Positions 1-64,000 of a stretch of DNA of 64,000 bases are shown here, piece by piece. The position numbers and the translations under genes were made by a program. Origin of the DNA: Leptogorgia sarmentosa (Eukaryota); the NCBI GenBank assembly GCA_964658305.1, contig OZ210885.1, positions 1,178,001-1,242,000 of the forward strand, read 5' to 3'. Within the stretch, counting starts at the first letter, position 1. Each line of letters begins with the position of its first letter. The notes beneath the pieces were generated by a model, which had not been told where the DNA came from, ran no database searches, and saw only the letters and a program-made list of their open reading frames with translations.

Positions 1-633
1 TGCGATTTCACGTTTCACGGAAAAAGGATTCAAATGACAACACGTTTATTTTATTTATTGTTAGCACATTGATAACTAGAGCTTGCGAAATTTTACATTC
101 AAAGCATTTTTCTGCCTAATGCCAAATCAAAATAGACTGACAAACGAAGCCAGACAAAATCACAATTCATGACGAAGACAGCTTAATTCTTGTTTCACGG
201 ATCGTTTTTATCGACAATCACGACTCACGGCGGCAATTCAAATCACGTTTTACGACGCAAAATTTAGTCATTTCACATTTCACGACGGCAATTATGATTG
301 ATCAGCCATTCACGGATCACGAAAATACACTCCCATACATCATATCAGCTGGGTTATTTGACGGTTTAAGCCGCATGTTAAACTTCCTATTACAAGAATG
401 CAAGTGCACAGATAAAACTTAGTCATGAGATCCCGAAAAAAAAACTATAGTCAAATGATAACAGTTGCCAATATAGTCATGAATATGCAGGGTTTACCAA
501 CACGCAACTGGAACCACGCGCACCGAGTGTTTTCATAAAATACAAAAAATATATAAACTATATAACAAATAAATAGCAACTATGAAAATTATAATAACAT
601 TTTGAAAATTTACCATGGCATATGGCCTATTAA

Positions 634-750
634 GGCCCGTTTCATACGTCGAATTTTGGTCGCATCGAATGCAAACAATGGATAATGAGATGAACAATCT
701 ATTGTTTGAATTGTATTCGATGCGACCAAAACTCGACGTATGAAACGGGC
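634..750. mobile_element. Short hairpin MITE (Harbinger/Tourist-like)
   Basis: Nearly fully palindromic: ggcccgtttcatacgtcga...tcgacgtatgaaacgggc, flanked by TTAA/TAA. Confidence 0.7.
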
Positions 751-2355
751 TTAAATAGCTAACAGTCATCAAGCACTCAGGGTAGTGCGTTAATTGAGGG
801 TTTACATAGTAGTCATGTATTTATTTTCTGGCGAACGGATTAATGGATCAACAACTGATTTGATCCAACAATTTGTTGGGTAGAGCCCGAATAGATCGTG
901 TAGTCAGCAGTGCATGCATGCTGAACAGCTCGAGGAAATGAAATCGATTGTTGTCTGTTAAAAAGTACATAGTCATCTGTTTCGGAATATCTATTGTCTT
1001 GTAATTGATACAGGATTGACTAAAACAAACAATCACTAATATTTTAATCACCAACTTGGATTTGAGTAGCTTTTGGCACGCTTCCATTTTCACTGACAAA
1101 TCTATTTGAGTCTCGATCATTGAACTAACTAATTTGAACGATGCTACTCTATATATAGTGCTTTTGGGTTCAACCCATTTGGTTCTACTTTGTTGTGTTA
1201 TTTTGCAAATGTTTTGCTAAAACGATTCTTTGTAACATAATGTGTATGACCAGTTCATGTCAACAAGATTAATTCGACCTCATATCCCACGACATCGAGA
1301 GCGGAAAAATTATTCAATTTTACGCATGTCGCTTTGTAGAATCGAGTCATTTTTAGTAGCCCGGTAGGTTTTTAACGTAGAAATAAGTTCGAATGTTCCT
1401 ACATGATGCTATAACACCACAGAGACAGAACGCAAATGGACATGATCAAAGGCATTTCTAAGGGCAAGGAAATCTGTTGATGACTTCAATATGTCAATCA
1501 ATACATCATAAAACAACTTCCGCGCTCCTACAGCAGCAAACTTTGCGCTTATGTTTGATACTACCAGTGAAGTTTGGAAATACTGATAGAATTTGACAGG
1601 AGCTGCCGGGGCGAGAGAAATTTGGCATATAGTTTTCGAACACACGAGGCGAAAGGTATTCTCGGTCGTTTCCGCCAACAGGCTATAAACAATACAAGGC
1701 CTGTGTAACAGGAAAGGAGGAACCAAAGGTCAAGACCGTCAGTCCTTTTATGACCAGTTTTCATATCCCGGGCTCTCTGTTAGGAAGCGAATAACACCTT
1801 TTATATTAGGCACAAGATTTGACTTTTGCTTTTGTTAAAGAGAGAGATTATTTGATTCAGTCTATAAATAATGTATAATGATTCCAAGGTTCTCCCACTT
1901 TTTCTAGGCGTGACTCTATATTGTACAGTGAATAGCTAATGAAAGGCGTACCTTATCCTTCTACAACAATGAACAGCCTAGTACACCCTAGAGTTGAGCG
2001 TTTGAGTAATTGTACTGGCTGTGGCATATTAATTGCCAATGCTAACTGATTAATTGTAATTTTACACATCCATGTATGATGTATCATGTATTCTTATTGT
2101 TTCTGAAGTACAACGAAACGTTGCTATCAAATTGTATTATCATATTAAGTTTTACTCGGATATATATTCTGGCAGAAGTGAAATTCAGTGTGGGCTCGTC
2201 ACAGCAAAATGCAGCGAGGATAGGCAATTTGGCGAATAACCAGAATTATTTCGCTCCTCAGATTGTATTTCCTGATTATGGGAAGGTCAAGCCTTATGTG
2301 ACGCACTTCTGGGCGAAACGGAAATATGCGGTCACTTGAGAGCAACAGCAGTGAG

Positions 2356-2488
2356 TATAAAAGAGTAGGACAATTACTAGAGAAGTCAAGTCATTAAAGG
2401 CATCAGTCTACAAAATAAATTGCAATTGGTCACGACGAAAAAATACATTCAAGATAAGAACACCAAGAACGATCATTATCGAGAAAAG
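2356..2488 (+). promoter_or_regulatory. Putative TATA box and non-coding first exon of the astacin gene
   Basis: TATAAAAG at 2356; splice donor AAG|GTTTGT at 2488/2489. The ATG at 3274 directly follows an acceptor (tttttttcag), which implies an upstream 5'UTR exon. Confidence 0.5.
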
Positions 2489-3273
2489 GTTTGTGATTTT
2501 CCAGACAACGCTAGCTATATTGCATGAATACAATGTAGAGCAATGTAGTGTATAATAAGTTGCATATTATTGTTTACATATTATTTGAAATTCAAGCTAC
2601 GGAACTTTGAGCTACATAATTCGCAATAGTAAATTATTTGTGATTGCAACGCGGAGCTCTGAACTCGTCTGGTGAAACTGGCAAAAAGTGCAGAGAAATT
2701 TCAGCGTTTTTCAAAAATCGCCATGACTCACAGTATATGATATTACATGACAACATAATTATGTATTAAGAGGATAATTTTTCCCATGTCGCGTATTTTG
2801 GACGAAATGTGTTCAAAACCCGAAAGCTTTTTGGCGTCTCCACAAAACTAATTGCTATCTTCGAAACTATGTCTGGGTATTGAGAAACTGAAAGGAATAT
2901 AAAAGATTATGAGCATCAATGTTCGTATAACCAGCGCAACATGAATGAAGCCTTAATTTCAACAATAAATGCAAGATTTCAAACCTAATTTTCTCTTTGG
3001 CGTACCCTCCATTCTCCAAACTCTTTCTATTTTCGTTTTATATCATTAATTTTGAATCCATCAAGCTTTTTAAGTGAGTCTGCCGACTGAGAAACCTCGA
3101 AATTTTAGTTTATATTTCGATGAATTTGAGTTTTGAGCGCGAGATACGTGACATACAGAAAATCTTCGTCTTAAATCTATGAGGAAGGTATGCGTGTAGG
3201 TAAATGTGTAAAAAATACAATGCTATAAACTATTTTCTTTCAGTGAGTTCATGATATATTTGTATTTTTTCAG

Positions 3274-6200
3274 ATGAATCATTTCTTGCTGCTGCTGTTT
3301 TGTTTTGTGACAGTTCAATCAAAATCCACCGGGATTCCTGAACCTCCTTCTGTTCAGATTGGTCCATTTGATGGTCGCAATGCTACTGAAAAAGCCAAGG
3401 ACATAGAAAGTCCACTGGGAGACGACCAAGAACATGACACAAAAACTTTATTTCAAGGCGATATTCAAGATCCAGGACGAAGACCTGGGGGAAAGATAGG
3501 AGAAGCTGGGACACGAACACCTTGGCCAAACGGAATCATTCCTTACGTTTTTGACTGCAGTATTTGTATGTACCCATTATTAATTTTTCTAATTTTTCTG
3601 CAAGTCTTTCTACGTACTGCATGCCTTAATGATTAAAATCTAATACACTTACGCACTCTGTTTTTATAGTAAGTATCGCGAGTGCTGTTGAAGCGACAAA
3701 AGTGGCTATGCAGGAGTGGGAAAGCAGAACTTGTGTCCGATTCGTGAAAAAACAAAAACATCACAAAGTCTATCTTGAGTTTATCAGGGCTGCTGGGTAA
3801 GACAAGACATGTTTGGATTCCTGAATGTTGTTGAATTTTTTTAAACTTGTCATTTCCATTGCAGTTGTTGGGCAACTTATGTTGGTTACAAAGGAAAGAA
3901 AACTCAGATCTCCATTGGTAAAGGTTGCGATTATAAACACGTCATGGTACATGAACTTGGTCACGTGATTGGATTCTGGCATGAGCAAAGTCGACCAGAT
4001 CGTAACGACTATATTAGAATTAACTTCGACAATGTTATTCCGAGTAAGTTTATTTCAGTGGCACCTTCGATAATTCCGTGCACTTGAATGGTAAAAATTA
4101 CCAAGAAAAATCCTAACGATAATATCTTTTATTGTAGGCCTTAAATATAACTTTGAAAGAGTCAAGGAACAAACCAACAACTATGGAGAACCCTACGACT
4201 TCAATTCTATCATGCATTATCCATACAACGCGTTTGCAGTTAAACGAGGATTGAATACAATTTTTCCAAAACCGGGATATGGTGGTACACCTTACCGAAA
4301 ATTGAGTGATTCCGATGTAATACAAACAAACAGAATGTATCAATGCAACAGTAAGTGTAATAAATATGCAATATGAACTGGCGTTCACCCCCAAACAATT
4401 TCTAAACCCGTACGCCTATGATAAAACCAAAATAACTCCTTCCAATCATCTCAGATTAATTTTCTGTGTCTCAGAATATTCAGGATTCAGAGAAATTGCT
4501 CTAATAGACAAAGGCCAGTTTTGTGAAGCATGTCTAATACTTAACGCCACCATCGGGGACGTAGGAAGCATCTGAAGTTTGGGGGGGCACCGCCTTCTAG
4601 GGGCACTTTGCGGTTAAAAAAGGGAACATAAAAAATGTTTCCCGGAATTCCGGAAATGTTGGCGAGGGGGGGGAGGGTGTGGTGGGGAAAATTGTAGCCA
4701 AAATATTTTTCCGCAAGTTGACCATTTTTGGGCCCAAAAATTTTTTTCGGTCATTACCTGAATTCTTCGAAACAACCCGAAATCGATGTATTTGACAAAT
4801 TTTCTTTAAAAAATTTTAGTTTCCCAAACAAAAAGGGAACCTATTGTGTTAATTTAGTATTTGCAGCGACATTACCTTGTACAAAAAAGGGCACTTTTAG
4901 TCACTTGAAAAAAGTTGGGGGGGCACGTGCCCCCTTTGCCCCCCCCCCCTTCCTACGCCACTGGCCACCATTGTGTAGTCGTAAACTCGCTTAATGTACA
5001 TAATATGTTTACTCAGAGCTATAGCATCTTGATTGTTTCGTTTTTAGATATCACGGCCGCGCGAGCCGTAGCTATGAAATCAATTGGCGAAACAAAACTT
5101 TTGGGCTTCGCTTCTACTGGTGAGAATAAGGTTCATGCTAAATGAACAACTATCTGTTAACAGTGTTTACTAGTTGACAAGTTATGTAACAAATTTTCAT
5201 TTAATTTTAAAAGGTAAATGTCACGACCGGCATGACCATTGCATGAGTTGGGCTACACATGGTTTCTGTACAATGAGTCCAGACCCAATGCTAACAACTT
5301 GTCCTGACAGTTGTGGGATTTGCAACGAAGTTTGCAAAGATAACTTTCCTGATTGCCCTGGATGGGCAAAGTACGGATTTTGTCGTCGTACTGCAAAGAA
5401 CACTGAAGGTGTGATCAAATTCATGTGGAACAACTGTAAAAAGGCATGTGGCGTGTGCACCACAGGTAGCTATTGTTTTTCAAGAGTTCTTAATAAAATA
5501 TCTTAGAAAACGCAAACCTGTATATCAATTTAAAACTTGATCATCATGACTGTTTGAAATGAAAGAAATTGTCGCTTCCTTTACGTTTTGTTTTGTCCTT
5601 GTGTTGTGCAATGTTGAAAGACTGTTAATATTCTCTGCACTATATGAAAGAAAATTGTATAAACCAATAATGCTTTTGTTTCTTTAGCACGAGCGACAAA
5701 GGCCCCCATCGAAACTACCACTACTTCACCACCAACAACAACTTTACCACCAACAACAACATTGCCACCTACCACTACATCAGCATCTACAACCTTCACA
5801 ACAACAATTATGACAACCATACACCAAACAGAAGAACCAACAGAACCAGCCGTCATCACCAAAGGAGGAATTAGCACACCGAAGGGGAAGTATACAGGTA
5901 ATAAACTTTTCTTACACTGTTGTAATAATTATTTAACATCGCTGATATAACTATAAGCACGAGTGGTATCAAAAGTCTACAATGAAGTAAGCTTAGATTC
6001 TTTGGTGTATGGTTGTTATTTGTATGCATCTTATTACATTTTCTTTATCGTCAAGGTGTTCTATGCAAAGATCGCAGCCGACATTGTAAATCCTGGGCAG
6101 AGGATACAAGATGTGACACAGATCGTTGGGTGCATGATAACTGTCTGTTGAGTTGCAACAGAAACAAAATCTGTGATAAAGAAATTATCAAACCTGTTGG

Positions 6201-7050
6201 TAAGTTCATCAACATAACTTTGCAAAATCTCTCTTCAAAAATGTTGCAAAATATCATGATTATCAACGTGAAAGTGATTTGGGTTTTCACTTCAATTCTT
6301 CATCCGTGCTATTGCAGGTCAATGCACTGATCCACTTGGAGTTCACGATAACACAATCGTCCGTGACAGCCAAATGTATGCCACATCAATATTTATACCA
6401 GGTACTGTATGTAACATTGTTTGATATGTATCCTTTTCAAAACATGATTTTTTAAATTAGTATATAAGAATTTTAAATGATTTTTTTATTAAAGGTGGTG
6501 GATGGCAGGCTCGCGCTTCTTCTGGTCGTCTTTATAAAGAAGATGACCATTCGAAAAGACACGTTGGAGCGTGGTGTGCAGACCCGAGAAGCACCAGAGA
6601 AAAATATCTACAGATTGATCTTGGTAGCAGGAAACGCATTACAGCTTTGGCTACACAAGGACGAGATGTTTATTTCGAACATGTAAAATCATACGGTTTG
6701 GGATTCAGTAATGACCGTTATTCATCATTTTCCGACTATCGCGAAGGAGGAGTTAAAAAAGTAAGTGAACATTTTAAGGGAATAATATCACGTGGTATCA
6801 TGTAAGATTTGGATATAAGCTGGCAGCAGCAAATAAATTCCTGAAACGTAAAATGTACTAAAGTTCCCGTAAACGAGTAACGAGATATGAAATCTATCTT
6901 TCACAGATATTTGATGGAAATTGTGATCATGTGACCCCAGTGTTGAATCTCTTAGAAGAACCTCAAATTGCTCGTTACATACGCATTTATCCCATCAAAT
7001 ACTTCGCTGCAGCATGTCTTCGTGTTGAAGTTTATGGCTGCAATGCTTAA
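3274..7050 (+). CDS. Secreted astacin-family (M12A) zinc metalloprotease: signal peptide, pro-segment, astacin domain, 2x ShK, Thr/Pro-rich linker, ShK, F5/8 type C (discoidin) domain; about 660 aa, 11 coding exons
   Basis: Exons 3274-3565, 3670-3796, 3865-4043, 4138-4350, 5048-5119, 5214-5465, 5688-5897, 6056-6199, 6318-6401, 6495-6760, 6907-7050; all GT-AG, phases consistent, 1983 nt in total. Motifs: signal MNHFLLLLFCFVTVQS, pro-motif FQGDI, zinc motif HELGHVIGFWHEQSRPDR, Met-turn SIMHY, six-Cys ShK repeats (e.g. CKDNFPDCPGWAKYGFC...CKKACGVC), discoidin motifs GAWC...YLQIDLG...ARYIRIYP...CLRVEVYGC. Confidence 0.93.
4554..4963. mobile_element. hAT-type MITE in an astacin intron
   Basis: Imperfect TIRs cggggacgtaggaag / cttcctacgccactg; perfect 8-bp TSD gccaccat at 4546-4553 and 4964-4971. 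Confidence 0.85.
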
Positions 7051-7450
7051 AGTTCACAAGCTCCGAAGGTGTTCATTGTGTCCATGAATGTATGATGTTA
7101 GAATGTTATAATATACAGGTCTGGAAATTTGCGAAAAAGTTAATAAATTGATAATGGCATAATTCATAAAATAATATTTGTAGATAGCTAATTGAAATAA
7201 ATTCTTAGGTTGTTACTGAACAAGCCATTCAATATAGCTCGTTTAATGAATATTGAAAATAATTGTAAATTAATGTATATTTGAGATATTTATGGTAAAT
7301 TCAAATAAATGTTATGATTTAAAATGAATTAAAATTGACTTTATTTATTTGACCAGTTGATCTCACTTATACGATTTGAAATTTGAAATTTGCGGTTAGC
7401 CACAAGCCGTAAGCGTCAATCTTGAGGAGCCTTTTAACTTGATTAATATT

Positions 7451-7782
7451 TACACAGCCAAAAACGCCCAAGCTGCAGCAAGTCTGCTACCACCAAGCAG
7501 ATATTAGGATGCGTTCGCATCGCTTGCTCCGGCTTGAAGATAACAAGTCTGGTACAAGTTGTTACCAGATTTGCAGCAAGTTGCCAAATGCTTGCAAGCT
7601 TGATAAAAGCTGTTTTACCAACTTGCACCAAGTCTGCCAATATCAAGTTGCGGCAAGTCCGATGTTCACAGACTCGATGCAATTTGATAAAGTCAACAGG
7701 GTTGATACAACTTGTTGGCAACTTGCATCAGGCCAGTAATACACACAATTTGCATCAAGTCTGTGCCGTTTTTGGCTGTGTA
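7451..7782. mobile_element. TA-flanked MITE
   Basis: TIRs tacacagccaaaaacg / cgtttttggctgtgta and internal caag-rich subrepeats; a degenerate inverted relative lies at ~43610-43840 (gcgaacgcatcctaatat). Confidence 0.75.
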
Positions 7783-10700
7783 TTTATTTGTTAAACTTTG
7801 CCAAAAACACTTAACAGAACAACAAATAGACATCTACACAATAAACATGGACAAAAATGGCAGGGACACCACAACAGTGTAAACCAATTACTGTGGGCCC
7901 TATACAATAAAGCACATACAGTACAGAATATATGACATACAATACATGGACAGGAGACTAAAAACAACAAGTTAGTTCAGAACGTAGGTAACGACTAGTG
8001 TTACACTTCAGACATATAGTCTTCCATGTCCTCGGATCTTCTTCATCGAAGCATTCTCTCAGGGCTGTCAGGTAGTAAGTTTGTAAATCGGTTTTGAATT
8101 GCCTAATATTAATGTCAGGAGATCTTAGTGTAGTTGGTAAAGAGTTCCAAGTTCTGGATGCACGGATGAAGAAGGAGCGTTGGTAGGTAGAGGTTTTGGA
8201 GATCTTAGTGTAGCTGGTAAAGAGTTCCAAGTTCTGGATGCACGGATGAAGAAGGAGCGTTGGTAGGTAGAGGTTTTGGAGATCTTAGTGTAGTTGGTAA
8301 AGAGTTCCAAGTTCTGGATGCACGGATGAAGAAGGAGCGTTGGTAGATAGAGGTTTTGGAGATCTTAGTGTAGTTGGTAAAGAGTTCCAAGTTCTGGATG
8401 CACGGATGAAGAAGGAGCGTTGGTAGGTAGAGGTTTTGGAGATCTTAGTGTAGTTGGTAAAGAGTTCCAAGTTCTGGATGCACGGATGAAGAAGGAGCGT
8501 TGGTAGGTAGAGGTTTTGGAGATCTTAGTGTAGCTGGTAAAGAGTTCCAAGTTCTGGATGCACGGATGAAGAAGGAGCGTTGGTAGGTAGAGGTTTTGGA
8601 GATCTTAGTGTAGTTGGTAAAGTGTTCCAAGTTCTGGATGCACGGATGAAGAAGGAGCGTTGGTAGGTAGAGGTTTTGGAGATCTTAGTGTAGCTGGTAA
8701 AGAGTTCCAAGTTCTGGATGCACGGATGAAGAAGGAGCGTTGGTAGGTAGAGGTTTTGGAGATCTTAGTGTAGTTGGTAAAGAGTTCCAAGTTCTGGATG
8801 CACGGATGAAGAAGGAGCGTTGGTAGGTAGAGGTTTTGGAGATCTTAGTGTAGTTGGTAAAGAGTTCCAAGTTCTGGATGCACGGATGAAGAAGGAGCGT
8901 TGGTAGGTAGAGGTTTTGGAGATCTTAGTGTAGTTGGTAAAGAGTTCCAAGTTCTGGATGCACGGATGAAGAAGGAGCGTTGGTAGGTAGAGGTTTTGGA
9001 GATCTTAGTGTAGTTGGAAAAGAGTTCCAAGTTCTGGATGCACGGATGAAGAAGGAGCGTTGGTAGGTAGAGGTTTTGGAGATCTTAGTGTAGTTGGTAA
9101 AGAGTTCCAAGTTCTGGATGCACGGATGAAGAAGGAGCGTTGGTAGGTAGAGGTTTTGGAGATCTTAGTGTAGCTGGTAAAGAGTTCCAAGTTCTGGATG
9201 CACGGATGAAGAAGGAGCGTTGGTAGGTAGAGGTTTTGGAGATCTTAGTGTAGTTGGTAAAGAGTTCCAAGTTCTGGATGCACGGATGAAGAAGGAGCGT
9301 TGGTAGGTAGAGGTTTTGGAGATCTTAGTGTAGTTGGTAAAGAGTTCCAAGTTCTGGATGCACGGATGAAGAAGGAGCGTTGGTAGGTAGAGGTTTTGGA
9401 GATCTTAGTGTAGCTGGTAAAGAGTTCCAAGTTCTGGATGCACGGATGAAGGAGGAGCGTTGGTAGATAGAGGTTTTGGAGATCTTAGTGTAGTTGGTAA
9501 AGAGTTCCAAGTTCTGGATGCACGGATGAAGAAGGAGCGTTGGTAGGTAGAGGTTTTGGAGATCTTAGTGTAGTTGGTAAAGAGTTCCAAGTTCTGGATG
9601 CACGGATGAAGGAGGAGCGTTGGTAGATAGAGGTTTTGGAGATCTTAGTGTAGTTGGTAAAGAGTTCCAAGTTCTGGATGCACGGATGAAGAAGGAGCGT
9701 TGGTAGGTAGAGGTTTCGGAGATCTTAGTGTAGTTGGTAAAGAGTTCCAAGTTCTGGATGCACGGATGAAGAAGGAGCGTTGGTAGGTAGAGGTTTTGGA
9801 GATCTTAGTGTAGTTGGTAAAGAGTTCCAAGTTCTGGATGCACGGATGAAGAAGGAGCGTTGGTAGGTAGAGGTTTTGGAGATCTTAGTGTAGTTGGTAA
9901 AGAGTTCCAAGTTCTGGATGCACGGATGAAGAAGGAGCGTTGGTAGGTAGAGGTTTTGGAGATCTTAGTGTAGTTGGTAAAAAGTTCCAAGTTCTGAATG
10001 CACGGATGAAGAAGGAGCGTTGGTAGGTAGAGGTTTTGGAGATCTTAGTGTAGTTGGTAAAGAGTTCCAAGTTCTGGATGCACGGATGAAGAAGGAGCGT
10101 TGGTAGGTAGAGGTTTTGGAGATCTTAGTGTAGTTGGTAAAAAGTTCCAAGTTCTGAATGCACGGATGAAGAAGGAGCGTTGGTAGGTAGAGGTTTTGGA
10201 GATCTTAGTGTAGTTGGTAAAGAGTTCCAAGTTCTGGATGCACGGATGAAGAAGGAGCGTTGGTAGGTAGAGGTTTTGGAGATCTTAGTGTAGTTGGTAA
10301 AGAGTTCCAAGTTCTGGATGCACGGATGAAGAAGGAGCGTTGGTAGGTAGAGGTTTTGGAGATCTTGTGTAGTTGGTAAAGAGTTCCAAGTTCTGGATGC
10401 ACGGATGAAGAAGGAGCGTTGGTAGGTAGAGGTTTTGGAGATCTTAGTGTAGTTGGTAAAGAGTTCCAAGTTCTGGATGCACGGATGAAGAAGGAGCGTT
10501 GGTAGGTAGAGGTTTTGGAGATCTTAGTGTAGTTGGTAAAGAGTTCCAAGTTCTGGATGCACGGATGAAGAAGGAGCGTTGGTTGGTAGAGGTTTTGGAG
10601 ATCTTAGTGTAGTTGGTAAAGAGTTCCAAGTTCTGGATGCACGGATGAAGAAGGAGCGTTGGTAGGTAGAGGTTTTGGAGATCTTAGTGTAGTTGGTAAA

Positions 10701-11780
10701 GAGTTCCAAGTTCTGGATGCACGGATGAAGAAGGAGCGTTGGTAGGTAGAGGTTTTGGAGATCTTAGTGTAGTTGGTAAAGAGTTCCAAGTTCTGGATGC
10801 ACGGATGAAGAAGGAGCGTTGGTAGGTAGAGATTTTGGATATCTTAGTGTAGTTGGTAAAGAGTTCCAAGTTCTGGATGCTCGGATGAAGAAGGAGCGTT
10901 GGTAGGTAGAGGTTTTGGAGATTTAGTGTAGTTGGTAAAGAGTTCCAAGTTCTGGATGCACGGATGAAGAAGGAGCGTTGGTAGGTAGAGGTTTTGGAGA
11001 TCTTAGTGTAGCTGGTAAAGAGTTCCAAGTTCTGGATGCACGGATAAAGAAGGAGCGTTGGTAGGTAGAGGTTTTGGAGATCTTAGTGTAGTTGGTAAAG
11101 AGTTCCAAGTTCTGGATGCACGGATGAAGGAGGAACGTTGGTAGGTAGAGGTTTTGGAGATCTTAGTGTAGTTGGTAAAGAGTTCCAAGTTCTGGATGCT
11201 CGGATGAAGAAGGAGCGTTGGTAGGTCGAGGTTTTGGAGATCTTAGTGTAGTTGGTAAAGAGTTCCAAGTTCTGGATGCTCGGATGAAGAAGGAGCGTTG
11301 GTAGGTAGAGGTTTTGGAGATCTTAGTGTAGTTGGTAAAGAGTTCCAAGTTCTGGATGCACGGATGAAGAAGGAGCGTTCGTAGGTAGAGGTTTTGGAGA
11401 TCTTAGTGTAGCTGGTAAAGAGTTCCAAGTTCTGGATGCACGGATGAAGAAGGAGCGTTGGTAGGTAGAGATTTTGGAGATCTTAGTGTAGTTGGTAAAG
11501 AGTTCCAAGTTCTGGATGCACGGATGAAGAAGGAGCGTTGGTAGGTAGAGGTTTCGGAGATCTTAGTGTAGCTGGTAAAGAGTTCCAAGTTCTGGATGCA
11601 CGGATAAAGAAGGAGCGTTGGTAGGTAGAGGTTTTACATTTGGCCGGACGGAAGGAGATTTGGTTGCGACTGGAGGATCTGGTCGTTCTGGTTTGGGACA
11701 TGACTTCGGGAAGGACGTCGTGGGACACATCGACCAAGCCGTTCACCGCTTTGAAAAAGAACACGAGGTCCAAATGTGTG
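7783..11780 (-). mobile_element. 5'-truncated non-LTR retrotransposon (CR1/L2-like LINE) 3' end, interrupted by an internal 80-bp tandem amplification
   Basis: Collapsing the array to one unit gives the continuous minus-strand frame LDLVFFFKAVNGLVDV...RTTRSS...RPAKCKTSTYQRSFFIRASRTWNSLPTTLRSPDINIRQFKTDLQTYY...DPRTWKTICLKC...CCF*, typical of a LINE ORF2 C-terminus (SFF.R....WN.LP). A short 3'UTR follows and ends in AAATAAATA. Confidence 0.8.
8118..11635. repeat. Tandem array of 44 x 80-bp near-identical units
   Basis: Unit ggagatcttagtgtagttggtaaagagttccaagttctggatgcacggatgaagaaggagcgttggtaggtagaggtttt; 3518 bp = 44 x 80 minus two 1-bp deletions (~10367, ~10923); no spacers. Confidence 0.97.
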
Positions 11781-13570
11781 ACCAGGGGTAGCTATATAGG
11801 GTACCGAATATATAATATATAACATTATTAAATAGCAACACACAATTTATCGATGAATGGATAGATTTGATCATATATAGGTGACCTAATAGGTGTGAAT
11901 GCACGTTTGCGGTTAGGTATAAAATTGTTGTGCGAATTTGTTTACAATAACAATGTCCTTGGGATTATTGGCAATGACCTTTAACGACTTGTTGAAATAC
12001 GAAAGCGGAAATATATATACGTTCAGAATGACCTTGAGCTTAGAAACTTGGAAAGTGGATCCAAGGTTTTCCTGATACAAGGTCAACATTATATGTATAA
12101 TTTATTTGAGAAAAATTTGGCAAAATCACAAAATAGACAAAGATCTTGGATTAATTTTACTACGCGTCTCTCTTCCACTCCAAATCACAAGAGAAAACTT
12201 GCACCAAGCAATCAACTATAAACGAATACAGGGCCCGAATGGGGTAAAATGGGAACTGGGACTTGCGTCCTTTTGGCAGGGAAAATGGGATTTCATGCAC
12301 TGAGATTGGAATTCATCAGCAAGAAAACAACAGAAAATGGGATTAAGACTTGAGCAGGACAATTGCAACCACTGGGACGATGGGATTTGTGCTGTTGGAC
12401 ACTGAGATTTAATCAAAATTTGGGCTGGGAAATGGGAATAGGAACTTCCGTTGAGGAGCCTCTCTAACGTTTTACGATGTCATCATTCTCATATGCTCAT
12501 CACGAGATCATGATGTTTTGATAACAGTTACAGTGGGGATATATTTCTTACAAGAGAGTACGTGTAAACGTTGTCTGAGTAATCCTGGTTTGCCCCAAAC
12601 ACCGTTGGCAGTCGCATTATTACCATTTATACGAGACAAATTAATTAAAGAGTCGCGACTTAAATAACACCGGAAATTGACCATTCATACGAGCCTGTCC
12701 AGCCCACTTCCAGCCAGTTTTTTTTGGGACGCCTTTTATCTTGGCCACACGTCACTTGTGTGTCTGAGCTATATAGGAGACTGGATGGATTAAATAATTT
12801 GTATATAAACTGTATTTCACAAGGAATACCATAATTATACCAACCTCTTTTGGGCTGAAAATACTGTAGTACACAATTTTCACCAAAGTTGGTTTGTGAA
12901 ATGTCTTCATCAGAAGGTTTTCATTTCAATTTATTTCCAAAATGGTTAAGTTCTGTATGTATTGGTGTGACTAGTGGTGTTGCAGTGTATTTTATTTTGA
13001 GTAGAACACACTGTAAATGCCATCGACTCAACAACTGTGATGATAAAGTGGTTTTGGTATGTAAAGATAGAACTACAGTATATTGCTAACTTTGCCAAAA
13101 ATGTACAATGTTCGATCAGAGACTGAAACAAATGTCCCACAAATTGTTTTACTAGGGGGGTAGGTTGCTGGGTTTGAAGGGGGTCTAGGAGGTCAGTTCA
13201 AAGTCTGCCTCAATAATGTGAATCTAGCATTGCTGTGAAATGACATTTGAATCATATTATTGCAGTAAATCTGTGCTCATTTGTCATTTTACCCGCAGTA
13301 GAATCACCTACATGGGACTTTTGTGAACCACCCCCTGGTTGTCTAAATATCAGATGGTGCTGTTCATTGACTATAAAGATAAAATTGCAGATGTGGACCT
13401 AGATTGAAATTGTCATTCTGGAAGTTGAAGGGTATACCTGTTCAAAACCAAAAGCATTCTTCCAGTCACTCAGGCTAGTCAATAGGGTTGGAGCTAAGAT
13501 TGGTTTCTGGGTCAGGATTTAAAATAAATTTTTGAGAATGTAGAAAAATTCAGCCCATTTTTCGTCTCAG

Positions 13571-16500
13571 GCTGACCACCCACGGAATCTCATTCCTGAA
13601 ATATGTCGAGAATTTAACCGCAAAGGGTGGATGACAGGATCAGGTGGAGCAATTAGCATCAGATTAGGGTAAGTGTACAATTACGTAGCAAAAATATAAC
13701 ACACAATTAGAAGTTTGGTACAATTACTACTGTAATTAGGAAAGTTGCATGGAACAGATTTGTTGCTCATATATTATCTTTTGCCTGCTGTTCAAATCTG
13801 CTGCCAAAATACAAATGTGTCCTTCTTGTTTCTTTACTTATTAATATTATTCCATTTAACTTATTATTTACATGCAATTTATTAACTTATATAGATTATA
13901 TGGCAAAAATTTTGCAAAAAATCAATATGTGACCAGTGTAGGTAGTGAATATAATATAAAAATGCACTTAAAAGTTCCAGTTTCCAAATTCCAATATACC
14001 ATACAATATTGTAAGAGTCGACATTTTCAATGTCCTTTGTCAGGTATTAGGGTGAACTAATAGTACCAAGTAGAACTTTTTCTCCATTTTCATGTTTTTA
14101 CAGTAAGATATATTATATATATATATCTATATGATTTTGACACAGTTATTATTCCAAAAAATAAATAGACAATAGATTTATTATTGCTCATCAGACAGTT
14201 ACCGTATTTTAACTTATTCATCTGTAATTTAACTAATACACACAAAACAATATAGGATTACCATGTATTAATTATCATTATAATTGTTTTAACATTTTGT
14301 GTTAATTCTCATTTCGTATTTAATAGCTCAAACACCCAGTTTAATAGGTCGGTTAGGTACAATTAGTTTGCATACTGCAATTTAAAAGTTTAGTTTTCGT
14401 TTGAAAGTGAAACTATAATTTTGCATTATCCTAATTCCAAATAAAGGAGTGTACATCTGATACTTTCTTCACAAGCAAGTAATATTCCTGGTTATTCGAT
14501 GTTACAATGTTCAGCTTCGTTGGGCCCGGCCCACTAAAAAAAAATCCTGGATTTAAAAAAAAACTATTAAAGCCGTGCCTTAGTCAACCATCTTTCATTT
14601 GTATGCCCAATAAAGCCAACTAAAAAGGTCGAGTTTGGACTCCAAAATGGTCATTTCCGGCGATCTAGAGAACATAAATGTTCGAAAATTTCTCGCTCGG
14701 CGCCAAAACTATGGTGGCGCCTCCTGAGGTTCGGTCCCCCCCCCCCCCAATTCTAGGATGGTGGCGCCTCCTGAGGTTCGCCCCCCCCCAATTCTAGGAT
14801 CGCTCCTACGTCCCTGCAGTCTAGTGCAGTAGCTATAATTTCAGGATTCCTAAGGTTTCCACCATGGTTATTTTGTTGGACAATGCCATATTAAATTCCA
14901 TATATGATATATTTGTTTCAATTTTACAACTTTAGGAATGAAATTTATGTCTCACCTTCTGGTTTTTTGAAAGAAAGAGTCGAGGTTTGTTACGTTCGAC
15001 TCACTTAACTGCAATGCACTCTAGAATACGCACAAGTTTTTCACTTGATCAATTACCTATACACTGTTGACAGTAAAACACAGGCGCATGCGATTATTTT
15101 AAAATAGGATATACGCAATATTAATGAAAGAGGTCGAGTAGGATTGGGATTAGGAGGAATTGTTAAGTATATCCGCTACGCGAACCGAATTTAATAATTG
15201 TTTTATTATTTATTTGTATCTTTATCCGACTTAGTGTCGCCGCTTTTAACATAAGCAGCAAAAATTAGTCGACGTCATAAATGTCATTTATTATATATGG
15301 CAAGTGTTTATGAGCGGTCCGTCTGCTAAAATACAGCGTTCTGATTGGTTCCTGAGCGGTCGGTAACCTGCAGTACAGATCGCTAGCGTTTAGGGCGTCG
15401 GTTGTTTATTGAATCAAGCGACAACGAAGACGAAAGAAGTTAAAAACATGTTTGAACATTCTGTTCTTTTTTTGTTTCAACATTTTGTTCTTTTTTTTGG
15501 TAGCCAATAACATTTTAGAGAACAATTTTTAGCGAACTAATATTGTTGAACGGCTTTGTTCATATTGTTGAATTGTTGTACGAGTTTTGTTTATCTTTTT
15601 CCATATAATAAATAGCTTATAGACTGAGTTTGTTCGATCCGTACTGGAGGATACTGCATGGTCCAGTTCTTTTCTCGCTTGTTTATGGACCTCGCCTTTG
15701 GCTCGATCCATAAACAAGCGAGAAAAGAACTCGACCGTGCAGTGCAGTATCCTCCAGTACGGACCTCACACTCAATAACATATATATATAATTTTCAATA
15801 GCTATACGACATAATGACGTCATAATGTCGTATATGTGTTTTACCGAGCAGATATGACGAAATTTCACCCACTACTCTTATTATATGACATTATGACGTC
15901 GACTAATTTATGCTGCTAATGAATCTATGCTGCCCTAACGCAACCGTTTACACTAAGTTGGATAGAGATACAAATAAATAATAAAATAATTATTAAATTC
16001 GGTTCTCGTAGGATATGCTGAATTATTAAGGCCTCGGTTTAACTTTGTGTTGAAAATTGTTACAACATTTCGCAATTTAATTTTGCACAAATTAAAATTT
16101 GTACTTGATATTATACAAATAATGAATGTTTATGAGTGCAATGGTAAGAATATTTTCATGAGGTGAAAGATGGAATGTTCTATTAGTATTCTATAGCTGT
16201 ATTAATATTCTATAGTATTCGTACTATTGCACTCTTGGGAAATGGAACTTTCTATTCAATATCACGTGACCATAATTAACCAATTAAACGACCTGAATGT
16301 AATGAGGTATTATATACATGTAATATATTCTATGTCACATATTCATTTAATTTCTTAGGCGAGCTCTTTGTTCGTTTGTGATATGCAAGGAAACCAATTG
16401 GATGGGCCGGACCCAAGGTAACATTTGTATAAACTATCAATGTATGGAATGTGATTTCACTGACTGAGCATGAAGTTATTTTAAACCAGGACACGACGTA

Positions 16501-19500
16501 TTTTGTTAAATGGTGGCCGTCTGGTCGACTATTCAATCCGACTTATCCAAACAATCCAAATTAGTCTTTTTTTCAATCCATGCCCTTCCTCGACAGCACG
16601 ACTTATTTCGTATCATACCCCGCTCAAAACGTAGAATTCTGTTTCGTTATTTAAATAACGAGATCAATGTAAATTGAACATCACACCATGGCGCTTTCTT
16701 ATTTCAGTCTTAATTTGAAAGAAAGTTCGTGCACTCCAATGTTCATGAATGGCTATCGTAAACGAGGTACATGTATTTCTTCTAAAGTATGAAAAATTTC
16801 AATCTTTCAACAGTTTGAAAAATAAGTCAGTCAATTGTGCAATTCGATTGAAAGTATGTCAGTGGATAAAGACGACTGAGAAGCATTTCAATCTTTGTAA
16901 AGATTTACAGTAAAATTCTAAGCCAATCTGTTGCTCAAACTTCGCGTGTACGGCAGACCAAAAATCAGCTACTTTAAATCGAAAATCGACTGAGATTTGA
17001 TTGAAAAGTAACTTATTTTAGATTTATTTTTCTTTCAATCGCGCGTAAGATTGATTTTCAACAGAAAAAGTTTCGTCCGTAAAAACAATCCCAAAGAGTT
17101 GTTTTCACGGAAAGAGATTGAATTTTCAATGCACGGAAAAGGACTAGGACTATCTTTCAAATCGAAATTTTCCGATTGAAACAACTGAATCTCTCCCATA
17201 ATGTACTTTATTTCAATTCCATATTTTTTTCACAACATAGTTCTCATAACTAAACATAATTACAAAATTTCAACTAGTTTCATACAGAATATAACGAAAG
17301 ATATAATCGAGTGCATACAGCAAAATCGATTTCTATCTGGCAACCTTTTATATGAGCGCTGATTGGCTAAAACACGAACACGAGATTATATCGTAAGCGA
17401 GGCTAAGTGAGGCTGAATCGCCAACTGCCTGATCAATATTTGCTTTCTCTCCTCAGCTGCTGGTGCTGTATTTCATGTTCATTCTCAGAATGCCGTTATG
17501 GTCACCTTGTTGTTTCCTGGAAAAGAATTTAGAATTTCTCATCAACAAATGATAAAAGCAATTGTAAATTGTGAAACGGGAAGGAACTATAGGTAATGAT
17601 CTGATTTTGGATTGCGAATCTTCTATTTTGGATTTCGAATCTTCTATTTTGGATTTCAAATCTTACATATACAGTATTTTGGATTGCGAATCTTTTATTT
17701 TGGATTTCGAATCTTCTATTTTGGATTTCAAATCTTACATATATTTTGGATTTCGAATCTTCTATTTTGGATTGCGAATCTTCTATATTTTGAATTCCGA
17801 ATCTTTGATTTTGGATTCTGAATCCAAATTTGAAAAATTACTGTCAGTTTAACAACCAGGGAATTCCTAGCTGACATAGGCCTCCTTCAGCATTGCTGCG
17901 TTTGATATACACAATATTGATTCACCTCCGAAATTAACCTGTAACATACTGTAATTGCATACATCTTTGTGCGGCTACTACACATTAGCGGTGCAAGCAA
18001 TATCAAAACGACCAGCCCAACAGCTCCATTGCTTATCTTGTTTATTATTAGTACTTATTCAACCTAAAGTTAGACACCAGTCTCTAAGAATGTTCGCTCT
18101 GGTGTACGGAAATATGTAGAATGAATGAACCCACTTGGCTCACCCGTAATTGCACATGTAAGTCGATTTGCTGACTTATCGTTTTTCTGGAGTGTTTAGT
18201 CAAAATCCAATTTTCGGACATCGCACGTTCGTCTCAGCGTCTCAAAACTTGGATAGCTTGTATATCATGCTCCATATTTTCATCCGATTAAATCAAATTG
18301 TGTGAAGAAAACTTATTTTTTGCGCGTAAGCCGTTTTTAATGGGCCTTTCAGTAACTACATTTCCCATTCAAAAAAGTTTGTTTTTAAAATAAACTTAGT
18401 GCTACAGTAGATATACCAGAGGGTGTTAAACTACCCATGCTAACCGAAAATGTTTGGAAATTTTGAACGCTCGTAATAGTTTAGAGAATGTTTTTCATCA
18501 GTAAACTTTTTTTTATACACTCTGTAGTACTCGTACCCCATGAGTTTCATCCATAGTTTGATCTCTTTTAGATACGACGAAGAACTGGTTATTCCAATAG
18601 TTGAAAACGAAAATGAAGAAATAGAGATTAAGGTAATGCGGGTATTGTTGTTATTATCTAGACTGTGGCCATAATGAAGTACGGTGATGGATGTTGGGAT
18701 AATGCAACTTCAATGTGAACGTTAGTTGATAATATTATGTATTAGTAGAATCATACTCGTATACTATTGCAAATGCTGCTATTTGATTGGCTACTCTACT
18801 CGCTATCTATTCTTCAGTAGATAGTGAGTAGCAAAACATGTGAATTTCCGTTCAAGAAAATGTCTTCTGAGACGCATTTTTTAATTATTTTTTGCAATAT
18901 TTTCATGTTTGATCTCTGATTCTACTAAAACAATTAGATTACTCGCTCTCGATTTCTACGAGATGATAGTTGATTCGGGCTTCGCCCTCATCAACTATCA
19001 CCTCATAGAAATCTCGAGCTCGTACTCTAATTGTTAAGTAGATTAAAAATTAACATTGCCAACTGGGTTTTACGACTATATAATAAAACGAAAATTATAC
19101 GGCGGTTTGAAGATATGAATTTTATCTTCTCGTGGTTAATGATAGTTTACTCTTTCGCTGCGCTCATTCGTAAAATATTGTTTCCACCACTCGAAGATAA
19201 AATTCATATCTTCGCACCGCGGTGTAATATCCTCTATTTGTACTCGGCCCTATGCGATAACCTATACTAATTGTAGGATAATATTGTCGCTGCCATGGAA
19301 GAATACCCTGAAACGTCAGCTGTGTTGGTCAAAAATCACGGAATATATCTTTGGGCGAAAACCTGGGTCAAAGCTAAAATCATGTAAGTTTAATAAATTA
19401 TTCTGGATCAAATATAACACACAGTAACAATCAAGTTGCGCACAGGATCTGGAAACGAGTCGCATCAAATTTAATTCCATATTGGCCTTTTCAAGCATGT

Positions 19501-20532
19501 TCCTGACATTTTAATAAAACGTGACATTTCAATAAAGTTCATTCAGCTCCAATGACACCGACAGTCTTCTGTCTAAGAATAATGAAGCTGTAATAATATT
19601 TCTTCTCAAAAGATTCATTAAAAGTGATAATGTTGAAAAAGAAGTGAAAAAACCGACTCGGACGGTGACTGGTCTAAAATTTGAAATGCAAACAATGTCC
19701 TATCGGCCTCGTTTTGATGCGACTCGTTCCAGTCTCCGTGCGCAACATGGCAATTATGCATAGCGTGTATAGCGTGTATAGCGTGTATAGAATTTTGCAC
19801 ATCATGTTTTCCACACTACAGTATATAATAATATTCTGATGAGTGAGATTAGCAGAAATATATTAACTTTTAATTAAGAAAATTATTACTTAAGATTACT
19901 TAAATTATTACTTATTACTTACTTAATTACTATTAATTAAGAAAAACTTGTTATCGTTCCTGATATTTTCATAGTAGATCGGTGTGCTGATAAGAAGTAA
20001 AAGTATCATTATAACGGTTTATCATTTGCGAAAAACATTTTATTATGTATAATGTGACAACACTAAAATCAAAACCTATTTAGATTCAAAACCTACCTAC
20101 CATAGTCCACCTTTTAAGGTTGTGGCGGTTTTATAGCTGTCTGCAGGAATAAAATACTTTCAGGATAAGACGTCGTAATAAATTGATTCGGATTTTACTA
20201 CCGACAAAAATGAAAATACCGTTAAGCCTGTATTCCAGTTGACGGCTTTGATCTTGTGTCGTGAAGCGGAAACACTAATTCAGAAAAACCGAATTTGTTG
20301 GGGAAAAAATCTGCAGCTGTAAAAATCAGGAATAGGATTTTTTGTTCGTGGAGACAAATTCATTCGCAAACGTGCTTTACCCAAAGGTTGGAAAATTGAA
20401 AATTTCCTGTTATACAAAATACTTTATTTTGAAATTTACTTTTCAAGGTGCGAGGCGTACGACTACATTTTCGAGGTAGCAGTGAAAATGAAAAGTAATG
20501 GTCTGGACCCGTTGAAGAAACCTTCAATGTAG
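13571..20532 (+). CDS. APIP: APIP/MtnB homologue (methylthioribulose-1-phosphate dehydratase, class II aldolase fold); first coding exon not identified
   Basis: Exons 13571-13668, 14936-14984, 16359-16417, 16708-16766, 17457-17592, 18572-18632, 19277-19383, 20448-20532 (654 nt, in frame, ends TAG). Translation [41 protein letters not shown]...SSCTPMFMN...AGAVFHVHS...HQQMIKA...[12 protein letters not shown]...[18 protein letters not shown]...MCEAYDYIF...GLDP is colinear with human APIP as recalled. Confidence 0.92.
17604..17822. repeat. Degenerate ~21-bp minisatellite in an APIP intron
   Basis: Repeated tattttggatt(t/g)cgaatcttc units starting just after the donor at 17593. Confidence 0.85.
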
Positions 20533-22315
20533 TTGGTGTATTTTATGGTTTGTGGCAGGCGTGCATGTACAGTAAAGCGCTAACCACAATACGAAACATT
20601 AAACAACTAGCGGCTAATGTACAAGACGGAACACGTCGTAATAAACTCGTAAAAATTATGTCTTCTTCAAGGTTGACAAAAACAGGGTGCAACAGTTGTC
20701 ATTTATATATAGTTGTCATATATATATATATATATTGTTACACCTGAGTGTGGGATGATTTGGTTTGTTGACAACTATGAACAATGTGGGTAGCACAACA
20801 TTGCTGCATCCTGTTTTCATCAACCTTGGACAAACTGTGTGCTGTATACGTACCTGCAAATGACACAATACCAAATGGTACTTGTTCCGGTGGTCACGTG
20901 TTTGGTGTTTTATTACATCCCGTCTGTGGCAGATATTATGAAAAAGCGATAAAGAATCCTCTTAAAATTATAGCAAAAATTAGCTGTCTCTGACGACCTA
21001 ATACTTACCCCTGAAATGACAATTCGAATATAGGATGGATGTTTTCTTCAACACTAAAATGTCCATGATTCTGGAGGAGGCCTTCACTCGAAACACGATT
21101 TTTTTATTAACACTAATTATCACTGATTTCTAACAAATGGCTCGAAACGTAAAATTCTCATTTATCTCCTAAGTTTGATTCTATTTTTTAATGTTCACTC
21201 TATCATCAATTCCTGTCGTAATTTCGAACTGTATTTCCTTAAATATCTAAAAGACGAAAAAATCTGGAAAGATGTTTCATCATTTGTTCCTTTAAGCAAG
21301 AAACCTAAAATTTATCATGAAAGTGGATTGTAAAACAAATTAAAATTCCAGGAAATTCTTTTGTCTTCTGTAGTCTTTTTTTTATTCAAGTAGATATATG
21401 AGTTACAAGATATAGCTGCTTACAGCATTATTCTGCCGCCTGTTTGTATTACTTATAATATGAATCTAACCACATGAACTAAAATTGATTATATGTTTAC
21501 TTATTTTACAATTGCAATCTACATTTATGAATCCGCGCTAATCTGAATCTGCTGTTATATAGTTTGCTTTCATTGCACCATGTTTTTAGCAATATTATTG
21601 AGTTGGTATATAATCATTATTATTATATAGTAGACAATGTGATGTCGGAAAATACACACTGAAATAATATATTTCCCATATCTTCACTAGCGAAGGCATT
21701 AACTATATGCTGTTTCCTCAAACTGTAATTGCGCAGTAACTATATTAAGTTCCTTCCAATATTCTTTTCCTTACAAATGTATTTCAAAATTATAATTACT
21801 GAGTAAATTTCAGATTGCTATGTGATTAGCTGTAGTATTTCATTTGATTGTCGTTAAACCCAAATCAATTATAGTGCTAAATGGGGATAAAACAATATAT
21901 GAATCAAGACGTCTGGATCTAAATAAATATAAAGAGAATTTATTTATTATTAATTTTTGGAAAATAAGTGATGTCTCTTCTCCGACATTACGTGTTTTAG
22001 CACACTGATTGAAGCTGTCCGCTCTCTCCTTTCTTTATATCATAGATTTTAGTGTGCGAAAAAACACAACAATTTTACAAATTAAGGAAGAAAAATCGTT
22101 GAATTACGAATCAATTGGTGTATCGAAAAGCGCTAACTCGCAGCAGATTATACTTACCTACAGCGAGCGAAATCGGCCCAACAATCACTGCCTGCATGTA
22201 AACGTACCTTAACGGACCAGCAGCTTTGGTTGTACCAGTAGAAGTTCAGGTTTACTTTGTACAATTACATGTACTAGCTAGTGTGAAAGCCTTCGGTACA
22301 GCTAGGCTGCTGTGG

Positions 22316-25300
22316 TTATTTCCCAGCACGCTTTCGTGAATTTGGAAAAGGACGCCTTTCAAGTTTGTGTGCGAAACTCTCACGGCATATTGGGCAGCGT
22401 GTGCTATATAAAACGAAAGTAGAAGAGTTACTCTTTTAGGTGAAGAAATGTTTCAAAATCATGTGGGATTTATGTGTAAAATAATGCTCAACATCTGAAA
22501 TTAAGTATTGGATAGCTGACGTTGGTCCTTGCCCTTCGCATGAAAAATACAAAAAAGCCTTTTCTTTGGGCGAGAAAATCTTGTCCTCTTCCCCATTGAA
22601 CTCTTCTCATTATTAATTCTATGGCGAAAGGACCGTGTTTACACACAAACACATAAATAGATTATTCATTTCTAAACAAACTAACAATGTTATGAACAAC
22701 GCGTCTATGCTACCATAGTCATCTTTGGCCCTTATGCAGCCTTATCTAATGCTTATTTGAATCAGTCTGGAAAGCAATGACCTATAAAACACCTTTACGA
22801 GCAAAAAAGTGCCTCACACCCCCCATTCCCTGCAACCCCGCCACACTTTAGTTTGTAAATGAATGACCAGGAACTGAACTTAATACACATATAGTGCGTG
22901 ATTGGACAACAACATGGCGGACATTAAAATCGAAATCAGCTCTGCTGTAAAAATTCCTAATAATTACTCACTCGCATGGGCGTACGAGCCCTATCTTGTT
23001 TGGGGGGGCACATTACTGTTTGCCCGACAGGACCTGTGGAACGACATTTGAAGTGGGGGGGGGGGGGAAGCTGACAGATAAGGGGGGGCGAAGCTCACGA
23101 GGCGCCACCATGGTTGGCGCCGAGCGAGAAAATTTAAAAAATTTTGGGTCTCTAGATCGTCGGAAATGGCATTTTCAAGGTATCATAATTATACCTCTTT
23201 CGTTATGTAATACATATCCGATCTGAAATACTTGAGCTTTGGAATTAGAATACTTCACTGATATATGATGTTTTAGAGGATAATGATTTTCATCGTATTG
23301 TTGATGTTATATTGTCTAATAAATTTAATATTCTATCAACTATGATGGAGTTATGTTTGCCCGAATTCGAGCTCAATTGCCCGACCGTGAACGGTTTGGG
23401 GGGGCACAGGCCCCACCGTGCCCCCCCGGCCCGTACGCCCATGTTCACTCGACCGGAATCTGAACGAAATTCTTCGTTACAAAGAAGAGAATTGCTTTGC
23501 TCATCACAGGAGCCGTATTGTATGGACAGACTCCTTTAAAATGCTGAAGTTGTTCACCAAATGTGCTGTCGAACAGCCTGGCATTTGGTCATCGTCTGGT
23601 GGCAAGTATAAGAAATTTACAAGCTCTGTTTCCGACTTAATTTTTACGTGGACTGACTTTTCGGGGGAAGGAAGGGGCCCGTCTAAAGGAGCTCCTTATT
23701 TATGTGTGCTCGCTGGTAGATTTAGAGCCAGCTGGTAACGTTCACTTCGTCAATGAGGAAGTCGCACAAGTCGCTAACACTGAAACTAATGTAAGAGCTG
23801 GACAGTCGAATGCTGATGGCAATCCTCTGTTAACAACCGGGATCGCATCAATAAACTGTAGTTCGTCAATCGATCTTAACTCGCAAAATTCGAACGAGCA
23901 TATTGAAAACATAGATCTAGATATTGAAATTTTGAAAAGCAGAGTTGATGCATTACAATCGCTGGCAAATTCTGGAACTGTTTTATCCCCTGTACAAGTG
24001 GACAATAGAAATAGAGATGGCGATGACATTGTTTGTCTACAAGCACAAGTCAATGAACAAAAATGCAAAAATATCAAACTGGAGGAGGAAGTTTTGAATC
24101 TGAAACAAGAGATTAATGCTCTAAAATTACTCATAAATCAGCAAAGAGTTGTCAAACCCCAAACCATACCTCGAAGTGACGCATCGGTGAATAATGACAA
24201 TAACACATTTATAATTAACTACAACAAAGGCAATAATGACTGCCCAAATTACCATGAGACCAACAAATGCCAATCTCAAATCACTGGCTCCCAACCTTCT
24301 ACATCCAATTCTATAAATTGCGGCTCCAAAAATGTGGCCCCCCTTGGCGAGTACCAACAAAATAATACATTACAAGCTAGCCAAAGCAAAGATAGTTCGG
24401 AAAAGCCTCCGGAACTGGATTGGATCAGTTCCCTACCTCTGATTGACGTACCTATACAAGTCAAACATAGAATCAAAAACGCGTAAACCCTGTTAACAAT
24501 AGTTCTAGCGCCAGTCATCAAAGCCCCAAGCAACATCCCTGTTTTCCGAACCTTAATAGAAATCGTGACCGCACAGATAACAACTTCGTACTTCAAAACA
24601 GAGCCAGACTAGTCCGTAGACAAAAACACCAAAGTCGTCCTCCTCCTCCTTTTCGTATAAATCGTCGACGGACAGCCGATTGGCTGGAATATCTGAAATT
24701 TGTCCACCATATGACCAATGTGAACATCCCTGTGAACGTCCAAACCTATTCACGCCGTCCGCGCCCCTTCTCAAGGAACATAATATCACAGTGAGAATAA
24801 CATCCAGAAGTAATCACTCATCTAGAAGAAGACCCTATTCTTATATCCCTGTAATTACTGACAAGACCACCCTGGCCAACTCAGTTTATCCAGATAAACC
24901 GATCAACACCCGACATTCCCTTAACGGAAAGTCGCCCTTTTTTGTTCCTTCTTTAGTCTTACTAAATTGTTGTTAAATTGCATGCAAATGACGCTCCTTG
25001 GATGACCCCATATTTTAAGGAGTTAATCCATAATCGTCAAAAAGCCCTGAAAGAAAACAACATCCTGCTCTTTAAGTTTTATCGAAACAGAGTCAACCGT
25101 GAAAGGAAATTAATTAAATCGAAATATTACAGGAACAAGGTTGAAAATTTGAAACATACCGAACCAAAAAAGTGGTGGTCTTCTTGTAAGAAGATTTGCG
25201 GTATGTCAAAACCGAATGCGAGGATCGTCAATAATCTTCTGAAAATGGAATCGCTGTCTATCAATTCCAAAATAAAATTAGCTAACGATATAAACTCAAC

Positions 25301-28300
25301 GTTTCTGGATCCTTTGCAAAGTTACTCGAAACTATCCTCAAGTGGTAAAATTGCGGTGAGTAACCATCGAGTTCCCCAAGTCACCATCGAATCGGTCGAA
25401 AGGAAACTAAGGAAAATAAAGGAGTCTAAAGCACCTGGCCCTGACGACATTCCAAATTGGCTCCTAAAATCCTTTAGTCATCTACTTGCTGAACCAGTTT
25501 GTTACTTAATTAACATGTCCTTCCAAAAACAATTATTACCTACTTTATGGAAAAAGGCTAATGTCATCCCCCTACAAAAAAACCAGATCATTGAAGATTT
25601 TAACAAAGATCTCCGGCCGATCGTAAGCAAAGAGTGAAATTGGAGAATGATATCTTCTCAACTTGGGACAATGTTCCCGCAGGCGTTCCTCAGGGTTCAA
25701 AACTGGGACCATGGCTCTTCCTAGTGATGATTAACGATTTAGATATTAAATCATCCAATGGTAATGCGATTTTTGTTGATGATACAACATCCTTCGAAAT
25801 TGTCAGCAAACAAGGGTGACAGTTCTGCTCAAGCTATCGTTGATGAAATATCCAATTGGTCAAGTGAGAACAAATTTCAGATTCAACCAAAAAAAACTAA
25901 GGAATTGCGAATATCGTTTAAGCAGTCTCCGTCTGCTTTTGCCGACCTGCAGGTTGGTGAGACCACGGTCGAAGTTGTGGACTCCTTTCAGGTGCTGGAT
26001 TTGACTATACAAAGTAATCTTAAGTGGAACCAACACGTTGAAAAAATTTGCAAAAAGGCGTCTAAGCGCCTTTACTTTCCATCACAGTTGAAACGAGCAA
26101 AAGTCCACACTAAAGACTTAGTAAATTTCTACGTTACGTGCATCCGCCCTGTATTAATATACGCTTGTGAAGTTTTTAACCTTAACTTATAAGAAAAACT
26201 AAAGTTATCCATGGAACGAGTCCAAAAACGAGCAATGAGGATTATTCACGGCTTCGATACACCATACGAAGCTGCCCTTGATTTATCGAATTTGGAACGG
26301 CTATCATCCCACCGGGACAACCTTTGTGACAACTTACTGCTAAAGATCTCCGGCAATACGGAAGACAAACTTTTTGAATATCTACCTTTTAACACTAACA
26401 CGGACTTGCCATTAAGAAACATTAGGAAATTTTCAGTCCCTAAGTGCAACTCGGACCGGTTTAAAAATTCTTTTATTAATACCTCAACTAGTCGTTATAA
26501 CGAATTTTATTGTAAATAGTGTTTTAATTGTTTTTATAATATAAGTAGGGTAAAATCTGCAACGTGATTGGCTAATGAGCGTGCATTAAAACAGCGTAAT
26601 GCACGCATCTAGCTATTAAATTTCTCCCGCGACTCTTTGGTTTGGCAAAAAGACAATAAAAATACATATATATTAAAAATACATCATAAAAAACGCTTGA
26701 ATTGTTTGCTCTCGCTCAGCTAAAGGAATAAAGCTGTGTTGCTGCTTGGCAACACTTGAGAACACGCTTGATTACATGTAAAGAGAATTGTAATTTTGAT
26801 CTTCCTAACGAAGTTTTTGTTGCGCTAATATTCTCTTATATTATAAAAGAAATAGAAAAACTCGTCGCGTGCCATTATGCTGTTATAATTGCACTCGGGC
26901 AATGTTGTGAGAATACTCGAGAATCGCGTAAAACACGCGGCTACGCCTCGTGTTTTACGCGATTCTCTCGTATTCTCCCAACATTTCCCTCGTGCATTAT
27001 AACAGCATAATGGCACGCGACTCGTTATCTATTTCTTAAATAAATTGTCTAATACCATATTTGTAAACCTAATCAATTCAGTCTATGTACTGCAATTTGG
27101 GTAATTTTAATAAACTATCTATCTATCTATCTATCTAATATTACAGACAATTACTGAGCAGAAAATTAAGATAATATCACTTAGTGTGTAATCTTGCTGG
27201 AAACACCAAATTTATATCAGAACACACGATATTAGAAATTTGAGCACTTACATTCCGCTACGTATCATTTGTGTCGCACATTCTTTGTGGACTTTATGAG
27301 AACATGGGAGAATTTGACATCCAGTGAAAGCATCCTATGATGAAAAGAGTAAAAAACATTTTGTGAAATGTAATGCTTAACTGGAATATAAATTTCTGAA
27401 TTTTGTACGCATATGACGATATAGTAAGTTTGATGCCCGAGCCATTCAGCCCTAATTAAGCCGTAAGCTTTCCAACAACAAGCCCTAGGCCTGCTTGAAA
27501 CACAATTCATTGAGTCCATCAATTGATGAACGAAGCATTATGCCTTTATAATGCGCATGCTCATTTGGCTCTCATTCAGCCAGTATCCTGACATGAATAC
27601 TACTAATGCTAAATTAAAGCTGCATGCATGTTTTCCGTCTCAATTTCATATATTATAATAATCGCGATATACAATTTAAATAAATTTGAGTGTTGATCTC
27701 CATTATAGATACTATTATAGATATACCTATTATCTCTTGAGTATATAAGAAGCTGCGTTGTGACTTTAGTATTTATTATAATAAGATCATCCAAGATTGG
27801 CAACTTTCTCACAAATAATAATCCATCATTTAGAAATACATACATCGCAAACTACGCTTTAAACTGAAACACTACAACAATATACTGCAAAATAACTAAA
27901 TTAACTAGCGAAGGTTGGGATGTATGTATTTCTAAATGATGGATTATTTGTGATAAAGTTGCCGACCTTAGGGTAATCTTAATATTTATAGATACAATGA
28001 CTGCGTGCGAACTGCGTTCGTGAGAGACGGTGAGTGCATAGTTGATGACAGGCACAATAAGCAACGCCTGGAAAGACAGACTACGACATTCAAAGATGAA
28101 TTTTCGTTATTTTTAATGATTTTTATGTTAAATTAAAAAAAAATTGGGCTATCTGTGGTTTAGTTGAAGAGATGATCGTTTGACTGAGCTACTTTGTTGT
28201 AACATAACCTAAACATCGCTTCAGACTTGGTTATTGTTGAGACTGGAATTTGGATTTTTTTCGTATCAAAGCTCAACATTAGTATACAAATAATGAATGT

Positions 28301-31300
28301 TTATGAGTGCAATGGTAAGAATATTTTCATGAGGTGAAAGATGGAATGTTCCATTCAACGAGGCGAAGCCGAGTTGAATGGAACATTCCATCTTTCACCG
28401 AATGAAAATATTCTTTCCATTTCACGAAATAAACATTCATTATTTGTTTTATATGACACCAAAATAAATCATTGACACGAAATACCCGCCATTTTGTTTT
28501 GTTAGTTTACTAAATAAAATTCCATCGCTCACATGGTCGCGCCACGTTCATGGATTCTCCATTAAATGCGTGCGATAATAACATTTTGAGTGATTGAAAA
28601 TAATTAAAACTACCGTGCAATGGAAAGAAATATTTGCACGGTTCCATTGCACGATCATGAAAATGGAATTTCTATTTTATATCACGTGATCGTAAATAAC
28701 CAATTAAATCGCGTCAATTTAACAAAGTGTTATATAATATATTATATACCTCCAAACAAATGCAACACTCGTCATGGGCGGAGCCTTCACGACATTTGTG
28801 GTTTCCACGAAGTTGCACATCCAAACAAACTCCACAGACATCACAATGAAACGAACGATCTCCGTGAATTCTAATTTAAAAACAATTTTTTCATTCAACT
28901 CTATTGGCATTTTCATAAGCTATATCATGATCTTAAGGCCCGTTTACACGAGCGATTTACGATTTTCTCTTTTTGACGGATGTGAACGAGTAAACCAGGC
29001 ATGAGTGTTCCATTGAACTAATGGAGTGTTCAGATGAGGAAGCACGCACTCAACACATTCGTTATTAATCCACTCGTTCACATCTATCAAAAGGAGAGGT
29101 GCATGACAAACATTTCATGATATCAGTAGTCGTTTTTTAAAAACATTTTTACATTTGGCTCTCAATAACTGCATAGTTTTAAATTTCGTATTTTGATTGG
29201 TCTCTTTCAGTCAAGATTAGGAACTATCATAGCAATATAATTAAAGTTGAAATAATCTGTTTCAATGTTTAGCGAGAAGCTTTTTGAACAAATTGAGCTG
29301 GAGAAAAGCTTCACTCATAGTGCATGTTATGTAGCTACAAAAAGCTAATCAAATTATACCTGCAGATTCCGCACTTTCCACAATGATACGGATGATCATC
29401 GGTGCCAGTCAAATGTTTACACATTCCACAATAATACTGCGCAAATCTGGCACCACAATTGCAGCAATGTTCACCAAACTAAAAAAATATTTGTAAAGAA
29501 GAAAACGTTCAAAAAGAGCAATTGTAATTATATACCTACACTGGCTACATATTGAATGTTTTTTTTTCACCTTATCATATTTGGTTACATATAGTTCCCA
29601 ACTCGTTAGACAAATATTTGTTATTTGTAACCTTTATTTCCCTTGGATTTTTAAACAAAAAATGCAGATAACCTGTTGCACTTTGTCACAGTAAACGCAC
29701 TTCAGCATCTTCGTGTCACGTGATTTCAGCTTCTTTCGACCACATGTGCTTTGGTTGTTATGACAACGATGACAAGGCCAAAACTTGTCACAACAATCAA
29801 ATTTGACATAACAATGTCGCTTGTAATGACTGCATAACCAGTTGTCGTCTCGGTCAGGGGTCTGGTTACGAGGACCGCCACGCGATTGAAAATTGAAAAC
29901 ATTCGTAGGTTCGTTGTCTTTTCGCTGGAATTTAGAATGTTTTGAACCATTGCTACCAACAGACTGACTGTTTGGTGCGTTGTTTCTCGTTGATGGTTTT
30001 GGAGAGGGACTTGCAGTCATTGCTCTTGTTTCTCCTGTTTTCAAACAGTATTAATACAAATAAAGATTTTGCCTCGATGTGAAGAGTGAAATGTCAAACT
30101 GAAATAACTGATACGTGCGTAATTCTTGCAGCATGAAGCTGATAGTCTGAGGCATTTTAATTTATGAAAGTTGAATAGTGCTGTCATAAAAGAATTTTCA
30201 GCATCTGAAGCGCCATTCAATTGTAAATCATCCTAGTCCTATAAGTGAAATCCTAATCTTATAAGTGAAATCCTATATCTCAAAAAAATTCATATCGAAA
30301 GTACACTCACTTGTAACAGGTCCATCCGCCGCACCCACGTGGGAAACAAACCCAGACGCAACATGTTTGAGTATTGGTTGCTCGGAGGTTATGGAGGAGA
30401 ATTGATTGGCAAATCTAGGCTTAGGAATACTTCGATTCAAGGGATTCAGTGAGGTAGCTTGCTGACTTTGTGGGGAAGCGGTGTTTCGCCCACCACCGTT
30501 GTTTCCTGGCTTCATTGTTGAATTTATGTATCCGCTGGCCTGTAAATGACCCTTGGATGGATTTGGATGGATTGAAAACTGCCCAGGATTCAAAATTCTT
30601 GAAGTGGTTGCATGCCGAGAATTCTGTGCACCATTTGCAGTCTGCTTTTTTGAAGCTGGAGTTTGACGAAGTAAGTCATAATCACCACGTAGAAATGCAT
30701 CGATGACATACACAAGATCGAATCTGATAATGGACTCGAAGAAGTCAGACAGTCGATTCAAATCTGAAGCATTTATGACCCGCTTTTCATCAAGTTGAAA
30801 CAGAACATCAGTAGCATTCTGAGGATTCTCGATTGAAAAATTCTGAGCTGCCCAATCTTTTAGCATCACGACGTCGGAGGCAAGAAGTCTTTGAGCCAAA
30901 GTTAGTAACAGGAGCTTGTAGTTGTTGTACAGAGTTGTTGCGACGGAGACGGGTGGTTTAGAGTCCAGGGATATGTTCTCCATTCCTGAATCGTGCTGTT
31001 GAACAGAGAATGAAAGAACTTCACATGTTTGCTGGGATGTCGGTCCCGAGTTACTACTGGTTGCAATCACATCTTCAAATCCGTTGCCTCCTCTTCCACC
31101 ATCTGCATTCGAGGTAGATGTAAAACTTTCTGTTGGAGGAGATGGATTTTCTTCGCTCAACTTTAAAGACACTGAACCTTGCACTATTTCTTCAGTTTTT
31201 TTCACAGATTGTTCATTGAACGCAGCTGATTGGACAGGTGATGCATTTTTTACCGAAGGATTAGCACTTGCAGTTGTGGTTTCAATAGATGAAGAGTCAC

Positions 31301-32363
31301 TGGGAGAAAAGCTTTCTTGCTCATTCTTTGGGTAGCCAAGCCTTTCGTTTTTTGTTCTGCCATTGCTGGTGGACGCGAGAGATGGTTTAGTTCCAGATGA
31401 TGAGGAATGATAAATTTTACTGAACAACTCGGATTTTCTTTCTTCGTTTCTCTTTGCATTTTCCTCGACAGAGAATTTTTCAAGCTCGAACAAAGACTCT
31501 TCATACTGATGGTTTTTCATTTCTAGCGATTCCACTTGTTTTCGGAGGGAACGGTTGTCATCTTCTAGTTCCTGCATTTCCTTCAGGTTTGGTTGGATGG
31601 ATTCAATACCTCCTTTTTTGCGTATTTTCGAATCTCTTTTCATGGTCTGGAATTTTCCATTTTCCTTCATTCCCATTGACTTTTCGTGAAGTGTATCAGG
31701 ATCATTTCCAGGATTTCTTAGACCGAAATTCGGAAATTCTTTGCAAACACTAGGTGGTTGGTAAGTGTAATAGCCAACATCGTTTTCCATGTCGATATCT
31801 CTTGTCTTGGGCTTCTCGAGAGCAAATTCCCCAGATTTTCCACATTCGTTGATGTCGTCTTGGGGACTTTTTTTTGTTTTCAAGGAACGTAAGCCATTTA
31901 ATAGGAAACGGAAGTTGGTATTATCTGCTGTGAAAAATTCGTCGAAAGCTTTTTTTCCATTATCGAACAAGAGTTTTATTTGTCTAGCAGTTTCTTGGCT
32001 TGGTTTTTTGAAATGGCTCTCAAACAAATCTAATGAATGCATAGCTTCTAAAAACGGTGCTTTCATCTCAGAGGTGGAATGCAAAATATCAGAGAACGGT
32101 TTCTGATCATCAGGATTTGGCGATTTTATCCCTGTGAATTCGGAATTTGCCTCATTTTTGGGCGAATTAGCATCAGAAGAACTATATGTAATTACAGTGG
32201 GCATACAATGTTCAATTTTATCTTTGCTTTCATTCAATGTCGCCAACGAGTCTTGCAGTGCGACAGGCAACAGTGCATTTATCGCCATAAAAAGACTCTG
32301 AACGATTGCCATTGAACTCTTTGGCGTGATTCCTTCATCAAACCTGTTACGTTTTTTAACCAT
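22316..32363 (-). CDS. DED-CHY-CTCHY-RING-H2 protein, paralogue A (death effector domain plus RCHY1/Pirh2-like E3 ligase module), about 941 aa
   Basis: Exons 32363-30311, 30034-29673, 29478-29360, 28870-28750, 27334-27252, 22403-22316 (2826 nt, in frame). DED at ~30929-30678 (YNNYKLLLLTLAQRLLASDVVMLKDW...DVLFQLDEKRVINASDLNRLSDFFESIIRFDL). CHY: CSHYKRHCYVKFDCCDKFWPCHRCH. CTCHY: YYCGMCKH...YHCGKCGICR...FHCDVCGVC...HKC. RING-H2: CCICLEDAFTGCQILPCSHKVHKECATQMIRSGITRCPICR. Confidence 0.88.
22975..23443. mobile_element. hAT-type MITE inserted in LINE ORF1
   Basis: TIRs catgggcgtacg / cgtacgcccatg; 8-bp TSD ctcactcg/ttcactcg; removing it restores ORF1 (...NNYSL-DRNLNEIL...). Confidence 0.85.
26525..27040. 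mobile_element. Hairpin-centred repeat inserted in the LINE 3'UTR
   Basis: Long palindrome at ~26860-27025 centred on cgcggctacgcctcg; it separates the ORF2 stop (26519) from the LINE tail. Confidence 0.6.
28284..28735. mobile_element. Hairpin-centred interspersed repeat; internally deleted relative at ~16112-16320
   Basis: Central palindrome gaaagatggaatgttccattcaac-gaggcgaagccga-gttgaatggaacattccatctttc; the 5' part (tatacaaataatgaatgtttatgagtgcaatggtaagaatattttcatgaggtgaaagatggaatgtt) also occurs at ~16112. Confidence 0.7.
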
Positions 32364-34426
32364 TGTGTGGAGAAATCAAATCAGGTGGTGGTCTACAAAT
32401 GCCTGAAAAGATAAAGTGCAATATTTAGTAATGTAACCGTTCTTGTCTATATTCAGGAGTCGCCATTCTCTGTCTCATTTATTACATACGGATGTTTGGG
32501 CGTTTGCGCCTCATCAGTCCAGGGTTGCCAAAAATCGTGAATAAATAAGCCAAACTTTTAACAATGCTCCTTGTTTTTCTTTGTGTTAGCCTTTTGTTTT
32601 CATTGTTCACATTTTGGATTATTTATCCATGCTTTCTAACAACCCTGATACCATCTGCATATATAATATATATATACAATACTGTTTAATGAAGAAATCA
32701 ATCAAAATTGGGAGTGAAGCCTCCGGAAAGATTCATCATCTACATAATTACAGATAATTATTTTAAAATATAAAAAAAAAGCTTGGCCGCAAAAGTACTG
32801 GTGCATAGTGACAAAGACTGTTATTTTAGGTCCTTGTCAAATTTCTATATATAGTGTTGACATTGAGCTCACCTGGACAGATAATCTGACTTAACGTTGT
32901 AAGGCGAGAGTTCAAAATCTTGTAGATTATTTGTTCTTTTGTAGGTGGAATACCACGCTTTAACATGAGCTCATCAATGTGACACATTGACCCGCCGATA
33001 ATCAAATGCAACTAAATTAAACAGAGTACAATTGCATTCGTTGAGAAAACATCAACATGATTAACTGTATACATATATTAGGGTGATAATTCCTGGAAAT
33101 GGGTTGACAGTAAATGAATATGTATATCACTTCACTCGAAATGGAAAATGTTGTGGAGGGGTAATCGTATTCCGCGAATTTTCTATTGTAATTTATGCAA
33201 ACATCCAAGCATAAATCTAACTAACGCCTTTATAGGTTCAAACATACTTATGCTTGAGCAAGATGTACAACTACGTGGTTATCAACATTAAATTAAAATA
33301 CGCGAGAATTGTGTCGTAGCCGATCAAATAATAGGTTTTTACAAAATAAACTTGCATTTCAAATATTAACATTAGTCCTGAAGAACAGGCTGGACTTTTT
33401 TGCTTTTTTAAGCGGGGTTTTTTAATTAATTTGAAACAGCTGGTAATTGAATGAAAAATGCTGCATGTGCATGCTACATGTGAATGCATGCAAATTCAAA
33501 GAAGAACAAGTTCTTTCACTTTCACTCTATAAATACGCATCTCTGGCATTCTCTGCATGACAATAACATACAGCTTCCGCGTAAAATTATACATGTACAA
33601 ACGTTTTAATGGGAACGCAGTCGTGTTCTGCTTTCTACTCTGGAAAGGGATAAGAGGAAATAATTATTATAGCGATTTTTTATCGTTTGAAACCTTCTTT
33701 TCCCTTTAGATTACAGTATATTCAGCCAGATCGATGTTTCCATTTCTACATAATTATTATGATATACGATACAACGAATAAGGGGAAATCCCGGAACAAT
33801 TCTGTTGAGGTTTTAGCAAAACTTACATTATACTTTCTCAGTTATAACTTATAAGCATCCTTCATGAGATTAAATTAAAACGTGCCAGCGACAAATGCCG
33901 AACTCTTTTGAAAATGCGAAGAAATTTCTAGCAAAAATGTGACTGGAGTAAAAGGAAATGGTGTGCATGCATGGAAGCTAACTAAATTCCGTTGATTCGC
34001 GTTGATTTATCCAAAATGCAGATAACAGAGCTCCCAGGGCTGATGATAAAGGATTTGTTTTATACAGAAAAGGACAATTTTAACCATACCTTAACAAATG
34101 GTTGTTGAGAATTTCCGTTTATTGAAATTTGAAACTGCTAACGATATTAGTGCACGTCTTGTTTTATTATAGCTACTGCATGGGTATTTTAATTTAATAA
34201 CAATTTTATTGCGTACTTGTATATACAAATCGCTCGCTCGCTCGCTCGGGATAATATCTAAGTGAATACCTCTTCAATACTTCCGGATTTTGAAGATACC
34301 ACTAGTACTGTCAGCGTATACGTACATATAGCAATTTCACATGAACTATAATATAGAATACAGTATCAGTTTATTGTTCCCTATTGCTCATGAAAATTAA
34401 TAAGCAACAAATGATCAAAAACATAC

Positions 34427-34660
34427 CTCAGTCTCCTTTTGATAAATCCCTTCCTCAGACAGACCTAGGATGAAACAAATTGGTAAATTAAGAAACATTG
34501 ATTTCAGGGAATGATAATATCAGGAGCAGGAAGTTCTTTAAAAACAATTCCTGGAAATAGAAACAGCTGACTTCCGTTTCTAAACTTTTACATCTCGATT
34601 TATAAAATAACCGGAAGTAAGTGAAAAAGATTGCGCGGGCGTGATTGGCTAACTCCCGTG
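34427..34660 (-). promoter_or_regulatory. Putative promoter and non-coding first exon of paralogue A
   Basis: The large coding exon is preceded by an acceptor at 32403 and only 39 nt of UTR. A minus-strand donor GAG|GTATGT lies at 34427/34426, with ETS-like CGGAAG motifs (~34511, ~34611) and a CCAAT box (gattgg, ~34642) nearby. Confidence 0.35.
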
Positions 34661-37600
34661 TTGATGTGAGATTATGTAACACAGCTATTTCCCGCTGCTT
34701 CTCGCTATTGCGTTATTCCGCTTTTGTCATCGTGTTATTTTATAAATATAATAGAACGATGTCAACATGGAAAATGTTAACTTTTCTATTCCTTAAATTA
34801 CAAGTTGACTGTATGTAGCTCGACATTTAATCGAAGGTCGAAGTGATAGTAATCGATAGTATATAGATAATAAATTGTATTGTAAATTCCGGCTTATATA
34901 GTTATGCTGATATAAGCATTTTGAAAAGCTGTGACGTTGTAAGAACTCAACAATTGTGAACCTGTAATTCCTGTTTGAAGACTGGTTTATATGTAGTACG
35001 TTATATTAAGTACCCCAACCTGGTGGTACATTAGAATGTACTACGCAGGCACTGTTGAAAAATATTCCTCCCGGAGCGTTAGGAACGTTTACGCCAAAAC
35101 ATTCATCTCGCCTGGGAGAGATACCGACTCCTTCCACCGGGAACTCGTTAAGGCGTTAAGAGTTTCCTGCATGTAAACATTTCACCGGGAAATTCATGCT
35201 TTTCTATCGAAGGCGAGTTACCCGGCAAAGCAAGTTGCTCGGTCAAACGGGTGGGTAACACTCCTCCATATAAACATGTCCTCAGCTTGAAGAATAACAT
35301 TGTTAATAACCGTATGAACAGGGCCAGCCAGCGTTAATTGTGAGGTGCATATTCATATTTTATATTTTATATAAATTGTACGCCTAAAATTATTACTTGT
35401 TCAAGGTTGAAAAAACAACATGCCTGCACATCAAGATGTGTTTTTAAAAACAATGTTCAGCACTTCAAGCGATGCTCCATCTGATTACGGTCCGGGCTCA
35501 ACAACGCTGAACAATATTGATGACAAATGACAATTCTATGAACAACCCGGGCAGCAAAACATTTTTCAGGGTCGAGGATCAAGAAAAACCTCTAATTTAT
35601 CCTTAAGTTGTATAAAAATAGGTTCTCATGGTAGCCAATTGACAATTCTATTGTTTACCTTCGGGTCAGCACAATTTTGGAACGTGCATGGACAGATCCT
35701 TAGGGTCTTGCAAAGATACATCCTTATTTGGAATATTGCATGGAACGTGCAAAGACAGATCCTTATTTCAATGTGATGTTGCAGAATTAAGTACTTAAAT
35801 ATCGAACTAAAGTAGTGAAGAGTTAAAAGTAAACCAACCAATAATTTGCAATTTAGAGAAATAGCTACCAGATAAATCAAGCATTCTCCTAACCGTTTTA
35901 ATTTAACAAATAATCCCTTAAATTTGTCGTCTATACTTTATAGGACAATGTGAATTAGTACACGTTGTAGAAAAAAACTGAGTGAGAAGTCTTTTAGGAG
36001 CTTTTCCACCATTTTGATTATTCACGTGCGCAGACGCAGTATACTGAGATTATAGGTTATTTTTACACTACCGGGGGCACAATATGTACCATATAACAAT
36101 AATAATAATTAAATCGGCATGGCGTTAAGTTAAGTGTATTGATTATTAATTCTACCAGTAAAAACAAAAATCAGGCATCTATCAGGCGATAGTAACCGAA
36201 TTATATTTTCCCCCGTGGTTTTTCAAGTTAGCTGGGTTTATTGTGTGTGATTATTGTTTATGATATTTGATGGTGAATATTTTACTGTTTTCTGTCCAGT
36301 TAAAGATAAACGGTAGACGTCATGTGACGCTTAATTTACTAAACTTCAGCTTTGATTTTCTCGGCATATAGACAGACTTGGTTTATTTTTATTGATTTCT
36401 TCACAAATAAACTCATGCATTGTAAGATGAGTTGTTTTAATGGCGTCGTTCGTATTTTTAAATACGAACAGGACACGTCATTCGAAGTGGCCTTTTCTAT
36501 TTAAAACATCAAAAACAAAGCATGTCATAGGCTGTTAATAATTCTGAAATGGCTGTGATTGGTTTAATTTTCACTGACGTTGCATCAGCGATATCATCTC
36601 ACAAGCCATGGTTTTCGGCTAATATCTGATACGACTGTCATATGGGAAGGTACTCATCAGACCCAGGAAAATATCACCGTACCGCCTTTTCGCCAAACCA
36701 GGCTCACCTGAACAGGCCCTTACAAATTGTCAGAGATGTTTATGTTTTTCTTTGCTGCCATATGGACATGCTACGTATACGGCCTACCGTGTCCTGAGGA
36801 CGATCTAAAAACACTGAGGTTTGACTTATATCACTTGATCATTTTAATACATCGTGTCGATATGTCAGGCAGTTACTATAGCTATAGAATTTTTAGTAAT
36901 GTCAATTTCATTTGGTCCAATTTTGACAATTATAGCATTGGGTTATCGCAAACGTATTATACATTTCACGTGCGCCGGTATAATAATTATATATGTTTAT
37001 GATATAAGGCTGAACTGCTTTCCCATTGTAAGGCCATCGACTAGAGTTAGGCAAAGAACTATTGTTATTCTTTGGGGTGGGTTTTCTTGATTGTTCGGAT
37101 TGGGTGAGGATAGTTATTCAGTGAAAGCACAGCTCATGCAGCCGCGTGTGGACAAATTTTTAAAATTCCATTGCGGTAATTGTCATGGAATACGTACTGA
37201 CCTAGGCAAATAATTTTGCATAGCATCGAAACATGCTTTTCTCATACATTACAAAACTCTCGTCAACTGGGTTCAAAAAATTTGAAAACATGTGCGGAAA
37301 ACTGCATGCTCTAGCTACTTTTTGCTCAATGTCCCCAGACCGGAAATGGACAATTTGTTAGCCTCAAAACGAAAGTGAGCTTAGCGTCACTCAAGTCAGC
37401 CACCACTCAACTCAAAATAACCCCCAAAGAGCAGACTATATAACTACTTGATGTCACAAATCCACTCCAATGCTGATATAGACTGCAAAGTTCCTTCGAG
37501 TGGAGTAAAAATTAATACATAGCTAGTACTCATTCATGCAATAAACCGCACAACGATAGATCGTTCACTAAAATTTATACGTTGCAGTTTATCAGTCTGA

Positions 37601-40600
37601 TGTTTTTAAAGGAAATTACTGAAGTCGATCTTCGTGTCGTTGTATTTGGTGCTTTAACTGCTTTTGAAGACCTAATAAATCTGCACAGTTATAATTTTTT
37701 ACTTGCACTTTAGATCGACTGAATATGTGTCATAGCTACATCTAACAATCATCACCACCGCTTTTATCCGGCATGCATGCATATGTTCTTCTTTATTTAA
37801 TAGTTGAAATCTTACCTTACTACTGTAACTGCAGCCTGAGCTACTGGCAATACGGAAAGTTGCAGTTTCGAATTCAAATTAAAGATGCTAGCCGAGACGA
37901 GTGTGTTGACAAACAAATTGAGTGTTTGGCACTGTTTGCCCATTACTGAATAGCTAGCTTTTTAGCATAATTATATAAATATTCACTATTAGCATATACA
38001 AATTCAAAAGAGTATTATAATGTATTGTATAGTGTATTTTTTGACATGACTAATCCCTCGTCAAATTGATATGCGTACATTGAAGTGCAACCCACAGGTT
38101 CTTCTACTGGCACACGAAATTTAATGATACCTTGAGACACATATGTACAAGGTGCTGCAACTTGAATCGCTCGGATATGAAGGATCAAGATAACAGGGTA
38201 GAATGAAAATAATAAATGAAAAATGTTGTTGTTGGCCTACACCTTTTCCGAGAGCTCTTGCACAGATAAGTGTATAAACGAGGCATGGCCGAATAAAAAA
38301 ACCACAATGCAAAACGCTACGAATTATTAATGAGAGGAGACGTCTATTGCAAACTAAGCACATTTCTCTGTTGTTTATTGTTTTTTTTGTAAAGCTAAAA
38401 TACTTGCTTTCGATCTACTATACTATTAATATCAGCTGCATAGAAAAATACATATTTTAGGTGGAACAATAGTGTGTTGAAATTTGATTGTTGCGTATTT
38501 TCGACGAAATGTGCTCAAAACTTGGCACCTCTTAATTTGCATTCCTCACAAAATCAAATTGTTTTATGATTATTATCTCGACAAAATAGTTCGCTATCTT
38601 CGAAATTGCTTGTGTTCGGGGAACCTAAAAGGAATATAAAACTATAGGAACGTTAATGCATATGTTTGTATAATCAGCACAATTACAAAATGATTGATGC
38701 GAAGCCATCTATCTATAAAGGAAGATTTGAAATTTCTTGTTGGCGTACTCTAGAAAATCTTTTTATAAATTACGAATCCAGCATCAAGTATTCATAAGCC
38801 TGCTGAATATAAGAAACTGAAATTTACTTCGACAACTACTTGCATTTTGAACGCTATAGACACGTGACGTATAGAAATTAATTCTTTGTCACATCAGTAA
38901 CAATGATTCAATTTACTGTTACTGCATGTACATTATTATATGGCTTTTCAAAATTCTCTATTCTAATTGGTTGACAAGCAGTCCGTAAAAACCCATATCC
39001 GGACCGTGGTCCGTATTATTTCCCGAATCTGGACCGGTGTCCGGATGTCGTTTATCTGGCGGGAAATTTCGCTTTGCAAAATAGAAAAGATTTTTGCTTT
39101 TTAATTTTCCAATTTTAATAAAATCTACAGACAAAAATTTCGAACAACCAAATTGTTTTTCATTCAACATGTATGTATATCTACCGTATAATGTAAGTGA
39201 AACTGATGATAGCCGATTTAATTTCACGCGAAAAGCATATATGCGCATAACTCAATTATAAACGGATTATTGACCTCAATTGTTCGGTCTGTACTGTGAA
39301 ATATCAGACTTCAGCCTTTTGCATTGACCTCGCTCCTTCGTCGCTCGGTCCACACTGAAAATCTCGGTCTGATATTTCACAGTACAGATCTCACGCTCGG
39401 TCAATAAATAACCCTTTAGTACTGTAGTTGACAATTCGTTGCTATATACAACATACAACTATACATCGCAGGGCAAATACCATTCATGATCAAATTTCAA
39501 CTGTAATTGATAATCCGAAGGAGAAAACACTCTATCGAAATTATCGGTGGAGGTAGATGAATATTCGAATAGTTGTATGGATATTAATTATCGATCATGA
39601 AAACTTCGAGGTTCGAAACGTTTAACGTTACAGTTACAGAAAAATGATAAAGACCAGTCCGGTCCGACTGTCTCTTCAGTTCAGTCCAATTCAGTGCAGT
39701 CCATGTTTTGTACCATACCCTCGGATATTGGCCTATTTACAAGTATATGGCCAGCAAATAAAGTAGAATGGCAACCTAAAAGTCGTAAAACTAGCAAAGA
39801 GTGTATAGCTTTACCTCTGCTCTTTGGAAAAAAGCGAATGCTTTGAAAGATCTAAACACTTTCCTGGAAAAAGAAAATTATCAATAAAAAAGATCGTTTC
39901 GATCGTTTTTTGCGTATTAGGGGAAATCCCAAATTTTTACTGACTAAGGTTCCAATTTGTAAATTTGAGGTAAATTTTGAATAAAGGTTTAGAGTTTAAA
40001 ATTCTTTTGTAAGGAGAAATCGTACAAATCAATTGGGGGATCCCAACTGCTTTATTCACTTTTGTAAACATGAATTCGAATAATTTAATTGGTTGTAAAC
40101 ACTAGTCAGAGAGCCTAAACGCCGTCTGATTCAATCCTAAAACATATAATCCGAAAACAAACGGTCGCTCCGATTTTGCACAAGACAATAGTCAGGAAAC
40201 ACAATTATTCGATAGTTTGATTAATATATATATAGCTAATTAATGATAACATAAGAACCGCTAGCAATAAACTATAGACCAAGCGTATTTTGCGTAAGCG
40301 CCGAGTTAGGAATTGGCTTTAGGTTTGCTACAACAGTTGCAGCATCAACCCAGTATTATGAAAATAATAAGACGAAATAGTTAAAATCGTAATCTTACTA
40401 ATAATTTAACTCTTTACCTTCTGTATATATCTTCTTGGTTTCAAGAATAAAGCCGTATTACTATATCAGGCACAGAATACTGTACAACTTTTGTTTTTGG
40501 TAAATCGCGCAATATTGACCTCCATGCATGGGGTATAGATGCCCGAGTCTTAGAGGATCAAATTTTCGTTAGCTATACCTATCAAATTACATGATTCGCT

Positions 40601-41419
40601 AAGAAATGTTGTTACATGTAAATTAATCTCGAGATATCCTAGTTACGGTGTTTTTGAACATTTAGGTCCTTTAGATCCCCGGAAACGCCATCTCATTTTA
40701 CTTCATCCAGCGATTAAGAAAAATCAACTTAAATAGTTCGTCCAATTTGTCCACTTTTTCAATGACTCGAGGCTGTACTATGGGACCGACTTTTTCACAA
40801 TTTTAAATAAAGCGTGGACCGACCTTTCTGCGAATTGGGGGGGGGGGGGGGGGGGGGTCATAATTTCATTCCTGACGATGACTAAACAATAGTCGAAACG
40901 TTGAAATAAATCAATTAGGTTGACGATTTTCGGGTTTCCCTTGTACTGTATTCTATTAATTCTAAGTCGTAAAAGCCGTGAAATAGTGTTCCATCAGAAA
41001 ATTGAAAGAATTAGAAGAAGACTAAAATCATTTGAGAAAGAAAATAAAAAGAATTTCAATTTATGCTGGAATTATACCACCTACGCAATCGGGAATTTCC
41101 CTGAGTATCAAATATAGAGACTTTAAGGTTCGTGTTTCCTTTCAACGGCGAACGGCAGGCTTAACTCTTGTTTCAGAATATTGGTTTAAACACTATTGGT
41201 TTAAAATTTTCTTACTCATATCTGAAGAATAGTTGAACATTAGGGTTTTGAAACAAGTGAATTTAGACTATAAGTTTACTGCCTTGCATACAATGAAAAA
41301 TTTGTCTTTGCAGGTGTTTGTCGTTTGTCGTTAGACGTTTGAATATATCTCCAGAATATATCTCTGACGTTTGACCGCAGTCGTGTGGAAACGTTGACTG
41401 ATGTGATGATACATATATC

Positions 41420-41446
41420 TATATATATATATATATATATATATAT
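41420..41446. repeat. (TA)n microsatellite
   Basis: Pure TA run of about 13 units. Confidence 0.8.
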
Positions 41447-41534
41447 CGAATAGTCAAGAAACATGATCATTCAAAAAAATACACAATAAGCGATAAATTG
41501 ATGACAAAGCACATTTAAGGTAAATGTTTAATAA

Positions 41535-42656
41535 TAGAATCTTGGTTGAATACGACGTTGTAGAAATAAATAATCCACTAATTTATAAACGCGTACGCAC
41601 GTACCTTCTTTCTTACCAATACCGCCTTTAACTTGCTCCAAGAAAAAATATAATACGCCAACCCAATCGGAATATTATGGGAGGGAAATAATGATATATT
41701 TGGAATCATACATTAATTATACTTTTGCTGAATTGCGCGTACGTTATTGGCTGTAATTTGATGACCACACTCTTCATACATTACGGGGTCTGGGCCAGCG
41801 AATTTTGCACGGAAATCAGTACGTTCGGAACCAGTACATCGCGTGACTTTCATGCAAACATGACCGCTGCAAAAGAAATCGACGATGTTAATTGTTGTTC
41901 AATCGATTCACGACTTGGCCACAGGGTTGCCAGTTTGGCTAAAAGAGCAAAATTTCTCGATTTGGGCTTCTGTTGCTCTCTTTCCTAAAATTCGGTTTGG
42001 TTTCTTTCAATTTTTTGGCTCTTTGGCCATCTTTTCAAAATAGTAAAATGAAAAACTTTTTAGAAAATTATCACGCCCCAAAAGTAAACGCCCCTAAGAT
42101 CTATAAGTAAAAGGCTAATTTTTAGCCACATTACAACTCAGGGATAACATTTGCAATCAGGAACAGAGTGAACTGCTCTTCGCAGAGGTCCGACTTAATA
42201 CAAAGTTAAATTAGTATAATTTTGTGTTGTTAATTGCTTTAGAAATCACTTTTGATATGTTTCAAATGAGATATTTCAAATTTGATATTATGAGTTTCAA
42301 ACAAAATTTTCCAAAATTACTAAGTTAAGCCCAAGTCCCCGCACTAATTTTCAAGTTTGGCTTCTTTCGGTCGGCCTGGTTTGGCTAATTTTTATCCGCT
42401 TTTGGCTTTTTCCCCAGACCACCTGGCAACCTTGGTTGGCCATCAAATTACAGCCAATAACGTACGCGCGATTCAGCAAATGTATAATTAATGTACGATT
42501 CCAAATGTATCATTATTTCCCTCCCATAATATTCCGATTGGGTTGGCGCATTATATTTTTTCTTGGAGCAAAGGCGGTATTGGTAAGAAAGAAGGTACGT
42601 GCGTACGCGTTTACAAATTAGTGGATTCTGCAACGTCGTATTCAACCAAGATTCTA
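41535..42656. mobile_element. Non-autonomous DNA element with ~230-bp terminal inverted repeats
   Basis: Left arm tagaatcttggttgaatacgacgttg...ttggctgtaatttgatg (41535-~41765) is the reverse complement of ~42436-42656. Confidence 0.85.
41922..42434. mobile_element. hAT-type MITE nested in the long-TIR element
   Basis: TIRs cagggttgcca / tggcaaccttg; 8-bp TSD cttggcca/gttggcca. Confidence 0.75.
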
Positions 42657-44712
42657 TACTTTATACGCAGTGAATCGTGACAATTGCTTTTAAAAGCGTT
42701 CATCTTGCCGGTTTTGAAAAACGCTTCTGCTTTTATTGATAACAATGTCCTACGTGAAGCCTTGCCACTTAGTTATCACGAAAGATAATTTTTAATTTAT
42801 TAGTAGGACAATGATTATAATTTTAAAAATTTAAAAATATTTGTCTGGTTTGCATAAACCTGTTAAACCTGCTTGAATCCGTCCCCAGCTGATCAACTGA
42901 GGCTCTGAGCTGAGGGTATTTCCCTTGATGTCCTTGTTTCAAAATTTTATCTTTTTGGTTATGGTTGGCAACGATTTGTTTCGTCTGGATTGACATTTAC
43001 CAATCTTCGTCGAATTACTACGAGATTCTTTGTTTTGAACATTCAAAGTCATTTTTTGCTTATCGAAACATTCTCGAAAGAGCGTTGGGGTTTCCCAGAT
43101 CAAAAAGGGGAATTCCAAACCACGTTGGCACCTAATATACATCATTGTTTCAAATAAAGCGACTGGTGAGTAGCTTCAACTGTTGTTAAGGTAAAATATG
43201 ACATGTATGGCAGAAGTATGACTGCACGATTGCATATAAAACAAGACGAGAATGACTTCTTGAATGATTAATGAAATAAGAATCTTTACATAATTTATTA
43301 TGCTATTATTGTTTATATAGTTATGATAAACAGCACTTAAAAGAGCCCCTTATAAGCATGTAGCATTCTCTTTCTTATAGTCAAAGCCGCTACCGAACTC
43401 AGAAATGCGAACGCTTTTATAACTCATGAATTTCACTGAATATTTCGTTAGAATTTGATTGATATCGTAGCATGTATATGTAAGCTAAGGGACGAGGAAG
43501 ATAGACGAGAGACGTCTTCAGTCATATGACTTTATGACGACATTTACGAGCAATGATCCATTTTTTGTAATTAGATGTTATGCATGGCAAAAAGTGACCT
43601 AAACTTATAATCAGAAACGCAAACTTGATGCAAATTTTGAATAATACCGACATGATGGTTGTCATCATGTTGCAACAAGGCCATTCTTATAACAAGGCCA
43701 TTCTCTTGCGGCAGCAAGATGTTGAAACGATATCAAGCTTAGTTGTGGATAAAGAGTCAATTCACCTGGCATCAAGCCTTCGGAAAATTGGCAGCAGACT
43801 TGTCAGACTTGTCGCGAGCAATGCGAACGCATCCTAATATCCGGCAGGATTATTACTAGAACGTACATATTTCTAGCGACTAGTATTGCTGTATGATAGA
43901 AACTTAAGCTTACGGAATATGTTATGGCCAATCCCAACCCCATGAGGGGTATATTCATGTTATTATATTCATGTCCTGCCCGACGGATTTGTTTTGAAAT
44001 TAACTTAAAAACAAGTCATTTCTAAAGAAATCCGTCGGGCAGAACACGATTATATGAGCGTTAGAGATAGACTGTATTGTTTTTGTTTATTATTATTCTA
44101 ATCTTATTAAAATTTAATATGATTTGGTATCTTGCATTTCAATTGTAGTCTTGTTTTGTATATTGATATAGGAGGCCTTAAGAATAGAACGATCAAACGT
44201 TTTACCGAGAGAACGTTATTATCGAGCCATAAGAAGAGCATCTTGTACTATATAGGTAGGTAACAACGTTTTTGTTCATTAGTATTGTGATATAAACGAA
44301 TTCAAGTTAAACCAATAAGAATATAAATATACGAGCATTTTCCCCACAATCAGCATACACCTTCCCCTGAATTAGGCTCTAGTTGCGTAAATAGCGAAAT
44401 TAATCAACAATTTACATTCTAGTTGGTAAATTGGAAGAATTGCGCTACAGCGAACAAGTTGATAGAAAAATGACTAAAAATGTTTTAATTAATATGTTGC
44501 CATGCAGTGTTAGTTCTAATACGAATTATATGAGCACAATACCGTATTATTACCTTTTAATATTTCCGGTAACAAAATGCACAATATCTCTTACCTCGAA
44601 TCAAGGATTGCAAGTCACTTTACAGTATTTAACACCCTATGATTGAAGATACGAATGACTCTCCTCACAAACTCGTACCCAGGTTTTGATCCTCGCCCAA
44701 GGAGGTTGTCCT

Positions 44713-45436
44713 CACTGAGCTATATTATTAATCTGGAGATCAGGCACTCCCATTGAATTAAATATAGTTCAATCGCCACTCCACTGAAAGGTGTCGCCAA
44801 AAACATGGCGGATTTTACGTCACACGTCCCCTATTCTCATGATGGTAATTACTGACCACAGTTGAAGTGTGTGCAGGCGCCGTTTCCAACCCCTCCTGGA
44901 TTTTACTGTACGATTTTATATATAATAAATATATATACTGCAGTGCTGTTTTGATATTTTTTCAAAGAATTGAGATAAAGTATTAAAATTATCTTACATC
45001 TCAAAAATATATTGTTGTATTTGTTGATGTACGCGCCTATAAATACCGAACGCGATTGATTAAAGAGGACAGGAATGGAGCTTACTGCTTGCCTGACGTC
45101 AATGTTGTCAAAGGAGTTGTGACATCCGTAAACATAGCAAAAACGCGGCATGTCGATAATCAACAAAATTCAACGAAATATTGTTTTGAATTTAAAACTT
45201 TGACGTGATGTTAGCTGGTATTTTAGATTTTTAGTATTTTATATTCAGACAGGGGGGTGAGAAAACTGTTCACTTTCGGCAATGTTATTTGGTCAGTGGT
45301 TAGTCCCCTGAAATAGGGGACTTACTACGTCATAATGACGTAAATTTGGCTAAAATCCGCCATGTTTTTGGCGACACTATTTTGTACGGCGAGGTATTAC
45401 GACCTGATCTCCAGATATATTAAGTATAGCTCAGTG
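44713..45436 (-). mobile_element. P-element/THAP-type non-autonomous transposon
   Basis: TIRs cactgagctata...atctggagatcagg and their reverse complement; perfect 8-bp TSD gttgtcct; subterminal inverted repeat gtgtcgccaaaaacatggcggatttta; minus-strand remnant MPRFCYVYGCHNS resembles a THAP N-terminus. Confidence 0.75.
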
Positions 45437-45769
45437 GTTGTCCTCCACAGAGGTTTCAGGAATTCCTGTGAATTCCTTTAAATTTCCGTAGTTTTGGGCG
45501 AGGGAAATCGAACGAAAACCCCACCCGAACACCCAATACGCCGGGGGACGGAAGATCCAACATTCATCAAGACACAGTTATTATATATGGATAGAGTGCA
45601 TTCAGACACAGTTATTTATTTATGGACATTTACTACAATTGTCAATTGTAACAGACCTGCAACGGCGAGCGCTTTTGAAAAGGAATAAAAAGCAGACTGC
45701 AGACATAGAAAGAATTATAATAATAACAACAGTTGGTTTAGGAAAGTTTATTTGAAAGGTTATATGATT

Positions 45770-46265
45770 GCTTTACATGCTTTGGGATGGGAGCCGCTCC
45801 AAACAGAAAAGGAAAAAGCTAAAGCAAAAATGTTGTACAAATTAAACACAATGGGTCCCAAATCACTCACGAATCTATTTTCGTATAATTGTGAGAAAAC
45901 TAATTATCAACTTCGGGACATCTAGTGGGCTTTGTTTACCAAAACCACGCTCAAATAGCATGAAAAACAGTTTTATGTACGACGGAGAACACATTTGGAA
46001 TTCTATACCAAAATAAATTAGGGAAAGAGCAAGTCTCTTTCTTCCTTTCGAAATAAAGTCGCTGCTCACATTAGTGCTTGGAAACTTCTATAAACTTACA
46101 TGTAAATAGTTTAAAACATTTGTTATATCTTTTAAAACTTTAAATTTGTTATTGTAAATATCTTATCATATTAATTATTCTACTTGGAAAATTATTTTTT
46201 GGAACATGCCCCCTCCCCCCGTGGAAATCAGCTACGGTTGACGGGGTCAACGTGGATAAATAAAT
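45770..46265 (+). mobile_element. Degenerate LINE 3' fragment (CR1/L2-like)
   Basis: Frameshifted translation LHALGWEPL...AKMLYK...GPKSLTNLF...YQLR...LCLPKPRSNSMKNSFMYDG..IWNSIP; 3' stem-loop followed by an ataaataaat tail. Confidence 0.7.
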
Positions 46266-46289
46266 ACAGTTATGTTATTTTATTATTTA

Positions 46290-46665
46290 TTTCAAATAAT
46301 TCAAGAGTTTTGATTGGTTAAGAGCAGTGCATTAAAACCTCATATACGATATTATGACGTAATTATGTCGTATATTGAAAATTATATGACATTATGACGT
46401 CAACTAATTTATGCTGCTTATGCCAAAAGCTGAAAAATACAAATAGCTTTCTCAAAGAAGGTTCTTGTGTACAATGCGTTTACCCTAAGTCTGATAAAGA
46501 TACAAATAAATAATAAAACAATTATTGAATTCGGTTCTCGTAGGATATGCTGAATTATTAAGGCCTCGGTTTGTGTTATTTGCCTCAGCCTTCGGCTTCG
46601 ACAAATAACACAAACCTCGGCCTTAATAATTCCTCATATCCTACTCGACCTCATTCAATAATTGT
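46290..46665. mobile_element. Hairpin-centred interspersed repeat; relative at ~15120-16040
   Basis: Palindrome aattattaaggcctcggtttgtgttatttg...gccttcggc...caaataacacaaacctcggccttaataatt; shares ttcggttctcgtaggatatgctgaattattaaggcctcgg with ~15998-16037. Confidence 0.65.
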
Positions 46666-47395
46666 CCCCGAGCCACGGCGCGAAGCGCCGTCCGGGCGTT
46701 AGCCCGGGGCGAGGGTAATAATTCCGCTATAGCGTGTCCAAAGTTCCTCGATTTGGCGGCCATTTTGGGTCAAGGTGTAAGAGCAAAATGCGTAAGGGTG
46801 GTCATCACTGATCTCAAAATTATGCTGGACCATCATGACGAGCCGAAGCTTTTTAAAGGCTTAAAGCTTTTGGAAAGGCGAAAATAAAGACAAGATCTAC
46901 GCTGTAAGACTTGAAAAGCCTTCTCAGAAGATATAAAACGCTGAGAAAGGAGCACAAACGACTACGGATTGAAACACAAGATAAGTTCGTCAATATGTTG
47001 CCGGCAGTGAACTTTTGTTTTGCGTATTTACTATCTACAGTCTACTATTTTCATGAAAGGTCGCCGCAGCCGCATTTAATCTATTCACAGCTCAATTCCA
47101 GAGTATAAGTTTATCGTTTTAAAGGCAAGACTTCACAAAATATTTACAAACTTTACCCCAAAAGAACACGAGCGAACATTGGCTGGAAATTGTTTCATAT
47201 CAAAGACTGACTTGTATATTTTATATTTAAAACGTTTTGTACAAATAAATGTAGTATTTCGCACCAAATTCAAGTTTATATTAGTCTTAATAACGTACGG
47301 ATAACAAATGGTTCTCGAAATTTAAAAAAAAATGCCAATAAAACAAAGATAAATATATGTTATTTGACAGTTTTCAAAAAATACAGAAATATGAA

Positions 47396-48000
47396 CAGCG
47401 CTCTCACAACGAATTTTCAAAATTCCTTAGCGTGAGCTCCGGAATTCCTCAGATATTCCCAAAATTCCTTAAATGACTTGTTTATCCTTGCAACTACCCC
47501 CAAAGTACCCTGCAATCCCGTTCTTTTGCCTCTTGTTTTAAAAACAAGACTCAAATAGTTTGAAAATCGTTAATAAACACAATTTGTGAGGTACCTGAGC
47601 TTACTAAAGTATATACAAGATAAAATGGGATAGAATGAGCGACTTATCATCTCCTGAGCCGGACCGGAAGCGCACATTCGCGCAATTTATCAGAAACTAT
47701 AATTATGTAAATTAACTATAATCACCATTTTTTAAATTTTAGTTTGCTGTGACATGTGTTTCACAGGCATTTTACAACTAAGATAAAGAATTACTTTATT
47801 ATTAATTAGTAATTCTTTAGCTCAGGGCATTTTACCAAAGGCTTTTCTCACTGAGCTGAAGAATTACTGGAGAGAGTGGCTTTTCTCGAAATATTAAAAT
47901 TCCTTAGAAAATTCCTTAAAAATTGAATTCCTTAAAAAAATCCTTAGAACTTTGCTAAATTCCTATTTCTGAGGAAAAATCCTTAGAAGTGAGAGCACTG
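47396..48000. mobile_element. hAT-type MITE
   Basis: TIRs cagcgctctcac / gtgagagcactg; perfect 8-bp TSD aatatgaa; internal aattcctta subrepeats. Confidence 0.85.
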
Positions 48001-50127
48001 AATATGAATTCCGATCGTGTTGCCATGACAACAACCTCGGGCAGCCTTTGAAGTACTTCATGTTCCAAAAATATAATTGCATTAATTGGTTAGTAAGGCG
48101 AGGGGTTGCTGCATGTATGTATTTCTAGTTTATTATTATATGGCTGACATAAATGGCGCACGCTGATTGGTTGATTAGCGGTCCGGAAAAAGTCATCTTG
48201 CCCGCTCAGGAAAGTCATCTTGCCCGCTCAGGAAAGTCATCTTGCCCGCTCGTGAAACTATTATACAAATTAAATTTTTAAGGAAACTAAATCTTATTAT
48301 GCCGTACGGTGACGTTGAAGAACACTCCCCGATTGAATTTTACTGTCCCAGAAAAACACACGATCCAAAATGCTGAGTTTTAAAGTGAAAATAACGGCGA
48401 ACAAAACAACAGTTCGAAAACTGTTGCGAACATTGTTTTCACAGCACTTAAATGGCTTCATTTCGCATCGAACATTTGTTGTTTATCACGACATTTACAT
48501 TGTATTTCTTTATTCAATTTTTTCCTTTGTTGTATTTTTATTGTTTTGTTGTAATTGTACAGCAGTGAACGGCGAGAAACCGCCATTCAGTATGCCAGTG
48601 TATACGGCTGAACGTTTCAGCAGCGAAAGTGTTTTCTAGTTCTTTCTACAATGTCAGAACAAATTGCGATCGAACAAAGCCATATAATAAATCCCTTATT
48701 AACCTCGTTTTCTCGGTCTGTACGGGAAAGTATTGCCTTCGGTTTTTAACGCACAGACCTCGCTCCTTCGTCGCTCGGTCTGTACGAAAACCCTCAGGCA
48801 ATACTTTCCCGTACAGACCTCGCACTCGGTTAATAAGTCCTTATTATTTTTTTCCGGTCCGTAACTCCCGGTCCGTAACCTAAATAGAGCTTTCTGATTG
48901 GTTGGCTGTAGATACAAATATAGTCAATGTTTTTGTTTTTTAAAATTGAATGGCTGCTTTTTAAAACAGTCAAAACGAATTTAGGCGATAAAGAACACAT
49001 GAAAGTTCATTTTATTATGCTAAGGGATATTTTAGGGGGTATTTACAGCGACAAAAACTCATAAGTATCAACAAAGTCTCATCAGTATGAACAAAACAAA
49101 ACATTCTCGGCGAAATATTTCGGTGTCTAAAGCGTATTTTAACCATGTTTGTATCGTGAAACGAACGGGAAAATAAATAATTTTAATAAGTTTACCTTTT
49201 TCGTAGTAATGTTTAGTGGGAAAGCGTCAATATTGAAGCAAATGCGTCAATATTGAAGGGTTTTTTCTCACTTCGCCTTGGCTGTTTAGCAGCCATACTT
49301 GCGATAGAGTAGCAAAGTAAACAAACAAACTGATCTCAAAATCTAGTTCGCAACACTGGAATTTTTGACGAATTTTATCATAACATCGAGGGAAAAAAAA
49401 TAAATAAGTTATTTACCATTTAGGTCGGTCCGTACTGGAAAATATTTTGTCTCGGTCTCAAAAACGTCCCTCGGCCATCGGCCTCGGGCCGTTTTTGAGA
49501 CCTCGACAAAATATTTTCCAGTACGGACCTCCCAGCTGGTAAATAACATATATATATTATAGCTTGGCGCACGCAATGGAGGGTTGGGATAAAATGCGGA
49601 AGCGGAATGGCGGAAGCGGAATGGGGGTGAATCAAACGCGAGTTGAGGAAATTGAACAGGCTTCTTTAAAAATTATTGAAATCCATTCTACAACTCATTA
49701 TAATGCACACCCTACTTTTAATATCGTTTAACACTTCTTCTAGGCAAATTTATTTAATAGTTAAATGAACCATTAGTATATACCAACTTATGAAAATTGA
49801 TATTTAAATTGATATCGTGGGCGTCGCAAATTTGAAAATAAATTTAATGACGAGAAATGACCATGTGATCGATATCTTCGTGGAAAATATCTCATTATGT
49901 ATTTTTCATAATGAGATATTATAATGATTTTTTATACCAATATCTAAACTGGTAGTTGGCCAATACGTAGATTTTCACAACACAGTTTTTCTCAATATTT
50001 GCGAATTACAGAAGAAGCCTACCACTCACAATGTATAGGTGCTTTCCACCTTAAAACTAATAAATTTCCTTTTTATTTTCTAGATCAGTATTTGTACGTT
50101 GAAATCATTTCTAAATATCTGCGTAAC

Positions 50128-53100
50128 ATGAGTAGTGGTCGTGCAAAGTTAGACGTCGCCTCTGAAGAGCGAAGTTTAATCACATGGCTGCAATATATTA
50201 TACATGTAGGGAAAGACGTACCTGACACACTGGAACGTGCCTTCAGAATTTTCCGTTTTGATGTCAACAACCAGACAAAAACCGAGTTACTAACGTGTAT
50301 ATCCAGGGCAAAAGCTACATTTCGGACAGTCTGCAATTCATTAAGTTTGTTCGAAAGGTATCTCAAATGTCCCAGTCAGGAAAATTCCACGCTGTTGCAG
50401 CTGTCGTTTGGTCAAGGAAATATTTGTGAACCTAACGATCCTTTTTCACCAGAAAACGTGGACAATTGTTCAGATATCCTACCATATATTCTAAATGTCG
50501 AGTCTTCCTCGTGCCTCTACTTTGAAACTGGAACAAATAAAGCTAACGATTTCACGAGGGAATATTCAACAGATCAAGAACGCGCAAAAGAAACCAGTCA
50601 TGTCATGCAAGAACCAAACGTGGAGGAAGATGACTATCGTTCCCTCCGAAAACAAATGGAATCACTAGAAATGAAAAACCATCAGTACGAAGAAAGTTTG
50701 TTCGAGTTTGGGAAAATTCTTGTTGAAGAAACTGCAAAAAGAAACCAAGAAAGAAAGTTAGAATTCTTGAGTAAGATATATCATTCCTCAACATCTGGAG
50801 CTAAACAATCTCTCGCGTCCAGCAGCCATGGCAGATTTTCTCCGTCACAGATTGTCCACCCTCCGCTGGTCAAAGAATGTGTTGTATCGTTTAGCGGTGA
50901 AAATCCAACCAATTGTAGACCTGATTCCCGAAATAGTTCGAACAGATTTACTGAAGCTCAAGCCACAAATGAAAATGTTGTTCTTGCCAACCAATTAAAA
51001 ACCTCAAATCAGCAGAATCCAAGAGGAGCTGAGGCCATGGTGAAAAAACGTAACCATCAACTGGAAAAAGACGTGGGTTCAAATGTACCAACATCAAAAG
51101 GAAATGCAAAGAATGAAAAGGATGAAGCTGCAAACATGACAAGAGGTAGTGACCTGCCTTCAACATCACAGCAAAGTTATGATTTATCATGCGCCGATGA
51201 GCGGGATGATTCTCGCATGCAGAGCTCATCCCTTTCCACAATACAACCATCACCAGTCGCAACAACTTTGTACAACAACTACAAGCTCCTGTTGCTAACT
51301 TTGGCTCAAACACTTCTTTCCTCTGACGTCGTGATGCTAAAAGATTGGGCAGCTCAGAATTTTTCAATCGAGAATCCTCAGAATGCTACTGATGTTCTCT
51401 TTCAACTTGATGAAAAGCGGGTCATCAATGCTTCAGACTTGAGTCGACTGTCTGACTTCTTCGAGTCCATTAACAGATACGATCTTGTGCACATCATCGA
51501 TGCATTTCTTCTTGGTGATTATGACTTACTTCGTCAAACTCCAGCTTCTGAAACACGAAATGGAAGTGGTGCACAGAATTCGCAACATGGAACCATGGCC
51601 ACTTCAAGAAATTTGAACCCCGGGCAGTTATCAATCCATCCAACTGCTAGTGATGCTTCACAAGGAAGCGAAGGAAGAAATCCCACCACGTCGAGACCAC
51701 CAGAAAACAGCGGCGGAATATCAAATTCTGTTCTCCAGCAAACAGAACAAACAGAACAAACAGCTTTCCAAAATTCGTCAGAAGAAATCAGTATGTGTAA
51801 CCCTGCTGCTGTCAGCTCTCTTGCTCGTGGTAAGTGTGTTTTATTGTTGCTATAGACTGCGTTGGCTAAAAATATGGTCGCATGTTGATGCATTAACCAA
51901 AGCATAGTGACAGTATTACCAAAACCTTTTTGCCAACGTACTCTAGCTATCAATAGCCGTCGTAATAAAATATTTAATGTTTTAAATGGATATTTAATGC
52001 AAATGTTTTATTGTTATTTTTTGACAGGGTGTAGAGGAACAGCTGGAGGACATTCTACATCTAATTTCCTGAATGTTGGCCCATCCCAGAACGAAGATGT
52101 TGTTCAGGAGTTCAATTGGTTATGTAGTCATTACAAACGGGATTGTTTAAGCCAATTTGAATGCTGCGAAAAATTTTGGCCGTGTCATCGATGTCACGAC
52201 AACCCTGGGACGTGTAGTCAAAGAAAGCTACAACCACGTGACACGAAGATGGTTAAATGTAAACAATGCAACAAAGTGCAAAAGGTAACCGAAAATATAT
52301 TACGATAAGAAAATTAATATCAAATGATAAGATGTTAAGGTGAAGGGTTTTTCAAATTTTGTACTGACTGCATGAAACAAAAAATAATGTATTCTACAGG
52401 GTGTCCCGCAAAAACGTCCCCTCTATAGAAAGCACTCTGTTGTTAATCTCGGGTTATTACACCTGTGGAAATTTTATTTAGCTTCTGACGAACAGCGACA
52501 AAAGCGCGTGCTGTTATAAATACTTCTGTCGTTCATGAACCATTCAATTATATTCTCAAAATTATAACAACGCACGTTGGACAATAACAGTGGCGTCGCC
52601 AGCTCGATAAGTGAGGTGGACATATTCATATATTCGTGTTTTGCACAATTAATTTCTTTTGAAATCGATTGTTTTTATGGTCTGCGAACACGAATATATG
52701 AATATGTCCACCTCACTTATCGACTCTGGCGACGCCACTGGACAATAAAAGAGCTGATTTCTATAAAGGTGACTTATTTGGGGGACACCCTGTTTAGATA
52801 TATGAGATGTTAAGCTGATAATCTTTGATAGATCCGTCCCAATGTTGTCATTGTTCAAGCTAGCTAACTTTTTAGAACAAATTACAAAATACTTTTGTAA
52901 TTTCTAGTGAAATTTCGCGTTTCACGGCTTAATTTGTTCTTACTAAAGTTATACCACCACTAAAATTAAATTGAAACTCCACCTCTGGGACAAGGCAAAT
53001 CGTTATATAGCCATGACGTAATGGTAATTGTGATTGGCTAGTTCGGGTCACATGACCCTAATTAAACGCAATGTTGCCCCGCGGGCAACAAGTAAACAAT

Positions 53101-56100
53101 TGTTGCCCTCCCAAAAACAAAATGGCGGCTTTGAACTTGCAAGATTATAAATATTTTTTTCAAGTTTTTTTAAGACTACAGAATCTAAAAGAGACCAAAA
53201 TACACAGCAGGCAACATAAAATGCTGTGGAAATACTCTAGGCAAAATTTTAAATTTAAGTTAAATTATTCAGTTTGTATGGTTTTTATCACCAAATACAA
53301 TTGTTATATAGTTGGTGTCAAAGTTCAATTTTCCTGTTTGCTGATTGGACAAAACCGTATCACGTGCCGGTCCACAAAACGTCATGTTCGCCAACCGGTC
53401 AAAAATCAAAAAATTATTGACCGGGCAACAATTAAATGGGCACAATGCGCATGCGCGTCAACCGTGAAATCCAAAGTTCATTCAATCGTACGATGTTTTG
53501 AAATTTAGTAAAATGTCGACTGCTGTCACTGTTTTTTGCTTTCAAAGTTCACTCCAGTATTAAACCGGTGAATTCATTCATATTTTGACACTAAACTATA
53601 TAACAAAACACTTATTTACTGAAACCTCGAGAAACATTGTGTTTTGTGGCCCCTCGACCGCCATTGTTGCCCTCGGCTTCGCCTCGGGCAACAACGGCAG
53701 TCTCGGGGCCACAAAACACAATGTTTCCCTCGGTCTCAGTAAATAAGTGATAATTGTTGTATGAATATTTTTTATTTTTATTTCGTCGCTAGCTATATAA
53801 CAAAACACTTAAAGTCTGTTCCATTGGGGAATAGTTAACTTTGTTTCCCCTCGCAACTGAATGTTTCCCGAGACGAAAACAAAACTATTTCCCTCGCGAG
53901 CAGACATTAAGTGTATAATTTACGAGTTTCCCGTGTGGATTGCGAGTTTGCGCAATCTGACTGGCATAGACCGAAAATGTAAGAAAATTCTGTAAACTGG
54001 TCAAAAACCTTTTCCCCATTGTTGACAACAAATTCTATGATTAATTTTAGCTATCTTAAAATATTTTTCTTCTAGTTTTCTCCGATCTGCTCTCATTGTC
54101 ATTCAAAATTTGCGCAGTATTATTGTGGATTGTGTAAACATTTAACTGGCACTAATGATCATCCGTATCATTGTGAGAAGTGCGGAATCTGCAGGTTCAA
54201 TATTTCATTACTTTATATTACATACAATTATTGATTAATTACTGAATAATTTACATTTTAGTCATAATGTAGCTTGATTGATTTTCCTTGATATAAGCGT
54301 GCTCAATGGAGAAGTACTGAAGATTCACCGTCACTATATATATAGTGACCTCTCACTGCCAAATAAAACGATGTTAACAGAATGCCCTTTGTCATCGAAG
54401 TCTTTTTATCGTGCAAGTAGCAAGTTCAAATTTAGTGCTGTTAAAATCAATAAGTTTGATAGTTTCCGTCCACGATGATATATTAGGGACCTTAAAATCT
54501 TCAACTATGTACATGCGCCATAGAAATAATGGACCGAAGTCTTTTTTTGAATGTAAATACTCGCCGAAAATATCCATTTTTTTCATCGCTTATTTTCTCT
54601 TGAAAATTTTAAAATTAATATGTTTTGTCCTGAAACTTCACACGCAGTTAGCGACAGTCACGAATTTACTGAAATACGATAAATTTGGTTTAAATGTTGT
54701 TTCAATAAAACAAAATTTACCGAATTCAACCATTTTGCCACCCAAAAATGGCGCATTTAAGGCCTGGTCGCATAGCGTGAGAAAGGCTAATTTGAGTTTC
54801 AAAGTGAATTAACAGACATACAGAAATACACAAATTATTCACAGCAGTCAATTTTTGTTAATTTAGAATTCATCAAGATCGTTCGTTCCATTGTGATGTA
54901 TGTGGTAGGTGTTTTGAAAAACGTTATCGTCGTCTCCACGAGTGCCATGATATGTGCTGCGTTTGTTTGAAGGTAAAATGTCTCAATGGATCTTCGATTT
55001 AAAAAATTACATAGAGTTAGTTTGGTTCCAAAATGACTGTGGTCCGAAAAGTCATTAGGTTGAATTTATTTATATTTGCATTACTACATAGCTAGTACCT
55101 AGTGTATTATCACACATGGTGCGCTGATAAAACATTTTATCTACATAAGAGTTCGATCACACTTTAAAATACGGTATTATAAATTTATCATGCAGTATCA
55201 AAACAGTGGAAAAACTGGAATGTAACAATGAATAAACTGCAACAGCTAGGTTGTCTATTGGCGCGATAACTTTGTCGTTGACGGTTTTTCCAGTGTTTTG
55301 CTGTTGTTGATTCATTCCATCAACATTTCAATGATTTTAATTTTTTCATACCTTTCGACGTCTGACGGTGAATCCCTGCCATTTCGGATTGTTTGGAATA
55401 ATGAAATATTATAATTAAAAGTTCTATCCTGTGAAAACCCCTTACAAATAAATGATAAGTTATGATATTGTCCTGTAATGAAGGGCCGCTACGTTTTTCT
55501 TTATATAGGAAGCCATCACTCAGTCGCTCATGCTTCCATGTCGTCATAAAGTCCACCACAGATGTTTGGCACAAATAACACGAATGAGAATGTGAGTATA
55601 TTCATTTCCTAAATTTATAATATATAGTGGTATCATCCAGAGGCGTAGCGATGGCTGTGTGGTTGGGGGGGTGCACGACTCAAATTTGCCGACAAAATGG
55701 GCCTGATCGGGGTGTGGTCAACGACGTTATCAGCTAAAATTTTCAATGTACATACACAACGCTTCATACTTTATTTGTTACATTAATACTAAATACAACG
55801 CAGTTTTAGTTAAAAATATTTTCCCCACATACCCTGGCCTCGAAATGTGCAGACAAATAATTTGACAGCTGTTCTTCTCTTGCCGACCGACAGAGGCAAC
55901 ATTGAGGGGGGTGCGACACCCCCCCCCCGCATCCCCTCTTCGCTACGTCCCTGGTATCATCAACAGTTACCCACGGATTCTCTCTGTCCATGCATAAACA
56001 TGAAACACAACCCAGTATACTTGAGGTGCTTGAAGTGATTACATTTAAAAAGCCTAACTAATATTTTTTGACGGATTAATTAAGACGACTATTTTTTCCA

Positions 56101-56482
56101 AGTTTCATGAAACTCAGCGAAATGAAACTAATCAACAAAAAAGTGGCTGATGCCCAACAACATTTTTCCTTTGAATATTTCAGCAGAGCAAAATCTTGAG
56201 CAAGCATAGCAGTTTAACATTTCATCTAATTGACCATGAAGGAATTTTTATTACAAAATATTAAGTATATCTTCCCAAAATAAAACACTGCATGTGATGA
56301 ATATCTGAATGCGGATATATCCCCCCATGCACTCGTACGTCCATGAACCTTTTCAAATTACCCAACCTCAGTGAACCCTAACACCAAAGAAACGTTCCCT
56401 CGGTTTTCTTTTCAGAATAACATGCGGATGTTGTGGAAAAAGTGTACGAAAAGAAACCTACATGACGCCCAGTCTAACATGA
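50128..56482 (+). CDS. DED-CHY-CTCHY-RING protein, paralogue B (divergent C-terminal module), about 777 aa
   Basis: Exons 50128-51829 (acceptor at 50083), 52028-52284, 54076-54194, 54867-54972, 55509-55591, 56416-56482 (2334 nt, in frame, ends TGA); same exon phases as A and C. DED at ~51271-51522 with RYDL. CHY: CSHYKRDCLSQFECCEKFWPCHRCH. RING: CCVCLKEAITQSLMLPCRHKVHHRCLAQITRMRIITCGCCG. Confidence 0.85.
52397..52792. mobile_element. Tc1/mariner-type MITE in an intron of paralogue B
   Basis: TIRs cagggtgtcc / ggacaccctg after TA; a second, uninterrupted copy lies at ~57375-57608. Confidence 0.75.
52588..52740. mobile_element. Small palindromic hAT-type MITE nested in the Tc1-type MITE
   Basis: TIRs cagtggcgtcgccag / ctggcgacgccactg; perfect 8-bp TSD gacaataa. 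Confidence 0.85.
55638..55953. mobile_element. hAT-type MITE in the last intron of paralogue B
   Basis: TIRs cagaggcgtagcga / tcgctacgtccctg; perfect 8-bp TSD gtatcatc. Confidence 0.85.
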
Positions 56483-57374
56483 GAGATTTGCCAACATATT
56501 GATCACCGCTATCGGTCCTTTTTAAACCTTCGACTTCCATACATATTGGGATTTGATGCAAAGAACATATAGCTGGAACTGTCATAGACATATAACGTAT
56601 AAACATCAAAACGACGTATTGGTTGTTTGCAATGGCGTGGATTTGTAATTTCAGTTGACGGGCAAGTATGAGAACAATCGATCCATTAGAGACTTTAAGA
56701 GATGCCAGTCTGGGTACTAAGAAAAATATGATACTCAGTAAAATCGTGCACAAGTCACGTGATTGCAAAGCAAAGAATTGGCAACCGTAGTTGGTTATAA
56801 TATATATGTAGAATATCACACCGTTAAGCCAGAAGTGATTAATTAATAATTGTTATTAATAATAATACTTTAATAATTGTTTCATTGATTAATATATTGA
56901 TCTTTGAAGTTCTTACATCACACGGTCTTTCCACGCATGTGAATACTTTAAATTTAATATTCCAACATGTTCCTCAGATTGAGCCCAGATTTTAAATTTA
57001 ATATTCCAACATGTTTCGCAGATTGCATTGCGATTCATTGTTTTGACACTGGTGTGAGTGACATGGCAACAATTCAAAGGTCTATTATAATTTTAAAATA
57101 TAAAAATATCGTAGAATATTTAAATTAATCTATTTTATCGTAGAATATTTGAATTAATCTGATCAGTGTTACATGGATCCATTGGAAAAACTTACTTACT
57201 CTTTAGTCTTGGACAAAGTTTTACCGATAGCAAAATCATTGACGCAATAAAATAGAGATAGCGTCGGACAAATACTTGAAACTAAAGGACATTTAAGGCT
57301 AGGCCAAAAGCTTTATTGTTTAAAATCACTCCTCACTAGGTTTTTATTGAATAAAATATTGTTGCAGAGATATA

Positions 57375-57608
57375 CTGGGTGTCCCCCAAAAAATTCCCGT
57401 CTATAGAAATCACTCTGTTGTTAAATCTCGGGTTATTATGCACCTCTGTAAATTTAAATTAGCTTCTGACGAACAGCAACACAAACACGTGTTGTTATAA
57501 ATACTTCTGTCGTTCATGAACCATTCAATTATATTCTCAAAGGCTTAACAACGCACGTTTAACAACAGAAGAGCTGATTTCTATAGAGGGGACTTTTTTT
57601 GGACACTG
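57375..57608. mobile_element. Tc1/mariner-type MITE, copy without the nested insertion
   Basis: Shares ttagcttctgacgaacagc...ttataaatacttctgtcgttcatgaaccattcaattatattctcaa with the copy at 52397. Confidence 0.7.
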
Positions 57609-58851
57609 TGGAAATAAGTATTTTAAATCCATATATATGGAGCAATATCTAGATATTGTCTGGGCCTGCTTTGTTTCCTGATACCTTTTAGGTCTTGAGC
57701 GAATTGTGAAGCCTTGAAAGTTTTAGGTCGAGAAGGTGGACGTCAAAGACGACGTTAAAATGGCGTGCTTTGTCCATCTATGGATATGCCACGCCATTTT
57801 GACGTTTGCGTCCCCGATCTAAAACTGTCTATTAGTTAGTTCACGCGAGCTCGAGGCTCTTATGATGAGTGCGACCGATGCTCGAATCAACGATCGGCTC
57901 ACTAAGCACGCGTAATGTAATTTTTAATTTCAGTAGAATCAGAGATCAAACATAATTTTGCATGCAAGCACATTTTCCAAAGCCAAGACCTTGTTTAGAC
58001 ATCGTACTTTTCATTGTTGAGCTTCCATGTGCTGAATATGAATGTTAATGAGCTAAGTTTTTTTATCTGGGCTCGTTTGGTTAGCTGTACATGAAAAGTT
58101 CGACGTCTGAACTGGGCATGTAAAAGCAAGAATATGAAAGAATTTAAACTAACTAACATTAATTAAAGTAATAAACCTAACAAAAATATGAAAATAGAAT
58201 AATGTGAAACTGAGAGCAACCAAGTTGAAGTAAACGACTGGGTCTATAAAAATGAAAAACAGAAATGGAGTCTTTATTTTCTGAGTATATAATAAAAGTA
58301 TAGCATAAAAGATAGAACCAGGTATACGTGCAAATGTATACATGCAAATTTTCGACGAGCTATAATTGCTTGTTTTGACCAGCTATTACATGAAAGCTTT
58401 AGATCAACTATACGTGTATGTTTTTTATCAGTACGTATACTATACGTACACTTTTGATTAAGCGTATACTATAGTGCCGGACACCGGACAAATATTTGTT
58501 CGATAGTGTGAACGCCAGTTTGTTTCCCGTTTGAAAGCTACATTAACATGTGATATGAGGCCATAAATAATTTGTGTGAACAAGGTCTCGGAGCAATGCG
58601 CATGCTCAAGAAAATCCGTAGTTCGTCCAGCTAAGACAGAACGAATTAATTAATGCGCAAAACACGCGGTGACGCTGCCCTAACAGTGAACGTGAAGAGT
58701 GTATTTTCCACACTTGTTTACTTTGCATATAAGTATAGTAGAAACAAAATACTTACAATCCCGGAATGAACAGCCTGACCGAGCTTCAGAAATTCACATC
58801 AAAACAAACATAGAAATGAAAATCTCGGCCACTGTAGGCTGTTAAACGTTG

Positions 58852-61800
58852 TTATTTCCCAGGACGTTTTCGTGAATTCAGTGGTCGCCGCTCAAGTTTG
58901 TGAGCAAAACTCTCCCGGCAGATTGGACAGCGTGTGCTGTTGAAAAATAGAAAATACTGCAGTTAGTGTCTATGAAAGCTATCAACACATATCACTCAAT
59001 CAATAATTAAGTCGGTCACCGGTTCTATGATCTTTAATCATGGCGTACAACCACGGGTCCCCAAAAAATTGAGTTGAATTTCAACATAGAAATTAAGTTG
59101 TGAACGTGGTCAACTTTTCCTTTTAGTTACGATTACGCTTAAAGTTTCCAGTAACACAATTTTCAAACAGTGCGGAAAGACAAGGGCGAGTTGGAGTTAG
59201 ATGTTTTTTTTACAAGTGCAATTTTCGCACGCGTATATTTTTGCTTCGTTTCATTCCCTCATTGTTTGAAAAGTGTGTCATTCACCTTTATAAAAGATAA
59301 ACTGTCTTCACGACTAAATTTGTGCGCAATAGCGTGTTGAAATTCGATTCGGGTTTCTTTCGATACATCCGCGGTAGTTATCGGAATGAAGAATCATCGG
59401 CTACCCTTTGCTAGATCAAATTCTACTTAAATCTTCAAACAGCAGATACACTTACATTCCGCTGCGTATCATTTGTGTCGCACATTCTTTGTGCACTTTG
59501 TGAGAACAAGGAAGAATTTGACATCCAGTGAAAGCATCCTGCACAAAAAAGCAGTTTATTGATCAATAAAAATACGAGCATGCATGTGTATATTTAAGGA
59601 CTCGACCAGGAACGGTATTACGTAAACGGACACCACCAAAACAAGGTTTTCGAAATTTAGGGTTAGCTTTTAGGGTTTTTTTAGGGTCATAGTTAGCTTT
59701 GGGGTTAGGATTGTTTTATATTTAGGGGTAGGGTCAGTTTTAGGTTGATTTAGTGAGTGGAAACCAATATTTTGGTAGTTACGGCCATGCCATGCAAGAT
59801 CGTTTCGCAATAGTTGAGAGGGCAACACGAAAGAGTCCTGGTATAACTGCGAAGATTGGTTGCAAAATATCGTGAATTGTGGAAGGTGCGGTCAGCTGAA
59901 GCTTGCACATGTTGTATATATTTTGTATTACTTCCAGAAAAGCGTTACAAATTTTCAAAAAGTGCAGCACAAGGTTTTTTATCGAAAATGGAGGTTACAA
60001 CATGTGATTCAGGTGTAGTATATGTGGGATATTCAAGTCACAATGTCAGATATTCCCGTTAAGCTAAGCTTGTTCAAATTTATACACAATTTGCTTTAAA
60101 CCAGGGACGAAACCATACAACAGATTCAATACAAGTTGTGATGTTTTTACGTGTGTAGAGGGGGGGGCTTCAAGCTTTTTTGCAAGGTTATATATAGTAA
60201 TACGTCAGACAGGGCGTTTCCATAGTAGATTAATTACTTCCAAAACTTCATACAACAAATGAAAGTGACACGGTGAAACACATTTGAAAGTGAAACAGTA
60301 CCTCCAAACAAATGCAGCACTCGTCATGCGCGGAGCCTTCACGACATTTGTGGTTTCCACGAAGTTGCACATCCAAACAAACTCCACAGACATCACAATG
60401 AAACGAACGATCTCCGTGAATTCTAATTTGAAAACAAATGTTGCATTGCATTAATTTCTTCAGCTATAAAAACTCCCCAACCAATTTCCCGCCAAAAACC
60501 TATTATTTTCCAACTTGTATCTGTTGTTCACTCAACGCTTGTTTTACCTCCTAAGGTTGATTCATAAAGTGAATAGAATATGTGAAATTCAACTCATAGT
60601 TGGTTCAATTGACTTATGCATCCAGATAATCTCAATACACGGAAAAGAACTGGGACCTAGCTGTCATATATAGAAATCCATTTTTCGATTGAAACAACTT
60701 AATATCTCCCATATTATACACTTCATTTCGATTCCTTATTTTTGCCAGAGCTATAGTTCTCATAGAAGTTTCGAGTATTTGTAATTGCTTTCTATTACGA
60801 CTCTCGTAAAACATGCAGGCAGTGGTAGTCATGAAGCCCAAGAATATATCATAATGTATGTGGTCTATTGACTAATTGGTGTACCTAAAGAGAGTATGTT
60901 AAATATATGTCGATTATGCTAATCAAATTATACCTGCAGATTCCGCACTTTTCACAATGATACGGATGATCATCGGTGCCAGTCAAATGTTTACACATTC
61001 CACAATAATACTGCGCAAATCTGGCACCACAATTGCAGCAATGTTCACCAAACTAAAAAAATTTCATAGATATTTCTTCATTCTCTATTTAATAATATTT
61101 ATCATACTAAATTTGATTATCGAACATAAATACGCATCGATTGTTAATCTCATACACCTTGTTAGTTGGCACAAATAATCATCATTTTTGGGAACAACTT
61201 CGGCGTAGACTACAAATTTTATTTACGACATAAAATGTGGGTTACCTGTTGTACTTTGTTACAATATACACACTTCAGCATCTTCGTGTCACGTGATTTC
61301 AGCTTCTTTCGACCGCACGTGCTTTGGTTGTTATGGCAACGATGACAAGGCCAAAACTTGTCACAACAATCAAATTTGACATAACAATGTCGCTTGTAAT
61401 GACTGCATAACCAGTTGTCGTCTCGGTCAGGGTCCCGGTTGGGACTGTTGCTTCGTTCATTGTCTGGACGTTGGAACTTGGAAAGTTTTGAACCACCGTT
61501 ACCGACTGCCCGAGTATTACGTACGCCATTTGCTGATGATGAAGTTGTCCTTGTTCCATCATTTCCTGACGTTGTTCTTCTCTCGTCTATATTTTTAAAA
61601 GAAGGAGTTAGAGAAGCAATAAACAGAACGTACCAGTTCGTGGAAATATTAAAAACAACGCAAAATGAACAGAGTTAGATTCCAGTATTGTGGACTTTCG
61701 ACACAGTTCGAGTCATTAATCATGTGAAAATGAAAGTAATACCCTTTCAATATAGCAACTTGATAGTATTTAATATTTTTGTTTCACGCGCATTATCTTT

Positions 61801-64000
61801 GTTTAATCAAGGCAATTCAGATAAAGAATGTCAGATAACGCTTGTGGACCTTACAAAGTGTTTGGTACACATGAATCACGATTTATAGGGGGCCTAGGGG
61901 CTGATATTATTTTTAGATTTTAGAATGAGATTAGGATCAGGATCGGGGTCAGGTTGAGGATTTTGGTTGGGATTCTAACACAAGAATGTGACAGGTATGA
62001 GGTATTTGTTTGGTAAATTCAAGTATAAAAGTGTTACGATTTTGGAAGGGATTACCTATCAGTTAAAGAACAACGCGATTCGATAGGCGGGGTAAAACTT
62101 AATAAGACAAACAACAGTACATATATGCATATATGGTTAATAAAAATAATGCATATATGGTTAATTTTGGTTACAACTCGAAGTCGCCAAGACTCATCAA
62201 ATTGTTTTTAGCGAAACTAAGTTTTAAAATCTATCAAATATATGAGAAACTATACAGGTACACTTACTTGTAACTGGACCATCCGCATTAACTGTTACCT
62301 CGGTCATTCTAACTGAATTAAATCCACCAGCTGGTTTACCGGGGTTTTGCTGCTCAGATGCCGAGGATTGGTTTCTCAGAGACCTAACAGAACTGCGTGT
62401 TGAACTGGATGTATCTGAGAAGCTTCTCGAAGATTGCGGTTGAGTCGAAGGGAGGGAATTATGTACTCCACTGTTTACAGGTGCTCTGGACAGATTTCTG
62501 CTCGTGTTCATCGAAAATTGACCGCTGTTCATGGCATTTAGAAAACCTGGATTCCTGGTAATGGCTCTACGTCCATGGTTTTGTACCAGATTTGCAGCGT
62601 GCTTTTTAGATGCTTGACTTTGACGAAGTAGATCATAGTCACCAAGGAGAAATGCGTCTATAATGTGCACAAGATCAAATCTGACAATGGATTCAAAGAA
62701 ATCAGAGAGTTGATGTAAATCTGACGCGTTGATGACTCCTTTTTCATCAAGTTGAAAGAGAATATCAGTGGCATTCCGTGGGTTATTGATTGAGAAATTC
62801 TGAGCCGCCCAGTCTTGTAGTACAATGACGTCCGAGGAGAGAAGGTTTTGTGCAAGGGATAGCAAAAGGAGCTTGTAGTTGTTATACAAGGTTGTTGCAA
62901 CTGATGTGGGTGGAATGCTCCTCAATGATATGGACTCTCTTCCAGAATCATCTTGCTGGACCGAAAATGACAAACCACGCTGGGATGCGGACGCCTGATC
63001 GCGGGTTCCCTCGACATTTCCTGATGGACTACTTCCCTCTCCGCCACTGGAGTTCTCTGTAGATTGGATACTTGCTGTATTTTGGACCGTTGCGGTTTGC
63101 TCGACGCCGTTAACAGTATTGCTTTCCTGATTACTTGCTTGGAACGTCCTTTCATTTTCGTCATTTCGGACATTCGCTACCCTGCCTGGTTGATGGTTGT
63201 TCTCTTGCACCAAGGCCTCGGCTCCATTGACGAGGTGACCACGAGAGGAAGCTGCTTCATCCACAGTTGATGAATTTAGTACTGGAGGATTTCGACTTTT
63301 ATTACTACTGATCGGAGGTCTTGACGAACCATTTGCACCAAAGTATCCTTGATCACCGTTTTCGCCGTTGTTGCCCAACTCATTCGATCTGGGCTTTCGA
63401 GAGTTGGACGTGGCAGATATTTCCTGCGAGGGAGATTGAAATATGTGACGGAAGTGCTCCGATTTTCTTTCTTCGTTTTCTTTAGCCGTTTTCTCAACTG
63501 TTACTTCGCCAAGCTCTGACAAGATCTCGTTGTTTATGGACTGCAATGCTGCCAGTTGCTTTCTAAGAGACAGGTTTTCATCCTCCAGTTCTGTTACTCT
63601 CGCGGAAATCATCCGAGTTGATGGCTGCGAGAAATACAGAGAATTCCGTCCTTTCAACGCGTTTTCTTGCGACGTCTTTTCATACTTCATCTTTTTGTCG
63701 GCACCAGAATCTCCAATATGCCCAGTAATCCACTTTCCTGGACTTTGTTTTTCAATCTGTGGAACATTGATATCGTTGAATATCTTTCTTTCGGGCTTCT
63801 TTCCTTTTTTACATTGTTGACGATTAGAATCTTCTTCTAAACATGCAAAATCTTGCACTTTGGTTTTCGTCTTTGTTTTTAGGGAAGCTTGTACCAAATC
63901 ATCTTCAGGTTTCTGGAAAGTACTTCCGGGATTGTGATCATAAGTTTGAGCAGCATCGTCGCGGTCAATGTTTCCACACAGATTAATGTTTTCTGTTTTC
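58852..64000 (-). CDS. DED-CHY-CTCHY-RING-H2 protein, paralogue C (5' end outside the window)
   Basis: Large exon open from the window edge to 62268, then exons 61586-61246, 61052-60934, 60422-60302, 59538-59456, 58936-58852. DED at ~62886-62635 with RFDL. CHY and RING exons nearly identical to A; ends TRCPICRESFAHKLERRPLNSRKRPGK*. Confidence 0.88.

What the first reader, a model, noticed from the sequence alone, without database searches (positions are those of the whole stretch)
22316..64000. Cluster of three DED-CHY-CTCHY-RING genes: a death-effector-domain-coupled Pirh2-like E3 ligase family
Seen in sequence: three intact spliced paralogues (A -, B +, C -) share exon phases. Each has one very large exon encoding a coiled coil, low-complexity linkers and an ~84-aa helical domain with the RxDL motif (RFDL/RYDL), followed by small exons encoding CHY, CTCHY and RING-H2. 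Established: RxDL is the DED signature (FADD, caspase-8, cFLIP); CHY-CTCHY-RING-H2 is the RCHY1/Pirh2 ligase module, which normally has no DED and continues into a C-terminal zinc ribbon that is absent here. Inference: these are ubiquitin ligases recruited by DED-DED contacts to FADD/caspase-8-type complexes, forming a lineage-specific, expanding regulator of cell death or innate immunity. I do not know this architecture from characterised proteins.
Basis: partly seen in the sequence, partly recalled or inferred. Interest (0 to 1): 0.88.

Follow-up and report, generated by a model that had tools for sequence, protein, structure and literature searches.

The report
Soft-coral death-domain ubiquitin ligase cluster
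Three neighbouring soft-coral genes join a cell-death signalling domain to a shortened Pirh2-type ubiquitin-ligase module whose binding pocket has changed, so they likely tag immune or cell-death proteins rather than faulty ones, and coral-dwelling bacteria carry copies of the same module, likely taken from their hosts.

Summary
Three six-exon paralogues (A, B, C; C is cut at its 5' end by the window edge) have 15 of 15 GT-AG introns in shared phases. Public contigs join A's DED exon to its CHY exon. The helical domain folds as a death effector domain.

The architecture is not new: Patil 2023 notes DED-Pirh2 fusions in cnidarians in one sentence, with no experiments in the parts read.

Added here:
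- It is an expanded octocoral family without Pirh2's C-terminal zinc ribbon.
- The two arginines that bind the alanine-tail degron are absent in 188 of 188 modules; Arg41 is mostly His.
- The DED is a private subfamily lacking the FADD/caspase-8 FL motif. It occurs behind helical, TPR or HEPN-NACHT heads, and beside a caspase or death domain in none of 101 proteins scanned.
- A and C keep the RING linchpin Arg; B lost it.
- The same module occurs intronless, often with a signal peptide, in nine gammaproteobacterial genomes (seven named Endozoicomonadaceae), interleaved with coral copies in the tree (single bacterial origin rejected).

The FADD/caspase-8 partner is untested and less likely than family-internal or non-canonical partners.

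The parts
30311..32363 (-). Gene A coding exon 1: helical N-terminal domain, coiled coil, low-complexity linkers, DED. An acceptor at 32402 with an in-frame stop before the ATG implies an upstream untranslated exon.
   Evidence: X1-X3 contigs end at about 32401-32405
31854..32363 (-). Gene A: conserved four-helix N-terminal region (about 140 aa), no known fold or family found
   Evidence: 76 of the 335 proteins then held match its profile; model pTM 0.42; best Z 5.8
30648..30959 (-). Gene A DED with flanks (RFDL)
29673..30034 (-). Gene A exon 2: linker and CHY finger
   Evidence: zf-CHY 41.2 bits; junction 30311/30034 in X2 and X3
29360..29478 (-). Gene A exon 3: CHY end and CTCHY
28750..28870 (-). 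Gene A exon 4: CTCHY and RING start
27252..27334 (-). Gene A exon 5: RING-H2
22316..22403 (-). Gene A exon 6: RING end with linchpin Arg, short basic tail, stop; no zinc ribbon
   Evidence: junction 27252/22403 in X1-X3
50128..51829 (+). Gene B coding exon 1: helical N-terminal domain, coiled coil, DED
51241..51552 (+). Gene B DED with flanks (RYDL); the stretch that was folded
   Evidence: pLDDT 92; the top 11 structural matches are DEDs
52028..52284 (+). Gene B exon 2: CHY finger
   Evidence: zf-CHY 43.7 bits
54076..54194 (+). Gene B exon 3
54867..54972 (+). Gene B exon 4 (five codons shorter than in A and C)
55509..55591 (+). Gene B exon 5: divergent RING
56416..56482 (+). Gene B exon 6: RING end without the conserved Pro and linchpin Arg, stop
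62268..64000 (-). Gene C exon 1 (5' part outside the window): coiled coil and DED (62605-62916, RFDL)
61246..61586 (-). Gene C exon 2: linker and CHY finger
   Evidence: zf-CHY 40 bits
60934..61052 (-). Gene C exon 3 (118 of 119 nt identical to A)
60302..60422 (-). Gene C exon 4 (119 of 121 nt identical to A)
59456..59538 (-). Gene C exon 5: RING-H2
58852..58936 (-). Gene C exon 6: RING end with linchpin Arg, stop

Best explanation
These are three paralogues of an octocoral gene family that joins a death effector domain to a Pirh2-derived CHY-CTCHY-RING module lacking the zinc ribbon, and they likely act as ubiquitin ligases in immune or cell-death signalling. Shown: gene structure, splicing of A, domain content, altered pocket residues, purifying selection. 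Predicted: the DED fold. Inferred mechanism: (1) a variable head (helical domain, TPR array or HEPN-NACHT fragment) and the coiled coil would set location or input; (2) the family-specific DED would cluster members with each other or with a like DED partner, rather than slot into canonical FADD/caspase-8 filaments; (3) the remodelled CHY-RING groove would bind one conserved peptide ligand that is not a poly-alanine tail; (4) the RING with its linchpin Arg (A, C) would transfer ubiquitin to that target, while B would be a weak or decoy member. Bacterial symbionts likely acquired the groove-plus-RING part repeatedly, which suggests that the target matters for host-microbe relations.
For: Fold: model pLDDT 92; VIA ranks 11 DED entries first (Z 12.8-9.8), then pyrin (9.5 or less) and death/CARD domains (7.8 or less); all 28 Foldseek rows shown are DED entries. 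The acidic/RxDL triad is kept in 240 aligned DEDs (D/E 92%, R 98%, D 96%). Ligase module: best PDB match is human Pirh2 7YNX, E 9e-34; eight RING ligands; linchpin Arg in A, C and 147 of 188 modules (19 rows end earlier; linchpin role PMC12326332 section 6). Pocket: Wang 2023 shows that Y23A, R41A and R109A abolish Ala-tail binding and that R54A, D94A and Q99A cut it more than 6-fold. Here Y23 (173 of 188) and R109 (186) stay, while R41 is His (178), R54 Ala/Ser (171), L92 His (174), D94 Thr (167) and Q99 Pro (184); no row has Arg at 41 or 54, and the canonical control L032 keeps both. The replacements are themselves near-invariant from octocorals to stony corals and bacteria, so the groove is under selection for something. 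dN/dS of A vs C is 0.00-0.10 in the four regions where it can be computed. Immune context: the same DED follows HEPN_DZIP3-NACHT heads (10 of 110 hits have NPHP3_N/NACHT; P0125 runs HEPN-NACHT-DED-CHY-RING) and an 11-TPR head (P0348); HEPN-NACHT proteins are an expanded anthozoan receptor class (PMC8260672 passages). At least 13 Dendronephthya and 14 Paramuricea proteins are among the 120 rows listed.
Against: No activity, substrate or partner was measured; the immune role rests on domain associations. Canonical DED partners can bind through surfaces other than the FL motif (PMC11074299 passages), so FADD/caspase-8 binding is not excluded. Pirh2 pocket numbering was read by eye from one alignment, and an Arg one position after 41 and after 54 in the octocoral copies might partly compensate. 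Most stony-coral members show no detectable DED (of the stony-type proteins held, only P0150 and P0143 have one, of a different type), so the DED is not essential to the module. Many DED hits are single-exon ORF calls on genomic contigs, so their full architecture is unknown. The kind of runs X1-X3 is not on record; RNA is inferred from their intron-skipping joints.
Confidence: 0.45

Rival explanations
1. One reading: the DED docks directly on host FADD/caspase-8/cFLIP assemblies and the RING ubiquitinates them, tuning extrinsic apoptosis (as a capping, cFLIP-like or cIAP-like regulator).
For: True DED fold with the RxDL triad. The best sequence hits in the PDB are caspase-8, cFLIP and FADD DEDs, though weak (E 0.0075-0.6). 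[quoted passage not shown] One stony-coral member (P0150) has an FL-bearing DED.
Against: The FL positions align to D/E/N and W in this subfamily. FADD F25R abolishes caspase-8 activation. None of 101 scanned proteins has a caspase or death domain. Identity to human DEDs is only 15-24%.
Confidence: 0.25
2. The DED is a PEA-15-like single docking domain for a non-DED partner (for example a kinase), and the ligase regulates ordinary signalling or development rather than immunity.
For: PEA-15 is the top structural match (Z 12.8, tied within 1 with vFLIP and FADD). There is a single DED without the FL motif. That PEA-15 binds ERK is seen in the PDB titles.
Against: Lineage-specific expansion, tandem clusters, signs of gene conversion, fusion to HEPN-NACHT and TPR heads, and repeated occurrence in symbionts are more typical of immune genes (general knowledge).
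Confidence: 0.17
3. These are Pirh2 quality-control ligases that still read alanine-tail C-degrons, with the DED as an accessory.
For: NTD plus RING is sufficient for Ala-tail binding and the CTD is not needed. Y23, I107, R109 and I110 are mostly kept.
Against: R41, whose loss abolishes binding, is Arg in 0 of 188 modules; R54, L92, D94, Q99 and F116 are changed, and the RING loop carrying V157/V158 is three residues shorter. A housekeeping role does not explain a dozen or more copies per genome.
Confidence: 0.08
4. The exons are pseudogene debris or belong to separate genes, so the fusion is not real.
For: B and C junctions were not checked against reads; C's start is outside the window.
Against: Open frames, 15 of 15 GT-AG introns in shared phase, the A junction in two runs, dN/dS well below 1, and 36 database proteins holding DED and CHY in one chain, including B-type P0005 and P0036 on 1.6-3.1 kb contigs.
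Confidence: 0.02

Closest known systems
Human RCHY1/Pirh2 (PDB 7YNX, 2K2C; Wang 2023, PMC10148881)
   Same: CHY, CTCHY and RING-H2 in the same order with the zinc ligands kept; best PDB match, E 9e-34; Y23, I107, C108, R109 and I110 of the degron groove kept.
   Different: No C-terminal zinc ribbon (122 of 124 full RINGs end within 40 residues). R41, R54, L92, D94, Q99 and F116 replaced and the RING loop shortened. Linchpin Arg gained (Pirh2 has Met there in the alignment). A 550-750 residue N-terminal extension with a DED. Multi-copy.
Cnidarian DED-Pirh2 fusions noted by Patil et al. 2023 (PMC10591846, section 12)
   Same: [quoted passage not shown] These genes are very likely members of what that sentence refers to.
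   Different: The sentence gives no experiments, expansion, loss of the zinc ribbon, altered pocket, alternative heads or bacterial copies in the sections read. Their Figure S10 could not be read and may show some of this.
DED proteins FADD, caspase-8, cFLIP, vFLIP, PEA-15
   Same: Six-helix DED fold, rmsd 1.5-2.4 A over 81-86 residues to FADD and PEA-15; acidic/RxDL triad.
   Different: 15-24% identity; FL motif replaced by D/E/N-W; a single DED in the middle of a long disordered region; joined to a RING ligase rather than to a death domain or protease.
Endozoicomonas RING+CHY eukaryote-like genes (Ide 2022, PMC9743535) and host-derived IAPs of Endozoicomonadaceae (Porras 2024, PMC11521996)
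   Same: [quoted passage not shown] Porras shows host-derived RING ligases with Sec signal peptides and an interspersed phylogeny.
   Different: In the passages read, neither links the CHY-RING genes to this DED family, to the altered pocket, or to separate octocoral-side and stony-coral-side origins.
Anthozoan HEPN(DZIP3)-NACHT NLR-like proteins (Emery 2021, PMC8260672)
   Same: Some family members begin with HEPN_DZIP3 and a NACHT-type domain with intact Walker A and B motifs (5 of 6 examined).
   Different: Window genes A and B have no NACHT. In carriers the NACHT stops after its first helical subdomain and, in P0336, joins the last helix of the family's own head: a secondary fusion with no repeat sensor.

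Membership tests
Death effector domain (PF01335) | Six-helix death fold closer to DEDs than to PYD, DD or CARD | tested here: met
   Model pLDDT 92, six helices; ranks 1-11 are DEDs at Z 12.8-9.8, PYD 9.5 or less, DD/CARD 7.8 or less; Foldseek probability 0.99-1.00 but E only 0.005 or higher.
Death effector domain (PF01335) | Acidic residue in helix 2 plus RxDL (charge triad) | tested here: met
   D/E 92%, R 98%, D 96%, L 86% in 240 aligned domains.
Death effector domain (PF01335) | Pfam gathering score 35.9 | tested here: inconclusive
   Window copies score 19.4, 25.7 and 22.6; relatives P0123 (38.1), P0133 (36.3), P0337 (38.9), P0391 (41.6) and P0422 (38.2) pass.
FADD/caspase-8-type filament DED | FL hydrophobic motif on the type Ib surface | tested here: not met
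   LKDW aligns with caspase-8 LKFL; the F position is D 36%, E 21%, N 12%, and the L position is W 97%.
FADD/caspase-8-type filament DED | Binding to FADD, caspase-8 or cFLIP DEDs | not tested
RCHY1/Pirh2 | CHY-CTCHY-RING-H2 with zinc ligands | tested here: met
   zf-CHY above cut-off in all three genes; 7YNX E 9e-34; Cys/His columns near-invariant.
RCHY1/Pirh2 | C-terminal zinc ribbon (PF14599) | tested here: not met
   Stops follow 12-21 codons after the last RING cysteine in A, B and C; no PF14599 in 30 family proteins, whereas control L032 has it at 79 bits.
RCHY1/Pirh2 | Ala-tail pocket Tyr23/Arg41/Arg54 | tested here: not met
   Tyr kept in 173 of 188; Arg at 41 in 0 of 188 and at 54 in 0 of 188; both kept in L032.
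RCHY1/Pirh2 | Orthology with canonical animal RCHY1 | tested here: inconclusive
   No canonical cnidarian RCHY1 came back (0 of 111 rows with PF14599); the only outgroup is one long branch.
Active RING E3 ligase | Eight zinc ligands, Pro and cationic linchpin at the last CxxC | tested here: met
   Met in A and C; B keeps the ligands but has Gly at both the Pro and the linchpin positions, and its RING dN/dS is 0.49-0.71.
Active RING E3 ligase | E2-dependent ubiquitin transfer | not testable with these tools
   Needs an in vitro assay.
NLR / STAND receptor | NACHT domain plus C-terminal sensor repeats | tested here: not met
   No NACHT in exon 1 of A or B, nor in the part of C inside the window; relatives carry a truncated HEPN-NACHT without repeats.

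The most novel reading that the evidence does not exclude
Anthozoans turned the ancient Pirh2 C-degron reader into a modular innate-immune ligase family. Swappable sensor heads (HEPN-NACHT, TPR, helical), a private DED for assembly and a re-tooled groove recognise a new conserved degron on an immune or death-pathway protein. Endozoicomonas-type symbionts captured the groove-plus-RING at least twice, from soft and from stony corals, and export it without its DED control, to ubiquitinate the same host target.
Probability: 0.3. Interest if true: 0.82.

Novelty: new variant of a known kind. Interest (0 to 1): 0.52.

Why it matters
Corals rely on innate immunity, and the way their dominant bacterial symbionts avoid it is an open question. 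This family gives a concrete, small (about 175 aa) module that hosts have expanded, that symbionts appear to have copied repeatedly, and that carries the same pocket substitutions on both sides. Finding its ligand would name a host protein at the centre of that relationship. It would also show how a C-degron reader can be re-specified. The DED-plus-Pirh2 architecture itself is already noted in print, which caps the novelty.

Tried and rejected
No whole genome is held for this window, so copy number and a canonical RCHY1 in this species could not be counted. No RNA holder is listed in the run index; RNA character of X1-X3 is inferred only from their joints. B and C junctions have no read check.

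A three-copy DED complex prediction gave no verdict (score 0.00); it is not evidence either way. The N-terminal helical region gave a low-confidence model (pTM 0.42), no Foldseek match (best E 2.0), best VIA Z 5.8 and no Atlas hit: no assignment, and no claim of a new fold.

A scan of genome contigs with P0140 alone found nothing; the alignment scan did. A search for shorter relatives returned no canonical RCHY1. DEDs were sought in the ORFs of the 33 bacterial loci with two profiles and none was found. A tblastn of the window found no fourth paralogue or stray exon.

The idea that C has a HEPN-NACHT head was rejected: 12 of its 12 best matches have the helical head. The idea that the family descends from NLRs was weakened: P0336 shows the NACHT fragment joined onto the family's own head. 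Earlier scan findings: none. Literature searches for DED+CHY+RING+coral (0 papers), RCHY1+coral+expansion (3 unrelated listings), octocoral+DED+NACHT+genome (1 review, not read) and Pirh2+cnidarian+DED (2 listed, 1 relevant) found no study of this family in the open-access library; subscription papers are mostly not covered.
Full report
Observation. Six-frame translation and the raw sequence gave three six-exon genes (stops): A on the minus strand (32363-22316, 941 aa), B on the plus strand (50128-56482, 777 aa), and C on the minus strand (beyond 64000 to 58852, at least 826 aa). All 15 introns are GT..AG with phases 1,0,2,0,2 in each gene. C is cut by the window edge; its closest relative (P0009, 91% over 185 aa) has about 150 more N-terminal residues with the same helical head as A and B. 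A tblastn of all proteins then held found no further copy in the window.

Splicing. Six public runs hold the A region, none on record as RNA. Four were laid at 90% likeness on 21900-33600. X2 and X3 skip exactly intron 1, and an X1 loose end at 30310 matches the start of A's exon 2, not C's. X1-X3 skip introns 2, 4 and 5. Intron 3 is not among the 15 joints shown (71 were not shown), but loose ends in X2 and X3 match the neighbouring exons. X4 covers all 30 bins, including introns, and behaves as DNA, yet it also shows the intron 4 joint, which I cannot explain (a processed copy or a paralogue). Paralogue transcripts may contribute at this threshold. B and C were not checked against reads. B-type proteins P0005 and P0036 hold DED and CHY in one ORF on 3.1 and 1.6 kb contigs, and P0036 is B's sister in the tree (100/99).

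The DED. Pfam gives only 19-26 bits against a cut-off of 35.9. A model of B's domain from a 102-row alignment has pLDDT 92 and six helices. VIA-align against 48,161 chains ranks 11 DED entries first (PEA-15 Z 12.8, vFLIP 12.1, FADD 11.8, caspase-8 11.3), then pyrin domains (9.5 or less) and death or CARD domains (7.8 or less). All 28 Foldseek rows shown are DED entries, though none reaches E 0.001. The acidic/RxDL triad is conserved in 240 aligned domains, but the FL motif is not: the F position is D/E/N and the L position is W in 97%. In human complexes FADD F25R blocks caspase-8 activation, while the caspase-8 DED2 FL motif is needed for filament extension but not for binding FADD or cFLIP (PMC11074299, passages). 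So the change argues against, but does not exclude, canonical partners. An exhaustive search finds 154 clusters with this DED. I scanned 96 of the 150 listed plus 5 family proteins: none has a caspase or death domain; two have HEPN-NACHT heads, one an 11-TPR head, and seven have CHY. Many of these are single-exon ORF calls, so absence of other domains is weak evidence.

The ligase module. The best PDB match of a spliced relative (P0104) is human Pirh2 NTD+RING, 7YNX (E 9e-34). The zinc ribbon is missing: 122 of 124 complete RINGs end within 40 residues, and Pfam finds none in 30 family proteins. Wang 2023 (PMC10148881, parts 1-3 of 7 read) shows that NTD+RING suffices to bind alanine tails, that Y23A, R41A and R109A abolish binding, and that R54A, D94A and Q99A weaken it. 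I mapped those positions by eye and counted them in 188 modules (152 from proteins and 37 from loci, minus the control; some are duplicates). Y23 is kept in 173 and R109 in 186, but position 41 is His in 178 and never Arg, 54 is Ala or Ser in 171 and never Arg, 92 is His in 174, 94 is Thr in 167, and 99 is Pro in 184. The canonical control L032, which has the zinc ribbon, keeps R41, R54, D94 and Q99, which supports the register. Patil 2023 says the Ala-tail site depends on these basic positions (sections 11 and 12). The groove has therefore been rebuilt and then conserved, which points to a different ligand (inference). A and C have the RING linchpin Arg (role from PMC12326332, outline and section 6). 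B has Gly there and at the preceding Pro, and its RING evolves fast (dN/dS 0.49-0.71, against 0.00-0.10 for A vs C where it can be computed; 43-92 codons per region).

Mosaic paralogues. A's DED is 88-98% identical to B's in DNA over about 300 bases, with a sharp edge at 58% (dS 0.14, against 1.13 to C), whereas A's CTCHY has dS 0 to C over 67 codons and 0.61 to B. Short-tract gene conversion is the simplest reading (inference).

The family. The DED search returned 110 proteins; every row with a species name is an octocoral. The window is thus probably from an octocoral (inferred). Of the 120 rows listed for the CHY-RING search (163 found), 30 are named octocoral proteins (13 Dendronephthya, 14 Paramuricea, 3 Xenia), 18 are stony-coral proteins and 8 are Endozoicomonas or Sororendozoicomonas proteins; none is a named anemone, hydrozoan or bilaterian. 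A four-helix head of about 140 residues is shared by 76 of 335 proteins and has no assignable fold. Ten of the 110 DED hits instead begin with NACHT-type domains, nine of them with HEPN_DZIP3, in the same single ORF. P0125 is annotated through to CHY and RING. P0336 shows the NACHT fragment joined onto the last helix of the ordinary head, so this is a secondary fusion. HEPN-NACHT proteins number 83 in Dendronephthya (PMC8260672, passages). Stony-coral members carry TPRs, long disordered regions or, in P0150 and the unnamed P0143, a different DED.

Bacterial copies. A pattern scan of 185,579 prokaryote genomes gave 33 loci: 32 in nine gammaproteobacterial genomes (seven named Endozoicomonadaceae, two uncultured bins), six of them on one Endozoicomonas chromosome record, plus L032. 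They are intronless, have no DED, and 17 of 29 ORFs start with a hydrophobic stretch by a crude test. A quick tree of 152 modules and a careful tree of 56 rows that I picked (C left out as nearly identical to A) split octocoral from stony-coral modules at 100/100. Seven bacterial rows lie on the octocoral side and 18 on the stony side. AU tests reject one bacterial clade (p 5e-51) and one animal clade (p 2e-43). The root is not resolved: the single outgroup is a long branch. Host-to-symbiont direction is inferred from Pirh2's age in eukaryotes and the narrow bacterial range. Five of the seven octocoral-side rows come from metagenome bins whose contigs I did not verify as bacterial. Ide 2022 already lists such genes in Endozoicomonas clade B (PMC9743535, passages), and Porras 2024 shows a parallel case for IAPs (PMC11521996, passages). 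How a signal-peptide protein would reach host cytosol is not shown.

Prior art. Patil 2023 states that in cnidarians Pirh2 fuses to N-terminal DEDs; its supplement could not be read and may show more. Searches found no study of the family in the open-access library. No earlier scan finding matched.

Verdict. A real, spliced, selected gene cluster of a noted but uncharacterised architecture. It works most likely as a DED-assembled ubiquitin ligase family with a re-specified substrate groove in immune or death signalling (0.45). Direct FADD/caspase-8 recruitment is the main rival (0.25). It is Pirh2-derived but fails two defining Pirh2 features, so I rate it a new variant of a known kind, interest 0.52.

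Noticed in passing
window 3247-6802 (+): Spliced gene with astacin, ShK-like and F5/8 type C domains; an ordinary cnidarian-type metalloprotease by its domains.
   Followed up: partly
window 8118-11635: 80-bp satellite, 44 copies at 98% match. On the minus strand the unit reads like the C-terminal end of a LINE reverse transcriptase (resemblance recalled), and flanking ORFs at 7961-8284 and 11486-11791 continue it, so it seems to have arisen inside a LINE tail.
   Followed up: partly
window about 23400-26530 (+): Internally deleted, broken LINE-like element, antisense in intron 5 of gene A: a coiled-coil ORF and reverse-transcriptase fragments (RVT_1 weak, ALKBH8_N). X1-X3 do not cover its first part.
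   Followed up: partly
window 27333/28749: The DNA-like run X4 shows the exact intron 4 joint of gene A at depth 190: possibly a processed retrocopy or an intron-less paralogue elsewhere in the genome.
   Followed up: no
window 30645-30944 vs 51250-51550; 28750-29488 vs 60302-61062: Gene A is a mosaic: its DED is nearly identical to B's and its CTCHY exons to C's, suggesting short-tract gene conversion.
   Followed up: yes
L032:3013-3792: A canonical Pirh2 with zinc ribbon in an Acidimicrobiaceae metagenome bin, on a 30% GC contig; probably a non-bacterial contig in the bin (inferred). Used as control and outgroup.
   Followed up: partly
L012, L016, L017, L025, L026, L027 (Endozoicomonas sp. 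ALC020 chromosome): Six loci, five of them within about 36 kb, carry long ORFs ending in the CHY-RING module, several with signal-peptide-like starts: a tandem expansion in the bacterium.
   Followed up: partly
P0001, P0337, P0422, P0116, P0111: Variants with two DEDs (P0001, P0337, P0422) or two whole modules (P0116, P0111; may be merged gene models).
   Followed up: no
window 17604-17824 and many 100-230 bp palindromes (e.g. 26841-27043, 27769-27995, 28286-28447, 53598-53762): A 21-bp tandem repeat and high-copy inverted-repeat elements in introns and intergenic DNA, MITE-like (very high X4 depth).
   Followed up: no
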